From Clostridiales bacterium (GTDB lineage: Bacteria > Actinomycetota > Coriobacteriia > Anaerosomatales > SLCP01): a stretch of DNA of 64,000 nt. Position 1 is the stretch's first letter. Each line of letters begins with the position of its first letter. Of the stretch, positions 1-64,000 are shown piece after piece. The notes below the pieces were generated by a model that searched no databases, was not told the DNA's origin, and saw only the letters and a list, made by a program, of their open reading frames with translations. The DNA lies in the NCBI GenBank assembly GCA_018333995.1, contig JAGXSG010000021.1:7723-71722 (forward strand). Direction: 5' to 3'. The position numbers were made by a program, and so were the translations under genes.

Positions 1-89
1 ATACAAATGACAACCCTGCCACTCGTCGCTGGGCGGGTCAACATCTGTTGCTTTTGCTAGACTCTCTGCGGTCCTGACATCAACGCACG

Positions 90-521
90 ATGGAGAGCAA
101 CGTGCTGAACAAACCCCAGGCACCGCCACGAGCGACGCTCGGCAGAAGCGTAGCGTGGACGGCGACTGCCGCCTGGATGGCGGTGATCTTCGCGATGTCC
201 TCGCTCCCCGGATCGGCAATCCCGGGAACCGGGAGCGAGATCGCGCACTTTGTCACGTACGGGGTTCTCGGCGGCCTGCTGTACTTGGCGATCTCGCACG
301 AAACCCCCGATCGCATCCGAGCGATCATGCTCGCCGTTCTCATCTCCTCGGCATACGGAGTCAGTGACGAGTTCCACCAGGCGTTTGTCCCCGGACGAGT
401 TCCAGACGTGGTCGACTGGGGAATCGATACGCTGGGTTCGCTTGCCGGAGCGCTCACCACGCATGCGGCGCTACGGAGGCGGCGCGAGGCTGTGCGAGGC
501 GGCGGCGACCGGGATCAGTAG
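90..521 (+). CDS. VanZ-like integral membrane protein
   Basis: 143-aa ORF with several hydrophobic segments and the VanZ-type motif SDEFHQAFVPGRVPDVVDW. Confidence 0.7.
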   Translation: MESNVLNKPQAPPRATLGRSVAWTATAAWMAVIFAMSSLPGSAIPGTGSEIAHFVTYGVLGGLLYLAISHETPDRIRAIMLAVLISSAYGVSDEFHQAFVPGRVPDVVDWGIDTLGSLAGALTTHAALRRRREAVRGGGDRDQ

Positions 522-1618
522 ATGCCGCTCTCTGCGGCGTGTTGCGATTCCACTCCCAGGTGACGGACTTTGATCTTGAAGTCGTGCGCGTTAGCCGCCA
601 TCCCGATCGCGTCGTCGAGTGTGATCATCCGGTCCTTGTACAAACGGAGCAGGCTCTGATCGAACGTCTGCATCCCGTAGTACTCGCCCTCCTCCATCGC
701 GTCTCGGATGAGGTATGTCTTCTCGGCGTCGTTGATGTACTCACGGATCGTACCGGTCATGACCATGATTTCGACGGCGGGAACAAGTCCGCCGTTGATG
801 GTGGGTATGAGACGCAAGCTGATGATGCCCTTGAGCGTGGACGCCAGCATGAGACGGATCTGCTTTTGCTGGTAGGGCGGGAAGAAATCGATGATCCGGT
901 TGATGGTTTCGGTGGCGTCTATGGTGTGGAGCGTCGACAGAACCAGGTTTCCTATCTCAGCGGCTGTAAGCGCCGCGTTCACCGTCTCGTGGTCACGCAT
1001 CTCGCCGATGAGGACGACGTCGGGATCTTGGCGCACCACGTGCCTGAGAGCATCGGCGTATGACTCGGTGTCAATGCCGATCTCGCGCTGGTTCACGATG
1101 CACTTCTTGTCGTTGTGGAGAACCTCGATCGGATCCTCGATCGTCACAATGTGCCCCTCGCGGGTGCTGTTAATGTGATCGATCATCGCCGCCAGAGTGG
1201 TGGTCTTGCCGGAGCCTGCGGTCCCCGTGACGAGCACGAGCCCACGAGGCTCATCCGCGAGACGGCGCACGATCGGAGGCAACCCGAGCTCCTCGACGCT
1301 GGCCCGCTCTGTGGCGACGCGGCGCAACGTCATGCCCACACTGCCTCGCTGATGAAACACGTTGACGCGGAAACGGCCGATTCCCGAAAGCGAATACGCG
1401 AAATCGATCTCGCGATGGTTCTCAAACGAGACCTTCTGACGATCGTCCATCATGCCGAGGGCGAGAAGGCGCGTGTCGTCGGGGCTCAGCGGCTGCATCT
1501 CGCGCATGACACGCAACTTGCCGTTAAGCCGGACCGCGGGGGGACTCCCGACCTTCACGTGCAGGTCAGACGATCCCTGTTCGGTCATCAGCCTCAGGAG
1601 TCCGTCGATCTGAGCCAT
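515..1618 (-). CDS. pilT: Type IV pilus retraction ATPase PilT (twitching motility)
   Basis: 367 aa; N-terminus LMTEQGSSDLHVKVGSPP, Walker A GTAGSGKTTT, Walker B VVLIGEMRD; PilT/GspE-family length. Confidence 0.85.
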   Translation of the reverse strand: MAQIDGLLRLMTEQGSSDLHVKVGSPPAVRLNGKLRVMREMQPLSPDDTRLLALGMMDDRQKVSFENHREIDFAYSLSGIGRFRVNVFHQRGSVGMTLRRVATERASVEELGLPPIVRRLADEPRGLVLVTGTAGSGKTTTLAAMIDHINSTREGHIVTIEDPIEVLHNDKKCIVNQREIGIDTESYADALRHVVRQDPDVVLIGEMRDHETVNAALTAAEIGNLVLSTLHTIDATETINRIIDFFPPYQQKQIRLMLASTLKGIISLRLIPTINGGLVPAVEIMVMTGTIREYINDAEKTYLIRDAMEEGEYYGMQTFDQSLLRLYKDRMITLDDAIGMAANAHDFKIKVRHLGVESQHAAESGIY

Positions 1619-1696
1619 CGCGTCTCACCCCGTGCTTCGATTTCGGCGTGCGTACAGGATACCGTACTCGAAGCGCCGCCGCGCCACATCGAGCGT

Positions 1697-2794
1697 TTAG
1701 GGCCGAGTGGCGCCAACGTAGTCCCTGCGGCCCCCCAGCGACGATATCTTGACGACATCTCCAGTACGTGGCGAGTGAATGTACTGTCCGCCGCCAACGT
1801 AAATGCCGACATGGCGAATCGGGGACCCAAAGAACACGAGATCACCTGGTTGCAGATCGGCCCGCGATACCCTCTCCCCCACCCCGTACTGCGCCCTGGA
1901 TGAGTGAGGAAGCGACACGCCGACCTGACGGAAGACGAACAGGGTGAACCCGCTGCAGTCGAACATATCGGGGCCCGATGCCGCCCAGCGGTACGGAGCG
2001 CCGAGATATCGTTTCGCGATATCGACGACCTCGCTTCGGGGCGCGCGGGTAGGTGGCGGGAACGACCGTTGGCGCACGAGCGGGAAACTGCGCGAGACGG
2101 CGGCGCGTTCGGCGGCGGCGGCGCGCGCCCTTTCAGCGGCCTCAATCGCGGCGATCTCCGTCTCGAGGCCGGCAAGCATACGTTTGCGATCAGCGAGCTT
2201 GCGCTCGATCGCCGCCTTGTTCGCCGCCATCTGGTCGAGCACCGTCTTTGCGGCCGCTTCTTGTTCGGCGAGACGCGCGTTGGCCTCCGCTAGCTCCACG
2301 TGTGCGGCCTGAAGGTTTTCAACGTTGCCGGCGTCGCTGGAGTTGATGTCTTGAAGCAGATCCCACATCGTCGAGAACTGCTCGAAATCCTGCGCTCCTA
2401 AGAGGACCTCTAGAAAGCTGAACGGCCCATTGCGATACATCGCCTCGGCGCGCGCCTCAAGACGGGTCTGCAAGTCAGTGATGACCGCTTCAGTCTCAGC
2501 TATGCGCGTGGCGGTCGCCCGCATCTCGCTGACCAGAGACTCGTGTGCTATCCGTGCCTCGTTGTACTCCTCGGCGGCCAGCTCGACTTCGACATCGAGG
2601 GCGTCGATCTGCTGTTTGACCTGCCGGGCCTGCTCACGCTTAGCCGAAGCCGGTGACGCGTACGCGGAAACAGCGCTAAACGCGAGCACGACGGCAAGAA
2701 CCAGGGCGACAGGTGTGCGTCTGCTAGAAATCAGAGCGCTACCTCCTGTTGTGGTACAACGACGATACAACCGCGCAATGATAGCACAAATCAT
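1697..2794 (-). CDS. Secreted NlpC/P60 (C40) peptidoglycan endopeptidase with N-terminal coiled coil (RipA/PcsB-like)
   Basis: Signal-like N-terminus, long Ala/Glu-rich coiled-coil region, C-terminal catalytic core DCSGFTLFVF...HVGIYVGGGQYIHSP. Confidence 0.8.
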   Translation of the reverse strand: MICAIIARLYRRCTTTGGSALISSRRTPVALVLAVVLAFSAVSAYASPASAKREQARQVKQQIDALDVEVELAAEEYNEARIAHESLVSEMRATATRIAETEAVITDLQTRLEARAEAMYRNGPFSFLEVLLGAQDFEQFSTMWDLLQDINSSDAGNVENLQAAHVELAEANARLAEQEAAAKTVLDQMAANKAAIERKLADRKRMLAGLETEIAAIEAAERARAAAAERAAVSRSFPLVRQRSFPPPTRAPRSEVVDIAKRYLGAPYRWAASGPDMFDCSGFTLFVFRQVGVSLPHSSRAQYGVGERVSRADLQPGDLVFFGSPIRHVGIYVGGGQYIHSPRTGDVVKISSLGGRRDYVGATRP

Positions 2795-2796
2795 GT

Positions 2797-3678
2797 CTAA
2801 CGAGCCATCGCGCGGCGAAGCGCGTCGAACACACGTACGGACATGCGCTGAATCTCATGGTCTTCGCCCGCGACGTCACCGAGGTCGATCGCGATCGACC
2901 CGGCGTCTTCCGGCGCGGTTTCGACAGCTGTCACGAGCCGTGCGGCCAACGCTGCGACGTCGTCGTCTCCCCCGCTCACGCACGGCCCGGTGCGCTCCTC
3001 GATCGCCGGTAAGGTTGACAAGAACACAGTGACGTCGGCCGCGCCGGGATCCTGGGCGATCTCGATCCGCGCGTGCGGGTCGGTGGCAAGCGCCACGTTC
3101 ACGACGCGCTCAGCCACCTCCGCAGCCACCAGGTCGCATCCCGCGACGGCTACGGAACGCCTTCCAAACAAGCCCCCGGGCGGCGGCTCAGATACGGGCC
3201 GTGTGTGCGTGGTCGCCGATCGGCCCTCCCATACGTGCCGTAACCGTTCGATAACCTGGATGGTTTCGGCACCGGCTATCCCATCGGCGATGTGCCCGCT
3301 GTTCCGCTGGAACTCGCGCACGGCGCGTCCGGTCGCGGGACCAAAGATCCCGTCTACCTGCCCCACAGCGAAACCGAGCGCCCCGAGCGCCTCTTGCAGC
3401 GCACGCACGTCCTGACCGTGGAAGTAAGGCAGCCTCAGGTAGAGCACTCTGTCACCGAGCTGGAATGTCGCATCGACGAGCGCCGTCCACGTCTCCCTTC
3501 CAACAACCCCGTCCTCAGAAAGCCCGTGTGCCCGCTGAAACGCCACGACCGCCTCGCGCGTCTGGCCAAGGAACACACCGTCGACCCCGGTAGGACCGAG
3601 ATCGTGGCCGAGCAGATGAAGCTTGCGCTGCACGTCCTCGACCGCCGCACCACGCTGGCCTGGCAGTATCGGTCTCAC
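2797..3678 (-). CDS. Peptidoglycan-binding (2x PG_binding_1) domain protein
   Basis: Two repeats of the D-G-x-F-G-x-x-T-x-x-A-V-x-x-F-Q type (GVDGVFLGQTREAVVAFQRAHGL; VDGIFGPATGRAVREFQRNSG); start overlaps the stop of the upstream GGDEF gene. Confidence 0.7.
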   Translation of the reverse strand: MRPILPGQRGAAVEDVQRKLHLLGHDLGPTGVDGVFLGQTREAVVAFQRAHGLSEDGVVGRETWTALVDATFQLGDRVLYLRLPYFHGQDVRALQEALGALGFAVGQVDGIFGPATGRAVREFQRNSGHIADGIAGAETIQVIERLRHVWEGRSATTHTRPVSEPPPGGLFGRRSVAVAGCDLVAAEVAERVVNVALATDPHARIEIAQDPGAADVTVFLSTLPAIEERTGPCVSGGDDDVAALAARLVTAVETAPEDAGSIAIDLGDVAGEDHEIQRMSVRVFDALRRAMAR

Positions 3679-5168
3679 GTCGCCACCTCGACTCGGTTCT
3701 TACCGGCCGCCTTCGCTTCGTAGAGGGCGCGATCAGCGACGTCAATCAACCCGGTGTGGGTCTCGGCGTGGATCGGAAACGTAGCCACTCCGAGCGAGAC
3801 CGACGTGCGAACAGGCTTGTCAACACCATCGAGCCGCATCGCCTCATCCGCGACCCGTGCGCGCACACGCTCCGCCACCGCGCTGGCGCCGTCCGTCCCG
3901 GTCTCAGGCAACAGCACGACAAACTCTTCGCCGCCATACCGCGCGGCAAGATCGATCTCGCGAAGATTGTCGCGAATGATGGCTGAGACCACTTTGAGAA
4001 CCGCGTCGCCACGCGGGTGCCCGTACGCGTCGTTAAGCCGCTTGAAGTCGTCGATGTCAAGAAGGATGATCGAGAGCGGATGTCCGAAACGTTCCGCTCG
4101 CTTGATCTCTTCGTCGAGGCGTTGCTGAAAGTGCCCGTGGTTATACAGGTCGGTAAGACGATCGGTGACGGAAAGCCGCTCAAGCTCGCCGTGGAGCAAC
4201 GCATTCTCGAGCGCGAGCGAGGACTGGTTCGCGATGACCTGAAGGCGCTCCAGCTCAGCCGTCGAAAACTCGCGCGGGTTCGCGGAAGCGATCACGATGA
4301 CACCATGCACCGTCTCGCCTGACCGGAGCGGAACCGCCACTTGGGACCGGATATCACTCGATTCGCGCATCCACGCGAGTGACGGCGATGACGGTTCCGC
4401 GCTTGCTTCTTGTACGAGCCCTTCGCGAAACGACGCGCCGAGGATGGTCTGTGCCACCGGCACCTCCGGCTCGAAGACCTCCGGCGGCCTGCCTTGGGAA
4501 GCGCGAATACGCAGGAACGACTCTTCCCGCTGCAAGAGATACACACAGCTGATTTCCGCGCCGAGGATGCCGTTGGCGCCGTCGACGATCAGGTTGCAGA
4601 CCTGGTCGACACCGGTGAACCGGGTGAGCGCCTTGAAGAACTCGTGGGTGAAGAATATCTCGGCGAGCTTGCTTTCGAACTCCTCATTGGTGCGCTCTAG
4701 CTCCCGCTTGCTGGATTGAAGGCGTCGCTCGTGGCTGCGGATCTTGTCGTAGGCGATCTGGAGCTCGGCGAACAGCCTCTCTTGCTCCTCGCCTCGCTTC
4801 TTCGCGACCAGGAGATCCCATACAAGCTCCGACCCCGAGGTCCCCACGAGTTCGATACCAGCCGGTCTGCGCGTCGCGAGCAGTTCGTGCATCTCGGCGT
4901 CCTCGGACATGTCCATGACAAGATCGAGTCCATCCAGCTGAAACACGTCATCGATGTCGGAGGCCACGAACACACCGAGATCCGCCGCAAGACGCGCGGC
5001 GGGCGAGGCCACCGGAGCACCGGCGAGCGCCGCGATACGCACGTTGCCGACTTCGCTCAGCAAGCGCAAGATCGCAGCCGCCCTCAGGCTGCCTCCGACG
5101 ATCGCTATGCTCGAACCCGCGCCTGGGCGTGTCCTCGCAAGACCGCCCATCGCTCCCGTGTCCGCCAT
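3675..5168 (-). CDS. Diguanylate cyclase: Rossmann-like N-domain, coiled coil, GAF, GGDEF
   Basis: C-terminal LLDIDDFKRLNDAYGHPRGD...RYGGEEFVVLLPET (GGEEF active site); preceding GAF-like region; 497 aa. Confidence 0.8.
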   Translation of the reverse strand: MADTGAMGGLARTRPGAGSSIAIVGGSLRAAAILRLLSEVGNVRIAALAGAPVASPAARLAADLGVFVASDIDDVFQLDGLDLVMDMSEDAEMHELLATRRPAGIELVGTSGSELVWDLLVAKKRGEEQERLFAELQIAYDKIRSHERRLQSSKRELERTNEEFESKLAEIFFTHEFFKALTRFTGVDQVCNLIVDGANGILGAEISCVYLLQREESFLRIRASQGRPPEVFEPEVPVAQTILGASFREGLVQEASAEPSSPSLAWMRESSDIRSQVAVPLRSGETVHGVIVIASANPREFSTAELERLQVIANQSSLALENALLHGELERLSVTDRLTDLYNHGHFQQRLDEEIKRAERFGHPLSIILLDIDDFKRLNDAYGHPRGDAVLKVVSAIIRDNLREIDLAARYGGEEFVVLLPETGTDGASAVAERVRARVADEAMRLDGVDKPVRTSVSLGVATFPIHAETHTGLIDVADRALYEAKAAGKNRVEVAT

Positions 5169-5299
5169 CGACTCTGCCTTTCTGGAACCGCACTCGCCGC
5201 TGTCACATTATCATGCGAACGCCAAGCGGCCGCACCGTGACGTCTGACGGATCTCACGAGCGAAGCGAGTCAGGTCGAGGTTAGCAGGCGCCAGGCCTG

Positions 5300-8200
5300 C
5301 TAGCGACTCACGCGTCCAAAGTACTCCACCTCAACCGCTTCGCCGTCCTGGGATACTTGCACGGAGACGATTTCACGGTGCTCGTGAGCGATATCTGCGG
5401 TTGTAACGCCCAAGCGATCGTATGTCGGCGTGAGTACCAGCCATTCCCCTGGGGAGGCAGACGGTTCAAGGACTACGCGCTGGCCGGGCGACGGGGGTGC
5501 GGATTCCCAGACTACTTCGATGCTCTGTGCCATACGCCGCCACCTCCCCAATCGGTTTGCTCGGGCCCGCTCCCTATAGGCAATCCATTGGTGTCTGCTG
5601 CCTGGGGTTGGCCAGGACTCGTCAGTCTCCGCCAATTTCACGGCATCTGAATCTAACCACTGCATCATCTCAGTGCGATCCCCGAAAGTCGCAGCGGTCG
5701 AGTCGATCGCGACGAAAGCAGCCGCACGAGACTCAAGGCCACTGCTCAGAAGAAGCATTGAACTGCGGTTCGCCGTGCCCGTCTCGACGGCCAACGGAGC
5801 GATGCCTGCAAGTTTCTCTGCGTCAGCTACTCCCATGGCAAGAGCATGCACTCTCACTGCTTCCATCGCCCATGGCAGTCGGTACGACAGGGCTTCCTGA
5901 AGTAGGTCGACACCATAATCGCAGAGGCTGACAATCTCAGATGCTGGCTCCCCAACGATCCAGCCGCGCAAGGCGTCCTGCCAGCGATTCGGTAGCGCGC
6001 GTGGAGCTCTAAACGGGGCCGTCTCAAGGACAAGTTCCGCGAACTCCACGATTGGCCCTGCAACAGCGGAGACGTCCATGTCGGCAACCGCCGCTTCGGC
6101 TTCCAGCAGGAGGGACACCAGAGTGTCGAGGTGTTCATCTAGGAAGTTGCCTGCTCGCAGACCCACGCCCGCAGCGTGGTATCCGCGCCGTTGTTGCTCA
6201 CTTGTGTTTGTCCACACGTGGGCCGCTCGGGCCGCGATGAAGCCTGCGAGGAGAGATTGAGTCTCTGGTGTCTTTTCAGACAGCTGCCTCGCAAACAATG
6301 ATCCCTGCAGCACATTGGTGAGCGCTTCGTCCAGACACTCGGCGGAAGTATCGGCGTCCAGGAGCGCAAGGACCGCAGAATCCAAGGATGCGATATCCCT
6401 CTCCCACTCGGCAACAGAAAGGCCCAGTTCATCAGCCTTGGCCTGAGGAATGTCCCAAGCTGAGTCGTTGCCGGCAACGTATTCAACGACCTCCTTCAGC
6501 GGAATGGCGGCAGCCTTCGCGATGCGCTGGTATACCTCCCAGGTCAACAGTAGTATCCCGCTTACGACCTTGGGGGCCTTGGCGGATGCCACCAAGTCCT
6601 CCCACGTCTTCACTGCCCTTCGGGCGCGGCGCGGCTCATCCTCCCACACCACGTGGACGACGAGTCCCTCCATGTCGACGTACGCCCGACCCGCCCGACC
6701 AGCGACGTTCGCGAACTCGGTTGTCGGAACGACTTCGCCGTTGCGCCAAACGAAAGGTACAAGCAGAACGCTGGCAGACAAGTTGAGCCCCTGCGCCAGG
6801 GTGGGCGACGCAATAACAACGGGGCACTCACGTGAACGCAGTAGCCCCTCTATCTCGCTAAGGAACGGTCTTGGTAGACCACCGTGATGCAGTGCAACGC
6901 CATAATTGAGGCATTCCACTGCGGGATGATCCACCCCAAGCCATTCCGTTCCGGTAACAATGGCATTCCGAACTCGTGCGCTTGGCTCTACTAGCGGGGA
7001 CAGAACCCCGTGTCGTATGCACCTGCTGATAGTCTTGCCGAGCGCTTCGACCGACTTCCTGAGCGAGCAGTAGACCAGCACATCCTGATTCTGTTGGGCG
7101 AAGGTCCAAGCTGCTGCGAGCGTGAGTTCCTGCTTGCCCTGAGGGAAGCTGTTTCGCCGACGGGAGCCCCCAGGTGGCTCCTGCGCCTCGACGAACCGCG
7201 GCACGAAAGGAGTTTCGTCATGCAAGCTGATTTCTAGGCGGGCGGCGCTTCCTCCCCATCGGAGCACTCCGAAACGCTGACGTGTGGGCCGCCAGGTAGA
7301 GTGCACCGGGTTGCCGGGTTGATCCTGGCGCAGCCACGCCACCAGATCTTCCATCTCCTCTGGCGTCGGGAAGAGCGCTGAGAGGCACACAAGTCTGCGG
7401 GCAGCTGCATCAGCGCGGGACAGCAGCCTCTGGACGAGCGCTTCGTATCGGACTTCGCGCTCCTGTGGGCCGAGCATGTGCCCCTCATCTAGCACTACAA
7501 GCCCAACGTCATCGATGATCGAGTCGTCGTTGCGGAGCGCGAAATCGAGCTTCTCCGGTGTGGATATGACGATATCCGCTTGGCCAAGAACCTCCGAGTC
7601 CTCCATCTCGATTCCAGCCGAACCGTAGAGAGATGAGACCGCGAATCCGAGTGGCACGAAAGTGTCGGAGAGGTCCCTCTCGACTTGTGCAGAGAGCGCC
7701 CTCAGCGGCGTGACATACACGACACGCTGGTGGCTGGCTAGGGAACGGAGAATGCACATTTCAGCGATGCGTGTCTTGCCTGCACTGGTCGGCAAAGCCA
7801 CCACCAGGTCATCATCAGCGTCCAGGACACGACCGACCGCTTGAATCTGTGATGGCCAAAGCTCAATCGAAGCACGATCACTCGCCCTCAAGCGCCTGAT
7901 GTAGTCCGTTCGCAGCGATGACCATCGGGCGTGATGAACATCATCCTCCGCAAGCTCCGGAAGCTGCTGATGTAGGCTCATTTCCCAGAGCTGTTTCGCC
8001 AAGCCTCCAGAGAGCGCTGCTGTCCACCAGTGACTGACCGCACCCAGTTCCAGTGCTGCGGCTTCCACCGACTGTAAGCGAGCGGTTGCATCTGCAACAG
8101 CGTCTCCATCTCCGATGGCTAGGCCGTGGTCAAGTAGTGCAAGGGACTTCATGAGGGAGGTGGTCAGCACTGAGTCAACGGCGTCCGGCACATCAAATTC

Positions 8201-8737
8201 GTCATCGTGCTGAAGACGCCTCGCCACTTCGCTATCCGAGTGATGCCCGCCGAGCAGCCACGCCGAGTACTCAGCGTGCATCTCGACTAAGTTTCGCCTA
8301 AGCAGATGCAGCAGTACGCACTCCGGCGGAGCGAGATTCTGTCGTTCCGCTAGAGATGGCAACATCGTGTATGCACGCGCTGAGTAGCCGGCAAGATGAA
8401 AGGCAACGGCGGCAGTCAGGCGATGGAAACCGCAGTTCGGACTGTCTTGCCCCCTGAGAACGACCGCCTCTATCGACTCCCCGGCAACCAAGAAGGCACG
8501 TTCCAGCATGTCGGCGTGTGGGTCCTGTGACTGTATCCGGAGAGCGAGCGCAGCAACACCGTGGGCATAGTCAAGCAAGTCCTCCGTCAGGGCTTCCGGA
8601 AAGGATGGGGATCCTTGCGGCAACATTCCGTCGCGCCAGATGAGTCCTCGCGCCAATCCCTTGTCCAGCAGTCGGCCGCCGTAGCCCGGGGCGACCACGC
8701 GTTCGAGAAGAGCAATCATGTCGTTCAGCGAGTGCAC
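5300..8737 (-). CDS. hamB: Ski2-like DExH superfamily-2 helicase, Hachiman HamB-like
   Basis: Motif I LPTSAGKTRIAE, Ia VVYVTPLRAL, II VVLDEGHML, V ASPTLAQGLNLS, VI VAGRAGRA; about 300-aa N-terminal and about 250-aa C-terminal extensions; GTG start 2 nt after the stop of the upstream nuclease-like gene. Confidence 0.6.
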   Translation of the reverse strand: MHSLNDMIALLERVVAPGYGGRLLDKGLARGLIWRDGMLPQGSPSFPEALTEDLLDYAHGVAALALRIQSQDPHADMLERAFLVAGESIEAVVLRGQDSPNCGFHRLTAAVAFHLAGYSARAYTMLPSLAERQNLAPPECVLLHLLRRNLVEMHAEYSAWLLGGHHSDSEVARRLQHDDEFDVPDAVDSVLTTSLMKSLALLDHGLAIGDGDAVADATARLQSVEAAALELGAVSHWWTAALSGGLAKQLWEMSLHQQLPELAEDDVHHARWSSLRTDYIRRLRASDRASIELWPSQIQAVGRVLDADDDLVVALPTSAGKTRIAEMCILRSLASHQRVVYVTPLRALSAQVERDLSDTFVPLGFAVSSLYGSAGIEMEDSEVLGQADIVISTPEKLDFALRNDDSIIDDVGLVVLDEGHMLGPQEREVRYEALVQRLLSRADAAARRLVCLSALFPTPEEMEDLVAWLRQDQPGNPVHSTWRPTRQRFGVLRWGGSAARLEISLHDETPFVPRFVEAQEPPGGSRRRNSFPQGKQELTLAAAWTFAQQNQDVLVYCSLRKSVEALGKTISRCIRHGVLSPLVEPSARVRNAIVTGTEWLGVDHPAVECLNYGVALHHGGLPRPFLSEIEGLLRSRECPVVIASPTLAQGLNLSASVLLVPFVWRNGEVVPTTEFANVAGRAGRAYVDMEGLVVHVVWEDEPRRARRAVKTWEDLVASAKAPKVVSGILLLTWEVYQRIAKAAAIPLKEVVEYVAGNDSAWDIPQAKADELGLSVAEWERDIASLDSAVLALLDADTSAECLDEALTNVLQGSLFARQLSEKTPETQSLLAGFIAARAAHVWTNTSEQQRRGYHAAGVGLRAGNFLDEHLDTLVSLLLEAEAAVADMDVSAVAGPIVEFAELVLETAPFRAPRALPNRWQDALRGWIVGEPASEIVSLCDYGVDLLQEALSYRLPWAMEAVRVHALAMGVADAEKLAGIAPLAVETGTANRSSMLLLSSGLESRAAAFVAIDSTAATFGDRTEMMQWLDSDAVKLAETDESWPTPGSRHQWIAYRERARANRLGRWRRMAQSIEVVWESAPPSPGQRVVLEPSASPGEWLVLTPTYDRLGVTTADIAHEHREIVSVQVSQDGEAVEVEYFGRVSR

Positions 8738-8739
8738 GC

Positions 8740-9522
8740 CTAGAGAGCTCCGTAGACGGTGCTAATGAAAGCACTGTGGTCTGCGACTCGCAGCCCGACT
8801 GCGTGACGCTTAGTGTGCGTCGCACAGGCCGCCAAGTGCGCAGCTAACAGGTTGCCTGGGTTGTTGCCAGACAGAACGAAGAGCAGGTGTTCTACACGGC
8901 AACCCTTGAAGCCATTGATGACGGCCGATTCGAGTCCGGCAGCAATATCGTGGCGGCCCTGCTCTCGCAACCTGTCTGCCACGAAGAGAACCGAGTGCCT
9001 AGTAGGACGACCGCGATCTCGCTCGAGGGCTGCGGCTGCTTCGTCGATGGCTGCAGTGGCAAGACTGGCACGGCTCTTGGACTCTCCTTTCAGGAAGACG
9101 AGAGCATCAAGACTCCCAGCTACACCGATGATGTCGTCGCCACGCAGTGCCATTTCGCGCCCATCCTTCCAGCGCAATCGACGCACTGGCACCGAGAAGC
9201 CAAGTGTCTGTTCCGCAAGCTCAGTTGCGAGGATCTCCCCCATGTCACCGGAGCGACTTCTCTTTCCGGTGGGAAGCTGCGCTCGAACCAGGGCTGCGGT
9301 CTGCGTTGCGCCATGTTCCTCAAGACGTCTCGCCAGAGTCTCAGGTGCGACGTAGTGCTCTCGAACCAGTTCACTCAAGTCGCCAAGAATTGCGTCGCGC
9401 GCAGCATCGCGTTCGACCAGAAGTACTAGGGAATGCTTCCCGGCCTCGGTGACAGACGAATCAAGCCATTTAGCGCAAACATGGTCTGTGCTCCATGTGA
9501 CCCCAAGTGCGGCGTCAGCCAT
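8740..9522 (-). CDS. hamA: DUF1837/HamA-like PD-(D/E)xK nuclease-fold protein
   Basis: 260 aa; motif string GDMGEILATELAE ... RGDDIIGV ... FLKGESKSR (D ... ExK); strong SD GGGGAGGG upstream; immediately precedes the helicase. Confidence 0.55.
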   Translation of the reverse strand: MADAALGVTWSTDHVCAKWLDSSVTEAGKHSLVLLVERDAARDAILGDLSELVREHYVAPETLARRLEEHGATQTAALVRAQLPTGKRSRSGDMGEILATELAEQTLGFSVPVRRLRWKDGREMALRGDDIIGVAGSLDALVFLKGESKSRASLATAAIDEAAAALERDRGRPTRHSVLFVADRLREQGRHDIAAGLESAVINGFKGCRVEHLLFVLSGNNPGNLLAAHLAACATHTKRHAVGLRVADHSAFISTVYGAL

Positions 9523-9750
9523 TCAACCCTCCCCAGTCTGTTCCGCTCAGTGGGCGCACTGCATGACCTTGGGCGGATGAGCAGCGGCCCACCCGCTTCG
9601 CTTCAGTCTAACGCTCGCGGCCGTCCGATCCGCTTCTCCTTCCCTGTCGCTGCTGGTAACAACGACAGTGTCGGCGGAGCGTCCTTTTCATGCCATCTTA
9701 TTAGTCCATTCGGGCCACACTACCCCTAGTACAGAATCGAGACGAGTTCG

Positions 9751-10884
9751 CTATGGGTCGCAGTCTCCAGAACCGTCGATGCCTGGATTCGGTGATGGTG
9801 CGCTACCATGCGCACCCCGCAGCTTTTGGAGAGTCTCCTGCCACACCTTGTTTGCCTCGATTTGGGCCTTGATGAGTTCGATTTGCTTCGCCGGCTTGGA
9901 CACGCCCCCGAGGTTGGCTAGACAAGTGACGATTTCGAAGCTGATCGGTGCGCGGCCAATCTCATGCTTGTGCGTTCGCGTGATGCGCTCCATCACACGA
10001 TGACTGCCTGCGATTCGCCTGAGGTCTCTCACCGTCACGACACTACGGCTGAACAGCGCCTTCAACAGAGGATCGATTTCCGACTGACCACAACGGATGC
10101 CGATCTTCTCCAGGACTCGCGGCAGGTTCTCCGCATTCAGCGGATCACTGTCCAGAATCTCCCTCTCCTCCTGGAACCTGGCCAGCTCATCAGCCAGGAA
10201 CTGAAAGTGCTCGTCAATGGCTTGGAGATGCGCCCCGATGATGTCGAATTGCTTCGAGACAGCGAACGACGTCTGCTTGTTTGGCTTGTAGCCCAGCTGA
10301 TGCTCGATTTCGCTCCACGTGTCCTCGGTCAGTGTGCGAACCTGAACCTCTACCCATGGCGGTTCGTAGAGACGTGACGCATCCGGCCGAACCCGAAGAC
10401 AATAGTGCACCGACGCGTAGCCGGAGTCCTTCTGTTCGCATTTCATCGAGAGCCCGATGCGCTGGGCAAGTTCCTCGTCCAGATACGCGACTGGAGGATC
10501 GTCTGTGGCCAGCTCGAGTTCCGGTGTTGACCGAATTGCCTCGTCAACGCGAGCCAAGTCCGTCAGGAAGTGCGTGACGATACGGAAGCCAAGCGTGTCG
10601 GTCATCGTTTCGATGCTCTCGGCTTTAAGTCCCAGCGGGAAGTCGGCGGGCTTTCGCGCAATCTTATCGATGACACTCTCGGGTCGCTTCACGCGATCCC
10701 TGAGACGATGGATTGGTGTCGGCAGGGGCTTCTCGGGCTCGACGCGGGACTCCCAGTAGACTGGATCCTGCCAAGGAAGGATGATCTGGAGCAGTTCGTC
10801 ACGTGCGGGGAGAAGCGTGAACTCAATGTACTCCGTGTACGCGTCTAGGAAGGCCCGTTGCTCGTCCGCTGAATGGTCTGGCAT
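9751..10884 (-). CDS. Stand-alone RelA/SpoT-synthetase-fold protein (small alarmone synthetase / toxSAS-like) with about 170-aa helical C-terminal domain
   Basis: Ordered motifs RVKRPESVIDKI, DTLGFRIV, GYASVHY, EVQVRTLTEDTWSEIEHQLGYK; no HD, TGS or ACT regions; flanked by 228 and 418 bp of non-coding DNA. Confidence 0.75.
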   Translation of the reverse strand: MPDHSADEQRAFLDAYTEYIEFTLLPARDELLQIILPWQDPVYWESRVEPEKPLPTPIHRLRDRVKRPESVIDKIARKPADFPLGLKAESIETMTDTLGFRIVTHFLTDLARVDEAIRSTPELELATDDPPVAYLDEELAQRIGLSMKCEQKDSGYASVHYCLRVRPDASRLYEPPWVEVQVRTLTEDTWSEIEHQLGYKPNKQTSFAVSKQFDIIGAHLQAIDEHFQFLADELARFQEEREILDSDPLNAENLPRVLEKIGIRCGQSEIDPLLKALFSRSVVTVRDLRRIAGSHRVMERITRTHKHEIGRAPISFEIVTCLANLGGVSKPAKQIELIKAQIEANKVWQETLQKLRGAHGSAPSPNPGIDGSGDCDP

Positions 10885-11302
10885 AGCAGCCTCCCTCCGC
10901 GCTTGTCCCGGCTTGACCGTCGGCAGATCATGCGTGTGCTATACGGCACTTGTCCCCCGGCGTCACCTGTCGCGCAACTACACCCCTATCGGAAGCCTAC
11001 AGTACGCCCGACCGCCGTCAAGTGCTGTCGGTTCAGGTCGTTGGGCGATGGGGATAACGCGGTTGCGCTTCAGCTGAAGCGCCGCCCCCGTTGCCTTGCC
11101 ACCCGTGCACACCCTACGGGCGGCGCTTTCTGCTGGAAGCGCTTCCATGAAAAGGACGCGGCTGCAAGTCGCGAGTCTGAGCTCCGTTCTTGATCGATCA
11201 TAGACCCCTCGGGCCAGCAGTCCTCATTCCTGACGGCTTCGGTGAGAGCCAAGCTTCCATTCGCGCTCTTTGAGGTTCGGCGCACGGGACCACTCCTCGC
11301 AT

Positions 11303-11776
11303 TCAGGCGATTCGCGTCAACTCTAGACTGCCTACTCTAGGTTCCCCTTCGCCCTGATGCGGGCCCAGCCAGTTGCCGACCATCGCACTACCATCCGCGT
11401 TCAAGTGAAGAAAGAACGCACCTGACATCCGGCTCCCGGGATCCATATCGGTCCAAGAGCCGGTGATGGTCGCTCCGCGCAGCACGCCCCGTACCTTGAG
11501 ACAGAACCCTCCAGGAGACGTGGGTTCGCAGATGCCGCGGACCCTGTTACCGACCTGCACTGTCCGCATCATTGCCCGCTCAGCGTGATTGCCTTCATCG
11601 TGATGAATCAGGTACTCGAAGTCCCAGTTCCCGCGCAGGTCCTGACCGGTGATGAATGCGCCAGTGTCAAAGCTCGACAGGACGGAATCGATGCGATCCT
11701 GAACTAGTGACGTCGCAATGACTCCGGCAAGCGCGCCCAGTACAAGGGTCACTACTGCCCCAAACACTTCCCACAC
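11303..11776 (-). CDS. Small N-terminally membrane-anchored protein, unknown function
   Basis: 157 aa; GTG start 6 nt after GGGGGAGG; TM helix WEVFGAVVTLVLGALAGVIATSLV followed by a Gly/Trp-rich, probably beta-rich soluble domain. Confidence 0.55.
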   Translation of the reverse strand: MWEVFGAVVTLVLGALAGVIATSLVQDRIDSVLSSFDTGAFITGQDLRGNWDFEYLIHHDEGNHAERAMMRTVQVGNRVRGICEPTSPGGFCLKVRGVLRGATITGSWTDMDPGSRMSGAFFLHLNADGSAMVGNWLGPHQGEGEPRVGSLELTRIA

Positions 11777-11889
11777 GTGAAACCTCCCCCGATCATGTGG
11801 CGAACGTCACTTGAGATGAGCGGCAACGCGAAGCGTCGTCCGCTCGATCTCAGGGCTAGCCGTCACCGTGTACAAGTTCACAGGCTCCC

Positions 11890-14800
11890 TTAGAGCGGCG
11901 TCTTCAGCTGTACGGTAGAGTCAAGCAGGCTCGGCGGAGTGCCTGACTCGGCGCACGCCTCCTCCTGATCAGCCGCGACGGCTGCGCCCAATGTCCTCGG
12001 CGGCACCACCAGCTCCCAGCACACGAGCTGAAGGTCGCGCTCGCTCGGTGGACGCGTCGCTGGCCGTGGCAGGGGCCTATCGAGGCCCTTCGCCTCGAGC
12101 CCCATCCACAGCCTCTCGAGCGCCCCTGACACCACGGCAGGATCAGCGTCAGCCACCTTCAGCGCCCTATACGCCTCCTGAACGCTGTCTTCACGCTTCA
12201 GCAGATCGCTCGGGTGAGGCTGGTCGCACCAGTCAAAGAGTGTGTCCGCGAGATTGCCCAGACGTTCTTGCACGTTGGGGTCCTGCAACCGCAAGCGGAT
12301 CTGGCGCACCAGTTCGCCGGGGTCCTGAGCGCTCATGCGACGCTGGTACTCCTGCCCCAGCTCCGCGATCGCGGTCTTCAACGGTTCGATCAGGTATTGG
12401 AAGGGGTTGTCCTCGGGGCCGAGCTCGGCACGTGCGTCTTCTGGATTGCAGGCGATTCGCGACGCAGCCTCGATCGCTGACGAGATCACCGGTGAAGCGT
12501 CTGCCGGATAGAACCGCCAAAACACCTCGCCGCCAAATTCGTCCGGCATCTTGAGCTGCACGAACACCCCAGGCTCGTCGCTCTCGCGAATGCTGTGAAT
12601 GCCGTCGGGGAGACTCCTGACGTCCTGGGTGCCGAGTGACTTCACGAGGTCGATATAGGCGCGAAGCTGGTCGAGCGCATCGTCGAACTCCGCGCGGCGC
12701 TCGCCTTCGAGGTAGACGGCCTCGGCCTCGTTGCCGCCCTGCTGGATGCGCATCATGTCGTCGAGCGCCTTCGCCTCAATGACCTCTCCAAGTACCGATG
12801 CATCGAGACCGAGCGTGGCATCGATCGCCTTCACTCGTGACGATAGCTTCTTGACGAGCTTGAGCAGATCCTCGAGGCCCTTCTCGGGCATGACGTTGTA
12901 GAAGTACACGCGCTTATGCGGCGAGAAGAGCCGGTCGATGCGTCCGGCCCGCTGGATCATACGCACCGGGTTCCAGTGAAGGTCGTAGTTGAGCAGGTAC
13001 TGGGCGTCTTGCAGGTTCTGGCCCTCACTTAGCACGTCGGTTGTGATGAGCGCGTCGATGCGCGCTTCTCTGAAAGGCGTGATCTCAACTGCAAGCTCCG
13101 GGTCATCGATGTCGCGGTCCTCGCGAAGCGCGGCAAGCGGCGCGAAGTGGGCGAGTACCTGGGCCCGCCGCCTCTTGTCGTCTGAGCCGGTGAGAACCGA
13201 CAGCCAGCGCTCTCCCGTGAGATTCGAGAGACACCGCACATCACCCTTGAGTCCGTCGGTCGGACCACCGAAGGCCTGGAACAGATGCGCCGCCGTGTCT
13301 TTGTAGTTCGTGAAGACGACCACCTTGACCGGCACTCCATTGTCGTCGAGCGCAGGAAGCCCGTCGATGACCGCGCGCAGAGCGGCGATCTTCGGATCCT
13401 TCGAGGGGTCCGCCGCCTCCAGTCCCTCGAGCGCGGCGAGGAGACCCTGCAGCGAATCTCGATCAGCGCGAACAGCCTCGGACAGCTTGCTGACGTCGCA
13501 TTGTGCGGTGTCGACCTGCTGCAGCGAATCGAGCAGCGCCTTCACGTCCTCGTCACCCCCGGCTGCCTCGAGCGCTTCGTCATCGAGTGCCCCGCCTAGC
13601 AGCACGCGGAGGCGATCCCGCTCCTTGGCGAAGAGCACCTTGCCCTGGTCGAGGAAGGACAGGAACAGGTCGAGATAATTGACTTGATTGCGGACGGTCG
13701 CCATGAGCGCCGCAACCGAGCTCTCCATGCGCTTCAGATAGATCGTTCGAATGATGCCGATATAGGCGTCGTTACGCTTCACAACGCTTTCGGTGTCTGT
13801 GCGCTTCATCCCCGGACGCTCGATGCCGTACGCCTCGAGGTTGTAGACGGCGAAGTTGAGCGACTCAATCGCCTCGATGACACGTGAGTAGACATCGCCG
13901 TAGAGCTCCTTGAGTCCGTAGGTGATGGCCTGCGGAATCTCGTGCTCAGGGAACACGAGCGGGCGCCCGTCGACTTCAAGTGGTTCTCCGGCCTCCTGGC
14001 GCTGACGGATGTCGTGGCGCGTGCGTCGTACGAGTGTGAGCAGCATCGTGTTGAGCAGCCCCGGTCCGCCGCCGGTCTTCTCGAGCGCGCGGAACTCGCC
14101 TTCGAGGTTGCCGACCGGCCCGCGCCCGGCGTACCAGCTGTTGTCGCCGCGCGTGATGAGCATGAGCTGGTGGTAGAGATCCCACAGCGTGTTGTTGATA
14201 GGGGTGGCGGTCAAGAGCAGCACACGCTTGTCCGGTTTGGCGCCGGCCCGAATGATCTCCATGAGCGCCCGGTAGCGCTTTGTGCCCGGATTGCGGAAGT
14301 TGTGGCTCTCATCCACGAGCACAATGTCGGCGTCCTGCAGCGCCCTGAGCTTGCGGCGTCTGCGCTCGCGTTCGAGGTTGTCCTCGATCTCGTCGATGTC
14401 GGCAAGCTGGGGCAGGTACTCCATGCTCACCGTCTCGCCAAAGATACCGTTGGCGTGCAGACGCTCGGACGACCAGTTGCCCTCGAGCTGGGCCGGACAC
14501 ACGACAAGCGCCCTCACGCGGTTGCTCTTACGCAGCGTGTACTCGCGAAGCACACCAAGGCCGATGTAGGTCTTGCCGAGACCCACTGAGTCGCAGACCA
14601 TAGCACCCCAGTGCCGCTCGAGCAGCTCGACGGCTCGCGAGACACCTTCCTGCTGGAAGAGCGCGAGTCGACCAGCCACCTCCTCATCGAGACCGATGCC
14701 GAGGAAGTTGCCGTATGCCGCGTGCAGAGCCTTGAGGAACACCTGCCACGGCGTGAAGCGCCGACCGAAAAGCACGCACTCTTCGAGCAGGCGGATGAAC

Positions 14801-15546
14801 TCGTCTTTGCAGTCCTGCGCTTCGTCCCACTTGCGGTCAAACCACGCCTCGAGCTCGTCGACCACCGGCGTCGGCCCGGTCTCCATCGTGATGAGGTTGG
14901 CCTCGATGTTGTCCTGCAGCCCACCCTTGGTGAGGTTGCTGCTGCCCACCGCACCGTAGGCGGCCTTCTCCTCGCGAAGGATGTACGCCTTCGCATGAAG
15001 GCGCTCGGACGTGTTCGCCGAGAGCACCTCACCTTCGGGTACGGTGCCAGTGGCCGGCCCGAGATAGCGGCAAACCTCGACCTCGGGGCGCGAGAGGAAG
15101 CGGACGAGTTCTTGGACCTTGTGCCACGCGGCGAGATCAAACTCCTTGCGCGCCTCGTAGCTCTCCTCGCCCTCATCCTCGAGGAGTTGCCTGCGCTGCT
15201 CGTGCGTCATCAGCACCCAAGGCAAGTCGCCCTCGAGGAACTCGAACCAGTCGATCGCCTCGAGCGGGCCGGCGTGCTCAGCGTCATCCGACTGGCCGGA
15301 GAGCAGCTCACCTGGGCCACGCCGCCGCATGAAGGGGCGCTCGCCGAGCAGGATACGCACCTGGTTCGCATCTTGGAGACCGGACTGGATCTCGCGGAAG
15401 CCATCCGGGGTGAAGTAGGCGGTGGCGATACGCACGCTGTCGGGCTGCACCTCGCTGAAGGCACGGGCGAGTTCGGCGAGCATCGTGCCGGTGATTTCAT
15501 CGTTGGCGATGAAGCGGCGGATATCAGTCATCTTCAGCCTCGGCAT
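11890..15546 (-). CDS. PLD-family (single HKD) nuclease domain fused to SNF2-family helicase
   Basis: HKD motif RLHAKAYIL...GSSNLTKGGL near the N-terminus; SNF2 motifs DSVGLGKTYIG, DESHNFRN, LLLTATPINN, TDVLSEGQNLQDA, NPVRMIQRAGRIDR; 1218 aa; start overlaps the methyltransferase stop by 23 nt. Confidence 0.8.
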   Translation of the reverse strand: MPRLKMTDIRRFIANDEITGTMLAELARAFSEVQPDSVRIATAYFTPDGFREIQSGLQDANQVRILLGERPFMRRRGPGELLSGQSDDAEHAGPLEAIDWFEFLEGDLPWVLMTHEQRRQLLEDEGEESYEARKEFDLAAWHKVQELVRFLSRPEVEVCRYLGPATGTVPEGEVLSANTSERLHAKAYILREEKAAYGAVGSSNLTKGGLQDNIEANLITMETGPTPVVDELEAWFDRKWDEAQDCKDEFIRLLEECVLFGRRFTPWQVFLKALHAAYGNFLGIGLDEEVAGRLALFQQEGVSRAVELLERHWGAMVCDSVGLGKTYIGLGVLREYTLRKSNRVRALVVCPAQLEGNWSSERLHANGIFGETVSMEYLPQLADIDEIEDNLERERRRRKLRALQDADIVLVDESHNFRNPGTKRYRALMEIIRAGAKPDKRVLLLTATPINNTLWDLYHQLMLITRGDNSWYAGRGPVGNLEGEFRALEKTGGGPGLLNTMLLTLVRRTRHDIRQRQEAGEPLEVDGRPLVFPEHEIPQAITYGLKELYGDVYSRVIEAIESLNFAVYNLEAYGIERPGMKRTDTESVVKRNDAYIGIIRTIYLKRMESSVAALMATVRNQVNYLDLFLSFLDQGKVLFAKERDRLRVLLGGALDDEALEAAGGDEDVKALLDSLQQVDTAQCDVSKLSEAVRADRDSLQGLLAALEGLEAADPSKDPKIAALRAVIDGLPALDDNGVPVKVVVFTNYKDTAAHLFQAFGGPTDGLKGDVRCLSNLTGERWLSVLTGSDDKRRRAQVLAHFAPLAALREDRDIDDPELAVEITPFREARIDALITTDVLSEGQNLQDAQYLLNYDLHWNPVRMIQRAGRIDRLFSPHKRVYFYNVMPEKGLEDLLKLVKKLSSRVKAIDATLGLDASVLGEVIEAKALDDMMRIQQGGNEAEAVYLEGERRAEFDDALDQLRAYIDLVKSLGTQDVRSLPDGIHSIRESDEPGVFVQLKMPDEFGGEVFWRFYPADASPVISSAIEAASRIACNPEDARAELGPEDNPFQYLIEPLKTAIAELGQEYQRRMSAQDPGELVRQIRLRLQDPNVQERLGNLADTLFDWCDQPHPSDLLKREDSVQEAYRALKVADADPAVVSGALERLWMGLEAKGLDRPLPRPATRPPSERDLQLVCWELVVPPRTLGAAVAADQEEACAESGTPPSLLDSTVQLKTPL

Positions 15547-18500
15547 TCGTGAGGTAGGCTCGCTGCGCCCTCCAGTCAGCCAGCAGCGCAGCCTCTTCGG
15601 CCGTCACCCCGTAGACATCATCTACCAAGTCATTGATGGCATCGTCTTGCGAACCCGGGGACTCCGCGCTAGCGTCTACCAGATTCTCGAGAAGCGCCGC
15701 TGTCTCCGGCCTTGGCTCAACAATCGGGAGAGGGACCATGGGGGACTTCTCCCATTCCAAGAAACCGCCCTGCTTCTCGCTCAATCGCGTTGCCGCCGCC
15801 AGCACGAACATCAGGGACGAGTTCATGACCGCCACTCCCCACTTAGGGAGCCCGGTTGCGATGTAGCACTTCTGGTTCGTGTAGAACCCGTCCTCGTCCC
15901 AAAGGAACCGGGGCTCGGGCGTGATGGTTGCCCAGACAACCTTCGGCTGCTCGAATTCCCTGTAATACGTGCACGAGCGCAGCTCCCACCACCAGCGGCC
16001 CTGATCGGCACGAGGGCGCAGTCGGTCCTCGTAGGCAGTCATGTGCCGGTGAATCGCTGGAAAGGAGTCCGCAAAGATCGCTCGCGCGTCCTTCTCGGTC
16101 GTAGCGTACTTCCAGGGGTGCGCGCAGTCGGCATCGCCCGAGTTCTGGATCGCGATGAGGTACAGGCCCGCCCATTCGGGCTTCCAACGCTTGATGTCTC
16201 GTCCACGAAGCCACGGCTTGATGAGCTCGATGCTCTCGGGGTCGGCCGCGATGAGCGCGGCGCACTTGGCCTGGTCGATGACGAACGCCTCGTTGAAGCC
16301 GGTCAGGACGCCCCGATACATCCGCCCCTGGACGAACTCGCCGAGCGGCGTACCAATCGCCATGATGCGGTCGAACAGGCGCACGAGCTGCGGGTCCTCC
16401 AAGACCCAGCCGTCTTTGCGAAGCAGCGCCTGCGGGAAGCCGTCGATGCGGTTGCGCTCGAGCAGCGAGTCGAGGTTCTCGAGCTGCTCACGCACACTCG
16501 AGACGTTCTCGGATGCTCCTGCCTCGGCAAGCGCCTGTCGCACCGGATGCGTGAGGCGAGCGACCGAGACCGTGTCAGCGGGATCCGGGGCGGTCTTGCG
16601 GCCGATGAGCACGGATGGATACGCGATTGCCGCGAACACCGCAAGGTCGCCGAAGTCAATGGCATGCTCGATCTGTAGGTCGGCTGGCAGGAGCGCCCTG
16701 AGTCCCTCTCCGTAGGCCGCCCGGTGGAACTTGTTGCTCGTGATAAAGGCGAGCCGACCGTCATCCTTGAGAATCTGCAAGGCGCGGGCGAAGAAGTAGA
16801 CGAGCAGATCGGCCGTACCCGTGTGCACCTCGGCGAAGCTCAACGCATACGTCTCTTGATCGATGGCGGCGAGCTTCTCCTGGCGTACGTACGGCGGGTT
16901 GGCGATGACGATGTCGAACCCGCCCTGCTCGAAGACCTCGGAGAACTCGACCGGCCACAGGAACGGCTTCTTGTAGGGCGCATCAGGAGACAGGCCGTCG
17001 AGAACCTTGCGAAGGTGCTCATGGCGCTCGACGAACGCGGCAGCCGCCTTCTCCTCACGCTTGAGGTCACGCGCGCTTGCGCCCATGCGCCTGAGCTTGT
17101 CCAGCCGGGTCTTCATGTCAGTGAGCGACCGCTCCACCCCGGCAAGCTGGTCGGAAATCTGGCGCGCCACCAGCTCGAGCTGCTTTCCCTTGATCTCGCG
17201 CCGCAGCTCACGGGCCCTGACCGAGTCGCGAAGCGTCGCGTACTCGGCACGAAGCGCCTCGAGCTCCCGCTCGGCCTCGGCAAGATCATCGAAGAGCATC
17301 GCGTCCTGGTGTCCGCTGCGCGGCAGCGTTTCGCGCAGGCGAGTATCCCCGATGCGGTCAACAAGACTGTCGCCCGCCTCGAAGCGGAAGTCGAGGTTCG
17401 GCAGCGGGACGGGACGCTCGGCATCGACCACCATCGAGAGCCACAGCCTGAGCTGGCAGATCTCAACCGCCTCCGGATTAATGTCGACCCCGTAGAGGCA
17501 GTTGGTGATGACTGCCTCCTTCCACTCGGCGACCTTTTGGCCACCAATCTGTACCTTCACGTCGGCGCTCTGCTCTATGCCAATGAGCAGTTGCACGATC
17601 TCCTGCAGCATGCCGACCGGGAACGCACCCGAACCGACGGCCGGGTCACAGACTGTGACCGACAGAAGCGCCTCTTCAAGCCGCTTGCGCTCCTTGGGCG
17701 TGAGGTACACGTCGGTGGCGGCCGGGTCGATTGCCTCGAGCCGCAACCGCGCGAGCGTCTCCCGGCTGACCTCGGTCCGCTCGACGAGATAGCCGTCGAG
17801 TGCCTCGCGGCACATGAAGCGGACGATCTCTCGCGGCGTGTAGAAGGTGCCCGTCTTCTTGCGGTCCTCGTTGAGGTTCTCGAACACCTTGCCCAGGAGC
17901 TCGGGATCCGGGTCGACCGAGAGGTCGTCGGGCGTGGATTCCTGCGTGGTGAAGCGGTAGCTCGACAGCAATCCGAGAAGCGTGGGCGCACGGCCGTCGT
18001 GTGCACGAGGGTCGAAGAGCTCGTTCGGGACAACGATATCGATGTGCTCGCGACCGTCGCCGTAGAGCCGGTCTTCGACGGCAGTCGGAACGAAGAGTCC
18101 GCCGTTGAGGTACGGGATGTCTCCGAGTGCTTGCGCCTTCTCGGTACGCCGCGCCGGTTCGACAGCGAGCGTGTTGAAGAACAGTGGCAGCAGCGCGTCG
18201 TTGAAGTAGTTGCGGTGGTCAGAGGCGGTGCGTCCGTAGAGATTGACGAGGTACGAGGCGTCGGCGTCGAGCCAACCCTTCGCCTGGATGAACCACAGGA
18301 AGAGCACGCGTCCGAGGTTGCGGGTCACGAAGCGTCGCAGCTCGGCTTGCGTGGCCTCGTCGTCTTCGGCCGGGTCAAGCAGCGGATGCCCGGGGTTCGA
18401 CTCCGCGAGTGCGGCGACGAAGCGGTCGCGGAGAAGGCGGAACTCCCTGTAGAAAGCGTCGGTGACCCGCTCGACGCTGAAAGCGTCGTTCCACTTGCGG

Positions 18501-19000
18501 GTGATTGCCGCGGTACCCATGCCGGGAGAGAGCTCGAGACCCTCCAGCAGCTCGAGGTGGTGCCGGTTCGGGTTCGAGCGGGCGACGATCGCGCGAATCG
18601 TTCCGAGCTGACCGTTCGTGCGCTGACGTGGCAGAACGAGTTCGATGTCGTCGACACCTTCGCCGGTGAGCGCGATAAGGATGTTGCGATCGCCGGCCGG
18701 TGCGAGTTCAACGAGCGCCTTGGCGATGCGGCGACGCGCGCGCTCACGAGCGGACGGGCGGTCGCCCCATTTGGGGATCGTAGCGACCCACAGGGCCGCC
18801 CTGCCGACCTGCTCAAGAGCGCCGACACGATGGAGGCTGGTGACCACGTCGGCGAGGCGAGTGCCGATCTCGGTGCTTGTGTCGGCGGCGAAGTCGAGTG
18901 GGGATGCCACGGGCGCCAGGCCAAGGGCTTCGGACACACCGGCCCAAGCCCCTCTTGCCGATGCCGCGAGGGCGCTTCTCAGAATGGCTCGACCGGTCAA
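15524..19000 (-). CDS. Large gamma-class N6-adenine DNA methyltransferase, Eco57I/PglX (type IIG/BREX-like) family with TaqI-C-like specificity domain
   Basis: GTFYTPREIVRFM, motif I VCDPAVGSGAF, motif IV IANPPYV, C-terminal GVLTGFNEAFVID; 1158 aa; no recognisable nuclease motif in this protein. Confidence 0.8.
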   Translation of the reverse strand: MTGRAILRSALAASARGAWAGVSEALGLAPVASPLDFAADTSTEIGTRLADVVTSLHRVGALEQVGRAALWVATIPKWGDRPSARERARRRIAKALVELAPAGDRNILIALTGEGVDDIELVLPRQRTNGQLGTIRAIVARSNPNRHHLELLEGLELSPGMGTAAITRKWNDAFSVERVTDAFYREFRLLRDRFVAALAESNPGHPLLDPAEDDEATQAELRRFVTRNLGRVLFLWFIQAKGWLDADASYLVNLYGRTASDHRNYFNDALLPLFFNTLAVEPARRTEKAQALGDIPYLNGGLFVPTAVEDRLYGDGREHIDIVVPNELFDPRAHDGRAPTLLGLLSSYRFTTQESTPDDLSVDPDPELLGKVFENLNEDRKKTGTFYTPREIVRFMCREALDGYLVERTEVSRETLARLRLEAIDPAATDVYLTPKERKRLEEALLSVTVCDPAVGSGAFPVGMLQEIVQLLIGIEQSADVKVQIGGQKVAEWKEAVITNCLYGVDINPEAVEICQLRLWLSMVVDAERPVPLPNLDFRFEAGDSLVDRIGDTRLRETLPRSGHQDAMLFDDLAEAERELEALRAEYATLRDSVRARELRREIKGKQLELVARQISDQLAGVERSLTDMKTRLDKLRRMGASARDLKREEKAAAAFVERHEHLRKVLDGLSPDAPYKKPFLWPVEFSEVFEQGGFDIVIANPPYVRQEKLAAIDQETYALSFAEVHTGTADLLVYFFARALQILKDDGRLAFITSNKFHRAAYGEGLRALLPADLQIEHAIDFGDLAVFAAIAYPSVLIGRKTAPDPADTVSVARLTHPVRQALAEAGASENVSSVREQLENLDSLLERNRIDGFPQALLRKDGWVLEDPQLVRLFDRIMAIGTPLGEFVQGRMYRGVLTGFNEAFVIDQAKCAALIAADPESIELIKPWLRGRDIKRWKPEWAGLYLIAIQNSGDADCAHPWKYATTEKDARAIFADSFPAIHRHMTAYEDRLRPRADQGRWWWELRSCTYYREFEQPKVVWATITPEPRFLWDEDGFYTNQKCYIATGLPKWGVAVMNSSLMFVLAAATRLSEKQGGFLEWEKSPMVPLPIVEPRPETAALLENLVDASAESPGSQDDAINDLVDDVYGVTAEEAALLADWRAQRAYLTNAEAEDD

Positions 19001-19223
19001 CAGGCTCTCCCTCTAAGCACACAACTCGGACTGGACCTCTGTCCATGATACTTGCACCGCCCATGCTCATGCTTACAGACTGCATCGCGGCAGCGTAAAC
19101 GGCCGACATTGAACCACTGCGCCGACGCTCCGCTCCCAACCCGAACCTGCGACACGGGGTGTGCCGTCTGTGTGGCAGCAAGGGCAGCCGTGCTACTCGA
19201 ACACCTTCTCACGCGCATCAACC

Positions 19224-19593
19224 TCAACTGTTGGACGGAGGCGTTGGGTAGCTCCTGAATGGTCTTGGAGCCATCACGCAGTGTGCGACCCATGGTAACG
19301 ATATGCAGCTGTCTCTTTGGGGTGTCGTAGAAATCACTAGGTACTTCGCGCTCGCAACCACGGTCAAATCAGGGAGAGAAACGTTCTTCTTGTTCTTGAA
19401 GAACAACTCGTAGAAGCGATCCACCGAGATCAGACAGCTGCTTGTCAATCTCATCCCACCAGTCGTTACAGAGTCGGTTCGCCAAGAAGCAAGCATCGAC
19501 GACGGAATAGTTTCTTCCGTCATCCGGCATGCAGTTGATCTTACTGGTGCGAGCCATGAGACCCCTGTGCATGGCTATCGAGCGGTTCCGCAC
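19224..19593 (-). pseudogene. Low-GC, frameshifted remnant of an unidentified gene
   Basis: Three short minus-strand ORFs in different frames read through one another (19593-19369, 19523-19224, 19293-18997); local GC about 43-50% versus about 65% background. Confidence 0.35.
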
Positions 19594-19603
19594 CGCGAAG
19601 AAC

Positions 19604-20899
19604 TCAGGCGACGCCCAGCCGCTCGAACAGGACGCTCAAGCTCTCCTGCTCAGGAACGAAGACGACAGCGACATCGAAACTCTGCCCTTCCGCACTCAAC
19701 GTGGTCCGCACAAGCGCCGCCCACGGCGCTCCCCCGGTCACCTTGGCGGTCGCCTCTTGGAGGATTGTTCCAGCAAAGTCGAGCTCGAACACCGCGTGCT
19801 CAAGGCGAGCGTCTAAACCAGCCAGCTGCGAAATAGCGCCTACATACTTCTCGGCGAGTATGGTACCCGCTTTCACGACGAGCGCCTCCTCAGCCGCGCC
19901 AAACAATCGCGTTGCGCCGGGAGCTCTGCCTTCTGCGATGTCACAGAGCTCGAGCAAGGTATCGCACGTCGCGATGATGAGCACGGCTCCGTGCATGTCG
20001 CCAGACACGCGAGCGCACGTAGCGCCTACGAGCGTCTTCGCGATCCCAAACGCGAACGATACCTCACCGGCGAGAACGGTCTGCAGCACTGGCGGGGACA
20101 ACGAGAAGCGTCGTCCAAGAATCTCCGAGAGCGCCGTTGCGGCATGTCCCGCGCCGATGTTCCCTACCTCACGAAGCGCGTCGATCTGTAACGGCGTGAG
20201 CCTCTCTGGTGTGCTGGCACTCTCCGAGACGAGCAACTGCTCCACGCTGAGTTCCGAGACCTCGTCGATCTCTCCGATCGAGTCGATTATGTCTTGCAGC
20301 GACCGGTCCGTCCGGATCGTCACGGAAAAGGCTCGCTCGAAGCGCTCTTCTTCAAGACGCGTCAGTGTCGGCTCGCTTCCCGTAATCTCGCCGAGTTCCG
20401 ACAAGCGCTTGATGACAACGTGTGCGCGGAGCGCCTTGAGCACGCACGACTCCTCCAGGGTGACATCAACGCGGACGATGGCGTGAGCGATGTCGCGCGC
20501 TGCGAGTCCGGCGGCAGACGGCATCGCGTGGTACGCGCCGTACCGGTCAGGATCGAGATCGGGCCACGGCATATCCGGAGGCGTCTGCGAGTTCATATCG
20601 GCTCCGATGAGGGGCCTCATCGCTGAAGTGGCTTCTCCCAGAGCCCCGATGAGTGCCGGGGTTACCACCGCGTCGCCCGTGTTCACCGAGTGCGCGAGCC
20701 GCTCCATGCGGGCCGCAAGCTCAGCCGATCGATCGAAGCCCATCGCTGAGCACATCCCCTTGAGTGTATGCGCCGCGCGAAAGATCTCTTCGGCCGTCAT
20801 CCGGTCATCCGGATCGTGGGCGAGCACCGCAAGCCTGCTCTCAAGCACGCCGAGGTACTCCTCGCTCTCCTCGGCGAACAGATCACGATAGGCGCTCAT
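19604..20899 (-). CDS. HPt (CheA P1-like) domain fused to CheC-like phosphatase domain
   Basis: HPt motif FRAAHTLKGMCSAMGF; CheC site DALREVGNIGAGHAATALSEILGRRFSLSPP (D-x3-E-x2-N-x22-P); no kinase or CheW domains; ATG at 20899 sits 1 nt after the cheB stop, so the longer ORF-track start at 21064 was rejected. Confidence 0.7.
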   Translation of the reverse strand: MSAYRDLFAEESEEYLGVLESRLAVLAHDPDDRMTAEEIFRAAHTLKGMCSAMGFDRSAELAARMERLAHSVNTGDAVVTPALIGALGEATSAMRPLIGADMNSQTPPDMPWPDLDPDRYGAYHAMPSAAGLAARDIAHAIVRVDVTLEESCVLKALRAHVVIKRLSELGEITGSEPTLTRLEEERFERAFSVTIRTDRSLQDIIDSIGEIDEVSELSVEQLLVSESASTPERLTPLQIDALREVGNIGAGHAATALSEILGRRFSLSPPVLQTVLAGEVSFAFGIAKTLVGATCARVSGDMHGAVLIIATCDTLLELCDIAEGRAPGATRLFGAAEEALVVKAGTILAEKYVGAISQLAGLDARLEHAVFELDFAGTILQEATAKVTGGAPWAALVRTTLSAEGQSFDVAVVFVPEQESLSVLFERLGVA

Positions 20900-20900
20900 C

Positions 20901-22055
20901 TCATTCACGCGTCGCCTCCTTCGCACGCACAGTTCTCCGGATCTCAGCCGGTATGGCATCGATGCTGATGGTCCGGTTAGAGGCGCGTTCCTTGATCGCA
21001 GAACCCGGCATCCCCCACACGATACTTGTCTTCTCATCTTGCACGATAGGGGCACCGCCCGCATCTCGGATCGCGCGCAGCCCCAGCGCGCCGTCCGATC
21101 CCATGCCAGTGAGCACTACGCCTACCGCCTGGGAACCGAACCGCTCGGCCACGCTGTAGAACAGCAGGTCGGCGGCTGGCCGGACGCCGTGCAACGGCGG
21201 CGTGAACGCATCGAACGCGATCCGGGCATCGGGCGGTTGACCCACTACAACCATGTGAACTCCATGCGGTGCGAGATATCCGCGCCCGCACTCCAGCGCC
21301 ATGTCCTCCTGCGCCTCTACGACATCGATACCGCCGGCGCGTGAGAGCCGCCTCGTCAGCGACGCCGAGAAACCGTGGGGCAAGTGCTGCACGACAAGTA
21401 CCGCCGCGGCCAGCGAAGATTCGAGCCCCCTGAAGACCTTCTCCAATGCTGGGGGACCCCCCGTCGAGGCCGCAATCGCCACCACTATCTCGCAGCCGGA
21501 TTCGATACTACCCGGCTTAGATGCCGCCCTTGACACGCGTGGCTCGGCGGCGCGTGCCGCAATCGCGGCCATCGTCCGCGCGATGGCGTTCTTGTCGATC
21601 GCCACCACGTCGGGCGAGACACGATACGCTGTCTTGATCGTTTTGATGAGCTGCTCTGACAGTTCCCCCACCGACATCGTGAACCGGCCCTTCGGTTTGG
21701 GCAGGAAGTCTACGGCACCAAGCGCGAGCGCCTGGTACGTGGTATCGGTGTCGTCCGCGGAAGAGAGCATGACCACTCGCGCATCACTGACCGAACGGAT
21801 ATGCGGCAGAGCTTCAAGTCCGCTGAGCTCGGGCATCTCGATGTCGAGCGTCACCACATCCGGATCAAACGCTCGCGCCATCTCAACGGCCTGCACGCCA
21901 TTGCGGGCGACACCAACGATCTCGATACTCGGGTCAAGCGATAGCGCCTGATGGAGCATCTGCCGCACAAGCGCCGAATCGTCGACGATGAGGACCCTGA
22001 TCGTCGCCCGCATGTGGTCTGGACGCGGCACTGCTATCGCTGGGCGCCAAGACAC
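20901..22055 (-). CDS. cheB: CheB-type response regulator / protein-glutamate methylesterase
   Basis: Receiver IRVLIVDDSALVRQML...TLDIEMP; esterase triad context AASTGGP, VVQHLPHGF, GMGSDG; the start may instead be the Met at 22013. Confidence 0.8.
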   Translation of the reverse strand: MSWRPAIAVPRPDHMRATIRVLIVDDSALVRQMLHQALSLDPSIEIVGVARNGVQAVEMARAFDPDVVTLDIEMPELSGLEALPHIRSVSDARVVMLSSADDTDTTYQALALGAVDFLPKPKGRFTMSVGELSEQLIKTIKTAYRVSPDVVAIDKNAIARTMAAIAARAAEPRVSRAASKPGSIESGCEIVVAIAASTGGPPALEKVFRGLESSLAAAVLVVQHLPHGFSASLTRRLSRAGGIDVVEAQEDMALECGRGYLAPHGVHMVVVGQPPDARIAFDAFTPPLHGVRPAADLLFYSVAERFGSQAVGVVLTGMGSDGALGLRAIRDAGGAPIVQDEKTSIVWGMPGSAIKERASNRTISIDAIPAEIRRTVRAKEATRE

Positions 22056-22402
22056 TTCGTGACGAGCTCAAGAACTTTGGCTGGCTGGAACGGCTTAACG
22101 ATAAAGTCAGCCGCGCCGGCCGCGAGCGCCTCGGCAATCATCGAGTCCTGACCCATGGCGCTGACCATGATGATCCGCGCACCGGGATCGCGCTCACGGA
22201 TGCCCCGCACCGCCTCCACGCCGCTCATCGCCGGCATGGTGATATCCATTGTGACGAGATCAGGTGTGACTCGAGCGTACTCTTCGATCGCCTGTGGTCC
22301 GTTTCCGGCCTCGTGAATCTCGTATCCGGCGGCCTCAAGGATGTCGCGAAGCATCATGCGCATAAACGCAGCGTCATCGACGACCAGGATTGTCGCACCC
22401 AT
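22034..22402 (-). CDS. cheY: CheY-like single-domain response regulator
   Basis: 122 aa; ILVVDDAAFMR, phospho-acceptor context DLVTMDITMP, C-terminal KPF. Confidence 0.85.
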   Translation of the reverse strand: MGATILVVDDAAFMRMMLRDILEAAGYEIHEAGNGPQAIEEYARVTPDLVTMDITMPAMSGVEAVRGIRERDPGARIIMVSAMGQDSMIAEALAAGAADFIVKPFQPAKVLELVTKCLGAQR

Positions 22403-22490
22403 CCCTCATGTCCTTTCGCGCCAGCGTGCCGCGTCACGGATTCCCCGTGCATAATACCTGAAACAGACGCGCGACACTGTGACGCACCCC

Positions 22491-23420
22491 TCACTTCCCT
22501 CTATACGTCCCAGCGACCAGGTATCCACCTCCTCCTCGTGCTTTCACCCGGTACATCGCACTGTCGGCTCGCTTGAGAAGCGAGTCCGCGTCGTCACCCT
22601 CACGAAAGTGTGCGATGCCGATGCTCGCCATCGCGGCATGTATTCCCTCGGTGTTCGTACGGTACGCCTGCAGCGCGGCAAGAATCTTCTCGGCCACGGT
22701 CACCGCCGCTGAAGGCACCCCGGCGTCGGCGAGCAAGACCACGAACTCGTCACCTCCCAGTCGCGCCACCGTGTCGCTCGCCCTCACCGACGAGGCAAGG
22801 ACGTGCGCGACGAGACTGAGAACCTCATCACCTCGCGCATGGCCGAGGGTATCGTTGATCCTCTTGAAACCGTCCACATCGCAGAAGAGCACCGCGGGGG
22901 TGACTCCTTCGCGACGAGCGCGAGCGAGAGCGCTTTCCAGCCGGTCACCGAGGAGCAAGCGGTTGGGAAGGCCGGTCAGTGAATCGTGGGTAGCGTGATG
23001 CTCCGCGCGCCGCTCGGCCTGTTTGCGTTCGGTGATATCGCGGATCACCGCGATGATGTAGGGTTCCACCGCCGATTCGATCACGCGAGCGTTGACCTCG
23101 ACCGGAATTTCGCTCCCGTCGGCTCGCCGGTGGACCGACTCGAACAAGGTGCCCTCGGCCGTAATCTGATTGTCGCGGGTCGCATCCGGAGGAGCGGGCG
23201 GGGCGCCATCGGGAGTGGCGATCAGGTCGTAGATTCGCGCGCCGATGAGCCTCTCGCGGGCAACTCCATAGAGGGACTCAGCTGCGGGATTCACCTGGAG
23301 GATGCGTCCATCACGCACCCTCACGAAGAAGACCACGTCACTCATGTGCTCAAAGAGCGCGCGGTATTCATCGCGTGTGTGGTCAGGACGCGACTCGGGC
23401 TTGTCCGGACGTGTTGTCAT
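22491..23420 (-). CDS. PAS-GGDEF diguanylate cyclase
   Basis: PAS-like N-half, then FCDVDGFKRINDTLGHARGD...RLGGDEFVVLL; ATG at 23420 chosen over the longer ORF start at 23522. Confidence 0.8.
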   Translation of the reverse strand: MTTRPDKPESRPDHTRDEYRALFEHMSDVVFFVRVRDGRILQVNPAAESLYGVARERLIGARIYDLIATPDGAPPAPPDATRDNQITAEGTLFESVHRRADGSEIPVEVNARVIESAVEPYIIAVIRDITERKQAERRAEHHATHDSLTGLPNRLLLGDRLESALARARREGVTPAVLFCDVDGFKRINDTLGHARGDEVLSLVAHVLASSVRASDTVARLGGDEFVVLLADAGVPSAAVTVAEKILAALQAYRTNTEGIHAAMASIGIAHFREGDDADSLLKRADSAMYRVKARGGGGYLVAGTYRGK

Positions 23421-23574
23421 GTCGGCTCTGTTTCGCGAGTGCCGGCGCCCCGTGCATCCCCCATGTAGCACATCGCGTGCCCAACGAGCTACGTGTAAGC
23501 ATTGCATCTGGCGCAGCGGCACATGTGCGCATGCGGCAGACTTCTTATTAGCGTCGATTCCGTGGTAACATGCG

Positions 23575-24654
23575 ATGTTTTCACCCTATGAACCAGTCCT
23601 TCGGGGAGCACGGATGCAGGTTCGCGTAGCCATTGTGAAGACCATCGGCGTGCTGAGTTCAATCGCCCTGTTCGCGACCTCTGGCGCGCTCGCGTGGGCC
23701 GCCACCGAAGACTACGCTGCCCGCGCACGCGTTCCGATGGGCGTGACTCTAACGGGAGGCCGTGACCTCGGCGGCATGACCGCGAGCGAAGTACGCCGCG
23801 CGCTCTTGGATGACATCGCCGCGTCGTCGCGCGAACCGCTCACCATCACCGCCGACGGCCAAACGTTCACGCTCGATTTGCGCCGCCACCTCACGATCGA
23901 CATCGAAGGCGCGGTTGCGAGCGCATTCGAACCGGTGCTCGACTCCGCGATTAACCAGCGGGTCTGGCGTACCTTGGCCGATGAGCCCGTCTACCACGAC
24001 ATCGAGCCGGCTGTCAGCGTCGACCGTGAGTCCTTGGCTTCGACGGTGCGCACGATCGCCGCGTCCGTGTACCGCCCCGCGGTCGACGCGACGATCACCA
24101 TCGAATCTGGCGCGATACTCATCCGCGAGTCGGTGCCTGGGCGTTCGACGGACGTGACGGTTGCGGTCTCCATCCTCGAGCGAACGCTTCTTGCCGGAGG
24201 TGAGCGGGTCACGATCCCGGTAGACCCGGTACCCCCCGCAGTAAGCGAGACCGACCTCGGACGTACGATCGTCGTCTCACTTCGCAGCCGCACGCTCAAA
24301 CTCTACGACGGGATCGAGGTGGACCGCACGTACCGTGTCGCGGTCGGCAAGCCCGGGTACTCGACGCCACGCGGGAGCTGGGAGATCGTACAGAAACGCT
24401 ACCGGCCTACGTGGGGCAACCCGGGCAGCGCCTGGGCCGCCGAGATGCCCAGGTTCATCCCTCCAGGACCCGGCAACCCGCTCGGCACGAGAGCGCTCAA
24501 TCTTAGCGTCCCCGGGATCCGGATCCACGGCACCTCAAACGTCGCTTCGATCGGCACAGCGGCGAGTCACGGATGCATCCGCATGGTTCGGCGTGACGTC
24601 GAAGAGCTCTACGATCTGGTCGACGTAGGCACGCGGGTGCTTATCGTCCGCTAA
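23575..24654 (+). CDS. L,D-transpeptidase (YkuD/ErfK family) with N-terminal anchor and accessory domain
   Basis: Catalytic motif IRIHGTSNVASIGTAASHGCIRM; hydrophobic N-terminus; the start may be the Met at 23614. Confidence 0.85.
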   Translation: MFSPYEPVLRGARMQVRVAIVKTIGVLSSIALFATSGALAWAATEDYAARARVPMGVTLTGGRDLGGMTASEVRRALLDDIAASSREPLTITADGQTFTLDLRRHLTIDIEGAVASAFEPVLDSAINQRVWRTLADEPVYHDIEPAVSVDRESLASTVRTIAASVYRPAVDATITIESGAILIRESVPGRSTDVTVAVSILERTLLAGGERVTIPVDPVPPAVSETDLGRTIVVSLRSRTLKLYDGIEVDRTYRVAVGKPGYSTPRGSWEIVQKRYRPTWGNPGSAWAAEMPRFIPPGPGNPLGTRALNLSVPGIRIHGTSNVASIGTAASHGCIRMVRRDVEELYDLVDVGTRVLIVR

Positions 24655-24661
24655 CGAGCAT

Positions 24662-27600
24662 CTAATTCTGGAGCCACACCCTGTCGAGGTAGAGCCGGTG
24701 GTCCTGATGGCCGCCGCTCGTATGGTCGATCTGTATCCGCAGCTCTCCGCTACCTGATACGAACCTCGGGTGAGCGATCGGATACGTGTACAATCCGTTG
24801 ACGCTCGCGGCAGGCAGCTTGCCGAGGGTGACCCAGCCCGGCGTCGCCGCTGCAAAGTCCCACGCCCGCACCACCACATTATGGCCAAGCGCCACGCCCG
24901 CCGGGTCGTAGCGGCCCCACAGCCGCAACGCCACGGGTGTGGCGGTCAATCCCGTGAAGCCGATCTCCACTCGCATCGCGGGTGAACCCTGCCGCTCATC
25001 AACGACGTAGTACGCACCGTCTTGATGGAGCACGTCGGCGAGTCCCCCCGTGACGCCATCGTTGACCGGAGCGGTGATCGCGGTTGGCCCCGCCTCCCCG
25101 ACGATACGGCTGTACGCGTTCGCGGTGCTACCGAGATGGCACGACGTGTAGCACGCACCGCCATTAGGGGCTGCGTCCACCCAGTCCACATCGGAACGAA
25201 TGAGGTAGCGGTTCACGCTTCCGTGATTGGTGTGGCATGTCTGGCAACTCAGGCGAAACTCGTCCACGTGGCGCGCGTGAAGCTGTGCGCCACTTGTCGC
25301 GTCGTAAAACCGGCTGACCTGGGGCGAACCGTCTGTGCCATCACGGTAGACCCCAGAGGCGTGACACCGGTAGCACAACATCCCCGCGTCTCCAGGCTCG
25401 ATACCGATGACCGACGCTTTGAGCAATGGAGACGCCGGACTCGTGTGCGGGCCGATCGGCTGGGACGCGCTCGCGTTACCGTGACAATCGACACAGTAGA
25501 TGCGCGCGCCCGAGGCCGGATGATCGCCCGTGACTGGATGCGCCGAGCCGCCAAGAGCCACCGAATCGAACTCAGCGGCCACGTCGCGCGGCGAGCCGCC
25601 CCACGTGGCGGGGCCGTGGCACTTGAAGCACGTCTCGTACTCGTAGTCGACACGCGGCTTGAGTGTCCCGGTCACTGGATCGTAGCCAGACGATCCTTTG
25701 AGCACACCGTAGGCGACGGGCGCGACCGCGGCCGAACCGTCGGCCACATGGACATTGTGGCAGTCGACGCACTCAACGTGGCGCGGGAACGCTCCCTGCT
25801 CCCCGGACACGTGCGCTCCCGCTACGGCGCTCGCGGGATGACGGCTACGGCCTACCGGGCCAAGATCGGCCACCACGATGCCTGGCGTCGTCCCCGCAAG
25901 CTCGACACCGCCTGCGGGGGCAGTCTCGTTAATGACGAACGTGGCACCGTCGCGGACGAGCGTCTGGAGCGATGGTGGCACGGAGACACCGGGGGTGCGA
26001 GAGAAAGTTCCCGCATTGGCAATCGCGATCTCCGCGACGCCATCGCCGTTGACGTCTCCAGCGGCTAGCGCGGCGGACGCGACTCCCATTCCCGTCTCGA
26101 CATCGACACGTGCACCGAGACCGGTCGCACCGGTCTCGAAGATGGTCACGGCGTTCATCCCCGACTCATTGCGGACCGCTACCGCGACACCCGGAACAGA
26201 TCCCGCCATGAACGGGCCAATTACCGTGTCCCACGCGCGAGCGCCGACGGTGCCAAAGACAGCCCGGGTCGCCTCGGGAACGGCGTCAGCCGATGCTGGC
26301 GCGTACACCGAAATACTCGGTGTAGCGGCGCCCGCATCCGCCACGGCGATGCCTGCGGCTCCTCCCGCGAGAACAGGGCCGATGGAGGGGCCGCGCGGCT
26401 CAGGGTGCAGCGTCTCAAATGAAGTGACCGCGACGGTCGCCGTATCCGCCTGGCTCACGACGTACACGGCCCACGGGCTGTCTGTCGCTGCCGCTGACCT
26501 TGCCGTCACCACGAGCTGATCGGGTGCGATGCCAAGACCGAGAGTGCCGCCCGCGATACCGGTTGCGTCATAGCCCAACGGAAACGACGTGGCGAGCGCT
26601 GATGTGAGCGTCGTGCCGTCGTGGCGGTAGAAGCGCAGCGTACTTGCGCCATCGGCGTCCACGCTTACGACCGCCGCCTCAGGCCTGCCGCTCGCGTCCA
26701 GCAAAAAATCCCCCGCCGTAAGCAACGAGGCGGTAGCCTCCAGCGAGTACGACGTGGCCGCGATACCGTCGAGCAGGTTGTAGCGGTAGACGTGGACACG
26801 GCCGGGGGAGCCGACGGAAGGGTCAGCGACCACGAGATCGTGCTCACCGGCCGCCGCGTCACCATCGATGCCACCGTACGCCACGGCAACGGAGCCGCTC
26901 CTGGCTTCAGGAGCGGACGGGACGTAGCGTCGCGGACCCTCGAGCGCGCGAGGGGCAGGGGTATTCGCAGGGGTCCACACGTGGAGCGAGCTATACGCGT
27001 GCGGAAGGACGAGGGGATCGTACGCGACCACGACCTCGTCTCCGGCAAGGTCAGTCGGCACCGCCATCGCCTTAAAATCGGTAGCGGCCGTTTGGCCATC
27101 ATGACAGCGATAGCACAGTTCGCGGCCCTCGGCGTCGGCGAGCGCGGTGATGACCCCGCCTCGGCCGTCCTCGCGACCCATCGGGTTGTGGCACGACTGG
27201 CACTCGCCCGCCAGACGCGTGCTCTCTCTTGACGCCCATTCGCCGAGCGGCGCGACCGTCGCTATGGTAGAACCGTGCGACGAAGCGGTGTACGTCGCCT
27301 CTCCGCTCCACGCGGTTCCCGCACCGGCCAGCGTATGGCACACGTAGCACATCGTGCGATCATTCGAAGCAATCGTCACCGTCGCCGGCGCTGACGGGGG
27401 TGAGAAACGGGTGCGGATGAGCGGAGCGATCGCCGATCCATGCGGCTCGTGGCACACACCGCACGTGATCTGCGCGGCACCTGCTCGCGGCGTGAGTCCA
27501 GCGTGTGCGGTGTCGCGATAGACGGTAAGGCCGCGGAAAGCGCTCGGCGCGCGCGCCTCGAAGTGACACGTTGCGCAGAACTCCTCGGCAGTGTTTCGCT

Positions 27601-28129
27601 CCGTCCCGTCTGAGGTCAACGCACGCAAAAGCGCCTGCCACGGTTCATCCGTCGGCGTGCGCGCTGCACCGTGAGCGTCGTGGCAGCTGCTGCACTGTTT
27701 GGGAGTGGGCCCATAGGCGGACGTGTCCGGTGCGAGCACGTGCGCCGATGCGTGCGCAAAATCATCTTGGACGCCCGTGCCCGATCCGAGCGTGTCGATG
27801 CCGTGACACGCGAAACACAGCGTCGTGTCCCCCGCGCCGGTAGGCTCGGTGATAACAAGCGCGGAGCCGGTGGTTTCCCAGGTACCCGGCATAGTGCGCT
27901 CCACCACGCCAGGCGCGGTATGGGCGCGATGGCACATCGCACACGCTTCGGGAGTGTCCGCGTCGACGACATGCGGCGCGGCGGAACCAAACGCGAGAGC
28001 GGGCGCTGCGACATAGAGGCACGCCGTGAGCACGAAAACCACGCAGCTCGCGAACGACGGCCTCACCTTACCCCGTATTCCCACCTCGGCGTACGTACGA
28101 GCCGTACGGACGCCGCGACCATCCGTCAT
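24662..28129 (-). CDS. Large secreted multihaem c-type cytochrome (13 CxxCH + 1 CxxxCH) with central FG-GAP/VCBS-like propeller region and C-terminal beta-sandwich-like domain
   Basis: 8 CxxCH in the N-terminal third and 5 CxxCH plus CYTSCH in the C-terminal third; central region with GDVNGDGVAEIAIAN-type repeats; signal/anchor FASCVVFVLTACLYVAAPALAFG; ATG at 28129 preceded by GGAAGAGG. Confidence 0.8.
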   Translation of the reverse strand: MTDGRGVRTARTYAEVGIRGKVRPSFASCVVFVLTACLYVAAPALAFGSAAPHVVDADTPEACAMCHRAHTAPGVVERTMPGTWETTGSALVITEPTGAGDTTLCFACHGIDTLGSGTGVQDDFAHASAHVLAPDTSAYGPTPKQCSSCHDAHGAARTPTDEPWQALLRALTSDGTERNTAEEFCATCHFEARAPSAFRGLTVYRDTAHAGLTPRAGAAQITCGVCHEPHGSAIAPLIRTRFSPPSAPATVTIASNDRTMCYVCHTLAGAGTAWSGEATYTASSHGSTIATVAPLGEWASRESTRLAGECQSCHNPMGREDGRGGVITALADAEGRELCYRCHDGQTAATDFKAMAVPTDLAGDEVVVAYDPLVLPHAYSSLHVWTPANTPAPRALEGPRRYVPSAPEARSGSVAVAYGGIDGDAAAGEHDLVVADPSVGSPGRVHVYRYNLLDGIAATSYSLEATASLLTAGDFLLDASGRPEAAVVSVDADGASTLRFYRHDGTTLTSALATSFPLGYDATGIAGGTLGLGIAPDQLVVTARSAAATDSPWAVYVVSQADTATVAVTSFETLHPEPRGPSIGPVLAGGAAGIAVADAGAATPSISVYAPASADAVPEATRAVFGTVGARAWDTVIGPFMAGSVPGVAVAVRNESGMNAVTIFETGATGLGARVDVETGMGVASAALAAGDVNGDGVAEIAIANAGTFSRTPGVSVPPSLQTLVRDGATFVINETAPAGGVELAGTTPGIVVADLGPVGRSRHPASAVAGAHVSGEQGAFPRHVECVDCHNVHVADGSAAVAPVAYGVLKGSSGYDPVTGTLKPRVDYEYETCFKCHGPATWGGSPRDVAAEFDSVALGGSAHPVTGDHPASGARIYCVDCHGNASASQPIGPHTSPASPLLKASVIGIEPGDAGMLCYRCHASGVYRDGTDGSPQVSRFYDATSGAQLHARHVDEFRLSCQTCHTNHGSVNRYLIRSDVDWVDAAPNGGACYTSCHLGSTANAYSRIVGEAGPTAITAPVNDGVTGGLADVLHQDGAYYVVDERQGSPAMRVEIGFTGLTATPVALRLWGRYDPAGVALGHNVVVRAWDFAAATPGWVTLGKLPAASVNGLYTYPIAHPRFVSGSGELRIQIDHTSGGHQDHRLYLDRVWLQN

Positions 28130-28235
28130 CGGCCTCTTCCGTTCTTGGTGCCTCGGCGGGTCATGCCGGCGACCAGACCCGAGAACCTTCCGGCCCAGTA
28201 TACCCGTCAAAGCCACGCACCGCACCGGTCAGGAC

Positions 28236-31200
28236 CTACTCTACCTGTGCACGCACCTGGTCGCGCGTCTGCTGAGTAAGCACGGAGGTACCGCCGAGAA
28301 AGCGGACCTCGTCGATCGCGTTCCTGTTAGCGGCAAGCGCGTCTCCCGTCACAGAAGTAAGGCTCGCCGAGTGAGTGAGAAGCATCACGGACCCAGCTTG
28401 GGCCTGCATAACGCCGCCAGCAAGCGCGTCGGGGAAGTTTTGCCCGGTGGCGAGCGCAACCCTAGTCCAGTCCAGCCCTACCGTCTCGGCAAACTGCGCG
28501 ATATCGACCGCCGTCGAGTAGCGGTCGGCGCCATAGCGACGCTCGACCTTAATCGCCCCGAACGCCGCCGCGAGCGAGTCGTACGACAGCGCGCTCACCG
28601 CGCCCTCGCCGCCCAAAACGATGACCCTCTTGACTCCGTGTCCCTTCATCGCCGCGATGGTCGCGGCATTCACCGCGTCAGATGTGTCGAACAGGTAGAG
28701 CGGCCACCCCTTTGCGGCGGCGATAGGCGCTGCGGCAAGGGAGTCAGGAAACGTGCGGCCTGTAGCGACGAAGGCGGTACCGTCCCAGCCAGTGTTCTCT
28801 GCCACAATACGCGCGGCGATCTCTCGGGCGGTCTCGTAACGGTGCGTCCCCTGGAATCGTTGCACGTCAAGACCCATCTGTGCGAGCGTGCGCGACACGG
28901 CGCTATCGACGGCCGCGCTGCCCCCGACGATGACGACCCGATCAGCCCCGAGACGCACGATCTGGTCGCGAGCTTCCGCGGACAGAAACGCTCTGCGCGT
29001 CAACAGAAGGGCCGCCCCACGCACGCCGGCTAGGCCAGACGCCGAGAGCGCGTCGGGAAACGACTCGCCCGAGGCGAGCACCACAGTGCGCCTGCCGTCA
29101 GGTCCTCGCGGCATCGGGCTGGCGGGAAACGCGATCGCGGTCGCGCGCGCGGCGGTCGCGTACCTGTTCGCACCCGCGACCTCGGTAAACGCTGGCGGCA
29201 GATCGAGCCGCACCTCACGCGTGCCCTGCGACGAGTTGCCAAGGGAGTCAGTTGCCCAAAAGTGGATGGTGTGGACACCCGAACGCGATATCACGATATC
29301 CGCCGAGGCGCCCGCGACCGGCACCCAAGGAGCACTCGGATCGAGGCGGTACGCGAGGTGCGCCACATGTCCTGCGTGCGAGTCCGCCGCCGCTATCCGG
29401 ACAGTGCCTGCGAGCGGTTGCTGCGAAACCACCGTTGCGGTGACCACAGGTGCGGTCACGTCGACACGTACCTGGACCGTTGCCGCGGCGCTCCACACAT
29501 CGGCGTCTCTGGCACGCACGTACACGGTATGGGTTCCGCTCGGGACGCCGCTCAGGGTGGCCGAGGTCTCCGTCGTCATCACCTCGAGGGCGGCTGCGGG
29601 GTCAAGCGAGTACCAGTAGCCCCTGATACCGGTGCCAGACGCTTCCCACCCAAGCGCGATCGAGTCGTTTCCGTACCACGCAGTGGAAACCGGATGGCTC
29701 GTTGAGCTCAATGCGGTTATCTCGGGCGGAGCGGGCGCGCCTGGTGAGCGCAACACGACCTCCATCGAGCCTGACCGCTCGTTTCCCGCACGGTCGGTCG
29801 CACGATACGCAAGCTCGTACGTCCCAATCGCATCGAAGTACAGCGTTGACGAGGTTCCCATGACCGGCGTCCATACGCCACCGCCAATGCGGTACTCAAA
29901 CCCGGTAACGCCCGAATGCGCATCGGAAACTGACAGGTTCACCGCGACGGGTTGCCCCTCGTAGATATAGCCGCTTGCATTGATGTCGTGCGAGAAGACC
30001 GGGGGCGCGGTATCGACACGCACTGGCAGAGGATCACTCGGCGGCCCCCACTGGCCCCACACGTCAAGCGCTCTGACCCGCACATACCACTCACCGCTCG
30101 CTTGCGCGGTCACGCCAGCGGAAGGGGAGCTCACGCCACACATCAGTGTGGTCGGCGGCACCGCTGCAGGAGAGGCATCAAGCACGTACGAGTACCCGAC
30201 GATGTACTCCGGGTTGCCGGCGTCCCACACGAGGCTCACTGCCGTTTGAGACTTCCACGCCGACGGGTCGGGATGCGACGATGAGACCAGGCCTGTGACA
30301 ACAGGCGGAGGTGCGGCGAAGTCAGCGCGTTCCCACGTCGCGCCATCGCTCGAATACAAAATGACGCCAACGCCGCCCACCGCCACGGCCTCAGAAGTGC
30401 CTGGACGCGCGGCGATTCCCCTGAGATCGAACGAGGAGACGGCCTGCGCGCTCCACGACGCGCCACCGTTGGTCGTGCTGATGATCCTCCCCGAAGGCCC
30501 TACCGCCCACGCGCGGTTCCCGTCGGACATCGCGACGCTCCTCAAGTCGACGGTCACCCCCGTCGCCGTCGCGGTCCATGCATCCCCGCCGTTCACGGTG
30601 CGCCACGCTCTGCCGCCCGCGCCCACGACCACGCCCGCGCTCGACGTTCCAAACGCGATGCCAAGAAGCGGTCCAGCGTTCGCGAACGCGGTCTTGTCCT
30701 GGGATTGCCACTGTCCAAACAGCCTGGTGACCGGATCGTACGCTCGCGTCCACACGAAACCGTTGTTGGCGACAGGAGCGTCACGGTTGGCCTGGTAGCG
30801 ATCGTGTCCAGCTACCCACGCCCTCTCAGGACCCGCCGCGCCAATTCGGACATCCACCGAATAGAACTCACCCATGCCGAGGAATACCGGCTCATTGTGC
30901 GTAATGGGGTCGAGATACTCCCTGGCCTGGAAGAGCGTCGCCCACTCGCCGTAGAGGACGGGCGGGAAGCGCCGGAACATAAGCGTTGCGGCCGATGACG
31001 ACGTTCCCTGTCGCCCCGCTGCAAGTCCCGTCATCCCTTCACCGCCGGAGAGGCTTTCGCTGATCACCGCAAGATCGAACACCGCCCCGGGACCCTGCGA
31101 AGGGAAGATGCTCTGCGCTGTTCCGGTCGAACCGTGAGGGTACGCCGGTGCCCACGTCTTGCCACCGTCGGCAGTGTGAAAGAGCACCCCCGCGCGTGAG

Positions 31201-31514
31201 ATCGTCCATCCGCGATTCGCGTCGATAAACGACACTCCCGTCAGTTCATGCGTGCCACCAGGCATGACGGCCGCCCGCACCCACGTCCCCGGCTTGCCGC
31301 CCTCAGTCGAGCGCACGACCGTTCCCGAGGACCCCACGGCAACGACAAGCTGGCTGGTCGCGTACGTTACCGCATTGAGACTGGCCGAGGTGATTCGCAC
31401 GGTGGAAGCGGTAACCGCATGGGCCTCCATTGGGGTGGCGAGCGGAAACATCGAAAGCGCGAGCGCCCATGCGAGAAGAACTCTCGCGGAAGCATCCATC
31501 ACGTGATTCAACAT
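28236..31514 (-). CDS. Cell-wall-anchored surface protein: BNR/Ycf48-like propeller repeats, Ig/FN3-like modules, 3x CWB2 cell-wall-binding repeats
   Basis: Signal peptide ending MEAHA; repeated GG-x-x-W motifs (ADGGKTW, VNGGDAW, TNGGASW, SDGATW); C-terminal triplet GANRYATAA...SGESFPDALSA / GTHRYETAR...TGRTFPDSLAA / GADRYSTAV...TGQNFPDALAG. Confidence 0.75.
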   Translation of the reverse strand: MLNHVMDASARVLLAWALALSMFPLATPMEAHAVTASTVRITSASLNAVTYATSQLVVAVGSSGTVVRSTEGGKPGTWVRAAVMPGGTHELTGVSFIDANRGWTISRAGVLFHTADGGKTWAPAYPHGSTGTAQSIFPSQGPGAVFDLAVISESLSGGEGMTGLAAGRQGTSSSAATLMFRRFPPVLYGEWATLFQAREYLDPITHNEPVFLGMGEFYSVDVRIGAAGPERAWVAGHDRYQANRDAPVANNGFVWTRAYDPVTRLFGQWQSQDKTAFANAGPLLGIAFGTSSAGVVVGAGGRAWRTVNGGDAWTATATGVTVDLRSVAMSDGNRAWAVGPSGRIISTTNGGASWSAQAVSSFDLRGIAARPGTSEAVAVGGVGVILYSSDGATWERADFAAPPPVVTGLVSSSHPDPSAWKSQTAVSLVWDAGNPEYIVGYSYVLDASPAAVPPTTLMCGVSSPSAGVTAQASGEWYVRVRALDVWGQWGPPSDPLPVRVDTAPPVFSHDINASGYIYEGQPVAVNLSVSDAHSGVTGFEYRIGGGVWTPVMGTSSTLYFDAIGTYELAYRATDRAGNERSGSMEVVLRSPGAPAPPEITALSSTSHPVSTAWYGNDSIALGWEASGTGIRGYWYSLDPAAALEVMTTETSATLSGVPSGTHTVYVRARDADVWSAAATVQVRVDVTAPVVTATVVSQQPLAGTVRIAAADSHAGHVAHLAYRLDPSAPWVPVAGASADIVISRSGVHTIHFWATDSLGNSSQGTREVRLDLPPAFTEVAGANRYATAARATAIAFPASPMPRGPDGRRTVVLASGESFPDALSASGLAGVRGAALLLTRRAFLSAEARDQIVRLGADRVVIVGGSAAVDSAVSRTLAQMGLDVQRFQGTHRYETAREIAARIVAENTGWDGTAFVATGRTFPDSLAAAPIAAAKGWPLYLFDTSDAVNAATIAAMKGHGVKRVIVLGGEGAVSALSYDSLAAAFGAIKVERRYGADRYSTAVDIAQFAETVGLDWTRVALATGQNFPDALAGGVMQAQAGSVMLLTHSASLTSVTGDALAANRNAIDEVRFLGGTSVLTQQTRDQVRAQVE

Positions 31515-31623
31515 GCGACACACCCCTTTAAGTAACGCCGGTGCGGTGCCGGCCGCACAGTACGAGCACATGGAGCACCTAACATGCACACATCAGCAAA
31601 CGACATGCCCCGCATCCGGCCAA

Positions 31624-33225
31624 TCATCCGTCTGCGTCCTCCGGGTCTCTAACAGCACGGTCCCCGTCTGGGCGTGGCGCCGAGTACGCGAACTCCTCAA
31701 CGAATCCGGCCACGTCAAGTACATCGATGCCGCTCGCGGCTGCTACCGCCGCAAGCGATGAGTGCTCGGTAAGTAAGACCCGGTGGCGCCGAGCGAGCGA
31801 GAGCGTCGCCGCGAGCTCAGACCCGAGTTCGAACCTCTCATCGAGCGCGGTCGCATCGGGATGCGAGTACTCAGAGACCTCCGCGGTGGGACCGGGACGG
31901 CGACGCGCTCCATCGGCGGTCTCGGGGGTCACGATGAGGCGCACCGGCCGCCATCCCCTCGAAGCCTGGGCAACATCACGAAGACGGTCGAGCGCCTCAC
32001 GGGAGGCGACGACACGCACGGTCCGGACGAGCGCGAGTAACGCGATTGGCGAGAGGAGAAATGGTGCCGCGATCAAACCGTACCAGCTCGGGCCACCCGG
32101 CCACGCCAAAGGCACGCGAGCGTCCGGAGGGGCCCACTCGAACACCTGAATTCGGGCGTTCCCGGTGTCCGCTACGTAGAGAGCGTCCGCGCTGACCGCG
32201 ACATCGTTTGGAAAGGACAGGCCGCCGGCTCCCAAACCGGGGCCTCCGATCCGTCCGAGTTCCGTCCCGATATCGTTGACAAGGACGACCTCGTGCGAGA
32301 ACGCGTCGACGAGCGCGAAGTGCGGGCGTCTTGCCTGCTCGCTCGGCGGCAAGAGCTCAACTCCCCTGATCAACCTGCCAAGGGGAATCGAACGGACGAT
32401 CGAACCGTCCTCGTCAAGCTCTACGAGACGGCGGCTGTTGCTGTCGGCAACCCAGGTGCGCCCGTCACGCGAGGCGATCCCGTTGGGGTGATCGAACCCG
32501 CCTGGGGTGCCAGGCAGCACGGCTGCAGGCGGTGACACGCCGAGCACCTCACCGGAGCGGTCAAGGTGCCACACACGGTGCCCTGTCTTGGCGGTATCCG
32601 TCACGTGAATCGAGCCATCCTCGGCAAACGCGACCGCTACAGGAGCCCACTCAACCGGCTGGCTTTCAGCATCAACCGGCGTGATCGTCTCGACGAACGA
32701 GCCGTCGAACGCGAACACCATTAGGGCACCTATTCCTCGATCAACGACGATGATCTGCTCGGCGGCCTCGTCGCACGCGATTCCAACCGGAACCTCTAGC
32801 CGCTCTCCTCCAATGGCGCGCGCCGAGATACCCGTGCCCTGAAACGCTACGACGTGCCCCGCGAGCGAGTCGGTGACAAAGACCGTTTCCCCTGCCACGC
32901 ACACTCCCACCGGACGCTGAAGAGGCAATTCCTCCGTCCCGGTGAACTCGTAAGCGAAACGAGGTGTCGCGATGAGCGCGCTTGCCGCGTCAGCGATCAG
33001 CTGCGGTGCCACCTCCCCAGCGAGCAACCGGCGCGCATCCGCCGAAACACCCGCAACGCCCAGTGCGAACGCCGCACATACCGCTACGACCAGCCGTCTT
33101 CGCCTGCGCCGCACTCCTGTGAGCCTGGAGGGGGGGCGGGCGCGATCATGCGCTGATGCGCGGCGGGTGGTCGCGTTCACCGGCTCACGATCCAGCGATC
33201 GCCTTGGCGGCCTCGATGATCGCAC
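31624..33225 (-). CDS. Bitopic NHL-repeat beta-propeller protein with second TM helix and cytoplasmic PIN-like (degenerate) C-terminal domain, paralogue 1
   Basis: Arg-rich N-terminus + TM, NHL-type repeats (VADSNSRRLVELD, VADTGNARIQVF), TM WYGLIAAPFLLSPIALLALV, about 150-aa C-terminal domain; a GTG at 33180 would avoid overlap with the upstream gene. Confidence 0.65.
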   Translation of the reverse strand: MRSSRPPRRSLDREPVNATTRRASAHDRARPPSRLTGVRRRRRRLVVAVCAAFALGVAGVSADARRLLAGEVAPQLIADAASALIATPRFAYEFTGTEELPLQRPVGVCVAGETVFVTDSLAGHVVAFQGTGISARAIGGERLEVPVGIACDEAAEQIIVVDRGIGALMVFAFDGSFVETITPVDAESQPVEWAPVAVAFAEDGSIHVTDTAKTGHRVWHLDRSGEVLGVSPPAAVLPGTPGGFDHPNGIASRDGRTWVADSNSRRLVELDEDGSIVRSIPLGRLIRGVELLPPSEQARRPHFALVDAFSHEVVLVNDIGTELGRIGGPGLGAGGLSFPNDVAVSADALYVADTGNARIQVFEWAPPDARVPLAWPGGPSWYGLIAAPFLLSPIALLALVRTVRVVASREALDRLRDVAQASRGWRPVRLIVTPETADGARRRPGPTAEVSEYSHPDATALDERFELGSELAATLSLARRHRVLLTEHSSLAAVAAASGIDVLDVAGFVEEFAYSAPRPDGDRAVRDPEDADG

Positions 33226-34072
33226 CCTTGTGCTCGGCCGGATTGTCCGATGTCGTGTAGAACTCGAGCAGAATCAAGATGCCACGATCGGTCATCCCGA
33301 GCCGGACGTAGTTCGGGCGCGTGCCAACAAACCCGTCGAGCGAGCCGATCCTCACGTCTTCACCTGACGTCACGAAGCGTTCACGTACCCGCTCACCGAG
33401 CATCTGTTGCGCCTGCTTTGCGTCTTTGAACTGTTCGACCTCGACGGAGAGTTGAACGATTGGACCGCTATTGACAGGCATGTAGTCACGGAACAACACA
33501 AACGGATCCGACACGAGCGACTGTCCCACGAAGCCGGGAATCTTGTCCGGCACGTAGTGAACGAGGTTCGCGATCGGACCCACTACCGGGCTGCCCTCAC
33601 CAGGAGGCGTCCCACCTCCGCCGTCGCCTGGCCCGGGCGACGTGCCGGACGTGCCGCCACCCGCAGCGCCGGTGGAGGTGCCTGTGCCCGCAGCACCGCG
33701 CTCTCCCCTGATCTCGGCGAGGCGCCTTCCGGCGCTTCTGTACTCCGCATCCAGCTCTGCCATCTCGGCCAACACCCGCTCAGCCGCTTCGAGATCGCCT
33801 GCGGCACGTGCCTTCTCAGCAGCTTCATCGAGCGCCGCGAGTTTGGTGTGAAGGTCACACGTGATCACTCGTGTGGTCACGCCATGCTCGGCCACTTCAT
33901 CAGCGGGCACCTCACGCTGCTCGACAGTGTCAGAAACGACGTGGCCCTCGGTGCAAAGAACAATCTCGCCTGACTCCACCTGCACCATCTTGCGACTGCA
34001 GCCGGGCGCAAAGGCAAGGGCCCCTGCTACCGCGATAGCGAGGATGATCGGTGTCACTCGCCTCATTGACAT
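33185..34072 (-). CDS. Lipoprotein of unknown function with Gly-rich linker
   Basis: Lipobox-like AFAPGCS after a signal peptide; low-complexity GAAGTGTSTGAAGGGTSGTSPGPGDGGGGTPPG; 295 aa. Confidence 0.6.
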   Translation of the reverse strand: MSMRRVTPIILAIAVAGALAFAPGCSRKMVQVESGEIVLCTEGHVVSDTVEQREVPADEVAEHGVTTRVITCDLHTKLAALDEAAEKARAAGDLEAAERVLAEMAELDAEYRSAGRRLAEIRGERGAAGTGTSTGAAGGGTSGTSPGPGDGGGGTPPGEGSPVVGPIANLVHYVPDKIPGFVGQSLVSDPFVLFRDYMPVNSGPIVQLSVEVEQFKDAKQAQQMLGERVRERFVTSGEDVRIGSLDGFVGTRPNYVRLGMTDRGILILLEFYTTSDNPAEHKGAIIEAAKAIAGS

Positions 34073-34094
34073 CTACCTCCTGATGTACGCGGGG

Positions 34095-35615
34095 CTAACG
34101 CTCGGCATCTGGCTCGGGGCGTCGCGATTTCCACGCCGCATGGGCGACAAGCGTGACGCACGCGACGGCGACGGCGGCAACCTGCAGTGTGACTTCCACC
34201 GGCGCAAACACGATATTCGCATACTCGGTGCCGTAATCGTGCTGCAACTCCGGGGGGATCCACGGAATCCACGTCTGGATCGGTGTGAAGCGCACAGAGA
34301 AGTACACTGCTGCGGCACAGACGCCCGCGACCGCCGCCGCCGCTCTCCCGCGGCGTCCGAGCGGACGTGCCAACGTAGCAGCCAAGAGGATCGCGATCGC
34401 CAACGCGAGCCATCCACCCGTCGTGCGAAACCCTTCCAGAACAAACTCGGCGTTAAATGCGGCACCCTCGCCTGTCCGGCCCGTGACCGTCACCGCGACC
34501 CCCGGCGCCACCAAACCGGCAATCGCGAACACCGCCGCAATGAGCGCGAGCGCGTTGCGAGCGAGCGACGCACGCATGTGCGCCCAGACTGGGGCATGCG
34601 TCGCCGTGCCCGGCACGGGAATAAATGCCGCAACCACCGCCGCGCCGATCACCAACGTCGACCACCCGGCTGCCTCAAGCAGAACCGGTCGCGGGCCGAA
34701 AACCCCCGTCGCTTCCTCCACGAACAGAAGAGCCGTGATGAGCGGCGGGCCGACAAGAAACGCGGTCCCCGTAAAGCGGGTTCCCACCGTTCGCGTCACG
34801 TGCACGGCGAGCGCGAACATCAGTCCGCCGGCCGCACCGTACGAAGCGACAGCTGGCGAGGGCGCAAGCCCGGTGAGACCGCCTGCGCCCGCGAACGTCC
34901 CTACCGCGACAGCGGCAACAACCCCGCTGATGGCCGCGGGCAGGTACACGCCGCGTTGACCGTGCTTCTGTGCGAGTCGCGCTAGGGTGTACGAAGCGCC
35001 AACGAACAGCACACCGGCAAGCAACATCGCGACTTCGCGATCGGGATACCTTACGAGCAGAGAAAACGAGCTTGGCCGCTCCCAATTACCAAGAACACCC
35101 ATCGCTCCGGCCACCCCGAGCAGAGCCGCCGCGGCGTATACGGGCATGCGGGAGGCAACCGCCCCAATGAGCAAGAACAGCGCGCCCCAGATCGCCATCG
35201 TCCAGAATGCCACCACCGCGCCGGGCGGCACGTCACTCGCACGGTTGGCCACCACAAGCGCTGGTGCGGCCGCCGCGCCGAGAACACCGGCACACGCGAC
35301 GAACGCCCCATCGCGCGCGCCAAGCGACGTCAAGTCGCCCGCACGGGGCATCCCTCCAAATACACCGAGAAAGAGTAGCGCCCCTACGGTAACCGCAGTG
35401 ACGAGCTGCGCTGTCGACGCATGCGGCACCACGGCGGTCTGCAACACAAACGCCGCCGTAGCGCACAGCGCGAGGACAAGCCACACGCCTGCCGCAAGCG
35501 GCAGCGCGGCCTTGAGGGGCGGGACATAGCGGGGAGGGCCAGGCGTGGCCCGGCCCTCCCCTCGATTGCGCTTGGCGCGCTTACGATCATGCGCAAATGT
35601 CACTTGTTGTGACAC
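34095..35615 (-). CDS. Polytopic membrane protein (about 12-14 TM), unknown function, in the FDH operon
   Basis: 506 aa, almost entirely hydrophobic Ala/Gly/Val/Leu-rich segments; start overlaps the stop of the hexahaem gene (GTG at 35615 or GTGA overlap at 35603). Confidence 0.6.
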   Translation of the reverse strand: MSQQVTFAHDRKRAKRNRGEGRATPGPPRYVPPLKAALPLAAGVWLVLALCATAAFVLQTAVVPHASTAQLVTAVTVGALLFLGVFGGMPRAGDLTSLGARDGAFVACAGVLGAAAAPALVVANRASDVPPGAVVAFWTMAIWGALFLLIGAVASRMPVYAAAALLGVAGAMGVLGNWERPSSFSLLVRYPDREVAMLLAGVLFVGASYTLARLAQKHGQRGVYLPAAISGVVAAVAVGTFAGAGGLTGLAPSPAVASYGAAGGLMFALAVHVTRTVGTRFTGTAFLVGPPLITALLFVEEATGVFGPRPVLLEAAGWSTLVIGAAVVAAFIPVPGTATHAPVWAHMRASLARNALALIAAVFAIAGLVAPGVAVTVTGRTGEGAAFNAEFVLEGFRTTGGWLALAIAILLAATLARPLGRRGRAAAAVAGVCAAAVYFSVRFTPIQTWIPWIPPELQHDYGTEYANIVFAPVEVTLQVAAVAVACVTLVAHAAWKSRRPEPDAER

Positions 35616-36748
35616 GACTGGCAGACACCCCGGTTGTCCATCCGGAGAAACGCGTTCTTGGTTCCCGGATCCACTGCGCCCACACCCGTGTCAGGCTCAG
35701 GATCCGTGGAGTTCCACACATTGGCGTACCCTGTCATCTCCGCGTCGGAACCGTGCGCGCGATGACACGTCAAACAATCGATCCAGTCAGTCGCGCTGCC
35801 CTCAGGAGTCCAGCCGCCAAACTCTTGAGCGAGCGGGAGCGCCTGGTCGGTGACTATCAGCGAACGCGGACCCTTGTAGTTGCCGAGTTCGACGTTCACC
35901 GGATGACGGTGACGTGTCACGAACCCGAACCCGTCGTTCGCGTCGTACACGCTCGAAGTCGCAAGGTCTGGACGGTGATACTGCGTGTGGCATGCGGCGC
36001 ACCATGCGCTGATGCCACGAGTGGGATCGTTGCCGGGAGCCTTGGCATACATCGGCGACGTGTAGTTGGGCTGGTACAGGCCCATCTGCACCGCTCCGGG
36101 ATCGTGAAGCAACCAACCAGAACCGGGGTAGTTGACCTCATTTGAGATCACGTACGGGTTCGGCACGTAGTTGCCCGGGGTCGGCTCCGTGTAGCCGCCA
36201 ACCGTCACACCGTTGACGACGTCTTTAAGGAGCCGGTAGTTGGAGCTGCCGTGCACATCGTGGCACGAGCCGCATGTCATCACGATCTGGTTGCCGTAAC
36301 CCGTCGAGATGATGCCCTCTCGGCCTGTGGCGCCACCGCCCCACGCACCCCATGAACCGCCAACATAGGTATGCTTGTTCCTGCCAACGACATGGTCACC
36401 AAACGCGCCGCTGTTCAGGCCCATACCTGTTGTGCCAAAAGCGGTTCCTTCATAGACACCGTCTACCACATTGGTGTCCGCACCCGCGGCCGCACCGCCG
36501 TGGCACGTGAAGCAGAACTGATAGAGCTCGGTCGCCGTCGAGAGCAAAAGCGCGCTACGACGATCGCCGTCCCGATTCGTCCACGTGATGCTGCTCGCGG
36601 CCGTGTGGGCGCGGTGACAACCGGCGCACGCGTCGGTATCCATCGAGTAGCCACCATGAACACCGAAGTTCGCTAGAGCGACACTTGGGGCGATCAGGAG
36701 CACGGACGCGACCACGGCAAACGCAAGCACTAGTGACAACTTCCGCAT
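35600..36748 (-). CDS. Secreted hexahaem c-type cytochrome encoded with the FDH
   Basis: 6 CxxCH (CAGCH, CFTCH, CGSCH, CAACH, CLTCH, CQSCH); signal peptide MRKLSLVLAFAVVASVLLIAPSVALA; SD GAGAGGTG; N-terminal haem site homologous to that of the 24662-28129 cytochrome. Confidence 0.8.
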   Translation of the reverse strand: MRKLSLVLAFAVVASVLLIAPSVALANFGVHGGYSMDTDACAGCHRAHTAASSITWTNRDGDRRSALLLSTATELYQFCFTCHGGAAAGADTNVVDGVYEGTAFGTTGMGLNSGAFGDHVVGRNKHTYVGGSWGAWGGGATGREGIISTGYGNQIVMTCGSCHDVHGSSNYRLLKDVVNGVTVGGYTEPTPGNYVPNPYVISNEVNYPGSGWLLHDPGAVQMGLYQPNYTSPMYAKAPGNDPTRGISAWCAACHTQYHRPDLATSSVYDANDGFGFVTRHRHPVNVELGNYKGPRSLIVTDQALPLAQEFGGWTPEGSATDWIDCLTCHRAHGSDAEMTGYANVWNSTDPEPDTGVGAVDPGTKNAFLRMDNRGVCQSCHNK

Positions 36749-36753
36749 TCCAA

Positions 36754-37614
36754 TCACCTCTCTCTCACTTCGGCTGGCTCTTCAATGTTTGCTTGACGGC
36801 GTGCGATCACGGCAAGCAACCCGCCAGCGAGCAGGGTCGGCACTAGGGCCGCCTTCGCGAACGGTCCGTTCAACAGGTTCGACACCATCGGTGTGATGTG
36901 GTCTTCGATGAACGGATCAGCTTTTGGCTGGATGATGACTGCCTTCTTGCTCGCCCAGTACACGTTTCCGTCACCTTGCGCCGACACGTACCCGTTGGCC
37001 GGGTCGTTGATGTAGGCGCGGATGCGGGAACGAGTATCCCACTTCATCGCCTTGGCGGGACAGGTGTAGACGCAGCTCGGCTCGTGATCCATCTCGGCGA
37101 CGTGTGCTGAGCCAGGTAGATTGTTGCCGTTTGAAGGAAGCGGTGTGCCGTACGACCTGCCGCGTTGCGTGGTCGCGGATGCGATGGCAGCAGCGGAGCC
37201 GGCTCTCCCAAAGCACATCGTGCACTTCCATGCTTTGGCGGAGGCGAACTCGTCGCTTCCCACACCGATCTTCGGGTAACCGGCCCGGTTGCAATCCAGC
37301 TGACACTGACGATTACAGCGACTCGGATCGCAGCGATCCGGATCGATGGAAACCGCGCCATTCGCCTGCTTGGCAAGCGCCCCAAACGGACAGCGCTTCA
37401 CGCAGGGTGGATCAGGACAGTGCCAGCAACTGAAGCGGATGAACGGACCATTGTCGATCCGCTTTTGCGACTTGATGATCACGCGCGAATCGGGCGCGAC
37501 CTTGTGTATGCCGGGGTCGTCAGCCTTCATCCTCCACGTGCGCTTGCAACTCAGAACGCACCCGCGACACCTCATGCACTTGTCGACATCTTGGAAGATC
37601 GCCATCTCACTCAT
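36754..37614 (-). CDS. fdhB: 4Fe-4S ferredoxin-type beta subunit (FdhB/FdnH/DmsB-like) with C-terminal TM anchor
   Basis: Cys clusters CMRCRGCVLSCK, CWHCPDPPCVKRCP, CDPSRCNRQCQLDC, CTMC...CVYTCP; C-terminal helix AALVPTLLAGGLLAVIA; SD AAGGAGGTG. Confidence 0.8.
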   Translation of the reverse strand: MSEMAIFQDVDKCMRCRGCVLSCKRTWRMKADDPGIHKVAPDSRVIIKSQKRIDNGPFIRFSCWHCPDPPCVKRCPFGALAKQANGAVSIDPDRCDPSRCNRQCQLDCNRAGYPKIGVGSDEFASAKAWKCTMCFGRAGSAAAIASATTQRGRSYGTPLPSNGNNLPGSAHVAEMDHEPSCVYTCPAKAMKWDTRSRIRAYINDPANGYVSAQGDGNVYWASKKAVIIQPKADPFIEDHITPMVSNLLNGPFAKAALVPTLLAGGLLAVIARRQANIEEPAEVRER

Positions 37615-37629
37615 CGTTCACCACCTCCT

Positions 37630-40600
37630 TTACGTATTGATCTTCCGGATCTTGCACAGACACGCCTTGTACTCGGGGATCGTCGTGTTGGCGTCCCCCG
37701 CGTCGACCGTAAGGTCGTTCGCGCGCGAACCAACAGACAGTCCTCGCTCGCCCCAGTGCCATGGGATCGCGACCACGCCTGGACCAACCCGCTGATTGTC
37801 AGCCATGCCAACACCCACGCGAGCCACAAAACCCTTGGCGAACGTGCCGGCGTTAGGCGACAGTACCGCCTGGCTCGCCTGTGTCGACTCACCGCGGGCC
37901 GTGATGACGTTGACGTAGTCTCCGGACGTAATCCCCCACCTGTTTGCGTCGACCGAGTTAATCTCGATCCACGGCTCGGGCTCAGCTTCATGGTTCCACG
38001 GATTGTTGCGCGTGATGGGACCGCCCTGGAAGTGCTCGACACACCTGATAGTGGTGAGCACCAGGTCGAAGCTCGAATCGGCCACGTTCTTGCCCACAAT
38101 CAGCGTGTCCGTCGGCGCGAGGTTCCACTGCGTGCCGCCAGGACCGCCAAACCCCGTGCCCATCGTGGTGTTGCGCCCAAATTTGGGGAGCAGACCTTTC
38201 GGGTCACTCTGCGCCAACGGAGTCTCGTATGGCTCGGTATGGGCTGGGAAGCGTCCCGGAATAACATGGACACTCTGCGGAGAGCCTACATTGTCCGGCA
38301 TGTCCGACAGCCGATGGTAGAAACGGTACCACCTCGCGTAGTTGAGATTGATGCCCGCAAGTGCCGTGTCCGTTACAAACAAGCGAGAAATCGAATCAGG
38401 ACTCATGTAGAAGTCGAGCACGTCACCGGGAACGTCGCCATTGTTGTAGAGAACGCGGCGATTGACGAGCCACGCGTAACCCCAGCCCGGGTAGGCAAGG
38501 GTGCCGTTAGGATCACTGGTGTCGCGGCTCTTGGCGCGGTTGAAGACCTTCCACGCCTGCTGGTTGGGGTGAGTGTTCGCAAAGAGCCGTTGCTCCCGGG
38601 TGTCGGTGCCGCTGATCGGACTGCTGCTCGCGTTGTACGCGCCCGTGTAGAGCCACGAGGCGCCGACCGCGGGGGTGCAAAGCTCACGATAGATGCGCTC
38701 GGCGATCCATTCGCTGCCGGTGACGGTGCCCGAATGCGGCGCGGGATCGTCACCGCGCCATATCTCCGCGGTTCCGCTGAGCGACTCGAACGACGGGGAC
38801 ACGCCGGGCTTGTAACCGTAGCGGTTGTAGTAGAAGACGTCGTACGCGCTTGTCTCGGGACGGCCAATCGCAGACCACCGTGCGGTGATGTGCGAAAACG
38901 CGCCGGCCTGGTCGAACGCGTAGGCGAGCCGGAACAGTAGCTCGAGATCTGACTTACTGTTGCCGATGGGATTCACGGCCTTCTCGCGCCACTGCAGGAC
39001 ACGGCCGGAGTTGGCGGTGCTGCCTGCCTCTTCCACATGTGAGCACGATGGAATCAAGAAAGTCACGCTGCCGGGCTTGCGATCGCACGCAGCGGTCTCC
39101 GTCTCGAAGAGGTCGGTAACCGCTAACAGGTCGAGCTCTCTTAGCCCTTTGCGGACCGCGCTCAGATTGGCTTGAGTGACTGCGGGGTTTTGCCCCCAGA
39201 TCACCGCGGCCTTGATGGTTCCCGCGGCCATCTTGCGGAACATCATCGTGTGCAGATCGCCGTTGGTCTTGGGCCACAGGTCGTATAGCGCGTTTGTGAC
39301 CGTACGGTCGAGACCGGGGGTGGTCATCCAAGACCCATCCCCAAAGAAATTGTAGGTAAGGTTGGTAAAGCCCCGCTGCTGGCCGCCCATTGCGGTCGTC
39401 ACGTACGCGCGATCGTAGGTGCCCCCTGAGTTAACCGAGTTGCCCCAGAGGGTGTCCATGTACTTGCCAAACGCGTTTGTATCGTTGGTGGGGGTGGTGC
39501 CCGGAAGCGTATATGTCCCGCCCGCGGTCATCTGCGTGGGGTTCCCCGAGTAGAAGGGGATGAGGTGCGCGAGCACTCCCATGTCGGTCGAGCCCTGGAC
39601 GTTGTGGATGCCGCGAAGCGCGTTGATACCGCCGCCGGCGCGACCCACATTTCCTGTGATCGACTGAAGCACAGCGAACGCTTTCACGTTCTGAGCGCCG
39701 TGCGTGTGCTGGGTCAGACCCATGGCATAGAGCATCGTGGTGACTCGGTAGCCACCCGCAACACCTACCCTGGGATCCTGCGAACCAGTACCCGTGACCG
39801 GCCCAACGCTAGCAGCGCGACTGTGGTCGATGTAGGCGTTGACCATGAACTCAAGATCCGCCGGACTCACACCTGATACATCCTCGACGATCTGGGGTGT
39901 GTACGGTGCAACATGGTCCCAGAGCCGGTTGTAGACCGTATCGGGATTCGCATCAACAGTCGCTGCTTTGACCGGGAAGTTTGAAAACGTGTTCGCTCCG
40001 TCGGTTTTAGTCTCGCGCACGTAGTCCGTTCCCGCAGGATTGACGACGAAGCGGGCGTCCGTGTACTTGGAGCCGCCCGGAACAGAAACCGTCGCGGTAC
40101 CGCCGTCAGGGAAGAACAGATTCGCACTCGTCTCGTTGAGAAACTCGAAGAACTTCGCACGAACCGCCGGTGCGACTCCAGTGCCGGTGTTCATCCTCTC
40201 CATGATTCCACGAGTGATGCCGTTGATGATCGCGACATCGGTTCCGGGCCGGAAACGGATGAAGCGCTCGCCTTTCGCGGGATCGCACTGCAGCGCCGTT
40301 CGTGTCTTGCGGGGATCAAGAACGACGAGCTTGCCTCCCCTGTCCCGAGCGTGGTTGATGTGAGCCATGCACGCCGGGTGGTTCTCGGCGGGGTTCGCTC
40401 CCATGACCACGATCAGCGAAGCGTTGCCTATGTCGCTCCAGTTGTTCGACATGGCGCCTCGTCCAAACGCGGCGGCCAGACCGGCCACCGTGGACGAGTG
40501 TCAAACACGCGCCTGATGCTCGATGTTTGTCGTTCCAAACTGAGCGATCAAGCGGCGATACGTGAAGTTCTGCTCGTTGTTCAGGTGTGATGAGCCAAAG

Positions 40601-41142
40601 AACGCCACCTGCTTGGAGTTGTAACCGTTCTCAACCGACGGCGCTCTACCATTCGCGTCACGAGCCGCCTTCATCCCAGTAGCGATTTCGGTCATGGCGG
40701 CATCGAGGCTCACCTTGTTCCATGGCCCGTTGCCCTCGCGGCGATACGCCACGCCATCAGTGAAGCTCGGGTCGTAGTTAAAGACCGGGTTTTCAGGATG
40801 GCTCGAAAATGCGCCTATGCGGCGCGGATTGGTCACGAGCTGGTACGCGCCGGCGCCCTTAGCGCACAATCCTCCATCGTTCATCGGCGACATGTGATCG
40901 CCGTATACATCAAGCACGTTACCTGCGGAATCAACATCCACGAGCTGTCCACAGCTCGCCGAGCAGTACGGACAAGTGGTGTGGTAGGTGGCCGCTACCG
41001 TCGCAGCAAAGGCGCTTGAAGGTTTGGCCGCGAACTCAAGACCCGCGGCGCCAACAGCCGCGGTGGCGGCGCTTGCCTTCAAGAAATCCCTGCGCGATAG
41101 GTGCAACTTCCCTCCATCCTTGCCCTTGTCGTGAGTACCCAT
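37630..41142 (-). CDS. fdhA: Tat-exported molybdo/tungstopterin (bis-MGD) formate-dehydrogenase-like alpha subunit containing selenocysteine; in-frame UGA at 40503-40501
   Basis: Two ORF-track ORFs (40501-41295 and 37630-40488) are one frame joined by TGA. The junction reads IEHQARV-U-HSSTVAGLAAAFGRGAMSNNW, matching the FDH Sec-site signature. Tat motif SRRDFLKASAATAAVGA; FeS motif CPYCSASCG...GGLCAKG; ATG at 41142 after GAGAGGG. Confidence 0.85.
40471..40489 (-). promoter_or_regulatory. Bacterial SECIS apical hairpin
   Basis: GGUGGCC-GGUCU-GGCCGCC (7 bp including one G-U, 5-nt GGUCU loop) starting 11 nt after the UGA; same V-A-G-L coding context and loop type as I recall for E. coli fdhF. 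Confidence 0.7.
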
Positions 41143-41283
41143 GCGTTTACCCTCTCTTCTCTTCCGCGCTTCTCTCATGAGACCTCGCGGATCGTCCTTC
41201 GAGCGGCCAGTCCGCCCGCATCGCGCGTCGCCGTAGAACGCCTCCTTCCCCTCGCACATCGTGGGGGTTGAGAGAAGAAACAC

Positions 41284-41332
41284 AAAAACCGGCACAGAAG
41301 ACGACCGCTCATGCGGCTGCCACTGAACCGGT
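41284..41332 (-). terminator. Candidate intrinsic terminator / expression platform in the fdhA leader
   Basis: Long imperfect hairpin (ACCGG...CCGGU outer helix enclosing CCGC-AUGA-GCGG) followed by UUUUUGUGUUUCUUCUC; a competing helix GAAGAC/GUCUUC is also possible. Confidence 0.4.
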
Positions 41333-41411
41333 CTTCATCTCATCTCCGCTCCCTTACCCCGCGCACCGACCACCGCAGGCCCCTATGCCGGGGAGCCCGC
41401 TAGATGCATCA

Positions 41412-41508
41412 GTTCCCTTTCCGCCGGGAGGCGCCGCAGTTTCCCACGACACCCTATCGGCCCCGCCACCATGACCATTCCGGTTTTAGGTGAACGGAGC
41501 TCGGGAAC
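41412..41508 (-). promoter_or_regulatory. Moco/Tuco (molybdenum/tungsten cofactor) riboswitch-like element, copy A
   Basis: GUUCCCGAG...CCGGAAU...CCGAUAGGG...GGGAAAC...CGCCUCCCGGCGGAAAGGGAAC; closing helix GUUCCC/GGGAAC; the 3' block GCCUCCC-N-GGAAAGG matches my recollection of the E. coli moaA Moco RNA; paralogous to copy B with compensatory P1/P2 changes. Confidence 0.65.
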
Positions 41509-41554
41509 AATGAGCCATTTGTCACTTTCGAGCTACGTACTTGCTGTATCGAGC

Positions 41555-41580
41555 GGTATTGTAACAAATGTTACAATACC
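41555..41580. promoter_or_regulatory. Perfect 12+2+12 palindrome GGTATTGTAACA-AA-TGTTACAATACC (operator site 1)
   Basis: Read directly; AT-rich in a GC-rich genome; 47 nt upstream of riboswitch copy A; core TTGTAACA-N2-TGTTACAA shared with the sites at 49134 and 59621. Confidence 0.7.
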
Positions 41581-41714
41581 ATCCACGGATAGGATACCAT
41601 ATGGCGCACCCGTGTCAACCGATGGATCACATACCCTGTACCGTATTCCGCAACGCCGGGGCGCCGCTCGGCCAGGCAGACCGTTGCGTGTGAGACCGTT
41701 CGCGCCTCGTCCCC

Positions 41715-43244
41715 TTATCGGGACCGTTCAGGTGAGGTCCCGAGTACCCGCTCCGCGAACAGGCGCGCATCGTACGCGTCGATGCCGAGCGCGCGAGCTA
41801 CACGCGCGATCTCCGGGTCTTGGGTGCACAACGTCTTCGCGCGCCGGGCAAGCACGAGCAATGCCGCTACGTCATGTGACACGCCGCTTCGATCCATGAG
41901 GTTCTTCGTATCCGAGTCGGAGTAGACCTCCGGGGTGAGCAGATCACCGAGCGCCACGCCGTTGATCTCGCGGCCCTTGTAGCGCTCGAACTCCTCGGCG
42001 GGAACGATCCACCGCCAACGCTTCCTCTCGGCCATCTTGCCGATGAGACCGGCGGCGGCGATCTGCTCGAGGAACTCCTCGGTCACTACGAAACGGCGGC
42101 GGCGCGCCAGGAGCAGCAGGGGAAGAAGCACGAGCGGGCTCAGACAAAACGCCCACTGCACGGGAGTCTCCGGCACGATTGGGACAGGCGCGATAGGATC
42201 AGGCCACCCCCACACCTGCACCTGATGGTTCACCCTGTCGGTGAGGAAAATGAAGCCTCGAGTGTCGACCGCCAGATCGTTGGTGTAGCGGAACTGCCCA
42301 GGCCCCACGCCAGGACCGCCAAAGCTCGCGATCCGCTCACCAGCCGCATCGTAGATGTCGCCCTGGTGAGCAAGCGCATCGGCGACGTAGAGGCGCCCCT
42401 GTCCGTCCATGTCGATGCCGCGCGGAATGCCGGATGTGCGAATAATGCGCTCGAACGCACCCGTCTCGTCGAAGACTTGGATGCGCCTGTTGTTGCTGTC
42501 GGCCACAAACACCAAGCCATCTCTCACCACAATCCCGTTTGGAAAGTAGAAGCGCCCGGGGGCGTCGGTGATCTCCTCGGCGGCCGCGAATCCTCCAAAC
42601 CGCCTGATCTCAACTCCCTGAGGGTCGAATACGATGATTTGGTGAAGGTCGTTGCGGCCCACGTCGCTCACCCAAAGATTGCCCGCATCGTCGAAAGCGA
42701 TCGCAAGCGGTGCCCAAATGCGGGCCTCTTCGGCGTCAGCGGGCTCGACCTTGCGCAGGTACTCGCCGGACGGGCTGAACACGTAAAGCGACCGGTGGCG
42801 GCGGTCCGTGACGTATACCTCGCCGTTGGGAGCGACCTCGACGTACACGGGCGTAACGAGCGACGTCGCGTCTTCGTCATTGATGCCGGAAAACGAGAAC
42901 CGATACTCGCCTTCGACCGTGTAGACCTTCACCTCGCCCGCAGTGGGATCGGTGACGTAGACGAGTCCCTCGGCCGAGACGTCGACACCGAGCGGTTCGC
43001 TCAAAGCGCCATCCCCCTCGGGTCCGGTGATCGAGTACAAGTACTCGGGAGGGGTAACGACCTCCTCGGCGCCTCCCCCGATACCAGGCACGGGAAGGCG
43101 CCGGTAGGTGTTGTGGTAGTAGATCGCCCAAAGCGCCGTGCCGAGAAGGGCGAGGAGCACCAGCAGAGCGACGATCTTGCGTCTGGAGGCCGGCGCGTTA
43201 GAGCGGCCGAAAGGATCACTTTCGTATGTGGGATCGTTTACCAT
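41715..43244 (-). CDS. Bitopic NHL-repeat beta-propeller protein with second TM helix and cytoplasmic PIN-like C-terminal domain, paralogue 2
   Basis: Same architecture as 31624-33225: TM, NHL repeats (VADSNNRRIQVFD, LTDRVNHQVQVW), TM FCLSPLVLLPLLLLA, C-terminal RFVVTEEFLEQ...LCTQDPEIARVARALGIDAYD. Confidence 0.65.
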   Translation of the reverse strand: MVNDPTYESDPFGRSNAPASRRKIVALLVLLALLGTALWAIYYHNTYRRLPVPGIGGGAEEVVTPPEYLYSITGPEGDGALSEPLGVDVSAEGLVYVTDPTAGEVKVYTVEGEYRFSFSGINDEDATSLVTPVYVEVAPNGEVYVTDRRHRSLYVFSPSGEYLRKVEPADAEEARIWAPLAIAFDDAGNLWVSDVGRNDLHQIIVFDPQGVEIRRFGGFAAAEEITDAPGRFYFPNGIVVRDGLVFVADSNNRRIQVFDETGAFERIIRTSGIPRGIDMDGQGRLYVADALAHQGDIYDAAGERIASFGGPGVGPGQFRYTNDLAVDTRGFIFLTDRVNHQVQVWGWPDPIAPVPIVPETPVQWAFCLSPLVLLPLLLLARRRRFVVTEEFLEQIAAAGLIGKMAERKRWRWIVPAEEFERYKGREINGVALGDLLTPEVYSDSDTKNLMDRSGVSHDVAALLVLARRAKTLCTQDPEIARVARALGIDAYDARLFAERVLGTSPERSR

Positions 43245-43256
43245 GAGCGCTTCCCG

Positions 43257-44264
43257 TCACTTCGTGTCTGATAGACGCTCTACGGCCGAGGCGGCCTCGG
43301 CGTCGTCCGGTGCCAGATCGAGTACGCGCTGCCACGCGTCCATTGCCGCATCGAGGTCTCCAGTACTTTCATATAACGTGGCGACCAGCCGCGCGGACTC
43401 AAGATCGGTCGGCTCCAAGGCGCGCGCGATGCGCGCTTCCGTGAGCGCGGCCACTGGGTCGCTCGAGACGAGCGCGCGCGCGGCCTCGAGACGATCCGCG
43501 TGCTGACCAAGCTTCTCAAGCTCCTGAAACGGTTCGCGAACTCCCGGAGGCGCGCCATCCGCCGATGTGCGGAAGCGCTCGGCGGCGGCGGCCACGTATC
43601 CCTCGGCCAGTAGCAGGAGTCCGTAATCGTAGTTGGCCTCGGGCATCACCGGATCGAACATGAGCGCGCTCTCAAGGTAGGTGCGCTGATTCCGTTCCGA
43701 GCCGATCTCCCGATACGCGACTGAGAGCGCGTAGTGGGTGTCGGCGGCCGAGCGGTTGATGCGGAGCGCCTCGTGCAAGGATTGGGCGGCCTCCTCGTAG
43801 CGCTTCTGCTCGAGGAGCGTCATGCCGAGCTGGTGGTACCCGGTCCCGAGCCGCTGGTCAAGGCGTGAGAACTGCCCGCCTTCGAGCTCATCGACGAGCG
43901 TGCGCCAGTATCCCTCGGCGGTCTCCCACTCACCTTGGAACATGGCGATCAGGCCAAGTCCCGTGAGCGCGTCGGGATGGTTCGCCTCAAGCTCCAACGC
44001 GGCGTTGAACTGATCGATGGCCTCCCGTGGCTGTCCTGCCGCGGCGTAGGCCTCGGCAAGCGCGATGCGCAAACCTGCGTCATCCGGACTCTCCTCGATC
44101 GCCGCGATCAAGTTGTCGACCGCACGCGAAGCGGGCGCCCCGCGGCGCTCGGCTGACTGCGTGATCACCACAGAGTACGCAAGGTATCCCACCGCGACGA
44201 CAACAAGCACCGCCGCGCCCTTGATCCCCACATCGAGCCATCGCACGTTGTCAAACATTCTCAT
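43257..44264 (-). CDS. Membrane-anchored TPR-repeat protein
   Basis: N-terminal TM GAAVLVVVAVGYLAYSVVI, then repeated TPR-like helices (A-x3-Y-x-x-A-G...A-x-x-x-F-x-x-A-L). Confidence 0.65.
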   Translation of the reverse strand: MRMFDNVRWLDVGIKGAAVLVVVAVGYLAYSVVITQSAERRGAPASRAVDNLIAAIEESPDDAGLRIALAEAYAAAGQPREAIDQFNAALELEANHPDALTGLGLIAMFQGEWETAEGYWRTLVDELEGGQFSRLDQRLGTGYHQLGMTLLEQKRYEEAAQSLHEALRINRSAADTHYALSVAYREIGSERNQRTYLESALMFDPVMPEANYDYGLLLLAEGYVAAAAERFRTSADGAPPGVREPFQELEKLGQHADRLEAARALVSSDPVAALTEARIARALEPTDLESARLVATLYESTGDLDAAMDAWQRVLDLAPDDAEAASAVERLSDTK

Positions 44265-44309
44265 GACTCACTCACCTCGTCAGCGACGGCCGGGCAGGCG
44301 CACGGCGTT

Positions 44310-45908
44310 TCAGATGTTCAGGTCAGCATGGCACCGGCGGCACAGCTGAGAGCCGGGCCACGGCGCGATTTCGACGTTACGGAAATCGAGAGCACCATGA
44401 CAGTCATAGCAGACACGCAAATCGTGTGCCCCGGTGTCGTACGCTTGACGTCCCGCACCCCGCACCCGCGCGACAGTCAGGCCGATGTGGCAGTCGTCGC
44501 ACACGTACGAACGGCCGACCCGCTCGGCGACATCGAAGTGCACCGCGTGGGAGACGAAGCCCATCCGCCGTATCGCGGTCGGCGGCTCGGTGGTCGCCTC
44601 GGGGTGACACTCGACGCAGTTCTCTGCTCGCAGCTCAGCGTCGCGCACGGACACATGGTGGCACTCCTGACACGTCGCACGGTCGGTGTGGCACACCCCG
44701 CAATCGTCGCGCGAGTAACCGTTGGCCGCGTGCGACGCCAGCCACGCGGTCGGGTGCGGCATGGCCGTCTGGTGACAGCGAGAACACGATTCGCTCGTGT
44801 GACATATCGAACACCCGCCGCGCCCGCCGAGATACGGCGCGCCGTGTTGCGCAATCCACTCGACACGCTCGTGGGTGTCAGGGATCACCTGCGCGCTCAA
44901 GGAGCCATCGGCAAGTTGCCTCTCGCCTCGATGGCATTCGGCGCAAACCGGCGATGTATGACACATCGTGCAGTTGACGAGGTCCTCACCTGCCGGTCCG
45001 CTGTGGTCGCGCGCTATGAAATCAGGTGTGTGATCGGCCGGGACGAGGTTGAAATCGGACGGATGGCACGCAAGGCATTCTTCCGGCGCCACCTCGCCCT
45101 TCCCCGCATGCTGGACGCTGTGGCACCGGTAGCACGAGCGCATCGTAGGCAGCGCGGTCTCGTCGGGAGTGTGGGGAAACGCCTCGTGGCACACCTCGCA
45201 TCGATAGTCACGCTCGAGATGGACGGTGTGGGTGAAGATCAGGCCGTCTTCCGCTAGCCCCTCATCAATCCCCGAGTGACAGAACACGCACTGCCCGATG
45301 GCAACCGGATCCTCCGTACGCACGACGAGCGAGGGCCGGGGTTCCGGCGCTGGAACGACGCGGAGGTAAATCGGCGGAGTGGGAGGAGTGTCGACCTCCA
45401 TCTCCTGGTGACACGCATCGCACTGGGCACGCGCGTCGTGGCACATCAAGCAATCATTGAACCCGCCGCGCGAAACCGCCCGGGCGTGCGGTTGGGCGAT
45501 CCAGTCATCGCCGTGATACGCGGGCCGCAAGCGGAACGCACTTGTGTGGCAGTAGCCGCAGTCATCGGCGGCGATAACTCCCGCGCCACTGTGCGCAAGA
45601 CCATGGCACGCGAAACACGTCCGCATCGAAGGAGAGTACGTCACGCCCGCCTCGTGAGCCGGACGGACGTGACACACTGAACACTCGAGCTTGATGTGAA
45701 CGCCGTGACTGAACACAAGCTCAGGGTTAGGGGACTCGGCGATCCGCGCATGACACGCCGAGCAGGTACTCGCGGTAACCGGTCCAGTGAGATCGATCTC
45801 ACTGGGTATCGTCGTGCCTGCGCCCTGTACTGAGCCGGACACGGCGAAGATGGCCGCCATGATGGCGACCGCCGCAATCGTGTGCGCATGTCGGCGGCGG
45901 ATGCTCAT
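44310..45908 (-). CDS. Secreted 20-haem c-type cytochrome built from repeated about 6-haem modules
   Basis: 20 CxxCH motifs counted; modules 1 and 2 are collinear (CSACH..FSHGVH..CSVCH..MRTCFACH..CGYCH..CLMCH..CDACH versus CVFCH..FTHTVH..CEVCH..MRSCYRCH..CLACH..CTMCH..CAECH); signal peptide. Confidence 0.85.
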   Translation of the reverse strand: MSIRRRHAHTIAAVAIMAAIFAVSGSVQGAGTTIPSEIDLTGPVTASTCSACHARIAESPNPELVFSHGVHIKLECSVCHVRPAHEAGVTYSPSMRTCFACHGLAHSGAGVIAADDCGYCHTSAFRLRPAYHGDDWIAQPHARAVSRGGFNDCLMCHDARAQCDACHQEMEVDTPPTPPIYLRVVPAPEPRPSLVVRTEDPVAIGQCVFCHSGIDEGLAEDGLIFTHTVHLERDYRCEVCHEAFPHTPDETALPTMRSCYRCHSVQHAGKGEVAPEECLACHPSDFNLVPADHTPDFIARDHSGPAGEDLVNCTMCHTSPVCAECHRGERQLADGSLSAQVIPDTHERVEWIAQHGAPYLGGRGGCSICHTSESCSRCHQTAMPHPTAWLASHAANGYSRDDCGVCHTDRATCQECHHVSVRDAELRAENCVECHPEATTEPPTAIRRMGFVSHAVHFDVAERVGRSYVCDDCHIGLTVARVRGAGRQAYDTGAHDLRVCYDCHGALDFRNVEIAPWPGSQLCRRCHADLNI

Positions 45909-45917
45909 CAGTCGACG

Positions 45918-47180
45918 CTAACTCCCACCCCTCACCGAACGCCACCACCTGAGAAGCGGGTTCTCGTCCCTCGCGACGCTCTGGCCGTGAATGAGCCCCG
46001 CCGAGTGTTCTATGAACGCCTCTCCGGAACCGCGATGGCACTCCCCGCACGTCGCGACGGCGTTGACCGGGTACATCATCGAGTTCGGGTCGCTTACCGG
46101 CAGCGCCTCGTGAGAGCCGTGGCAGTCCCAGCATGAAGGGGTGTCTCGGCCAGCGCGGCGCTTGTAAGGCGCACCGTGATAGTAGTCATCGTACGTGGCC
46201 CACTCGGCCGAGTGACACTGAGCGCACATCCGCTCCGACGCGAAGTGCAACTCGCGCCTCGCGGCGTCCGTATCGAGGCGCGCGATACTGTGTCCTCCGT
46301 GACACGAACCGCACGTCGCGGATGTGTAGTCGCCCTCGGCGATCAGTGTCCCGTGAATCGACGCTTCGTACGCCGAGACGAGTTCAGCCTGCGCGGGCCG
46401 CTCGCCGTACGCACCCTCGTGGCACGCGAGACACGCCAGGCCCGCATTCACCTGCCACAGCGGTGTCGCCCCACGCTCGCCGGTGTAGTTGAAGTCGACG
46501 TGGCACTCGACACACGTGATGTCTCGATGCGCTGACCAGTCGAGAACGTCTTCATCGACGAAGTACGACTCCGAGCCGCCTCGCGACGCTTTGGCGAGAT
46601 CCGGATTGCCGTGACACGCGAGACATCCGTCGCCCACGTCGTACGTCAAGCCGTCAGAGCGCCATTCGACGTCACGCTCGGCATGGCACGTATCACAATC
46701 GGCACGATCGTGGCACATCGCACACTCCGTGCGAAGAGCGTTCTCGGCGGGATCCACGTGAGGCGTCTCCGCCCACTCGGCAACGTGGGACTCGGGACGC
46801 AGCCGTTCGACGCGCGCACCATGGCACTTCTCACAGGTGTCCCCCGCGATCAATCCCATCGGCCCATGCTGGAGGCCATGACAGTTCCAGCATTCGACCA
46901 TCGCCGGAACATCCGTTCCGGCCGGGGTGTGGGGGTAGCTCAAGTGACAGTTGGAGCACGCGAACCACATGTGCGTCGCGTGAGTGAAGTCGACAAGATC
47001 GCTCTCCACTTCCGCGATCTGGCCGTGGCAGACCTTGCACGCGCTCGCAACCACGGGAGCGCCAGTGTCGATCGTCACCTGTTCGGCGTACGCATGCGGA
47101 ACTCTCGTGAGTGCCGCCACGCACACAAGCGCGACGGCGAAGGCGAGGATGCCGGTCCACGCCTTGAGCCTGTAGGTCAT
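45918..47180 (-). CDS. Secreted/anchored 13-haem c-type cytochrome (6-haem module + 7-haem module)
   Basis: 13 CxxCH; the N-terminal six align with the 20-haem module and the C-terminal seven align with the 7-haem protein (shared YDDYYHG/YNDYYHG, CWDCH, IHGQ); ATG at 47180 after GGGGAG; TM GILAFAVALVCVAAL. Confidence 0.85.
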   Translation of the reverse strand: MTYRLKAWTGILAFAVALVCVAALTRVPHAYAEQVTIDTGAPVVASACKVCHGQIAEVESDLVDFTHATHMWFACSNCHLSYPHTPAGTDVPAMVECWNCHGLQHGPMGLIAGDTCEKCHGARVERLRPESHVAEWAETPHVDPAENALRTECAMCHDRADCDTCHAERDVEWRSDGLTYDVGDGCLACHGNPDLAKASRGGSESYFVDEDVLDWSAHRDITCVECHVDFNYTGERGATPLWQVNAGLACLACHEGAYGERPAQAELVSAYEASIHGTLIAEGDYTSATCGSCHGGHSIARLDTDAARRELHFASERMCAQCHSAEWATYDDYYHGAPYKRRAGRDTPSCWDCHGSHEALPVSDPNSMMYPVNAVATCGECHRGSGEAFIEHSAGLIHGQSVARDENPLLRWWRSVRGGS

Positions 47181-47238
47181 CTCCCCTACCCTTTCTGATT
47201 CCGTGTCAAATACTGACCGCGGGACACCTCCCGCGAGC

Positions 47239-48138
47239 TCATCGGCTGAACATGTCAGCGACCGCGGAGCGGAGCCGCTGGATAAGGCTGTAGAGGGGGT
47301 TGGCGGCGAGCATCTCGCCCTGGCCATGTATTAGCTCGGCGTACTCAAGATACCCCTCGTTGACATCGCCCAGATGACACGCGCCGCACGTCTGGGCGAG
47401 GCGGTCGGGGTGCACTCGCGAGCGTCGGTCGTCCGACGGATATATGTCGTGGTAGCCGTGGCAATCCCAGCACGCGGGGGCATCGAGCGCACCCCTGTGG
47501 TAGGCCCTGCCGTGGTAGTAATCGTTGTAGTTCTCCCAGTGCTCCTCATGACAGCGCCCGCAGACCTCCCACCCGTTGGCGTGCATACCGCTCTGTCCTG
47601 CGGGGTTGTCTGTGAGCGCGACGATGTCGTGCCCGCCGTGACAATCACCGCACAGCGGGACGATCGTCGTTTCAGCTGACGGCGTCACGCCGCCAGCGTC
47701 CACTTCTCCCCTGTGCACGCCTTGACCCAACGCGCGGTTCTGATCCTGGTGACAGTTCTTGCACGCCGAGCGGGACACTCGTTGCCAATCCTCACCGGAT
47801 TGGACGTGAGGCGCCGTAAACGCGAAGTCAAGGTGGCAGCCAGCGCACTGAACGGCAGCGTGGGGACCCGCCTCTAGCTGCGCGGGGTCCACGTAAAAGC
47901 TTCTAAGCCCATCCTCTTTCAGGCGGATGAGGTTCTCGTCGCCATGGCAGACCATGCACCCGGCTTTCGCAGCGGTCGGAAGGGTGAAGTCGACGTCGTA
48001 GCCGTTCACCGGCACCACGTGAGTCCGCGTCGCGTCGTCTTCGACAGCATGAGCGGACCCGTGAACCGCGACCATCGCGCACGCGAACGCCAAACTCGCA
48101 ATCGCAGTCGCCGCGTATGCGCGCGCACTGAGCTTCAT
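47239..48138 (-). CDS. Secreted heptahaem c-type cytochrome
   Basis: 7 CxxCH (CMVCH, CAGCH, CKNCH, CGDCH, CGRCH, CWDCH, CGACH); signal peptide; start overlaps the stop of the cytochrome b gene. Confidence 0.85.
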   Translation of the reverse strand: MKLSARAYAATAIASLAFACAMVAVHGSAHAVEDDATRTHVVPVNGYDVDFTLPTAAKAGCMVCHGDENLIRLKEDGLRSFYVDPAQLEAGPHAAVQCAGCHLDFAFTAPHVQSGEDWQRVSRSACKNCHQDQNRALGQGVHRGEVDAGGVTPSAETTIVPLCGDCHGGHDIVALTDNPAGQSGMHANGWEVCGRCHEEHWENYNDYYHGRAYHRGALDAPACWDCHGYHDIYPSDDRRSRVHPDRLAQTCGACHLGDVNEGYLEYAELIHGQGEMLAANPLYSLIQRLRSAVADMFSR

Positions 48139-48998
48139 TCACGCTCACCCATCGACGGCGCGAGTGCCCCGGTGCCGCTAGCGTGAGTGGACGTAGGCGG
48201 GTGATCGTGGCCGCCGTGGCTGTCGTGAGAGCTTGGGAGACCGAAGAAGCTCTGAAACGCCGGAAAGTCCTCGGTCATCGAAAGATACGCGTGGATCGTC
48301 GTCAATATGATGAACAGCCACGTGATGATGTAGTGCACCGTCCGAGCGTACCACCCCGCGAGATCAGTCGAGCCGAGAAGGGCGCCGAGCCACCAGCCGA
48401 GGAGAAGGTCGCGAGGACTCATGTCGATCAGCGGAAGTGGCGCCACGACGAGCGCAAAGCCGGTGAACGCTTGAACGATCAGGAGCGGCACAAACAAGGT
48501 GTACGTGCCCTTCTGCATGACGTTGTACTTGCCGAGATGCGGCTTGGAACTCTTCACAAAGATGTAGTAGAGGACGACTTTGGGCGCGGTCACGATGTCT
48601 TGCTTGGTGATCGCGAACTCCCTGTAGTCGCGTTGCTTCGCGAAGAACGCATACCACAAACGCCAGATCAGGTTGATCGTCACGATGATCATGAACACGT
48701 AGTGGATCCACCGCATGGCGGTACGGCCGCCGTCAAAAAACGGGAACCGGATGTAAAGACCGGTGAATCCAAGCGCGAACATCGAGAACACGTGCTGGAA
48801 ATGGAGGAACTTCGGGAGGAACGGAATCGGCGGGCCGTCGTGGTGCGGCCACTGCTTGTGGACAAACCTCTTCTTGATACGCCCGCTAAGGATATTGCCG
48901 AAGAAGTGGACCGTGAGCGCCACGACCATCACGACATACAATGCCGTGAATCCGACATCCAGCCAGACGTTCAGTTCTGTCAGTGCGATCTCTGACAC
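48135..48998 (-). CDS. Membrane dihaem cytochrome b (HydC/FdnI/PhsC, PF01292-like) - probable quinol/quinone-interacting subunit
   Basis: 287 aa, 4-5 TM with conserved His (VHFFGN, FLHFQHVF, RWIHYVF, TVHYIITW...TTIHAY); GTG start after GGGAG; His-rich C-terminal tail. Confidence 0.7.
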   Translation of the reverse strand: MSEIALTELNVWLDVGFTALYVVMVVALTVHFFGNILSGRIKKRFVHKQWPHHDGPPIPFLPKFLHFQHVFSMFALGFTGLYIRFPFFDGGRTAMRWIHYVFMIIVTINLIWRLWYAFFAKQRDYREFAITKQDIVTAPKVVLYYIFVKSSKPHLGKYNVMQKGTYTLFVPLLIVQAFTGFALVVAPLPLIDMSPRDLLLGWWLGALLGSTDLAGWYARTVHYIITWLFIILTTIHAYLSMTEDFPAFQSFFGLPSSHDSHGGHDHPPTSTHASGTGALAPSMGERE

Positions 48999-49097
48999 CC
49001 CCTACTCCCTATCGCCGCCACGCACGCTGAAACAATCGCGTTCGCAGCCCATCGGACAAGCCCCCGTGCCAGACGCGCTCGCACGCTCACGATCTGG

Positions 49098-49126
49098 AAG
49101 CCGGGTGTGTGCCGGACACCCGGCTT
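49098..49126. other. Perfect 11-bp GC-rich stem-loop (7-nt loop) in the intergenic region
   Basis: AAGCCGGGTGT-gtgccgg-ACACCCGGCTT; no adjacent U/T tract on either strand. Confidence 0.5.
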
Positions 49127-49133
49127 GAGGGGC

Positions 49134-49151
49134 TAGTAACAACGGTTACAT
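49134..49151. promoter_or_regulatory. Operator-like palindrome site 3: TAGTAACA-AC-GGTTACAT
   Basis: 15/18 identity to the tup-leader site, including the AC spacer; about 136 nt upstream of the cytochrome b start. Confidence 0.5.
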
Positions 49152-49202
49152 TTCAACACAGCGCCCCCGTAAGGGCAAGGTGACAACTCACCGCCGCGAC
49201 GC

Positions 49203-49451
49203 TCACAAATCCGCCACCTCTACGCTGCGCGCGACTTCGATTCCCGCGCGGTCCAGGTACTCGGCGGCACGCACCGCGTCAGCCACATCCAGCCTCAGCC
49301 CGATGCCACATAGCGCCCCGAAACCCTTGGGGGCGGGTACCGGGATAAGCGGCACTCCCAGGTCAAGTAACACACGCTCCGCGTCGAGCGCAGCATGTGT
49401 GGTGGTAAACCCAAAGATCACGAAGTGGTGTTGGCAACGTGCGGCCATCAC
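49203..49451 (-). CDS. DUF3343-like small protein (putative S/Se-handling accessory)
   Basis: 82 aa; FVIFGFTTTHAALDAERVL...LIPVPAP...CGIGLRL pattern typical of DUF3343; start overlaps the desulfurase stop. Confidence 0.6.
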   Translation of the reverse strand: MMAARCQHHFVIFGFTTTHAALDAERVLLDLGVPLIPVPAPKGFGALCGIGLRLDVADAVRAAEYLDRAGIEVARSVEVADL

Positions 49452-50662
49452 GCGACCGTCCCCGCGAGCACCTCGAGGACGCGATCAACTTGGGCTTGCG
49501 TGGTGTCCCACCCAATGCCAAACCGGACGGCCCCGCACGCAAGCGTACCCACGGTGTCGTGCGCCCATGGTGCGCAGTGAAGGCCCGCTCGCACCGCGAT
49601 ACCGTGCGCACGGTCAAGCTCGAAGGCTATCCTGTCTGCCTCGACCTCCGCATGCACCGCCGCAACGAGCGGCACACGGTCGACTTTGGGTGGAGGGCCC
49701 AAGACGCGAAACCCGCGAATACCCAGTATCCCCTCGTGGAGGCGCCGGGCAAGCGCCGCCTCGCGCTCGCGTTGCGCGCTGCCCTGAGCGGCGAGAAATC
49801 GCACCCCCGCACCTAGGCCTGCGATCCCCGGCATGTTCGCGGTTCCCGCCTCGTAACGGTCAGGAAGCTCCGGGGGCATCTCTAGTGACTCCGACGCGCC
49901 TGCGCCGGTACCGCCCTCGATCTGTTCGTCGAGGATGAGGCCGGGCCTAACGTAGAGAAGGCCAACCCCTTGCGGGCCGAGCAATCCCTTGTGACCGGAA
50001 GCTGCGTACGCATCAGCTCCCAGTTCACCCAGATCGACATCGAGGTGCCCGGCCCCTTGAGCGCCGTCGACGAGCAACAGCGCCCCCGCTTCGCGCGCGA
50101 TGTCGGCGAGGTCCTGAAGCGGCTGGATCGCACCGGTGACGTTGGAGGCGTGCTGACAGACGACCGCCCGGGTGGGAGCGGCGCGCACCTCGCGCTCGAT
50201 GTCTCCAGGGTCCACGAGGCCCGACGGGTCCGCTTGAACGACGACGACCTCAACACCCGCTCGTGAGGCGAGGCGAGCGAGCGGGCGAGCGATGGCGTTG
50301 TGCTCCATGGATCCGACAACAACGCGCTCCCCTTCCCTCAAGCTCCCCTTGAGCATGAGGTTGCATGCGGCCGTGCAGCTAGGCTGAAATACCAGGCGGG
50401 ACGGATCGGCCACGCCGAGGAGAGCGGCGCACTCGCGTCTCGCCTCGAACACGGCGCGAGACGCGGCGAGCGCCATCTGATATGCGCCGCGTCCCGGGTT
50501 GCCGCCGAGGTGCGTAAGCGCGTGGGTCACCGCTTCGATCACCGGTTGCGGCTTAGGCCACGACGTCGCGGCGTGATCCAGGTAGATCGCGGGCCGCGGA
50601 TCGATGCCCGGTGTGCGCGGGGTGGCGGGAGCGCGCCGCGCCGCGTGACCACGACGTGTCAC
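49448..50662 (-). CDS. Class-V aminotransferase: cysteine desulfurase / selenocysteine lyase family
   Basis: PLP-lysine context ASGHKGLLGPQGVGLL; catalytic Cys loop RAGLHCAPWAH; 404 aa. Confidence 0.8.
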   Translation of the reverse strand: MTRRGHAARRAPATPRTPGIDPRPAIYLDHAATSWPKPQPVIEAVTHALTHLGGNPGRGAYQMALAASRAVFEARRECAALLGVADPSRLVFQPSCTAACNLMLKGSLREGERVVVGSMEHNAIARPLARLASRAGVEVVVVQADPSGLVDPGDIEREVRAAPTRAVVCQHASNVTGAIQPLQDLADIAREAGALLLVDGAQGAGHLDVDLGELGADAYAASGHKGLLGPQGVGLLYVRPGLILDEQIEGGTGAGASESLEMPPELPDRYEAGTANMPGIAGLGAGVRFLAAQGSAQREREAALARRLHEGILGIRGFRVLGPPPKVDRVPLVAAVHAEVEADRIAFELDRAHGIAVRAGLHCAPWAHDTVGTLACGAVRFGIGWDTTQAQVDRVLEVLAGTVA

Positions 50663-51153
50663 GCGTGGCCCCCGCCCGCGATCATCTCGGCCGCGTGCTC
50701 AAGCTGGTCGGCGACGAAGCCAAACGTCTCGCGGGCTGCCTTCTCGCTTCCGGGCAGGTTGATCACGAGCGTGCGTCCCCGCAACGCCGCGGTCGCTCGA
50801 GAAAGCATCGCGCGGCGGGTGATGCGCATGCTCTCGGCGCGCATCGCCTCGACAATGCCGGGCGCGACCCGGTCGCACACATCAAGCGTCGCCTCGGGAG
50901 TGACATCGCGAAGGCTCAATCCGGTGCCTCCACAGGTGAACACGGTGTCCGCCGCAAGATCGTCAGCGTACTCGACGATCGTCTCGGCGATCCTCGACCG
51001 GTCATCGGGCACCACGCGGTGCGCTACTACCTCCCACCCGCGAGCTCGGCAGAGCTCCGCGAGCGCCGTTCCCGCCGAGTCTTCTGCGAGCGGGCGCGTG
51101 TCAGAACAGGTGAGGATCGCGATCCTGAGCGCTCGCTCACCCATCGGAGCCAT
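50659..51153 (-). CDS. moaB: MoaB/MogA-family molybdopterin adenylyltransferase-like protein
   Basis: IAILTCSDTR...TCGGTGLSLRDVTPEA...LPGSEKA; start uncertain (51153 or 51144; the ORF track gives 51213). Confidence 0.75.
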   Translation of the reverse strand: MAPMGERALRIAILTCSDTRPLAEDSAGTALAELCRARGWEVVAHRVVPDDRSRIAETIVEYADDLAADTVFTCGGTGLSLRDVTPEATLDVCDRVAPGIVEAMRAESMRITRRAMLSRATAALRGRTLVINLPGSEKAARETFGFVADQLEHAAEMIAGGGHA

Positions 51154-51673
51154 CCGCGAGTACGTCATCTGGCCTCGGGACGCGGTCACACGTGCCATCG
51201 CCGAGCTCCACAACCGTCACGGAATCATCGACGTTTACCTCACCGGGAGCGCGCACGATTGCGAAGATGCCTTCGCGGGGCATCACGCAATCGCCGGCCT
51301 GGTAGTAGATGGCGCACTTCGTGTGACACACCTTGCCGATCTGACTGATCTCGAGCACCGCATCGGCGCCTATCTTGAGCACAGTGCCAACCGGAAGCGC
51401 GAGCAAATCGACACCGGCGGTCGTGATGTTCTCGGCGAAATCGCCCGCGCCCACGTCGAGCCCCTTGGCTGCCATCGTGTCGATCGACTCCTGCGCGAGT
51501 AGCGAGACCTGGCGGTGCCACTCGCCGGCGTGCGCGTCATCGGCGAACCCGCGATCGAACACGAGCGTCCCGCTTCTTCCAGGAGTCTTGCGAACCGTCT
51601 TTTTCTCGGAGAGATTGACCGAGACTACCCGGCCAAAACCGGGTACGTTGTTGACACAACCGGAGCCGCTCAC
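51137..51673 (-). CDS. MOSC-domain protein (Moco sulfurase C-terminal-like)
   Basis: VSVNLSEKK...[13 protein letters not shown]...[11 protein letters not shown]...[11 protein letters not shown]; start overlaps the moaC stop. Confidence 0.75.
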
Positions 51674-52209
51674 ATCTCCTCCTCACGAACCCAGCGGCCA
51701 GAAGCGCCGCCTGACTTCTCCGCTAGCATGATCTCGCCGAGGACCATCCCGCGGTCGATTGCTTTGCACATGTCGTAGAGGGTAAGGCCCGCTACCGCAG
51801 CGGCGGTCAGCGCCTCCATCTCCACACCGGTGGGACCGGTGGTCTCACACGTGGCCGTGATCAACACACGAGCCCATCCGTCAGCCCCGGCTATCCCGTC
51901 ATCGGCAGCGGGCGCGATCTCGACGCTTGCGTGCGTGAGCGCGATTGGGTGACACATCGGGACGAGGTCTGCCGTGCGCTTGGCGGCCATGATACCGGCT
52001 ATGCGCGCGGTCGCCAGCACGTCGCCTTTGGGAGCGCGACCCTCGACGATCATCGACAGTGTGGACGGCCGCATCATCACCGTCGCGGACGCGACCGCTC
52101 GGCGGCGCGTGGCTGGCTTGCCTCCCACGTCAACCATCCGCGCCTCGCCTCGATCGTCGAGGTGGGTGAGACGGCCGTGAGCGTCGGTGATGGGACTCTC
52201 CTCTCGCAT
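51670..52209 (-). CDS. moaC: Cyclic pyranopterin monophosphate synthase MoaC
   Basis: [23 protein letters not shown]...[21 protein letters not shown]...[10 protein letters not shown]...YDMCKA; ATG at 52209. Confidence 0.9.
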
Positions 52210-52216
52210 TGGCTCG

Positions 52217-53236
52217 CTACCCTCCAATCTGTGACATGCCGCGCGCGGTACCCACGCGCATGCTGTGGCTCTCCGGTTTGGAGGCGAGTGCGGCGCGGAT
52301 CGTGGCAAGCACCTCCGCGTCGCTGCCCGCGCGCAACACCGGACGCACGTCTATCTCGGCGTCTGAGAACAGGCACGCGCGCAGCCTGCCGTCCGCAGTC
52401 AGGCGAAGCCGGTTGCACTCGCCGCAGAAGTGGTGCGTGAGCGGGGTGATGACGCCGATTGTTCCCTGCGCCCCGTCGAACCGGTAGTAGCGGGCCGGAC
52501 CCCATCCGCCTGGCGCGTCGTTTCCCGCAACAGCTGCCAAGCTGCCGAGACCCGCCTGCTCGCCTCCTGCCGCGACGCGCTTGAGGATCTCGCTCGCCGG
52601 GACGTGATCGCCGCGCGTCCAACCCTCTCCGCCCGGCTCACACTCACCCTCGGCGACGCCCCCGACCGGCATGTACTCGATGAAGCGGACGTGCACCGGG
52701 CGATCGAGGGTCATACGTGCGAAACCGGGCAGATCTTGGCCGAGCGAGCGGACAACGACCACATTGATCTTGACCGGTCCCATTCCCGCGGCAAAGGCGG
52801 CATCGATACCCGCGAGCGCGTCTTCTAGTCGGCCGCCCCGCGTGATGCGCGCGAACACCTCAGGGTCGAGTGAGTCAAGCGAGATGTTGACCCGGCTCAG
52901 GCCTGCATCGGCAAGTTGCTCAGCGTAGCGTGCGAGGAGCGTGCCGTTGGTCGTGAGCGCGATCGCTTCAAGGCCGGTAAGCGCGCGCAACCGACGCACG
53001 TGGCCAACCACGCCCTTGCGCACGAGCGGCTCGCCGCCGGTGAGACGGATCTTCGAGATACCCTCCCCCACCGCGAGGGCGCAGAAGCGCTCGATCTCCT
53101 CGAACGCAAGGATCTCACGAGGCTCCTTCCATGCCACACCCTCAGGGGGCATACAGTAGACGCAGCGCAGGTTGCACCGGTCAGTGAGCGAAACTCGCAG
53201 GTAATCGATGCGCCGCCCAAACGAATCGGTCGCCAT
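52217..53236 (-). CDS. moaA: GTP 3',8-cyclase MoaA (radical SAM)
   Basis: [20 protein letters not shown]-terminal [18 protein letters not shown]; ATG at 53236 overlaps the mobB TAA by 1 nt. Confidence 0.9.
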
Positions 53237-53814
53237 TAACGCTCTCCGTCCCCGCGGGCAATCCGATCGGCATGGCCGAGACACGCGTCCTCAATGAGGT
53301 CCGCGACACCGGCGATGTCATCGAGCGCAAAGACCGGTACACGGCCGAGGTCCAAGCCTTCAACATCGGTCGCCAGCGCGAAGAGCTCCTCCGGATCGCA
53401 GATCGGCACCGTCGAACGTTCGGTGCGAACCACCTCGATCAATCTCGGAGAGGTCGCCCTGAAGCCCTCGGTCAGGACAATGTCGACGTCGCCGGCCTCC
53501 TCGGCAAGTTCAACCAGGGTCCGCTCACGCTCGACACGGCGAAAAACAGCGTATCGGTCCGGCGCACTCACCATCGTCACGTACGCACCTGCGCTCCAGT
53601 GGCGCCACGAGTCTTTGCCCGGCGTATCGATGTCGGTCTCGTGAGCGTGATGCTTGACCGCCGCGACACGGTATCCCCGCGCGGTCAGCTCCGCGATGAG
53701 CCCCTCGAGCAACGTCGTGCGCCCCGAGTCGCCCCTTCCGACGACCGAGACGACCGGCACCGGAGGCATCCTGGGCGCGTTGGCCACGGTGCCGCTAGAA
53801 GCAGCCGAGGTCAC
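53236..53814 (-). CDS. mobB: Molybdopterin-guanine dinucleotide biosynthesis adapter MobB
   Basis: P-loop VVGRGDSGRTTLL, AAVKHHAH motif. Confidence 0.8.
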   Translation of the reverse strand: MTSAASSGTVANAPRMPPVPVVSVVGRGDSGRTTLLEGLIAELTARGYRVAAVKHHAHETDIDTPGKDSWRHWSAGAYVTMVSAPDRYAVFRRVERERTLVELAEEAGDVDIVLTEGFRATSPRLIEVVRTERSTVPICDPEELFALATDVEGLDLGRVPVFALDDIAGVADLIEDACLGHADRIARGDGER

Positions 53815-54013
53815 AGTTTTTGACCCTTATGCCAGCGAGGTCAGCCGCGGCGCCCGCGACTTTGTACGGCACACCGGTGTCCTCGGCGAGCTTGCGCAGC
53901 ACCGGACACGTGAGGGTGCCGTCACTCGACTTGTCCAAGACAGCGGCGGTCAACTCCGGCGTGACCTGTTCGGCGAAGCGGGGGTCGATCCGTTTGGGGG
54001 ACGAACCGCTCAT
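53795..54013 (-). CDS. Small conserved-looking protein of unknown function ending CDLGCF
   Basis: 72 aa, embedded between moeA and mobB with overlapping start and stop; Cys at TLTCP and CDLGCF. Confidence 0.45.
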   Translation of the reverse strand: MSGSSPKRIDPRFAEQVTPELTAAVLDKSSDGTLTCPVLRKLAEDTGVPYKVAGAAADLAGIRVKNCDLGCF

Positions 54014-55263
54014 ACGATACCTTCTTCCATGTCGAGTCTGATGAGCTCAACCACGCTGCCCGCGGCGAAGGACTCCTCTCCTTCCGGCAGCACCAATAGG
54101 CAGTTACCCTTGTGCGCCGCGGTCAGCAGCGCCGAGGACTGGCTCCCTGAGAGCGCAACCTCGCGTACGCCATCCACCGCCACCGAGACACGCGCGCGCA
54201 GGTAGTACCTGCGATCCTGCTTCTTCGTGACATCGTGGGCGAGCCGAGCCGTCTGTCGTGGGCGATCGAGAGCGCCGTAGCCCTGCATGTAGCGAAGCGC
54301 GGGCCGAACGAACAACTCGAATCCCACGTACGCCGATGTCGGGTTGCCCGGCAATCCGAAGAGGGGCACGCCACCTATCGATCCGAGCGTCTGAGGGTTG
54401 CCCGGTCGCATCGCCACCCTGCAAAACTCCATCTCGCCGAGCTCCTCGAGCACCGGCTTGACGTAGTCGAAATCGCCAACGCTCACGCCGCCGCTGGTGA
54501 CTATGAAGTCGGACTCCTCGGCCGCGCGCTGAAACGCTTCCCGTGTGGCGGCAGGATCGTCACGCACGATCGGGTAACGAAGAGGCACTCCGCCCGCCGA
54601 GAGAACCTGCGCGGCGATGGAGTAGCTGTTGGAGTTTCGGATCTTGCCCGGTCCGGGGAACTCGGCCACCTCCACGAGCTCATCGCCGGTAGAGAGCACG
54701 GCCACGCGAGGGCGGCGGTACACCGGAACAGTGGCGTGACCGGTCGAAGCGAGCAGGCCGACGCCAGCAGGGCCGATGACCTCACCAGCCGCAAGAACGA
54801 GATCCCCCGCTTTGCACTCTTCGCCACGACGGCGGATGTGCTCACCGGCAACCGGCGCACGCATGATGCGAACCGTACCGCCCGCCGAGCGGCCGGCATC
54901 GCCACCCTCGGTGTGCTCGACCATCACGACCGCGTCCGCACCCGGCGGGATGGGCGCGCCGGTCATGATTCGCGCCGCCTGACGCGAACCTACCGCGACG
55001 GTGGGGTGCTCACCGGCCGCGATGTGCGAGATGACATCGAGCGTGACCGGCTCTGAGGCCGAGGCGTTTGCGCAGTCGACCGCCCGGAGAGCGTAGCCAT
55101 CCATCGCGGAGTTGTCGAAAGGCGCGACATCGATGTCGGAGTACGCGTCTGTCACGAGCACCCGGCCGAGCGCGTCGAGCAAGCCGGTTTGCTCAGCCTC
55201 GAGCGGGCGGCATCGCGCGAGCACTCGTTTCAGTGCCTCCTCGACACTCATCGTTGTACTCAT
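54010..55263 (-). CDS. moeA: Molybdopterin molybdenum/tungsten transferase MoeA
   Basis: 417 aa; FDNSAMDGYA, TGAPIP, LSTGDELV, TSGGVSVGDFDY, GLPGNPTSA. Confidence 0.9.
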   Translation of the reverse strand: MSTTMSVEEALKRVLARCRPLEAEQTGLLDALGRVLVTDAYSDIDVAPFDNSAMDGYALRAVDCANASASEPVTLDVISHIAAGEHPTVAVGSRQAARIMTGAPIPPGADAVVMVEHTEGGDAGRSAGGTVRIMRAPVAGEHIRRRGEECKAGDLVLAAGEVIGPAGVGLLASTGHATVPVYRRPRVAVLSTGDELVEVAEFPGPGKIRNSNSYSIAAQVLSAGGVPLRYPIVRDDPAATREAFQRAAEESDFIVTSGGVSVGDFDYVKPVLEELGEMEFCRVAMRPGNPQTLGSIGGVPLFGLPGNPTSAYVGFELFVRPALRYMQGYGALDRPRQTARLAHDVTKKQDRRYYLRARVSVAVDGVREVALSGSQSSALLTAAHKGNCLLVLPEGEESFAAGSVVELIRLDMEEGIV

Positions 55264-56708
55264 CGGCGATCCTCTCCAGCGGTGTGTGGCGTGTCTGAGG
55301 TGAGTACCCGGTGCGGGTGCGTATAGACGGTTATCTTGCCTCCACGAGCGTACCCGGCGAGCGTGATACCGAGCTCGGCGGCTATCTCGGCGGCCAGATC
55401 GGTCACCGCCGTGCGCGAGACCACGATCGGAACGCGCGCCTTGGCGGCCTTTACCGCCATCTCGTAGGAGACGCGGCCTGTGGAAAGCAGGACCGCGTCA
55501 CTCACAGGAATTCGGTCGAGCCACGCACGTCCGAGCAGCTTGTCAAGCGCGTTGTGCCGCCCGACGTCCTCCCGGACGAGCAGGAGGACACCGTCTCGCG
55601 CGAGCCCGCACGCGTGTGTGCCCCCCGTGTCCCGGTAGGCGCTCGCCGCGCGCGCCATGTCGCCCATCAGGCTGTAGAGGACCGCGCTCTCAACGGCAAG
55701 GCCGCTCGTCACGCGTGCAAGCCCACGCGCGTGACCCACTGAGGAGAAGGTGACACCTTTGCCACATCCGCTCGTCACGTAGCGGGTCTTGTGGATCATA
55801 TCTTCAGGGACCTCTTCGGTAGTCCATACGTAGACGAGTCCCCGCTTGTGATCGACATCGACAGCTGATAGCGCGTCTCGATCGGCGAGAAGCCCTTCCG
55901 CAACCATGAATCCAACCGCCATCTCCTCAAGATCGACTGGAGTGGCCTGGACGGTAGCGACCTCGACTTCGTTCATGTGGAGCGTCACCGGACGCTCGGA
56001 AGGCATGCCCCGCGGACGGCGGGTTCCGACCTCGACCACCGAGACCTGCACGCGACCGGCGGGGACATCATCCCGGCGCGATTCTGCCGCACGAGCGGGG
56101 ACAGCCGGCTCACGCACCTCGGCAAGGTCCTCGGGCGTGTTCACATTGAAGAAGCTGGCAAGGTCCGGGTCGACCGTCCGCAGGGATTCCAGCGGCACCT
56201 CAACGACCTTGATCTGTCCAAAAACGGCGACGATGCGCCGACGGCCGCTCGCCAGGACGGCTCTTGCCGCCGGAAGCGCTGACCTGGCATAAAGCGCGAG
56301 CAGCGGCTCGGGGCCACGCTCGCCAATCGGCACGACAGCGTCCGCGTCGCCGCGCGCCTCCCACAGGGCGCGAATCACCGCTGGCGACAGGTGCGGCATA
56401 TCGGCGGCGACCGCGAGCACCCACTCGTCTTCGGCCGCAGCGAGCGCGGTCACAAGCCCACCAAGTGGTCCCTGGTACGGTACCTCGTCAGTGAGCACAC
56501 GTACGCCGTGAGGCAGTCCGGCGCCTGCCAGCGCCTCGGGCCGGTTAGTCACCACGACTGTGTGAGCGCAGACGTCGCCGACCACCTCGGCCACACGCGC
56601 AACGAGTGACTGCCCGTCCACTGGTAGCAGCGTCTTGTCCACACCCATGCGCATGGACCGTCCTCCAGCGAGAACCGCGGCGGTGATCGGTAACACACCG
56701 GGAGCCAT
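55260..56708 (-). CDS. Fusion of MobA (Moco guanylyltransferase) and FdhD (formate dehydrogenase sulfurtransferase/chaperone)
   Basis: N-terminal LAGGRSMRMGVDKTLL...; C-terminal half YVTSGCGKG...GRHNALDKL...VLLSTGRVSYEMAVKAAKARVPIVVSRTAVT (FdhD); 482 aa in one frame. Confidence 0.8.
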   Translation of the reverse strand: MAPGVLPITAAVLAGGRSMRMGVDKTLLPVDGQSLVARVAEVVGDVCAHTVVVTNRPEALAGAGLPHGVRVLTDEVPYQGPLGGLVTALAAAEDEWVLAVAADMPHLSPAVIRALWEARGDADAVVPIGERGPEPLLALYARSALPAARAVLASGRRRIVAVFGQIKVVEVPLESLRTVDPDLASFFNVNTPEDLAEVREPAVPARAAESRRDDVPAGRVQVSVVEVGTRRPRGMPSERPVTLHMNEVEVATVQATPVDLEEMAVGFMVAEGLLADRDALSAVDVDHKRGLVYVWTTEEVPEDMIHKTRYVTSGCGKGVTFSSVGHARGLARVTSGLAVESAVLYSLMGDMARAASAYRDTGGTHACGLARDGVLLLVREDVGRHNALDKLLGRAWLDRIPVSDAVLLSTGRVSYEMAVKAAKARVPIVVSRTAVTDLAAEIAAELGITLAGYARGGKITVYTHPHRVLTSDTPHTAGEDRR

Positions 56709-56731
56709 GCTCAGCTCACTTTCATCATGTC

Positions 56732-57874
56732 TCAGCGGACTCTAAACCGGACTGCGGTCGCCTTGAACACGACCTGTACTTGGGAATCAGGCGCGAGTCC
56801 CATCTCGCGCACGGAGGAGCGAGAAACCCGAGCTGCCATCCGGACACCTTCAATTTCTACAACGAGATGGTACATGACCCCCCACGCCTGCGCCTCGACA
56901 ACGGTACCGGTGAAGCGATTGCGCGCCGTAGAGCGGGGAATCTCGGAGTCGCTGTCGAAGAGGAGCACGTCTTCGGGACGGACGCCGGCCACAACGCGCG
57001 TCCCCGGCGGCAATCCTCCGGTCGCTTGGATGACCGGTCCGCCGACATCGATCTCGACGATGCCATCCGCCGAATTCACCACGCTGCCGTGGAGCGGCGG
57101 CTCAGAGCCGAGGAAGCACGCCGTCCACGCGTCAGGAGGTAGACCCATGACTTCGTCGACCGGGCCGTGCGCGACAGCGCGCCCGTCTCGGAGCACCATC
57201 ATCGTGTCCGCGATCGCCACCGCCTCGTTTTGGTCATGCGTAACGTAGAGCGTCGTCACCGCTTGTTCCCGGATGATACGCGCGAAGTCCTGAGCCAGCC
57301 GACTCTTGATAAGCGGGTCGAGAGAGGAGAGCGGCTCATCGAGCAAGAGTACCCGTGGCTTCAAGACGAGCGCCCGTGCGAGCGCGACGCGCTGCGCCTC
57401 TCCGCCAGACAACGTGAGTGCCGAGCGACGCTCCCAGCCAGCGAGACCCGCACGCTCGAGCGCTTCCGCGACCGCCGCCGTCCTCTGCCCGGCAGGCACT
57501 CGCCTTAGCTTAAGACCGTACGCGACGTTCTCGGCGACCGTGCCCTTGAACAAGAACGGGTTCTGGAACACCGCCGCCATGCGCATTCGAGCGCTCCGGT
57601 TCCTCGCGCTCACAGGAATCCCGTTGAGATAGACCTGTCCTGTGTCCGGCGCTTCGAGCAAGCCGAGGATCGCGAGCAGCGTGGTTTTCCCCGCTCCAGA
57701 CGGACCGAGAACCGCACGCGTTTCACCCGCCTCGATGCGCACATGCTCGATGTCGAGGACCGTCGACTTGGCGTAGGTCCGGGTGATACCGGTTCCCTCG
57801 ATTGAGAGTGCGGAGGGTGTGGACACCGCCTCTGTCACGCTCGACCGTACCGTTCGTTGGAGTGCTGGTACCAC
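56732..57874 (-). CDS. tupC: ABC transporter ATPase with C-terminal TOBE/Mop-like domain (tungstate/molybdate uptake)
   Basis: GPSGAGKTTLL, LSGGEAQRVALARAL, LLLDEP; C-terminal NRFTGTVVEAQAWGVMYHLVVE...VVFKATAVRF; exact start uncertain. Confidence 0.75.
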   Translation of the reverse strand: MVPALQRTVRSSVTEAVSTPSALSIEGTGITRTYAKSTVLDIEHVRIEAGETRAVLGPSGAGKTTLLAILGLLEAPDTGQVYLNGIPVSARNRSARMRMAAVFQNPFLFKGTVAENVAYGLKLRRVPAGQRTAAVAEALERAGLAGWERRSALTLSGGEAQRVALARALVLKPRVLLLDEPLSSLDPLIKSRLAQDFARIIREQAVTTLYVTHDQNEAVAIADTMMVLRDGRAVAHGPVDEVMGLPPDAWTACFLGSEPPLHGSVVNSADGIVEIDVGGPVIQATGGLPPGTRVVAGVRPEDVLLFDSDSEIPRSTARNRFTGTVVEAQAWGVMYHLVVEIEGVRMAARVSRSSVREMGLAPDSQVQVVFKATAVRFRVR

Positions 57875-58542
57875 GTGAGAAACCCGTTCATCGCAAACGT
57901 GATGAGCATGAGGACGAAACCGAACGCGAGCGCGAGCGCGAAGTCGCCCTTCCGCGCCTCCTGCACGATCGCGGTCGTAAGCACACGCGTCTCTCCTTCG
58001 ATGTTGCCTCCCACCATCATGACCGCCCCTACGCCCCGCACGACCGCGCCAAACCCGCTCGCCACAGCGGCGAGCACGCCGAGCCGCGCCTCCTTGAGCG
58101 CAAGCAGAGCCTCGTCAATGCGTGACGCACCCAGGGAGCGAGCTTGCAGCCGAAGCTTGTAGGGGACAGAAGCAACCGCGGCGGCGGTAAGTCCCGCGAT
58201 GATAGGAGTCGAGATCAACGTCTGCGCGATCGCCATCGCGTCAACTGAATACAGAAGTCCCATGAACCCCAGCGGTCCCCTTCTGGAAAGGACCATCATC
58301 ACGATGAGGCCGATGACGACCGGGGGCACAGCCATGCCGGTGTTCGCGAGGGTGATCAGAAGCCGTCTCCCCCGGAACCGGGACGCCCCCATTACAAACC
58401 CCATGGGGGCACCGAGCAACATCCCGGCTGCCGTGGAAACGACCGCCACCTCGAACGTTGTCGCAACCACGTTCCAGAACTCAGGCGATCCGGAAACGAG
58501 AAGCCGTCCCGCCGTCACGAGCGCTTCGACAAACACCTGCAT
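57835..58542 (-). CDS. tupB: ABC transporter permease (TupB-like)
   Basis: 235 aa, 5-6 TM, EAA-like loop ARSLGASRIDEALLALKEARLG. Confidence 0.75.
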   Translation of the reverse strand: MQVFVEALVTAGRLLVSGSPEFWNVVATTFEVAVVSTAAGMLLGAPMGFVMGASRFRGRRLLITLANTGMAVPPVVIGLIVMMVLSRRGPLGFMGLLYSVDAMAIAQTLISTPIIAGLTAAAVASVPYKLRLQARSLGASRIDEALLALKEARLGVLAAVASGFGAVVRGVGAVMMVGGNIEGETRVLTTAIVQEARKGDFALALAFGFVLMLITFAMNGFLTWYQHSNERYGRA

Positions 58543-58575
58543 GACCGCACACCACTTCCCGACTGAGCCGCGCGG

Positions 58576-59457
58576 CTACTTGGCGTTGGGCACGAACAAC
58601 GGCTCCCCGAACTTGTCCACACCGAACTCACCGATGATGGCTTGCGCCTCCGCCGAGACGACCCAATCGAAGAACGCCTGCGCTCCATCCGCGTTGCTCG
58701 CGTCGGTGACAACGATTACACCGTACTGGTTGAACAGGCGCTCATCGCCCTCGACGGCAATGGCGAGCTCCAGACCGTCACGCATCGACAAGAAGGTGCC
58801 GCGGTCCGTAAGAGTGTATCCCGCGACCTCAGATGTCATCGTGAGAGTGTCGCCCATGCCTTGGCCGATCGACTTGTACCACTCACCGGCCGGTTCGATC
58901 TCCGCGGCCTTCCACAACCTGAGTTCGGCCTTGTGCGTACCGGAGTCATCCCCACGGGACACGAACGTGTGCCCTCCCTGCGAGATGGCCGCAAGTGCCG
59001 CGGCAACATCCTTGCCGCCCGCGATGCCCGCCGGATCAGACTCGGGGCCAACGATGACGAAATCGTTGTACATGACGTCACGGCGTTCGTAACCATATCC
59101 CTCGGCCACGAACTTCTCTTCGTCGGCTTTCGAGTGAACGAACACGACATCGGCGTCTTTCGCGCGACCGATCTCAAGCGCCTGCCCGGTTCCCACAGCG
59201 ACAACGCTCGCGCGGAACTCGGGATTCGCGTCCGTGAACGCTGGCAACAGCACTTCAAACAAGCCGGAATCCTCGGTCGAAGTCGTCGACGCAATTACGA
59301 CTTCGGTCACCTCGGCGGGCGCTTCGGCGGGCGCTTCAGGTGCGGCAGCATCCTGGGTAGCTCCACCACATCCCACGATCGTGGCCAGAAACGCTGCCGC
59401 GATCAGCACCAGTGATACCCGTTGTAGCGCGGCGGGCACCGTCATTCGCTCGAGCAT
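58576..59457 (-). CDS. tupA: Tungstate/molybdate-binding lipoprotein (TupA-like)
   Basis: Lipobox LATIVGCGG; IASTTSTEDSGLFEVLLPAF oxyanion-binding motif; ATG at 59457 with SD AAGGAG. Confidence 0.7.
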   Translation of the reverse strand: MLERMTVPAALQRVSLVLIAAAFLATIVGCGGATQDAAAPEAPAEAPAEVTEVVIASTTSTEDSGLFEVLLPAFTDANPEFRASVVAVGTGQALEIGRAKDADVVFVHSKADEEKFVAEGYGYERRDVMYNDFVIVGPESDPAGIAGGKDVAAALAAISQGGHTFVSRGDDSGTHKAELRLWKAAEIEPAGEWYKSIGQGMGDTLTMTSEVAGYTLTDRGTFLSMRDGLELAIAVEGDERLFNQYGVIVVTDASNADGAQAFFDWVVSAEAQAIIGEFGVDKFGEPLFVPNAK

Positions 59458-59464
59458 AAGTCTG

Positions 59465-59565
59465 TCTCCTTTCCACCGGGAGGCGAGGAGGTTTCCCGTC
59501 CCCGCCCTATCGGTCCGGACCCCGTGGCCCGCTCGGCTGGGCTGTAGGGATTCCGGACTCGGAGA
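59465..59565 (-). promoter_or_regulatory. Moco/Tuco riboswitch-like element, copy B (RBS-sequestering)
   Basis: UCUCCGAGUCCGGAAU...UCCGGACCGAUAGGG...GGGAAAC...CGCCUCCCGGUGGAAAGGAGA; closing helix UCUCC/GGAGA contains the tupA SD (AAGGAG) 8 nt before the AUG; P2 GUCCGGA/UCCGGAC. Confidence 0.7.
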
Positions 59566-59620
59566 TATGCGGCCGTCTCCTGCGGACGGCCTCACTTGAA
59601 ACGATACCGTACCAGGTGAC

Positions 59621-59647
59621 TTGTAACAACTGTTACAACTGTTACAA
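59621..59647. promoter_or_regulatory. Operator site 2: palindrome TTGTAACA-AC-TGTTACAA plus an extra tandem half-site (CTGTTACAA x2)
   Basis: Read directly; about 56 nt upstream of riboswitch copy B; a possible -35/-10 (TTGTTA-N17-TATCGT on the minus strand) overlaps it. Confidence 0.65.
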
Positions 59648-59704
59648 CTGAAGGCGCGGGGTTTTGTCCGCCGGGTCTACGCAGCTCGGCTCGGCGCGAT
59701 GACG

Positions 59705-60604
59705 CTACCGTGTCCCAGCCAGTTGGGTGCGCAGGAATACAACAAACTCTGATGCGGCGCGGGTAGGCGTCGTGCGCGCGGTGACGAGGTACAGCGGGCG
59801 AACGGCCGGAAACCCTGCCGTGTTTACAGTCGCAACCGTGCCGAGTTTGAGCGCTTTCTCGGCCACCCAAGAGCTCACCATGCCAAGCCCCATACCGCCC
59901 TCGACCGCGTTCACGATCGCCTCGCCGGTACCAAGTTCAGTGACGACATGCAGGTCACCCGCTTCGATCCCAGCTGAGCTGAGCGCCTCCTCGGCGATTT
60001 GACGGGTTCCCGACCCCTCTTCGCGCAGGATGAACGGCTCGGCCGCCACCCGCTCGGCGGTGATGGCCTTCTCCTGAGCGAACGGGTGGTCCACCGGGCA
60101 GATCATGACGATCTCATCGGTGCCGAGGCGCTCGAACTCCACGCGCGCGCCTTTGGGCGCCGCTCCTACCATGCCGAGGTGGGCTCTGCCCGAGAGCACC
60201 GCCTCAACGACGTCCGCCGTGTCGGCGACGGTGAGCAATATGTTGACCTCGGGGTTTGCCGTTAGGAAACGTCCCAGTATCCGCGGGAGCAGGTACTGCC
60301 CGGGCGTGGTGCTCGCGGCGACGGAGAGCCGGCCCGTCACGGTCTCGGCGAGCATCGCGATCTCGCGCCTGGCGGAATCGATGTCTACCAGGACTCTGCG
60401 CGCATGAGGAAGAAGCGCGCGGCCCGCCTCGGTCAGTTCGACCTTCCGGTATGCACGGTCTAACAGGGTTACGCCAAGTGTCGACTCGAGACCCTGTACC
60501 TGCATGGTCACGGCGGGTTGCGAGACCCCGAGCTCGCGTGCGGCCGCGGAGAAAGACCCTCGCTCGACGACTTGAACAAACGCCACAAGCTGACTAATGT
60601 TCAC
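59705..60604 (-). CDS. LysR-family transcriptional regulator
   Basis: N-terminal HTH NISQLVAFVQVVERGSFSAAARELGVSQPAVTMQVQGLE; LysR substrate-binding-like C-terminus; GTG at 60604 five nt after GGAGG (TTG at 60607 also possible). Confidence 0.85.
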   Translation of the reverse strand: MNISQLVAFVQVVERGSFSAAARELGVSQPAVTMQVQGLESTLGVTLLDRAYRKVELTEAGRALLPHARRVLVDIDSARREIAMLAETVTGRLSVAASTTPGQYLLPRILGRFLTANPEVNILLTVADTADVVEAVLSGRAHLGMVGAAPKGARVEFERLGTDEIVMICPVDHPFAQEKAITAERVAAEPFILREEGSGTRQIAEEALSSAGIEAGDLHVVTELGTGEAIVNAVEGGMGLGMVSSWVAEKALKLGTVATVNTAGFPAVRPLYLVTARTTPTRAASEFVVFLRTQLAGTR

Positions 60605-60631
60605 CAACGCCTCCAGAGGTAGTGCTCATGA

Positions 60632-60647
60632 AGATATCAGGATATCT
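60632..60647. promoter_or_regulatory. Palindrome AGATATC-AG-GATATCT in the lysR / fur-like divergent intergenic region
   Basis: Read directly; AT-rich; about 25 nt upstream of the lysR start. Confidence 0.4.
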
Positions 60648-60725
60648 AATAATACCACATCAGATAAGCGCCGAAAATGTGTTCTCCGCACGATAGCGAC
60701 CTGCCCGCTTGGGTAGTATCTCGGC

Positions 60726-61226
60726 ATGCACATGAATGAGAATCATTATCATTCTTCCGGCGACCGTGGTGCCCACAACCGTGACGCGACGGAACCTGGA
60801 CACTCGCCTCGCATGACGCGCCAGCGAACAGCGGTACTCGAGGCAGCCGTCGAGATCGGCCGTGCGTTCACCGTCGAAGATCTTGCCGCGCACCTCCGCC
60901 GACGCGGTTCCGGCGCGGGGCTCGCCACGGTGTACCGCGCGGTCGCCGCACTCGTGGACGCCGGGACGATCGCTCGAGTCGGCGAGCGGGGCGGCAGCGC
61001 GCTGTGGGTGCACTGTGCGGTACCGGGGCACCATCACCACCTCGTGTGCACCGAGTGCGGGCGCGTCGCACACTCCACATGCGAACTCGGCGAAACCACG
61101 GCCGCGGCCGCTACCGCTGCCGGATTCTCCATCACCGGTCACGATCTCACGCTTTGGGGCGTATGCGCCGAGTGCGCGGCTACCACACCTTGGACGGCCA
61201 ACCGAGAGGACGTGCGCGAGCGATGA
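60726..61226 (+). CDS. Fur-family metalloregulator (Nur/Zur-like)
   Basis: RQRTAVLEA...LATVYRAVAALVDAG...HHHHLVCTECG...GVCAECA; the true start may be the ATG at 60813, which would place the Fur box in the promoter/leader. Confidence 0.8.
   Translation: MHMNENHYHSSGDRGAHNRDATEPGHSPRMTRQRTAVLEAAVEIGRAFTVEDLAAHLRRRGSGAGLATVYRAVAALVDAGTIARVGERGGSALWVHCAVPGHHHHLVCTECGRVAHSTCELGETTAAAATAAGFSITGHDLTLWGVCAECAATTPWTANREDVRER
60732..60754. promoter_or_regulatory. Fur-box-like operator
   Basis: ATGAATGAGAATCATTATC matches the classical GATAATGATAATCATTATC at 15/19 positions; outer arms GAATGA/TCATTC are inverted repeats. Confidence 0.6.
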
Positions 61227-62089
61227 CACACATCCACATCCCTGATGGCGTGCTGCCGCTGTGGCTCTGGGCGCTGGGCTGGGCGGTGACGCTCGCCGCG
61301 GTCACGCTTACCGGGCGTCTCGCGGCGCGAGACGAGGCGCGTCGCAAGGTCCCCCTCATCGGCGTGGTAGCCGCGCTCATGATCGTTGGCATGTCGGCTG
61401 AGATCGTTCCGATCGCCTACCACGTGAACCTCGCAGTGATCGGCGGCATCCTTCTTGGGCCGAGACTTTCCGTCATCGCCGCCTTCATCGTCGTGCTCGT
61501 GCTCGCGCTCCTCGGGCACGGAGGAATCACCGTGCTTGGCCTGAACACAATCGTGATCGGCGCGGAGATGCTCCTCGGCTGGGCGCTGTTCCAGGGGGCG
61601 ATGAACGTTCTCGGGAAGAAACGTGCAGCTCTTGGAGCTGCCAGCTCCACGGTACTCGCGCTTGCGACGACAACCGCGCTCGTCGTCGGGATCGTATGGA
61701 TTGGCGGGGCAGGCGAGGCGACCGCGCGTGAGACAGGGGCGCTCGACCCGGCGACGCTCCGTTTCGAAAGCCCCTGGGAGCACGGCGTCTTGAAGATGGG
61801 ACTGTTTGGTGCAGGTCATGAGGACGAAGAGGGTAACGCCGAAGAGGCCGCTTCGCCTGCCGTCGAGGCCGAGGAGCACGCGGAGGAAGACTCGGGGCGC
61901 TACCTGTCGGCTGAGCGGTTCGCCGCCGTGGTGTTCACGCTCGGTCCGCTCGGATGGCTGATCGAGGCCCTCGTGACGGCGGGTGTAATCGGGTACACGG
62001 CACGGGTGCGCCCCGCACTCGTGTTCGCCGGACCGCTCGCTCGGCAAAACGGGCGCCGAATCCCGGGTGACGAGAGCGGGGGCCACTAG
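61223..62089 (+). CDS. cbiM: ECF-type Co/Ni transporter substrate component CbiM/NikM with acidic/His-containing C-terminal extension
   Basis: N-terminus MTHIHIPDGVLP; multiple TM; ATGA overlap with the fur-like stop; extension GAGHEDEEGNAEEAASPAVEAEEHAEEDSG plus an extra TM. Confidence 0.75.
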   Translation: MTHIHIPDGVLPLWLWALGWAVTLAAVTLTGRLAARDEARRKVPLIGVVAALMIVGMSAEIVPIAYHVNLAVIGGILLGPRLSVIAAFIVVLVLALLGHGGITVLGLNTIVIGAEMLLGWALFQGAMNVLGKKRAALGAASSTVLALATTTALVVGIVWIGGAGEATARETGALDPATLRFESPWEHGVLKMGLFGAGHEDEEGNAEEAASPAVEAEEHAEEDSGRYLSAERFAAVVFTLGPLGWLIEALVTAGVIGYTARVRPALVFAGPLARQNGRRIPGDESGGH

Positions 62090-62893
62090 GTGCACATCGG
62101 CCGGATCGACGAGTCCGCCACCCTTGGCGACTCATGGCTGCACCGAGTCTCCCCGGCAAGCAAGCTCGTCGCGCTGGCTTTCGTGCTTGCCGCGACCATC
62201 CTTACTTGGAACGTGCTCGTGGTCCTGGGCCTCTTGCTCGCACTGCTCGCCATCGCGGCGTCAGCGAACCTGCGGTGGCGCCTTCTCCTGACGCTCGCCG
62301 GATACCCGGCGCTGTTCGCGCTCGTGTTCGCGGTGAGTGCGGCCACAAGCTTGCTCGGCGGGGTCGTGATCGTGCTCAAAGCGGTCACCGCTGCCCTCGG
62401 AGCCGTTGTGCTCGTACTCACGACCCCCTACCCGTACATCTTCGCGCCGATCCAACGAATACTTCCCGTTATCGTCGGCGACGCGCTGCTCATGACGTAC
62501 CGATCGCTCTTTCTGCTGCTCGAGAAGTTCGGCAACCTGCTCACAGCCGCCAAGCTTCGTGCGGGCCTGTCGGCGGGACATCCCATCAGGACAGCCCGGG
62601 CGACGACCCGGGCGCTCGGCGGACTCCTGCTCTACGCGCTCGACCTCTCTCAACGCTCCTACGACATCATGCGCGTGCGGGGCTACCAGGGACGATTGCG
62701 CGTCACCATGCCGAGAAGCGCGGCACCAGCCGTTGACGGCGCGCTCATCGCTGGCGCCGCCGCGCTGCTGGCGGTCTCACTCACCTGGCGCCTCGAGTGG
62801 GCGGCGCTCAACCCCTACAGCTGGGTCGTGCCACTGGCCTCGGCCCTCGCACTCGCAGGCGCGCTCATCGCCGGACGGAGGTCGTCCGCGTGA
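62090..62893 (+). CDS. cbiQ: ECF transporter transmembrane (T) component CbiQ
   Basis: 267 aa, GTG start, hydrophobic, position between cbiM and cbiO. Confidence 0.7.
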   Translation: MHIGRIDESATLGDSWLHRVSPASKLVALAFVLAATILTWNVLVVLGLLLALLAIAASANLRWRLLLTLAGYPALFALVFAVSAATSLLGGVVIVLKAVTAALGAVVLVLTTPYPYIFAPIQRILPVIVGDALLMTYRSLFLLLEKFGNLLTAAKLRAGLSAGHPIRTARATTRALGGLLLYALDLSQRSYDIMRVRGYQGRLRVTMPRSAAPAVDGALIAGAAALLAVSLTWRLEWAALNPYSWVVPLASALALAGALIAGRRSSA

Positions 62894-63735
62894 GCGCGGA
62901 GCCCGTCGTCTACGTGAGCTGCATCCGCCACTCCTACGAAGACGGCACCACCGTGCACCTCTGCGGACTCGACTTCGTCGTCGAGCGCGCTAAGCGCGTC
63001 GCCGTCCTCGGCCCCAACGGTTCGGGCAAGACGACGCTGCTCTACCACCTACTCGGCCTGCTCGAAAGCCGGGAGGGAGAGGTCCGCGTGTTTGGCGTGG
63101 ACCCCGCGAGGGAGTGGCCACGCATACGCCAGCGTATCGGCGCCGTGCTCCAAAACGTCGACGAGCAGCTGCTCGCGCCAACCGTAGCCGACGACGTCGC
63201 TTTCTCGCCCCGCCAGTACGGCATGGCCGATGACGAAGTCGCACGGCGCGTGGAGCGCACGTTTGACATGCTCGGAATCGCGCACCTGCGCGACCGAGTG
63301 CCGCACAACCTCTCGGGAGGCGAAAAGCGAAAAGTAGCGCTTGCCGGCGCGCTCGTGATGGAGCCCGAGCTGCTCGTGCTCGACGAGCCGTTTGAAGGAC
63401 TCGATCCCGCCTCCCGCGCCGCGCTCATCGCGTTGCTGGAGCACCTCTCGGTAGAAAAGGGCGTGACCGTGGTGATGTCGACGCACGACATCGATTCCGT
63501 GCCGGAGATGGCTGACTACGCCTACGTACTTGCCCCCGGCGGCGCGATCGTGTTCTCGGGCACGCCAGAAGAGGTCTTCAGCCAGGCCGAACTGCTCGCA
63601 GCGGGCAACATCAAGCCGCCGATCCTCGCCGAGCTATTCGCCGCACTCGCGCGGGAGGATGAGAGCGCGCCTGGGCCCGCGCTTTCGGTCGAGCGCGCGG
63701 TCGACGCACTCGTGGCGTGGAAACGAGGCGGGTAG
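62890..63735 (+). CDS. cbiO: ECF transporter ATPase CbiO
   Basis: GPNGSGKTTLL, LSGGEKRKVALAGAL, LVLDEPF; GTG at 62890 overlaps the cbiQ TGA. Confidence 0.85.
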   Translation: MSAEPVVYVSCIRHSYEDGTTVHLCGLDFVVERAKRVAVLGPNGSGKTTLLYHLLGLLESREGEVRVFGVDPAREWPRIRQRIGAVLQNVDEQLLAPTVADDVAFSPRQYGMADDEVARRVERTFDMLGIAHLRDRVPHNLSGGEKRKVALAGALVMEPELLVLDEPFEGLDPASRAALIALLEHLSVEKGVTVVMSTHDIDSVPEMADYAYVLAPGGAIVFSGTPEEVFSQAELLAAGNIKPPILAELFAALAREDESAPGPALSVERAVDALVAWKRGG

Positions 63736-63742
63736 CGACGCC

Positions 63743-64000
63743 TTAGACCATCTCGCGCACGGCACGCGCGTACTGCGCCCCCCAGGCACGAGCCGCCTCG
63801 ATCTCGTCTGCTGACGGGCGATACTTCTGCGTGTAGGGCGCAAACGGCAGCTCAAAGCCCATCTCCTCGAGACGCCCAAGTATCTGCTTGCACGCCCCGC
63901 TCGACCAGCCGTAGCTGCCAAACGCGCCCCCAAGCTTGCCTTGAGGCTTGAGTCCCGAAAGGTAGTGCAGGTAGCCCGCGACCCGGTAGAGCATCCCGTG
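63743..64000 (-). CDS. Flavodiiron protein (FprA/ROO-like), C-terminal flavodoxin domain; 5' part lies outside the window
   Basis: KLGGAFGSYGWSSGA motif typical of the FprA flavodoxin-like domain; the frame stays open to the window edge. Confidence 0.6.
   Translation of the reverse strand, partial: HGMLYRVAGYLHYLSGLKPQGKLGGAFGSYGWSSGACKQILGRLEEMGFELPFAPYTQKYRPSADEIEAARAWGAQYARAVREMV

What the first reader, a model, noticed from the sequence alone, without database searches (positions are those of the whole stretch)
11890..19000. Two-gene restriction-like module: PglX/Eco57I-type adenine methylase coupled to a PLD-nuclease::SNF2 translocase
- **Seen:** the 1158-aa methyltransferase (NPPY, FYTPREIV, TaqI-C-like TRD) has no nuclease motif. 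Its stop overlaps by 23 nt the start of a 1218-aa protein that fuses a single-HKD PLD nuclease domain to a complete SNF2 ATPase.
- **Established:** BREX and DISARM use similar methylases, and DISARM class 1 has SNF2 (DrmD) and PLD (DrmC) proteins. The defining partners (PglZ/BrxC/BrxL, or DrmA/DrmB-DUF1998) are absent here.
- **Inference:** functionally this resembles a split Type ISP enzyme (methylase/TRD + translocase + nuclease) with PLD replacing the Mrr-type nuclease. That would make it a minimal translocating R-M-like system that standard classifiers may leave unassigned.
Basis: partly seen in the sequence, partly recalled or inferred. Interest (0 to 1): 0.7.

Follow-up and report, generated by a model that had tools for sequence, protein, structure and literature searches.

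The report
Two-gene methylase plus PLD-SNF2 restriction-like cassette
A DNA adenine methylase that lacks its own nuclease is paired with a motor protein carrying a PLD nuclease; the pair moves between genomes as a unit, sits in an anti-phage defence island here, and most likely acts as an unnamed, untested ATP-driven restriction-modification system.

Summary
Window 15524-19000(-) encodes a 1158-aa gamma-class N6-adenine methylase (Eco57I, N6_Mtase and TaqI_C domains; NPPY). Window 11890-15546(-) encodes a fusion of a single-HKD PLD domain and a complete SNF2 ATPase. The conserved start is probably ATG 15531, which gives an 8-nt overlap rather than 23 nt.

The pair is a discrete mobile cassette. 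DNA homology to a relative at 82% identity covers only window 11996-19014. In 41 of 48 related loci with enough flank, an Eco57I-type methylase lies beside the PLD-SNF2 gene. The reverse check gave 4 of 4. No DrmA/DrmB, PglZ, BrxC or DUF499 recurs nearby. Catalytic motifs of all three activities are invariant. The target-recognition domain is mosaic. The two proteins co-vary (r=0.89).

Type IIG profiles align with the methylase only from about residue 165. Where those enzymes carry a nuclease, this protein has a confidently folded domain with no structural match.

Best reading: an R-M-like defence system, with the nuclease and motor supplied in trans.

- In gene layout it resembles Type III.
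- In logic it resembles Type ISP.
- Its effector is closest to the HKD-Snf2 protein of MANTIS/Gao_RL.

It is a member of none of these. The pairing was noted once in passing (Milman 2023) but is unnamed and untested. Verdict: new variant of a known kind; interest 0.6.

The parts
15524..19000 (-). Gene 1: 1158-aa gamma-class N6-adenine DNA methyltransferase (Eco57I/MmeI/PglX-like chassis). TTG start with a GAGGGAG Shine-Dalgarno sequence.
   Evidence: Homologue P0122 begins MPDRAILRSAL, aligned to the window's (L)TGRAILRSAL.
18506..19000 (-). Methylase N-terminal domain (aa 1-165). Its fold is unassigned. It occupies the position where Type IIG enzymes carry their PD-(D/E)xK nuclease. Proposed docking or adaptor domain for the PLD-SNF2 partner (inference).
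   Evidence: AF2 pLDDT 90.9. No PDB fold match. No Pfam or PADLOC hit before about aa 165. Invariant R58, R85, R89, R90, E120, P124, R136, H148. A profile of it finds only 78 representatives in 1.84 billion proteins. A related domain is fused to sigma-70 next to PLD-SNF2 in cyanobacteria.
17981..18505 (-). Helical spacer (aa about 166-340) with the LNGGLF motif, shared with MmeI and Type IIG enzymes.
   Evidence: DUF7814 3.2e-06 and MmeI_hel 0.029. Type IIG PADLOC models align from aa 165-212 on. All-helical in the model.
16511..17893 (-). Methyltransferase catalytic domain (aa about 370-830). Contains FYTPREIV, motif I DPAVGSGAF (aa 452-460), motif IV NPPY (aa 701-704; window 16889-16900) and a variable coiled-coil insert at aa about 550-680.
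   Evidence: Eco57I 500-789 and N6_Mtase 692-803. Motif residues are invariant in 30 homologues. The insert is the least conserved stretch.
15722..16216 (-). TaqI_C-like target-recognition domain (aa 929-1093). It is mosaic between close relatives.
   Evidence: TaqI_C 4.7e-05. P0125 is 74-100% identical over aa 51-950 but only 22-50% over aa 951-1158. DNA homology to L090 stops before this region.
11890..15546 (-). Gene 2: PLD-nuclease::SNF2 ATPase fusion. It is 1218 aa from the first ATG. The conserved start is ATG 15531, giving 1213 aa and an 8-nt overlap with the stop of gene 1.
14827..15441 (-). Single-HKD phospholipase-D-type nuclease domain (ORF aa 36-240). Catalytic His184/Lys186 in ORF numbering (His179/Lys181 in P0001 numbering), then GSSNLT.
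   Evidence: PLDc_2 36-240, 3.7e-10. SauUSI PLD 7clg, 6e-4. H, K and GSSN are invariant in 16 homologues.
12667..14679 (-). SNF2 ATPase core (ORF aa about 290-960) with motifs I GLGKT, II DESH, III TATP, V SEGQN and VI QRAGRIDR, plus a long insert between the two lobes.
   Evidence: SNF2-rel_dom, Helicase_C and ResIII. DrmD-like stretches 592-956. PDB hits 1z63 and RapA. Motifs invariant.
11893..12666 (-). Conserved C-terminal region of the PLD-SNF2 protein (aa about 961-1218). Function unknown. No modified-base reader is recognisable.
   Evidence: No Pfam or PADLOC hit. AF2 pLDDT 72.9 and no PDB fold match. Many invariant residues up to W1172. The last 35 or so residues are not conserved, and DNA homology to L089 ends at 11996.

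Best explanation
This is a two-component, ATP-dependent restriction-modification-like defence cassette.

Gene 1 is built like a Type IIG/IIL enzyme: helical spacer, gamma-class adenine methylase, single TaqI_C-type recognition domain. Its cis nuclease is replaced by a family-specific N-terminal domain.

Proposed roles of gene 1 (inferred from the family):
- It recognises a short asymmetric sequence.
- It methylates one strand of that sequence on host DNA.
- It acts as the specificity subunit for restriction.

Proposed roles of gene 2:
- It supplies the effector in trans. A SNF2 dsDNA translocase carries one HKD half-site, so two copies must come together to form one PLD active site. This is established for Nuc, BfiI, SauUSI and MtsD.
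- At unmodified sites the methylase recruits or licenses the PLD-SNF2 protein, perhaps through its N-terminal domain.
- ATP-driven translocation then brings two motors, or a motor and a second site-bound complex, together, and the DNA is cut.
- As in Type III, Type ISP and MANTIS, such a two-site requirement would tolerate hemimethylated host DNA after replication.

Shown: domain content, intact catalytic motifs, cassette boundaries, linkage, co-variation, a mosaic recognition domain, and defence-island context.

Inferred: the methylation motif, protein-protein contact, translocation, cleavage and protection.
For: **Cassette**
- blastn against the 82%-identical relative L089 aligns window 11996-19014 only. 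Flanks are unrelated. In L089 and L090 the pair sits in entirely different neighbourhoods.

**Linkage**
- 41 of 48 PLD-SNF2 loci with at least 5 kb of upstream flank carry an Eco57I-type methylase. In the 47 loci where one was found, it is on the same strand, 43 upstream and 4 downstream.
- 4 of 4 methylase homologues chosen independently have PLD-SNF2 1.4-2.5 kb downstream.
- No other family recurs in more than 6 loci. DUF1998, PglZ and DUF499 are not among the recurrent families of 139 same-strand neighbours.

**Coupling**
- The stop and start overlap by 8 nt, and this is conserved.
- Pairwise identities of the two proteins correlate: r=0.89, Mantel 0 of 2000 permutations, 37 pairs.

**All activities under selection**
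- NPPY and motif I; HxK...GSSN; SNF2 motifs I, II, III and VI. All are invariant.

**R-M hallmark**
- The recognition domain is swapped between otherwise 80-100% identical methylases.
- Milman et al. 2023 list two such methylases with an adjacent PLD+SNF CDS as programmed-inversion targets.

**Nuclease in trans**
- The methylase N-terminus is not a recognisable nuclease.

**Context**
- Hachiman lies 2.4 kb away.
- Relatives sit beside GmrSD, CBASS, ThsB-TIR, PIN and recombinases, and on plasmids.

**Precedent**
- The MANTIS HKD-helicase MtsD is a dimer with one PLD site and is required for restriction.
- DrmMI makes a one-strand mark at ACACAG.
Against: - There is no experimental datum for this family: no methylation motif, no cleavage, no protection.
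- MtsD could not be made to cut DNA in vitro, and MANNTIS-type methylation there needs an AAA+ loader (MtsA) that this pair lacks, so a two-gene system may not be sufficient.
- Class 1 DISARM and BREX, which use similar methylases, do not behave like classical restriction. Examples are the lack of autoimmunity without the methylase and no scaling with site number for phages.
- 7 of 48 loci have no methylase nearby.
- Some cyanobacterial copies lie among housekeeping genes next to a sigma-factor fusion.
- Correlated divergence could partly reflect shared host phylogeny.
- The role of the N-terminal domain as a docking module is pure inference.
Confidence: 0.6

Rival explanations
1. It is a methylation-guided exclusion system of the BREX/DISARM kind rather than a cutter. 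The methylase marks self. The PLD-SNF2 protein blocks replication or strips proteins from unmodified DNA. Alternatively, it works only with partners encoded elsewhere, such as a YprA/DrmAB-type helicase or a host factor, with little or no site-directed double-strand cleavage.
For: - SNF2 + PglX-like methylase pairs are sub-modules of larger systems: DrmD+DrmMI in class 1 DISARM, ArmA+ArmB in ARMADA II, BrxHII+PglXI in BREX-3.
- The PADLOC DrmMI model hits the methylase at 6e-54, and DrmD models hit the motor at 1e-34.
- DrmC (PLD) is dispensable in DISARM.
- MtsD showed no in vitro cleavage.
Against: - The HKD residues are invariant across the family.
- No partner recurs within 10 kb in more than 80 loci.
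- The cassette moves alone.
- NCBIfam DrmD and PglX scores are far below their cut-offs.
Confidence: 0.17
2. The two genes are functionally independent neighbours. One is an orphan or Type IIG-like methylase. The other is a SauUSI-like Type IV enzyme, a PLD-helicase that attacks foreign modified DNA.
For: - The PLD domain's best hits are SauUSI (7clg, 6e-4) and PADLOC Type IV mREase models (7e-07).
- Type IV genes (DUF262/GmrSD) often lie beside or inside the pair.
Against: - Linkage is strict in both directions, with an overlapping stop and start, co-transfer and co-variation.
- The helicase is SNF2, not the SauUSI type.
- No modified-base reader is detectable in the C-terminal region.
- A modification-dependent nuclease fixed next to an active methylase would risk self-attack.
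Confidence: 0.07
3. The function is not defence. It could be an epigenetic or transcription-associated remodelling module (RapA-like SNF2 acting with RNA polymerase) or a DNA-repair function, with the methylase as a regulator.
For: - RapA is among the nearest solved structures and NCBIfam hits.
- In six cyanobacterial loci the partner directly upstream of PLD-SNF2 is a sigma-70 factor carrying the methylase-type N-terminal domain. In some, housekeeping genes are the neighbours and no methylase is present.
Against: - The recognition domain is mosaic, the distribution is patchy and mobile, and the genes occur on plasmids.
- Neighbours are consistently defence genes or recombinases.
- A conserved nuclease active site is hard to reconcile with remodelling.
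Confidence: 0.06

Closest known systems
MANTIS / Gao_RL / Type-2 DUF499-centred BREX-related system (MtsA-D)
   Same: - The effector architecture is the same: N-terminal single-HKD PLD nuclease followed by a Swi2/Snf2-type ATPase.
- The best PADLOC hit of the window protein is the 'HKD+Snf2' model PDLC01075 (1.8e-45).
- An N6-adenine methylase provides both specificity and self-marking, and the system is methylation-based.
   Different: - There is no DUF499 AAA+ loader (MtsA) and no DUF3780-type MtsB, either in the window or recurrently in relatives.
- MtsC is a group-alpha DPPY enzyme with a central recognition domain. Here the methylase is group gamma (NPPY) with a C-terminal TaqI_C-type domain.
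- The match to the HKD+Snf2 model is only partial: best stretch aa 195-471 against model positions 127-375 of 948.
Type III restriction-modification (Mod + Res)
   Same: - Two genes, methylase first, overlapping the motor-nuclease gene.
- The methylase is expected to be the specificity subunit for both reactions.
- One-strand modification of an asymmetric site and a need for communication between two sites are expected here by analogy.
   Different: - Mod is beta-class with an internal recognition domain. Here it is gamma-class with a C-terminal one.
- Res is a non-SNF2 SF2 ATPase with a C-terminal PD-(D/E)xK nuclease. Here it is an SNF2 ATPase with an N-terminal PLD.
Type ISP enzymes (LlaGI, LlaBIII)
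   Same: The set of activities is the same: nuclease, dsDNA translocase, gamma-methylase and recognition domain. The expected logic is also the same: one-strand marking and cleavage on motor collision. This rests on established knowledge of the family.
   Different: - Type ISP is a single polypeptide with an Mrr-type nuclease and a Type I-like motor.
- Here there are two polypeptides, a PLD nuclease and an SNF2 motor.
Type IIG/IIL enzymes (Eco57I, MmeI, Cj0031)
   Same: - The methylase shares the helical spacer, the gamma catalytic domain and the TaqI_C/MmeI-type recognition domain.
- PADLOC Type IIG models score up to 5.5e-103.
   Different: - The N-terminal nuclease domain is missing. It is replaced by an unrelated domain of about 165 aa.
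- A separate motor-nuclease is encoded next door.
Class 1 DISARM (DrmD + DrmMI + DrmABC), ARMADA II (ArmA + ArmB) and BREX-3 (BrxHII + PglXI)
   Same: - An SNF2 helicase is paired with a PglX/DrmMI-like adenine methylase.
- A PLD nuclease (DrmC) is also part of DISARM.
   Different: - There is no DrmA/DrmB (YprA + DUF1998), PglZ or BrxC.
- Here the PLD is fused to the SNF2.
- NCBIfam scores: DrmD 141.6 against a cut-off of 610; PglX 65.7 against 400.
SauUSI (Type IV), and CglI/NgoAVII (PLD R-protein + SF2 H-protein)
   Same: - A PLD nuclease is driven by an SF2 ATPase.
- A single HKD per chain requires dimerisation.
- SauUSI is the nearest solved PLD domain (7clg).
   Different: - SauUSI targets modified DNA through its own reader domain and has no cognate methylase.
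- CglI recognises DNA through a B3-like domain on the nuclease subunit and uses a DEAD-Z1 motor with a C5 methylase (listing).

Membership tests
DISARM class 1 | DrmA (YprA-like helicase) and DrmB (DUF1998) encoded in the locus | tested here: not met
   Pfam and PADLOC on all large ORFs of window 1-33225 found none. DUF1998 is not among the recurrent families of 139 neighbours in 80 related loci.
DISARM class 1 | SNF2 protein reaches the DrmD equivalog threshold | tested here: not met
   NF038317 scores 141.6 bits against a cut-off of 610. NF038318 scores 76.2 against 950.
DISARM class 1 | DrmMI-type N6-adenine methylase | tested here: inconclusive
   The PADLOC DrmMI model PDLC02643 hits at 6.2e-54 but covers only aa 377-825. 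Type IIG models score higher.
BREX (types 1-6) | PglZ phosphatase and BrxC/PglY ATPase in the locus | tested here: not met
   None in the window flanks. Neither is recurrent in related loci.
BREX (types 1-6) | Methylase reaches a PglX equivalog threshold | tested here: not met
   BREX-2 PglX 65.7 bits against 400. BREX-1 58.8 against 500. BREX-6 49.2 against 900.
MANTIS / Gao_RL / Type-2 BR | DUF499 AAA+ ATPase (MtsA) and the small DUF3780-type protein (MtsB) | tested here: not met
   No such Pfam hit in the window. The 157-aa downstream ORF and the 98- and 99-aa upstream ORFs have no family hit and no homologue in 90 loci. Not recurrent in relatives.
MANTIS / Gao_RL / Type-2 BR | Group-alpha (DPPY) methylase with a central recognition domain (MtsC) | tested here: not met
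   The window methylase has motif I before NPPY and a C-terminal TaqI_C domain, so it is group gamma. MtsC is described.
MANTIS / Gao_RL / Type-2 BR | Effector with an N-terminal HKD nuclease fused to a Swi2/Snf2 ATPase | tested here: met
   PLDc_2 aa 36-240, then the SNF2 core. PADLOC 'HKD+Snf2' model 1.8e-45. Architecture as described.
Type ISP restriction-modification | All activities in a single polypeptide with an Mrr/PD-(D/E)xK nuclease | tested here: not met
   Two ORFs. The nuclease is PLD.
Type IIG/IIL restriction-modification | N-terminal PD-(D/E)xK nuclease in the methylase polypeptide | tested here: not met
   Type IIG profiles align only from about aa 165. There is no nuclease Pfam hit. 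The model has pLDDT 90.9 with no PDB fold match. The conserved D104...E120-L-V lacks the lysine.
Type IIG/IIL restriction-modification | Helical spacer + gamma methylase + C-terminal recognition domain | tested here: met
   DUF7814/MmeI_hel, Eco57I, MmeI_Mtase and TaqI_C. PADLOC Type IIG model 5.5e-103.
Type III restriction-modification | mod-res gene pair with the methylase upstream | tested here: met
   Gene order and the 8-nt overlap. The methylase is upstream in 43 of 47 related loci.
Type III restriction-modification | Beta-class Mod, and Res with a C-terminal PD-(D/E)xK nuclease | tested here: not met
   Gamma-class methylase. PLD at the N-terminus of an SNF2 protein. The ResIII Pfam hit is only 1.2e-05.
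SauUSI-type Type IV enzymes | Own reader domain for modified bases, and no cognate methylase | tested here: not met
   The C-terminal region has no family or fold match. An active-looking methylase is strictly linked.
Any restriction-modification system (functional definition) | Sequence-specific methylation that protects against the cognate nuclease | not testable with these tools
   This needs methylome sequencing and restriction assays.

The most novel reading that the evidence does not exclude
The pair may be a distinct class of ATP-dependent restriction-modification built on an adaptor principle. A family-specific N-terminal domain of about 165 aa on the methylase would recruit a free-standing PLD-SNF2 nuclease-translocase.

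The same kind of domain has been grafted onto a complete sigma-70 factor in cyanobacteria, directly upstream of PLD-SNF2. In some loci no methylase is present and the context is housekeeping genes. The motor-nuclease would therefore be re-targetable by swapping the adaptor-bearing partner: from sequence-specific defence to an RNA-polymerase-linked function.
Probability: 0.2. Interest if true: 0.8.

Novelty: new variant of a known kind. Interest (0 to 1): 0.6.

Why it matters
If the two genes suffice for defence, this would be the smallest known methylation-based system that uses an SNF2-PLD effector. It would be a natural minimal counterpart to four-gene MANTIS and to DISARM, ARMADA and BREX-3, where SNF2-methylase pairs are embedded in larger machines.

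- It would show how a Type IIG-like methylase can hand DNA to a nuclease in trans without an AAA+ loader.
- It would give a tractable system for a step that the MANTIS work could not reconstitute: how an HKD-Snf2 protein is licensed to cut.

There is also a practical consequence. Current classifiers probably mislabel the methylase as a single-protein Type IIG enzyme and ignore the partner. At least 588 loci in species-representative genomes may therefore be mis-annotated.

Tried and rejected
- **Fold search, methylase N-terminal 335 aa.** No PDB match at E<0.01. Neither a nuclease nor any other function could be assigned.
- **Fold search, PLD-SNF2 C-terminal 294 aa.** The model has pLDDT 72.9 and gave no match.
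- **Profile-profile comparison.** The window-subfamily N-terminal profile against one cyanobacterial sigma fusion was weak (E=0.13). The homology rests instead on the broader C1 profile (E 8e-12 to 3e-34).
- **Small flanking ORFs** (98, 99 and 157 aa) as third components. They have no family hits and no homologue in 90 loci, so I rejected them as parts of the module.
- **Programmed-inversion architecture.** No long inverted repeat or spare recognition-domain copy lies in window 9500-20000.
- **Promoter and terminator scan.** Nothing above chance.
- **Phage genomes.** Only partial generic SNF2 matches, so the module is not phage-borne.
- **Decayed DISARM, BREX or MANTIS locus.** Rejected, because the same two-gene unit recurs without those partners in about 40 loci and transfers alone.
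- **Literature.** Five searches found no named or tested system with this composition. The only mention is a passing table entry in Milman et al. 2023.
- **Not resolved.** I could not confirm which published system the PADLOC model name 'C3a139' belongs to. I cite only its description, 'HKD+Snf2'.

Full report
**1. The observation**

Window 15524-19000(-) is a 1158-aa ORF and 11890-15546(-) a 1218-aa ORF.

The first protein hits these families:
- Eco57I, 3.6e-38
- N6_Mtase, 3.1e-10
- MmeI_Mtase, 2.7e-09
- TaqI_C, 4.7e-05

It contains FYTPREIV, DPAVGSGAF and NPPY. Its TTG start is preceded by GAGGGAG and aligns with the Met start of its closest homologues.

The second protein hits PLDc_2, SNF2-rel_dom and Helicase_C. 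Run alone, its N-terminal 290 aa match PLDc_2 over aa 36-240. It has one HKD motif and all SNF2 motifs.

The 23-nt overlap applies to the longest ORF. The first ATG is missing in the closest relative. The conserved start is ATG 15531, with GAGG upstream. This gives an 8-nt ATGACTGA overlap and the 1213-aa product of the public gene call.

**2. Surroundings**

The pair lies in a defence island between a GGDEF gene (3675-5168) and a CheA/CheB cluster (19604-22055). The other genes of the island are:
- a complete Hachiman system: HamB at 5300-8737 (PADLOC E=0) and HamA at 8740-9522 (1.7e-85)
- a RelA/SpoT-like gene at 9751-10884
- an unassignable 157-aa ORF

No DrmA, DrmB, PglZ, BrxC or DUF499 is present. 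Closest homologues come from Anaerosomatales and other actinobacterial MAGs.

**3. Is it a unit?**

*Cassette boundaries.* blastn of the window against L089 (82% nucleotide identity) aligns only window 11996-19014. That runs from 14 nt upstream of the methylase start to about 100 nt before the second gene's stop. Flanks are unrelated. In L089 the pair sits among serine recombinases, GmrSD and RadC. In L090 it sits beside a pknB/ftsW cluster.

*Linkage from the PLD-SNF2 side.* A genome-wide scan returned at least 588 related loci, of which 80 were kept. Clustering their ORFs gave a single recurrent partner, an Eco57I/TaqI_C methylase. It comes in a form of about 1150 aa (26 loci), a form of about 1500 aa (18 loci) and fragments at contig ends.
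- Of 48 loci with at least 5 kb upstream, 41 carry it.
- In the 47 loci where one was found, it is on the same strand, upstream in 43 and downstream in 4.

*Linkage from the methylase side.* Four methylase homologues chosen independently of the first list all have PLD-SNF2 1.4-2.5 kb downstream.

*Other partners.* A Pfam scan of 139 same-strand neighbours of at least 330 aa showed only scattered defence and mobility families: AAA_15/AAA_21, recombinases, IrrE-HTH, Mrr, NACHT. No DUF1998, PglZ or DUF499 appeared among the recurrent families.

*Co-variation.* Pairwise identities of the two proteins across 37 loci correlate (Pearson 0.89; 0 of 2000 permutations reach it). Shared host ancestry may contribute to this.

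*Embedded genes.* In many relatives one to four unrelated small genes lie between the two genes: PIN, HTH-IrrE, DUF262, DUF4238.

*Distribution.* The pair occurs on plasmids, for example Deinococcus radiophilus pRadio5 and a Nostoc conjugative plasmid. It is essentially absent from phage genomes.

**4. Anatomy**

*Methylase.*
- Motif I and NPPY are invariant in 30 homologues.
- The recognition domain is mosaic. P0125 is 74-100% identical to the window protein over aa 51-950 but 22-50% over aa 951-1158. More distant homologues are unusually similar at aa 1001-1100. DNA homology to L090 stops before this domain.
- PADLOC Type IIG models align only from about aa 165, at the MmeI_hel-like spacer.
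- The first 165 aa fold confidently (model of aa 1-335, pLDDT 90.9) but match nothing in the PDB and hit no nuclease family. The conserved D104...E120-L-V lacks the lysine of a PD-ExK site.
- A profile of this domain finds only 78 representatives among 1.84 billion proteins. They are methylases of about 1150-1360 aa or fragments.
- The chassis is therefore that of a Type IIG/IIL enzyme whose nuclease has been replaced.

*PLD-SNF2.*
- These are invariant in 16 homologues: H179/K181 and GSSN (P0001 numbering; add 5 for ORF numbering), GLGKT, DESH, TATP and QRxGRIDR.
- The motor is a genuine SNF2. The nearest solved chains are Sulfolobus Rad54-like 1z63 and RapA.
- The PLD domain is nearest to SauUSI.
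- The conserved C-terminal 260 or so aa have no family or fold match.

**5. Mechanism**

*Shown:* a mobile two-gene cassette with three intact catalytic centres, a diversifying recognition domain, translational coupling and a defence context.

*Inferred from family knowledge:* gamma-class enzymes with one TaqI_C/MmeI-type domain (MmeI, PglX, DrmMI, Type ISP) recognise asymmetric sites and modify one strand. DrmMI marks ACACAG on one strand.

*Established:* a single HKD needs a second copy to form an active site. This holds for Nuc, BfiI and SauUSI. The MtsD dimer has one PLD site.

I therefore propose the following. The methylase marks self and acts as the specificity subunit. It recruits or licenses PLD-SNF2 at unmodified sites, possibly through its N-terminal domain. 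ATP-driven translocation brings two HKD domains, or two site-bound complexes, together, and the DNA is cut. A two-site requirement would protect hemimethylated daughter DNA, as in Type III, Type ISP and MANTIS. Confidence 0.6.

*Rivals:*
- a non-cleaving BREX/DISARM-like exclusion, or dependence on unlinked partners (0.17)
- two independent neighbours, including a SauUSI-like Type IV enzyme (0.07)
- a non-defence, RNA-polymerase-linked role suggested by the cyanobacterial sigma fusions (0.06)

**6. Comparison with known systems**

- *Closest effector.* This is the HKD-Snf2 protein of Gao_RL / MANTIS / Type-2 BR (PADLOC 'HKD+Snf2' 1.8e-45; architecture). That system also requires a DUF499 AAA+ loader and a small DUF3780-type protein, and it uses a group-alpha DPPY methylase. 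None of these is met here.
- *DISARM class 1, ARMADA II and BREX-3.* They also pair an SNF2 protein with a PglX-like methylase. Their defining partners are absent, and NCBIfam equivalog scores are far below cut-off (DrmD 141.6 against 610; PglX 65.7 against 400).
- *Type III.* The gene layout matches, but all three domains belong to other families.
- *Type ISP.* The activity set matches, but in one polypeptide with an Mrr nuclease.
- *Type IIG.* The methylase chassis matches, but without the nuclease.

The module is thus a member of none. It works most like a Type III/ISP enzyme assembled from a Type IIG-derived methylase and a MANTIS-like effector.

**7. Novelty**

Five literature searches found no named or tested system of this composition. 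The only mention is in Milman et al. 2023 (PMC9881135). They list two 'Type II RM' CDSs (Cj0031-like) with an adjacent CDS encoding PLD and SNF domains among programmed-inversion targets. This independently fits phase-variable specificity.

I rate it a new variant of a known kind, with interest 0.6. The parts and the logic are familiar. The minimal two-gene composition, the replaced nuclease domain and the breadth of distribution (Actinomycetota, Chloroflexota, Cyanobacteriota, Planctomycetota, Nitrospirota, archaea) are not described.

Classifiers would probably call the methylase a Type IIG enzyme (5.5e-103) and miss the partner.

**8. Limits**

- Nothing here shows methylation, cleavage, interaction or protection.
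- ORF calls in the related loci are my own greedy calls. The counts of 'embedded ORFs' are therefore approximate.
- Neighbour families present in a single locus are not visible in the summary scans.
- The rest of this genome was not available to exclude unlinked partners.

Noticed in passing
window 5300-9522 (-): A complete Hachiman system lies immediately downstream in the same orientation: HamB (1145 aa, PADLOC PDLC00174 E=0) and HamA (260 aa, 1.7e-85). This makes 5300-19000 a defence island between a GGDEF gene and a chemotaxis cluster.
   Followed up: partly
window 9751-10884 (-) and 11303-11776 (-): A 377-aa RelA/SpoT-like nucleotidyltransferase (Pfam 3.6e-18; weak PADLOC PDC-S33 hit) and a 157-aa ORF with a hydrophobic N-terminus lie between Hachiman and the pair. 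The 157-aa ORF has no family hit and no homologue in 90 related loci. They may be a separate candidate defence gene or genes.
   Followed up: partly
L013:7166-8728, L014, L018, L021:8151-9668, L027, L029 (cyanobacteria): A 470-621-aa protein lies directly upstream of PLD-SNF2. It fuses a domain homologous to the methylase N-terminal domain (E 8e-12 to 3e-34) to a complete sigma-70 factor (regions 1.2, 2, 3 and 4). In L013, L018 and L021 no Eco57I methylase lies within 10 kb. In L013 and L021 the neighbours checked are housekeeping genes (IleRS, PEP carboxylase).
   Followed up: partly
L003, L005-L007, L083, L085-L088, L079, L082, L084 (pRadio5): Unrelated small genes are often embedded between the methylase and PLD-SNF2: PIN, HTH+IrrE/M78 peptidase, DUF262/GmrSD, DUF4238, DUF1828. 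This resembles the embedded genes described for Hma, BREX and Type I loci.
   Followed up: partly
L086:8516-9004, L087:8408-9004, L088:8501-9004: In the Dehalococcoidia relatives a 160-200-aa gene with a weak HTH_17 hit overlaps the methylase start by 4 nt. It may be a controller protein. It is absent from the window.
   Followed up: no
L025, L028, L032, L036, L039, L040, L055, L057 and others (cluster C2): A second methylase form of about 1400-1800 aa (Eco57I + TaqI_C with a long N-terminal extension) partners a distinct PLD-SNF2 sub-branch. SNF2 identity is 49% within a methylase class and 36% between classes.
   Followed up: partly
L091 (Nostoc sp. C052 plasmid pC052_A, 213986-218502): The methylase of the pair appears to be split by an IS630 transposase on a conjugative plasmid, while PLD-SNF2 remains intact next to DUF262 and EVE-domain genes. 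If so, this would be a natural test of whether the nuclease is tolerated without its methylase. I did not check that the upstream fragment is homologous to the methylase N-terminus.
   Followed up: no
window 24662-33225 (-): Large multihaem cytochrome (paired CXXCH, MtrC-like), CWB2 cell-wall-binding and NHL-repeat proteins. They suggest an extracellular-electron-transfer surface apparatus in this Gram-positive-type organism.
   Followed up: no
window 16724-19048 (+): A 774-aa ORF lies antisense to the methylase gene. With 64% G+C and no evidence for it, it is most likely a shadow ORF.
   Followed up: no

Follow-up and report, generated by a model that had tools for sequence, protein, structure and literature searches.

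The stretch of DNA that we analysed, a window of 64,000 nucleotides, encodes a Sec-exported c-type cytochrome of 14 haems, with a seven-bladed FG-GAP propeller set into its haem chain and, in this lineage, a CBM-like jelly roll at its end. We consider it rather probable that, among the multihaem cytochromes of an extracellular electron-transfer (EET) conduit, this giant protein is the outermost, its host being a monoderm actinobacterium of the Anaerosomatales type; its localisation, haem loading, and partners are those that we infer from its sequence, models, and gene neighbourhood. Table 1 collects the features of the protein and of the cluster to which its gene belongs.

Table 1. Features of the giant cytochrome and its gene cluster, with positions counted from the first nucleotide of the window.
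Feature	Position	Strand	Description
CBM/galactose-binding-like jelly roll	24665..25102	-	residues ~1010-1155, ~146 aa
C-terminal hexahaem arm	25112..25861	-	residues 757-1006
Inserted seven-bladed FG-GAP beta-propeller	25862..27052	-	residues ~360-756
N-terminal octahaem arm	27092..27991	-	residues 47-346
Sec signal peptide	27992..28129	-	residues 1-46; predicted cleavage: ALA, then FGSAAPHV
Ribosome-binding site GGAAGAGG	28133..28140	-	4 nt 5' of ATG 28129; read from the sequence
Wall protein, adjoining upstream gene	28236..31589	-	Ycf48/BNR propeller, Big_13/OmpL47 Ig-like modules, three CWB2 repeats; Pfam and NCBIfam
NHL-repeat propeller protein	31624..33225	-	Pfam NHL; syntenic in related loci
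295-aa lipoprotein-like protein and 506-aa polytopic membrane protein	33185..35615	-	conserved; syntenic in FDH-type loci
Hexahaem cytochrome	35600..36757	-	six CxxCH
FDH-like molybdoenzyme alpha and FeS subunit	36754..41142	-	Tat-exported, selenocysteine, in-frame TGA 40501-40503

The cytochrome gene occupies positions 24662-28129 on the minus strand—which strand the first-pass annotation of this interval had not given—as an intact open reading frame of 1155 residues. Translation probably begins at the ATG at 28129, which is preceded by a ribosome-binding site and agrees with the N-termini of the homologues, rather than at a GTG at 28225, from which a longer reading frame would result. The 106-nt gap between the cytochrome gene and the upstream gene showed no sigma-70-like promoter, which result agrees with the co-transcription of the two. 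A DNA contig from a public sequencing run spans the gene with zero differences, and small contigs in a subsurface metatranscriptome are 100% identical to it. The signal peptide was recognised heuristically by its positive n-region, hydrophobic core, and AxA site, and an equivalent Sec signal, followed by a conserved APHV, is present in all the members of the comparison set of homologues (n = 61). Sequence inspection and Pfam revealed neither an in-register lipobox nor an LPXTG motif nor a CWB2/SLH domain in the giant cytochrome.

The haem motifs, 13 CxxCH and one CxxxCH, comprise all the Cys outside the signal peptide (28/28), while shuffles of the same protein gave a mean of 0.03 CxxCH, with a maximum of 2. 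Eight CxxCH stand in the N-terminal arm, at residues 63, 105, 146, 185, 223, 261, 310, and 339, and five in the C-terminal arm, at residues 787, 834, 879, 919, and 962, followed by the CxxxCH at 993; which inventory coincides with the one counted at first pass, namely 8 CxxCH in the first ~400 residues and then 5 plus one CxxxCH. Five of these sites read CxxCHxxH. Among the 61 homologues, conservation is complete or at least 90% for each of the 14 motifs, and some 16 further His beyond the motifs are conserved in addition. The first-pass reading had depended on export of the protein and on conservation of the CxxCH motifs: export is predicted from the Sec signal, and the motifs are kept throughout the 61 homologues.

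The N-terminal arm gave Pfam matches to Paired_CXXCH_1, Cytochrome_C7, and MtrC/MtrF domain II/IV, the last of which (PF22113) covers residues 101-231 with 45.7 bits for a cut-off of 30. Seven conserved extra His, together with an invariant Met317, are the candidate distal ligands in this arm, whose first haem sites are homologous to the FDH-linked hexahaem cytochrome (residues 30-122 versus 11-99; 32% identity, E = 7e-8), as had been proposed. The most conserved stretch of the protein, for its part, is that of residues 761-800, in which H764, H773, and H784 are invariant; and the C-terminal arm alone has relatives across many phyla, those being devoid of the propeller. A closed propeller inserted in a chain normally brings both its ends together, and for this reason the propeller may stand to the side of a single unbroken chain of all 14 haems. 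Thus, the two arms that the annotation had described as separate are so in sequence, but may well abut as a single chain. The haem arms have pLDDT values below 50 in the AF2 model, which is an apo model without cofactors, so that the continuity of the haem wire and the placement of the propeller with respect to it are putative.

The haem-free stretch between the motifs extends from residue 344 to 786—443 aa, for some 430 estimated beforehand—and contains the two repeats that had been quoted as being of the FG-GAP type, GIDGDAAAGEHDLVVAD (420-436) and GDVNGDGVAEIAIAN (691-705). Pfam FG-GAP (PF01839) was matched there at 25.1 bits versus a cut-off of 22.1, which match upholds the assignment; PF13517 and/or PF01839 were found in most homologues, and the family consensus displays seven FG-GAP-like repeats. 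AF2 modelled the propeller with a pLDDT above 90 and 28 strands, that is, seven blades of four strands each, and Foldseek retrieved the integrin alpha-V/alpha-5 heads, CRTAC1, DDB1, and LGI1-EPTP (E = 1e-6 to 1e-4). The central region, whose being disordered or other than a propeller had been foreseen as a possible objection, is then confidently predicted to be a closed seven-bladed propeller of the FG-GAP/integrin type. One calcium-type loop, D692-V-N-G-D-G-V-A-E, is canonical and at least 90% conserved; the GIDGD loop (420-424) is partly conserved, and the loops of the remaining repeats are degenerate. Further conserved loops of the propeller are RGPSIG, ANSGE, AWDT, and GDVDGDG, and the insert as a whole is present, with few gaps, in 61/61 homologues.

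The C-terminal domain, when modelled alone by AF2, reached a pLDDT of 94.5. The Foldseek matches to this model—APC10/Doc1, CBM6/29/32/4, and Cry domain III, with TM ~0.5-0.6 and E ~1e-4—hold at the fold level only, at 8-15% identity, and no match was obtained with models of the Pfam/CAZy type. The predicted fold is therefore CBM-like, in keeping with the carbohydrate/solid-binding jelly roll suggested at first pass, with ligand binding being putative; the domain is nevertheless shorter (Table 1) than the ~170 aa then assigned. As to the beta-sandwich cap ascribed to the architecture, that element is present in this protein but absent from most homologues, only 16 of the 61 possessing it; and it recurs, at 38% identity, in the non-cytochrome protein P0196. 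The jelly roll is accordingly a lineage-restricted accessory and not a family-defining element.

The full architecture was found only in Actinomycetota of the Anaerosomatales/Coriobacteriia type, where the cytochrome gene is always the terminal gene of its cluster. The order FdhA, FdhB, hexahaem cytochrome, 506-aa membrane protein, lipoprotein, NHL protein, optional CWB2 protein, and cytochrome occurs in 11 of the ~16 full-length loci, and this FDH-type synteny is kept at 35-45% identity, while some relatives have an alternative cluster with a Tat-[NiFe]-hydrogenase and an orthologous cytochrome of 5-6 haems. In relatives, moreover, Ycf48/BNR propeller, BNR_2 plus Big_13, fn3, and Big_7 modules are fused to one terminus or the other. 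A gene for the CWB2/BNR wall protein precedes the cytochrome gene in 8 related loci. In P0052, a domain homologous to the BNR blades of the wall protein (E = 2e-13) is fused to the C-terminal end of the cytochrome. We regard the wall protein as a candidate anchor or partner of the cytochrome.

The 295-aa and 506-aa proteins belong to no Pfam or NCBIfam family. No invariant His, Cys, or Met was found among 8 orthologues of the 506-aa protein, and on those grounds its role is probably that of a scaffold rather than of a redox subunit. The hexahaem cytochrome is orthologous (33-40% identity) to the small cytochrome of both the FDH-type and the hydrogenase-type clusters, and would serve as the adaptor between the dehydrogenase and the giant cytochrome. 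Upon translation of TGA as U, the alpha subunit of the molybdoenzyme displays the motif HQARVUHS and a twin-arginine signal; its best NCBIfam match is the FDH-N alpha, with 424 bits and under the equivalog cut-off, whereas TAT_signal is above the cut-off. The cluster contains no gene for a cytochrome b (the quinone-type subunit), for a porin, or for MtrA, and the 64-kb window contains no cytochrome c maturation (ccm) genes; in relatives, CcmE and CcmF lie at ~10 kb distance from the orthologue. The window contains three further large multihaem genes, for 20-, 13-, and 7-haem proteins, at 44313-48138, 16 kb from the cytochrome gene.

Two orthologues come from organisms already studied. The P0023 orthologue is MCL4079376 of Parvivirga hydrogeniphila, an obligate Fe(III) reducer consuming H2 or formate. 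Khomyakova et al. put forward the cluster headed by this gene as the determinant of Fe(III) reduction in that organism, and related cytochromes of the cluster to CFE_2239 and SmhB (PMC9686372). The other, emb_1c0401, belongs to Coriobacteriaceae EMTCatB1, a bacterium that dominates an electromethanogenic biocathode (PMC7943316). Its transcripts amounted to 297 TPM in closed circuit versus 139 in open circuit and 137 with BrES (PMC7943316 Table S5), an approximately two-fold rise on the working biocathode in two noisy replicates, and those of its FDH partner to 1253 versus 194 and 194, respectively (PMC7943316 Table S5). The gene was outside the highly or differentially expressed cytochromes singled out by the authors, who considered 1d0898 and 1c0642 as the likely uptake route (PMC7943316). 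Both orthologues are 41-42% identical to the present protein and agree with it in their 13+1 haem motifs, in having the propeller, and in their FDH-linked synteny, but have ~900-980 aa and are without the C-terminal jelly roll. They are annotated as 'cytochrome c3 family' or 'hypothetical', and the two papers mention them as cluster members without domain analysis. The family whose architecture had been reported at first pass as unrecognised is thus partly known: the gene cluster had been pointed out in two published genomes, while we found no description in the literature of the domain design.

In the outermost-conduit reading that we prefer, formate or H2 would be oxidised outside the membrane by a Tat-exported low-potential donor—the FDH or, in some relatives, the [NiFe]-hydrogenase—and the electrons would pass from the FeS subunit to the hexahaem cytochrome, then to the 14-haem chain, and finally, across or at the cell wall, to insoluble electron acceptors, Fe(III) minerals for example, in a conduit that would probably be reversible on a cathode. 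The octahaem and hexahaem arms would probably abut as one wire, with the propeller projecting sideways as a docking element or scaffold for the wall partners (CWB2/BNR, NHL) or for the substrate surface, and with the optional jelly roll adding adhesion to a polymer or surface. The first-pass annotation had suggested a terminal reductase with a mineral/polymer docking module, which the protein might indeed be; the fusions and the neighbourhood, however, favour docking onto wall-anchored partner proteins at least as strongly. Against the outermost position stands the lack of a recognisable wall anchor of the cytochrome's own, and against the conduit, that a chain lying entirely on the outer side of the membrane would build up no charge difference across it and would thus have no evident means of conserving energy; as regards the terminal-reductase role, any of the three other large multihaem genes in the window could be the true one.

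The same chain might alternatively conduct inwards, which direction we judge rather unlikely. A cathode, Fe(0), reduced minerals, or a syntroph would then supply the electrons with which the exported FDH or hydrogenase reduces CO2 to formate or protons to H2. FDH and [NiFe]-hydrogenases are reversible enzymes, and that general property would suit an inward flow, as would a chain that requires no quinone step. The orthologous cluster is, in addition, present in the dominant biocathode bacterium and transcribed more under current than in open circuit (PMC7943316). Electron direction is nevertheless unreadable from a sequence, the sole cultured carrier is an obligate Fe(III) reducer consuming H2 or formate (PMC9686372), and the biocathode authors favoured the two other cytochromes for uptake (PMC7943316). 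That the cytochrome acts instead as a relay within the wall, handing electrons to surface cytochromes such as the 20-, 13-, and 7-haem proteins, seems to us unlikely: the giant cytochrome is the largest and last cytochrome of its conserved cluster, adhesion-type accessory domains (CBM-like, fn3, Ig) are typical of outward-facing proteins, and the other multihaem genes, though only 16 kb away, lie outside the conserved synteny. Such a relay would, for its part, accord with the want of an own anchor, with the adjoining genes for CWB2 wall-binding and NHL proteins, and with Thermincola, in which the cytochromes embedded in the wall are different proteins from those at the surface (cited in PMC7943316).

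Very unlikely, in our estimation, is a catalytic role, with an active site built or gated by the propeller and with haems that would supply electrons for the conversion of a soluble sulfur, nitrogen, or metalloid substrate. Cytochrome cd1 nitrite reductase is a catalytic enzyme with haem c and a propeller, and the known combinations of that kind, hydrazine synthase included, are catalytic; the four well conserved propeller loops, the conserved atypical CxxxCH, and the invariant Met317 would fit such a function. The conserved His, however, suffice for bis-His ligation of all 14 haems, every motif ends in His with neither a CxxCK nor a long-spacer motif, and PDB searches with the whole protein and with each arm retrieved no sequence relative among solved enzymes; furthermore, the propeller is of the FG-GAP adhesion/scaffold type, and the genetic context consists of donor enzymes and wall proteins, with no substrate-specific accessory genes. 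We would add, as a tentative proposal that we ourselves judge rather unlikely, that the cytochrome might terminate, on the outer side, a reversible 'exo-enzyme wire' that is self-contained and independent of quinones. In this wire the Tat-exported FDH or [NiFe]-hydrogenase would be connected by way of the orthologous small cytochrome to the 14-haem chain, wall-held by docking of the propeller on the CWB2/BNR and NHL proteins. If this were true, these Actinobacteria could trade formate or H2 equivalents both ways, and directly, with minerals, electrodes, or partner cells, which exchange would explain the cathodic supply of formate or H2 to methanogens in electromethanogenic biocathodes.

The movement of electrons across the thick Gram-positive wall, notably the actinobacterial one, to minerals or electrodes is poorly understood, and the Gram-positive EET cytochromes that have been studied are, to our knowledge, only a few from Firmicutes, such as OcwA and OmhA. 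The present family offers a concrete and testable EET candidate, with a cultured obligate Fe(III) reducer and an electrode-associated carrier with transcriptome data, which family is tied by a strictly conserved association to an exported formate dehydrogenase or hydrogenase and whose unusual built-in propeller could be a docking element. Since the source organism is widespread across subsurface and groundwater metagenomes, the module may be of consequence to the iron and hydrogen cycles of the subsurface, as well as to biocorrosion and bioelectrochemical systems.

Among known systems, MtrC, OmcA, and MtrF of Shewanella are likewise multihaem proteins secreted for EET, with haem-free domains of all-beta fold interspersed among the haem domains. 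MtrC, however, is a lipoprotein of two pentahaem domains and two split beta-barrels that docks on a diderm MtrAB porin, whereas the giant cytochrome, from a monoderm, has 8 + 6 haems, an FG-GAP propeller, and an optional jelly roll, and is without a lipobox. Membership in that family beyond PF22113 was rejected, there being no split barrels (I, III), lipobox, or MtrAB-type porin partner, and a PDB profile search matched no MtrC-family chain. OcwA of Thermincola potens, OmhA/SmhA-C of Carboxydothermus ferrireducens, and CFE_2239 of Carboxydocella thermautotrophica are also secreted monoderm multihaem cytochromes, whose genes lie with those for NHL-repeat and wall-associated proteins and for which a role as terminal Fe(III) reductase has been proposed. 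CFE_2239, by its description, likewise joins a cytochrome to an adhesin-like portion; by their descriptions, though, none has a propeller inside the haem chain. The PDB profile search gave 0 matches at E <= 0.01, and OcwA, whose structure is solved, did not appear in the arm-alone searches even at E <= 10. The propellers found elsewhere in EET (NHL, FG-GAP/CRTAC1), including the NHL propellers of the known EET clusters, are separate proteins, whereas the in-chain version gives a handle on the role of the propeller. With the propellers of integrin alpha, CRTAC1, and the bacterial FG-GAP-VCBS proteins, that of the giant cytochrome has in common its fold, its repeat signature, and a single conserved motif resembling a calcium loop, DxNxDG, but constitutes here a domain insertion in a cytochrome, with the canonical calcium loop in one or two repeats only. 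Hydrazine synthase and cytochrome cd1, finally, also combine c-type haem domains and beta-propellers in one protein or complex; these are nonetheless catalytic, with one or two haems c plus specialised active-site haems, and are of another propeller class and devoid of sequence similarity to the giant cytochrome, in which alone the propeller is joined to a long haem wire.

The giant cytochrome is a secreted, conserved 14-haem protein with an inserted seven-bladed FG-GAP propeller and an optional CBM-like end domain. The coordinates that the first-pass annotation had given for its gene (24662-28129) were correct, and the strand, which had been left unstated, is the minus one; a plus-strand gene at that position was ruled out, the translation consisting of stops only. 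The product of 1155 aa starts at an ATG at 28129, which codon has a good ribosome-binding site (GGAAGAGG) and coincides with the N-termini of the homologues, two features that ruled out a longer GTG start at 28225. A classical Sec signal, with an AxA site and then APHV, is present in all the homologues; in the closest ones the n-region of the signal peptide is unusually long (about 24 aa), and a conserved G-[IVA]-R-G-[KRE], which is not a twin-arginine motif, precedes the hydrophobic core. No promoter-like site was seen in the 106-nt gap upstream of the gene, nor was the regulon palindrome TGTAACnnnnGTTACA found there.

The motif positions bore out the earlier count of eight CxxCH followed by five more and one CxxxCH: residues 63, 105, 146, 185, 223, 261, 310, and 339 in the octahaem N-arm (residues 47-346), then 787, 834, 879, 919, and 962, with the CxxxCH at 993, in the hexahaem C-arm (residues 757-1006). 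Shuffled versions of the sequence contained a mean of 0.03 CxxCH motifs, and all 28 cysteines outside the signal peptide sit in the 14 haem motifs. The proposed resemblance of the first haem sites to the hexahaem—the six-CxxCH cytochrome of the neighbouring formate dehydrogenase (FDH) cluster—likewise held, at 32% identity over about 90 residues (E = 7e-8). Pfam returned Paired_CXXCH_1, Cytochrome_C7, the MtrC/MtrF domain II/IV model, and one FG-GAP repeat above cut-off (residues 686-707); the protein falls under no NCBIfam equivalog, a search of the PDB sequences with the family profile had 0 matches, and the haem arms searched singly against the PDB gave marginal local matches only (OmcE 7TFS, E = 0.018 over 27 residues).

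We modelled the protein by AlphaFold2 with a 61-sequence alignment, the haem arms being modelled without cofactors and having a pLDDT below 50. Residues ~365-755 were predicted, at a pLDDT above 90, as 28 beta-strands forming seven four-stranded blades, and Foldseek against the PDB matched this region to beta-propellers, including the integrin alpha-V/alpha-5 heads, CRTAC1, DDB1, and LGI1-EPTP, in agreement with the FG-GAP-like propeller that the first-pass annotation had placed between the two multihaem arms. Seven repeats of FG-GAP type can be recognised in the family consensus. Of the calcium-loop-like motifs one, the DVNGDG loop at 692, is conserved to at least 90%, and the remaining ones are degenerate. 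The other domain proposed from the sequence, a C-terminal carbohydrate/solid-binding-like jelly roll, was also recovered: residues ~1010-1155 were predicted as a beta-sandwich, with a pLDDT of 94.5 when modelled alone, whose matches to CBM6/29/32/4, APC10/Doc1, and Cry domain III were at the level of the fold (TM 0.5-0.6). Pfam and NCBIfam gave nothing useful for this domain, which has no Pfam model.

The haem motifs and the propeller are well conserved in the family. A word-indexed search retrieved 66 clusters at E < 1e-120, and an exhaustive search of representatives 68 at E < 1e-30, of which about 45 are full length; the matches whose source was named came from Anaerosomatales, Coriobacteriia, or "Actinobacteria" MAGs. 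In the 61-sequence alignment all the haem motifs are either invariant or conserved to at least 90%, and every non-truncated sequence keeps the 13+1 motif pattern; some 16 additional histidines and Met317 are conserved as well, and no sequence lacks the central insert, which has few gaps. Among species-representative genomes the full architecture occurs in only about 15 Actinomycetota-type MAGs. Proteins of other phyla match the hexahaem arm alone (residues ~760-1000) and have no propeller; since those distant relatives carry Ig or fn3 modules and lack the propeller, we rejected the notion of an ancient propeller-plus-hexahaem-arm unit common to other phyla.

The ends of the protein are more variable. 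The last ~146 residues are present in only 16 of the 61 homologues, with the conserved signature QDG...GRY.G..GH.V.V.AW....W..LG.LP...Y.Y...H.S.G...H.L.LD.VWL, and the domain recurs at 38% identity in P0196 (residues ~223-349), a protein of 660 aa that has no haem motif; the jelly roll is therefore a mobile accessory module, of a domain family that has no name. The idea that it and the CWB2 gene replace each other was rejected, both being present in the window and in locus L013 and neither in L007 and L015. Among the homologues, P0052 and P0066 have a C-terminal Ycf48/BNR propeller, the blades of which show homology to those of the wall protein encoded upstream of the giant cytochrome (E = 2e-13); P0072 has an N-terminal BNR_2 plus Big_13 extension, weakly similar to that wall protein in an Ig module (E = 0.003); P0082 has an N-terminal fn3, and P0080 an N-terminal InlB-B-repeat plus Big_7. 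In this family the termini serve as slots that take variable modules of surface type.

The gene of the giant cytochrome is constantly linked to those of an exported donor enzyme and of a small adaptor cytochrome. Of about 16 full-length loci, 11 keep the FDH-type gene order even though their giant cytochromes are just 35-45% identical; the CWB2 gene is optional. In three other loci (L011, L012, and L016) a Tat-signal [NiFe]-hydrogenase ("MAITRRQFV") takes the place of the FDH, the order being NHL protein, small and large hydrogenase subunits, 5-6-haem cytochrome, a conserved ~424-aa protein without family, and giant cytochrome; the small cytochrome is orthologous to the hexahaem (33-40% identity), and in L011 a DUF5648-repeat protein lies directly upstream of the giant cytochrome.

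Features in the window, with the minus-strand genes of the FDH cluster in order of transcription
Feature	Coordinates	Strand	Remarks
FDH-like alpha subunit	in-frame TGA 40501-40503	minus	Tat-exported and selenocysteine-containing
FeS subunit		minus	after FDH-like alpha
Hexahaem cytochrome	35600-36757	minus	after FeS subunit
506-aa polytopic membrane protein	34095-35615	minus	~13-15 hydrophobic segments
295-aa lipoprotein-like protein		minus	after membrane protein
NHL propeller protein		minus	after lipoprotein-like protein
Wall protein	28236-31589	minus	Ycf48/BNR, Ig-like, three CWB2 modules; directly upstream of giant cytochrome
Giant cytochrome	24662-28129	minus	last in co-directional string
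Signal-peptide n-region	28060-28129	minus	within giant cytochrome
C-terminal jelly roll	24665-25102	minus	within giant cytochrome
YkuD-type L,D-transpeptidase	23575-24654	plus	PG_binding_4; convergent to giant cytochrome
Multihaem ORF	44313-45917	minus	20 CxxCH
Multihaem ORF	45921-47330	minus	13 CxxCH
Multihaem ORF	47242-48138	minus	7 CxxCH
Regulon palindrome, all occurrences	41560; 49135; 59622/59631		near-perfect copy at 49135-49150, upstream of the three multihaem ORFs

Mechanical ORF calling splits the FDH alpha gene in two at the TGA, which is a selenocysteine codon, since it is in frame and lies within an HQARVUHS motif; the subunit scores below the equivalog cut-offs of every FDH model. 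Pfam and NCBIfam gave no useful family for the 506-aa membrane protein or the 295-aa lipoprotein. Across eight orthologues the former has only five invariant residues (G110, P181, S182, P371, and G462), none of them His, Cys, or Met, and cytochrome b is absent from the cluster, so that no obvious quinone-reactive subunit is apparent. A YkuD-type gene occupies the equivalent position in six loci (L001, L007, L011, L013, L014, and L017; 33-53% identity), and its product may act as a partner that remodels the peptidoglycan so that a large wall protein can be inserted. The three multihaem ORFs of 44313-48138, together with the 14- and 6-haem proteins, amount to about 60 haem sites within 24 kb.

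Two relatives provide a physiological setting. P0023, from Parvivirga hydrogeniphila Es71-Z0120, is MCL4079376. This bacterium is an obligate Fe(III) reducer growing on H2 or formate, and its authors singled out the cluster MCL4079376-90 as what probably determines Fe(III) reduction; the related isolate that does not reduce iron has instead an FDH linked to cytochrome b (PMC9686372). The second relative, P0048, corresponds to emb_1c0401 of Coriobacteriaceae EMTCatB1, the dominant bacterium of an electromethanogenic biocathode, for which Table S5 gives TPM, with two replicates each, in closed circuit, open circuit, and BrES, respectively, of 297, 139, and 137 for that giant-cytochrome orthologue, 2716, 900, and 437 for the hexahaem (1c0406), and 1253, 194, and 194 for FdhA (1c0408) (PMC7943316). 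The window's organism is itself present in subsurface, groundwater, and soil metagenomes, and two small contigs of a subsurface metatranscriptome fall inside the giant cytochrome gene at 100% identity, which is weak evidence of transcription there, DNA carry-over being a possible source of the contigs.

We propose that the giant cytochrome would form the outer portion of a conduit for extracellular electron transfer (EET) in Gram-positive bacteria, through which electrons released by the oxidation of formate or H2 outside the cytoplasm would reach insoluble acceptors, or possibly run in reverse; no means of conserving energy is evident in such a fully extracytoplasmic chain. The two ends of a closed propeller are normally adjacent. 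For this reason, because conservation in the protein peaks in the segment directly behind the propeller, which contains three invariant histidines, and because the N-arm has only seven conserved spare histidines (plus Met317) for eight haems and the C-arm nine for six, we infer that the arms probably abut to make a single wire, from which the propeller would stand out sideways as a docking or scaffold domain.

The giant cytochrome has no anchor of its own. As to what the propeller docks to, on the basis of gene neighbourhood and of the fusions—that of P0052 with BNR blades being a stronger support than the weak one of P0072—we favour wall-anchored partner proteins, although the propeller may instead bind a mineral or polymer surface. 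The terminal role, for its part, could be held not by the giant cytochrome but by one of the three nearby large multihaem genes.

The closest functional analogues are the MtrC/OmcA-type cytochromes and the Gram-positive OcwA, OmhA, and CFE_2239. The former share with the giant cytochrome the alternation of haem and beta domains, but the split barrels, lipoprotein anchor, and porin partner of the MtrC family are absent from it, and OcwA has no detectable homology with it. The propellers of published EET clusters are proteins in their own right, of the NHL kind. A full-text search for multihaem cytochromes with FG-GAP matched solely a paper on hydrazine synthase, where the haem-propeller combinations are catalytic, and no propeller placed within a multihaem wire was found described in the literature searched. 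The gene cluster is already known, having been noted twice in the literature; what appears to be new is the propeller inside the multihaem wire.

Follow-up and report, generated by a model that had tools for sequence, protein, structure and literature searches.

A probable extracellular electron-transfer cluster of Anaerosomatales with a formate dehydrogenase built into an operon for an OmcS-family cytochrome

Described systems closest to the locus

Parvivirga hydrogeniphila Es71-Z0120 is an obligate Fe(III) reducer that oxidizes formate or H2; the isolate grows on either donor with ferrihydrite or Fe(III) citrate and forms filaments only with ferrihydrite. Its hexahaem cytochrome (MCL4079381) adjoins a formate dehydrogenase (FDH; MCL4079382-3) within a cluster that, in the 2022 proposal of its authors, chiefly determines Fe(III) reduction with formate or H2 as donor; they assigned the FDH itself to CO2 fixation. 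In Coriobacteriaceae sp. EMTCatB1 the FDH and hexahaem (1c0406-1c0408) were treated in 2021 as one enzyme, and FdhA/B with the adjacent hexahaem were linked to electron uptake at a cathode. The window analysed here, a 64-kb stretch of DNA, carries a cluster orthologous to Parvivirga MCL4079376-90 and EMTCatB1 1c0400-1c0413, with the FDH again adjacent to the hexahaem and in the same monoderm lineage. When the hexahaem homologues are clustered at 90% identity, the Parvivirga and EMTCatB1 proteins (MCL4079381.1 and GAV31709.1) group together; the former is 59% identical to the window protein, and the gene order of locus L020 matches that of the window. The head of the first unit differs, consisting of a cytochrome b and 7- and 13-haem cytochromes in the window but of an FKBP-type prolyl isomerase in EMTCatB1. 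The published accounts did not dissect the cluster, and neither paper mentions OmcS, a riboswitch, an operator or the NHL, TPR and transporter components. Independently, a 2020 paper (PMC7399161) described a homologue of OmcS from a genome of the Coriobacteriales. An earlier note, made from the sequence alone, took the accessory set of NHL-PIN-like paralogues, FG-GAP cytochrome and CWB2 protein to be, as far as its author knew, no conduit on record; these three reports show that the cluster had been noticed before.

Among better-characterized systems, the OmcS nanowire locus of Geobacter sulfurreducens, with its osc (omcS-companion) genes, is similar in that the window hexahaem is an OmcS homologue, including the equivalent of His16, and in that very large c7-type multihaem cytochromes, β-propeller proteins and a TPR protein lie nearby (a likeness by gene type). 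PMC13194489 cites proposals that OscH serves folding, OscEFG secretion and OscD morphology. The window differs in its monoderm host, in the FDH inserted upstream of the hexahaem and in having no β-barrel or channel component or prolyl isomerase anywhere in the 64 kb. The OmcE clusters of Desulfuromonadia and the Desulfovibrio ferrophilus clusters DFE_0448-0451 and DFE_0461-0465 contain the same recurring set (multihaem cytochromes, a pair of NHL β-propeller proteins and a small cytochrome of filament or outer type), but they are diderm, include a large β-barrel, lack an FDH and have lipoprotein propellers, whereas those of the window have two transmembrane (TM) segments and a cytoplasmic domain.

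The Fdn β subunit carries a C-terminal helix, and FdhABC3 has a c-type cytochrome partner. The window FDH resembles both Escherichia coli FdnGHI and Desulfovibrio FdhABC3 in its Tat-exported Sec/Mo-W catalytic subunit and ferredoxin-like β subunit, and combines the Fdn-like helix with a c-type partner; however, no FdnI gene follows fdhB, and the partner is an OmcS-family hexahaem rather than c3. In Geobacter CbcL, a cytochrome b and a multihaem c domain form one fusion protein. The window likewise pairs a HyaC/FdnI-family di-haem cytochrome b with a multihaem cytochrome c, but as two overlapping genes, the latter with seven haems. Thermincola potens and Carboxydothermus ferrireducens are similar by description, being monoderms with multihaem cytochromes at the membrane, wall and surface; the terms 'formate dehydrogenase', 'NHL' and 'OmcS' do not occur in the text of the C. 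ferrireducens paper.

Host, gene content and regulation

The host belongs to the Anaerosomatales (OPB41) within the Coriobacteriia, a monoderm lineage of subsurface actinobacteria, the monoderm state being what the earlier note had thought probable: the 73 near-full-length homologues of the 20-haem cytochrome and the 1710 hexahaem homologues are nearly all named Coriobacteriia or Anaerosomatales, and cultured Coriobacteriia of this lineage have Gram-positive walls (PMC9686372). All 15 genes of the cluster are present, on the minus strand (Table 1). The two transcription units proposed earlier are supported by a promoter-like site, a palindrome and a riboswitch in the 572-nt gap before fdhA, although they are arranged in tandem on one strand and not back-to-back. 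The expected 7-, 13-, 20-, 6- and 13/14-haem cytochromes, Tat-exported selenocysteine FDH and CWB2, NHL, FG-GAP, BNR and TPR proteins were all found; CxxCH motifs total exactly 59 (7+13+20+6+13) against the approximately 59 previously counted, and gene and domain annotation of the cluster contains no porin-like gene, in line with the reported lack of outer-membrane porin-cytochrome parts.

Table 1. Features of the locus, numbered along the window
Feature	Position	Strand	Remarks
LysR-family regulator, selenium-metabolism-associated type	59705-60607	-	NF040786, 264.5 bits (cut-off 250)
Third operator copy, doubled	59622-59646		Between the LysR gene and tungstate-transporter operon
Moco/Tuco riboswitch without P3	59453-59576	-	Ahead of tungstate transporter genes; 55.2 bits (gathering score 36)
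TupA/TupB/WtpC-like tungstate ABC transporter	56732-59451	-	Domain annotation
MobA-FdhD fusion, MoeA, MobB, MoaA, MoaC, MOSC, MogA-like	49203-56708	-	Cofactor genes
Class V cysteine desulfurase and Se/S carrier protein	49203-56708	-	Same cofactor block
Operator copy	49135-49150		~140 nt upstream of cytochrome b start
Cytochrome b, PF01292, di-haem, HyaC/FdnI family	48998-48135	-	Four TM helices; H-x13-H pair in last helix
7-haem cytochrome c	48138-47239	-	CxxCH count; start overlaps cytochrome b stop by 4 nt
13-haem cytochrome c	47180-45918	-	CxxCH count; c7/c3-type repeats
20-haem cytochrome c	45908-44310	-	CxxCH count; c7-type repeats
TPR protein, membrane-anchored	44264-43257	-	CcmH/CycH TPR domain resemblance, sub-threshold
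NHL1	43244-41715	-	TM, NHL β-propeller, second TM, conserved cytoplasmic domain (~125 aa)
Promoter-like site, TTGACA-16-TATCCT	41618-41591	-	In the gap upstream of fdhA
Operator, 26-nt perfect palindrome	41580-41555	-	Downstream of promoter-like site
Moco/Tuco riboswitch without P3	41518-41398	-	fdhA leader; 68.8 bits
FdhA, Mo/W-bisPGD FDH catalytic subunit	41142-37630	-	Twin-arginine signal; in-frame TGA
FdhB, 4Fe-4S subunit	37614-36754	-	One C-terminal TM helix
Hexahaem cytochrome, OmcS family	36757-35600	-	Six CxxCH; start overlaps fdhB stop by 4 nt
Polytopic membrane protein, 502 aa	35603-34095	-	DMT/EamA-type 10-TM transporter fold; C-terminal extension
Lipoprotein-like, 295 aa	34072-33185	-	Family not assigned; co-occurs with FDH
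NHL2	33225-31624	-	Paralogue of NHL1, same architecture
Secreted BNR/Ycf48-like propeller, Ig-like, 3×CWB2 wall-binding protein	31589-28236	-	Variable component
FG-GAP cytochrome	28225-24662	-	13 CxxCH and one CxxxCH; variable component

The cytochrome, FDH and tungstate/cofactor operons each have the same palindromic operator ahead of them, which had not been described before. Its core (TGTAAC-N4-GTTAC, at most one mismatch) has eight matches at three intergenic places against 0.13 expected; it lies between NHL1 and fdhA (or the hexahaem) in most loci and also upstream of cytochrome b in L079. The LysR regulator is a candidate for its binding protein. The cofactor block serves synthesis and sulfuration of the FDH cofactor; the same block lies upstream of the cluster in L078, L079 and L081, and in the latter two the cofactor genes and desulfurase are accompanied by cytochrome b. 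In EMTCatB1, on a poised biocathode with two replicates per condition, every orthologous gene of 1c0400-1c0415 read higher at closed than at open circuit, although one closed-circuit hexahaem value (345) fell below both open-circuit values. FdhA/B and the hexahaem reached 1240-2700 TPM, and all three are in the top 10% of transcripts. The operator common to both units and these higher closed-circuit readings support the earlier idea of one co-regulated system.

The Sec codon of FdhA (TGA at 40503-40501, in the motif HQARV-U-HSS) is followed by a SECIS-like hairpin (~40503-40440; -37.5 kcal/mol, z = -5.05). The top NCBIfam match of FdhA is FDH-N alpha, scoring 424 against an equivalog cut-off of 814, FdhA being ~160 aa longer. 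The two riboswitches did not figure in the earlier list of components; that of the fdhA leader is kept in all six FDH-type loci tested. Since both lack P3, they suggest a tungsten cofactor, which the FDH would then use. The placement of FdhAB inside the hexahaem operon, behind a riboswitch of the P3-less (tungsten-cofactor) type, is a new finding.

The 'quinone-level' cytochrome b of the earlier note is a candidate quinone-reactive membrane module, but relative L078, at least, does without it, and the two cultured isolates gave no detected quinones. NHL1 and NHL2 are indeed paralogues (32% identical along 466 aa, E = 7e-42), whereas their supposed likeness to PIN is unproven: the top match among PDB profiles, at E = 0.47, is to a PIN protein, and 5 of 27 family members are matched by Pfam models for PIN at E 0.06-0.11. 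The 502-aa protein, previously without a family, has a DMT-transporter fold and would act as a transporter. The FG-GAP cytochrome, whose start is likely M33 (at 28129), comprises an N-terminal TM segment, eight haems with an MtrC/MtrF-like domain, the FG-GAP region, then five CxxCH and one CxxxCH and a C-terminal β-rich domain.

The hexahaem cytochrome and the conserved core

The earlier note counted six haems in this cytochrome correctly; family comparisons now also place it in the OmcS family. The family profile matches OmcS (PDB 6EF8/6NEF; E = 3.2e-10, OmcS residues 8-369), with an hhalign probability of 98.4%, and more weakly OmcE-type chains (7TFS, 1e-3; 9YUQ, 2e-4); a single-sequence search with the hexahaem did not reach OmcS. 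Six CxxCH motifs occur in 117/118 homologues and CxxCHxxH in all 118, its second histidine aligning with OmcS His16, so that the inter-subunit histidine is kept; the C-terminal end is CxxCH in 117. The predicted structure is poor (pLDDT 49); the comparison with OmcS is by sequence profile.

Synteny was surveyed among GTDB species representatives, giving 57 FDH-type loci, with fractions calculated over evaluable loci. The core order 20-haem, TPR, NHL, FdhA, FdhB, 6-haem, membrane protein, lipoprotein is found in most of the 57 species-level genomes: FdhA in 46/48, NHL1 in 42/42, TPR in 41/41 and the 20-haem cytochrome in 34/37, 68 of whose 69 full-length homologues keep 20 motifs. The 502-aa membrane protein (42/44) and the lipoprotein (41/42) co-occur with the FDH across loci. 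The CWB2 protein (12/33), NHL2 (23/35) and FG-GAP cytochrome (18/32) are variable, so that the 24-kb integrated system envisaged earlier resolves into a conserved core and a variable periphery. Seventeen species-level loci keep the 20-haem, TPR, NHL and hexahaem genes without any FDH; the hexahaem is therefore not primarily an FDH subunit.

Probable function and alternatives

We consider it likely, at a probability of roughly 0.7, that this is an Anaerosomatales extracellular electron-transfer cluster with an FDH built into an OmcS-family cytochrome operon; through it, minerals or electrodes probably become partners for electron exchange with the cell. Three neighbouring operons share one palindromic operator: the first for tungstate uptake, pterin-cofactor synthesis, FdhD and the desulfurase; the second for cytochrome b, the 7-, 13- and 20-haem cytochromes, TPR and NHL; and the third, behind its riboswitch, for Sec-FdhA, membrane-anchored FdhB, the hexahaem, the DMT-type transporter and the lipoprotein, ending in the window lineage with the second NHL, the CWB2 wall-binding protein and the 13/14-haem FG-GAP cytochrome. 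In the order of carriers that we infer, FdhAB at the outer face of the membrane would interconvert formate and CO2 and exchange electrons with the hexahaem, whose gene appears translationally coupled to fdhB; the further path across the wall, with Fe(III) minerals or electrodes at its far end, would run through the c7-type multihaems and the FG-GAP cytochrome with its MtrC domain. Like OmcS, the hexahaem may polymerize; the NHL and TPR proteins may be assembly or scaffold factors and the CWB2 protein may bind the wall. The cytochrome b/7-haem pair could connect the cytochrome pool to the membrane (and to quinone, if present); because formate oxidation outside the cell with an outside acceptor moves no charge across the membrane, energy conservation would need such a cytochrome b/quinone loop. 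The undetected quinones, the absence of cytochrome b from L078, the cathodic origin of the strongest expression evidence, the periphery that is not family-wide and the assignment of the Parvivirga FDH to CO2 fixation all count against this reading.

The direction from formate to an extracellular acceptor, as first proposed, agrees with growth of Parvivirga on formate with ferrihydrite, but the strongest transcript data were obtained at a cathode, where electrons are taken up. Electrons from cathodes, Fe(0), Fe(II) minerals or partner cells might instead drive reduction of CO2 to formate by the W/Se FDH, for assimilation or interspecies transfer. EMTCatB1, with its three highly expressed genes, dominates a methane-producing biocathode; tungsten/selenocysteine FDHs are good CO2 reductases, and the P3-less riboswitches indicate a tungsten cofactor; both isolates fix CO2 by a reductive glycine pathway that begins at formate, which the FDH-co-occurring transporter could move. 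Parvivirga, however, carries the orthologous cluster and is a formate-oxidizing obligate Fe(III) reducer, the partner methanogen of the cathode study has no formate transporter and sequence cannot tell direction. We regard reverse use as a rather unlikely main role. Somewhat less likely still is an ordinary respiratory FDH with an unusual anchor, in which the hexahaem would be a monomeric cytochrome subunit of FdhAB, like c3 of FdhABC3, and the multihaems would feed cytochrome b and a quinone redox loop with any acceptor, so that the cluster would not be there for extracellular transfer. The FdnI/HyaC kinship of cytochrome b, the FdnH-like helix of FdhB and the one-enzyme view of the EMTCatB1 authors fit this, and a redox loop would account for energy conservation; yet the FDH-less loci, the L078 locus and the quinone result speak against it, 59 haems, an MtrC-like domain, a wall-binding protein and OmcS homology exceed the needs of a quinone reductase, and Anaerosoma, a sulfur-reducing relative, grows on formate although the cluster is not reproduced in its genome.

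A supply of electrons from the cytochromes to a reductase of soluble substrates (nitrite, sulfite or polysulfide) rather than to solids is very improbable: nitrite-reduction genes are reported from another part of the EMTCatB1 genome, and the cytochromes show weak, sub-threshold NrfB-like and NapC-like matches, but all their family matches lie far under curated cut-offs, a motif search found no CxxCK in them, the 64-kb window holds no such catalytic gene and the flanks of the cluster are cofactor, chemotaxis and defence genes. Equally hard to credit is a chance juxtaposition of independent operons. Separate promoters and a ten-fold difference in EMTCatB1 transcript levels between the FDH-hexahaem genes and the others would allow it; against this, the operator is shared and conserved, transcripts move in a common direction, and dozens of species with proteins 40-60% identical keep the gene order.

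The formate dehydrogenase and its proposed hexahaem partner

The cluster consists of 15 minus-strand genes, tightly packed or overlapping, on a metagenome contig. Its CxxCH motifs number exactly 59, in agreement with the count of about 59 in an earlier note on this DNA. The same note had described the host as a probable monoderm and the cluster as devoid of outer-membrane porin-cytochrome parts, and both descriptions stand: both cultured members of the lineage display Gram-positive walls in thin section (PMC9686372), and domain searches of the 15 proteins gave no outer-membrane beta-barrel porin. Relatives of the 20-haem cytochrome, the hexahaem cytochrome and the 502-aa membrane protein are found nearly exclusively in Coriobacteriia/Anaerosomatales (OPB41) genomes.

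Features of the cluster and its surroundings, by position in the window
Feature	Position	Strand	Remarks
Hachiman defence pair	5300-9522	-	HamB helicase 1316 bits, HamA 285 bits
RelA/SpoT-domain protein	9751-10884		weak match to candidate system PDC-S33
Type IIG restriction-methyltransferase beside HKD(PLD)-Snf2 helicase	11890-19000	-	best secondary matches DISARM DrmD and DrmMI, respectively
CheA-like (Hpt/P2/CheC-domain) protein, CheB, PAS-GGDEF cyclase	19604-23522	-	just outside the cluster
YkuD L,D-transpeptidase	23575-24654	+	convergent with the FG-GAP cytochrome gene (end of unit 2), stops 7 nt apart
Unit 2	about 41590 to 24662	-	FdhA, FdhB, 6-haem, 502-aa, lipoprotein-like, NHL2, BNR/Ig/3xCWB2, FG-GAP cytochrome
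Riboswitch 1	41398-41518	-	fdhA leader; 68.8 bits (gathering 36); P3 deleted
Unit 1	48998 to 41715	-	cyt b, 7-haem, 13-haem, 20-haem, TPR, NHL1
Desulfurase and Se/S carrier	49203-50662	-	class V cysteine desulfurase (second-best match selenocysteine-lyase-like) and 81-aa carrier, directly upstream of cyt b
Two ORFs	49180-49938, 50300-51502	+	long, no family match, antisense to real minus-strand genes
Riboswitch 2	59453-59576	-	ahead of TupA-like gene; 55.2 bits (gathering 36); P3 deleted
Third operator copy, doubled	59622-59646		just downstream of the LysR gene
LysR regulator	59705-60607	-	above NCBIfam cut-off, selenium metabolism-associated LysR

FdhA carries a twin-arginine signal, Mo/W-bisPGD domains and an in-frame TGA (within HQARV-U-HSS) that is followed directly by a stable hairpin (z = -5.05). 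Its top three NCBIfam matches are all formate dehydrogenases, with the FDH-N alpha subunit first at a score of 424, which is under the equivalog cut-off of 814. FdhB is a ferredoxin-like protein (Fer4_11) with a single C-terminal helix (residues 252-270). The Tat signal, the Sec-His active site and the C-terminally anchored beta subunit are shared with FDH-N (FdnGHI); however, fdhB is followed here by the gene of the hexahaem cytochrome and not by an FdnI gamma subunit. The sole cytochrome b of the cluster lies upstream, in unit 1, and scores 21.5 bits against an FDH-gamma cut-off of 115.85.

A search of the PDB with the hexahaem sequence alone gave no match, and OmcS was reached by the family profile only (PDB codes 6EF8/6NEF; E = 3.2e-10 over OmcS residues 8-369). 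Five haem motifs line up in this match, hhalign gives a probability of 98.4%, and the next-best matches are OmcE-type filament subunits. Six CxxCH motifs, the number expected of an OmcS-family protein of ~350-400 aa, are present in the window protein and in 117 of 118 homologues; the C-terminal CxxCH is likewise kept in 117/118 and a CxxCHxxH in all 118. In the alignment, the CEGCHTMH of OmcS, which contains His16, falls on CAGCHRAH, with H51 invariant in the family; in the filament structures of OmcS, His16 binds a haem that belongs to the adjacent subunit. An AlphaFold2 model of the window protein proved too poor (pLDDT 49) for a fold search. A Coriobacteriales genome from an anode biofilm had been reported to encode an OmcS homologue that has the full six motifs (Arbour et al., 2020; PMC7399161), and this precedent, together with the profile match, the hhalign probability and the motif conservation, leads us to assign the hexahaem, as judged from sequence, to the OmcS family.

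Larger cytochromes and accessory proteins

The cytochrome b belongs to the HyaC/FdnI family (PF01292, 56.7 bits) and has four predicted helices, the last containing an H-x13-H pair. Its stop codon is overlapped by the start of the 7-haem gene; the pair recalls the CbcL type, in which a cytochrome b is joined to a multihaem c domain, but remains two separate genes without fusion. The 13- and 20-haem cytochromes are built of c7/c3-type repeats, whereas the 1187-aa FG-GAP cytochrome has eight haems, an FG-GAP region and then five CxxCH and one CxxxCH. The MtrC/MtrF-like domain PF22113 (cut-off 30 bits) is matched by the FG-GAP cytochrome (46.8), the 20-haem (44.4), the hexahaem (34.5) and the 7-haem (32.2); this haem domain is shared with the porin-cytochrome conduits (MtrCAB/Pcc), unlike their beta-barrel porin, which is missing from the cluster. 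DmsE, GSU2203, NrfB, NapC and ExtN were rejected as identities for the cytochromes, all scoring far under the NCBIfam cut-offs, and in the PDB no usable relatives turned up for the sequences of the FG-GAP cytochrome, the 20-haem and the cytochrome b.

The 502-aa membrane protein has no Pfam or NCBIfam sequence match. Its model is confident (pLDDT 89.8), and a Foldseek search gave YddG (PDB code 5I20; E = 2e-5, target TM-score 0.66), followed by nucleotide-sugar transporters, LicB, TPT and PfCRT. The first ten helices are thus predicted to adopt the ten-TM DMT (EamA-like) fold, and the protein is transporter-like and tied to the FDH; formate or flavin as its substrate are guesses. An NrfD/PsrC-like quinone-reactive anchor for the FDH was considered and rejected on the strength of this predicted fold.

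NHL1 and NHL2 are paralogous; in each, a signal-anchor precedes a propeller on the outside, and a second helix leads to a conserved domain of ~125 residues in the cytoplasm. For this C-terminal domain the best PDB profile match was a PIN-type RNase P (weak, E = 0.47), and PIN, PIN_4 and PIN_5 matched 5/27 members weakly (E 0.06-0.11), so that an affinity to PIN domains is only hinted at. The TPR protein of unit 1 is membrane-anchored. For the omcS-companion (osc) operon of Geobacter, roles in folding, secretion and morphology have been proposed (cited in PMC13194489), its products including the prolyl-isomerase chaperone OscH, the beta-propeller-like OscD and the channel-like OscEFG. In the present cluster a TPR protein accompanies the propellers NHL1 and NHL2; no beta-barrel was found, and none of the 15 genes encodes an OscH-like prolyl isomerase. 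The likeness is one of architecture, as it is for OmcE and the outer cytochromes of D. ferrophilus, which are also accompanied by beta-propellers and large multihaem proteins.

Conservation and regulation

GTDB species representatives were scanned with the hexahaem alignment and then searched by tblastn with all window proteins, giving 74 evaluable loci. FdhB lies immediately upstream of the hexahaem in 57 of these (FDH-type). In the other 17, which have no FDH, the hexahaem comes immediately after the 20-haem, TPR and NHL genes; the membrane protein is absent (0/15) and the lipoprotein nearly so (2/15). Because these loci keep the 20-haem, TPR, NHL and hexahaem genes, the cluster reads as a cytochrome core into which FdhAB, the transporter-like protein and the lipoprotein are inserted, with a variable periphery. 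The earlier note's view of a single integrated 24-kb system needs correction to this extent, because the CWB2 protein, NHL2 and the FG-GAP cytochrome vary.

Occurrence of window genes in FDH-type loci
Gene	Found/evaluable
FdhA	46/48
NHL1	42/42
TPR	41/41
20-haem	34/37
502-aa membrane protein	42/44
Lipoprotein	41/42
NHL2	23/35
CWB2 protein	12/33
FG-GAP cytochrome	18/32

Related loci L079 and L081 have an upstream block of cofactor genes, desulfurase, Se/S carrier, cytochrome b, 7-haem and 13-haem; L078 keeps the desulfurase without the carrier. The desulfurase/carrier pair likely provides the sulfur or selenium for sulfuration of the cofactor through FdhD. Among the FDH-less forms, the order is (cytochrome b, 7-haem), 20-haem, TPR, NHL and OmcS-like hexahaem, without the DMT-like protein; the operator described below is kept before the hexahaem in L059, L062, L067, L072, L074 and L075, and L004, L006, L031, L077 and L080 gave no exact copy, the last of these having no cofactor genes and an apparently fragmented hexahaem.

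Three elements occupy the 572-nt gap upstream of fdhA: a promoter-like site, a perfect palindrome of 26 nt and a riboswitch of the Moco family. The core of the palindrome, TGTAAC-N4-GTTAC, is confined to three intergenic spots, before fdhA, before cytochrome b and before a tungstate transporter (best matches TupA, TupB and WtpC), with eight operator matches observed against 0.13 expected at one mismatch or fewer; the shared operator proposed in the earlier note is thereby borne out and extends to the tungstate operon. Most related loci carry a narrower core, GTAAC-N4-GTTAC, in the stretch that separates NHL1 from fdhA (or from the hexahaem); L079 has it upstream of cytochrome b as well. Since the doubled palindrome adjoins a selenium-type LysR gene, the arrangement suggests that the tungstate/cofactor, cytochrome and FDH operons have a single regulator in common, with the LysR protein as the obvious candidate.

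Both riboswitches were detected with the RF01055 covariance model (gathering threshold 36 bits), and the P3-less class of Moco riboswitches has been correlated with the tungsten cofactor (Regulski et al., 2008; PMC2408646). The element is present in all six FDH-type relatives tested and absent from one FDH-less relative. Riboswitch 2 falls within a long ORF (58576-59595), and the TupA-like gene must therefore really start near 59451.

Cultured relatives and proposed function

The hexahaem proteins of EMTCatB1 (GAV31709.1), the dominant organism of a thermophilic methane-producing biocathode (2021 study), and of Parvivirga hydrogeniphila (MCL4079381.1) form one 90%-identity protein cluster, the latter being 59% identical to the window protein. 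MCL4079381 adjoins the FDH MCL4079382-3 within the cluster MCL4079376-90, which in the view of the Parvivirga authors probably determines Fe(III) reduction; the organism is an obligate Fe(III) reducer on formate or H2 and forms filaments with ferrihydrite only, not with Fe(III) citrate (PMC9686372). Its doubling time on formate and Fe(III) citrate is about 3 h. For EMTCatB1, expression was higher in closed than in open circuit for all genes from 1c0400 to 1c0415, in supplementary values of the 2021 study that are noisy and come from two replicates only. Bordering the orthologous cluster at its first multihaem gene, upstream of the EMTCatB1 region L020, is 1c0414, which encodes an FKBP-type prolyl isomerase; it is induced together with the cluster (245 vs 42 TPM) and recalls OscH of the Geobacter osc cluster.

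Expression of the orthologous EMTCatB1 genes (TPM; two replicates, noisy)
Gene	Closed	Open	Inhibitor
Hexahaem	2716	900	437
FdhB	1242	167	81
FdhA	1253	194	194
20-haem	142	11	51
Next multihaem	273	29	38
NHL1	85	23	33
TPR	57	24	30
Distal multihaem	297	139	137

The most economical explanation is a reversible link in which c-type cytochromes would connect the extracytoplasmic formate/CO2 couple with solids beyond the wall, the OmcS-like hexahaem acting as first partner of FdhAB. A plain respiratory FDH feeding quinone is disfavoured by the existence of FDH-less clusters and by the size of the cytochrome set. That the cytochromes instead serve a soluble-substrate reductase, which the earlier note had named as a reason to abandon its proposal, is very improbable, no such gene having been found in the 64-kb window. 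A system run mainly in reverse would fit the hardware of the cluster, the issue being really one of direction. One weak point of the proposed link is that electron direction differs between Parvivirga, an Fe(III) reducer, and EMTCatB1, on a cathode. Another is energy: electron flow from outside to outside conserves none unless it loops through cytochrome b and quinone, yet L078 lacks the cytochrome b (and the 13-haem protein) and quinones were not detected in the two isolates (PMC9686372).

A more far-reaching reading, with a probability of about 0.3, is that the OmcS-family hexahaem forms a filament across or beyond the Gram-positive wall, that it is charged directly by the membrane-anchored extracytoplasmic W/Sec FDH of the same operon, and that it is assembled without an outer-membrane channel by the two-TM NHL proteins with their cytoplasmic domains and the TPR protein; the ferrihydrite filaments of Parvivirga would then be this polymer. 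Such an arrangement would represent an enzyme hard-wired to a cytochrome nanowire. Nanowires and their assembly have so far been studied almost only in diderm Geobacter, where outer-membrane secretion obscures what polymerization itself needs; the present cluster opens up a monoderm system that includes a cultured fast grower, P. hydrogeniphila, and in which the OmcS relative shares a transcript with its likely source of electrons. Should the coupling prove real, it provides a minimal path by which electrons of a soluble C1 compound reach a solid acceptor, or those of a cathode end up in formate, accounts for the presence of OPB41/Anaerosomatales in iron-reducing aquifers, anodes and biocathodes, and is a candidate module for bioelectrochemistry that produces or consumes formate, with the shared operator and the tungsten-type riboswitch as concrete regulatory handles.

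The earlier note's remark that its accessory set is, as far as known, not a described conduit needs qualification, as pieces of the cluster are already in print: an OmcS homologue was reported in 2020, the expression of FDH and cytochrome genes in 2021 and the cluster of Parvivirga in 2022. The literature examined did not describe an FDH sitting within the operon of an OmcS homologue in dozens of species, the transporter and lipoprotein that go with the FDH, the riboswitches of tungsten type, an operator shared by three operons, or the likeness, in a monoderm, to the companion clusters of nanowires.

Beyond the cluster, the two plus-strand ORFs listed in the table are probably artefacts of the 64% G+C.
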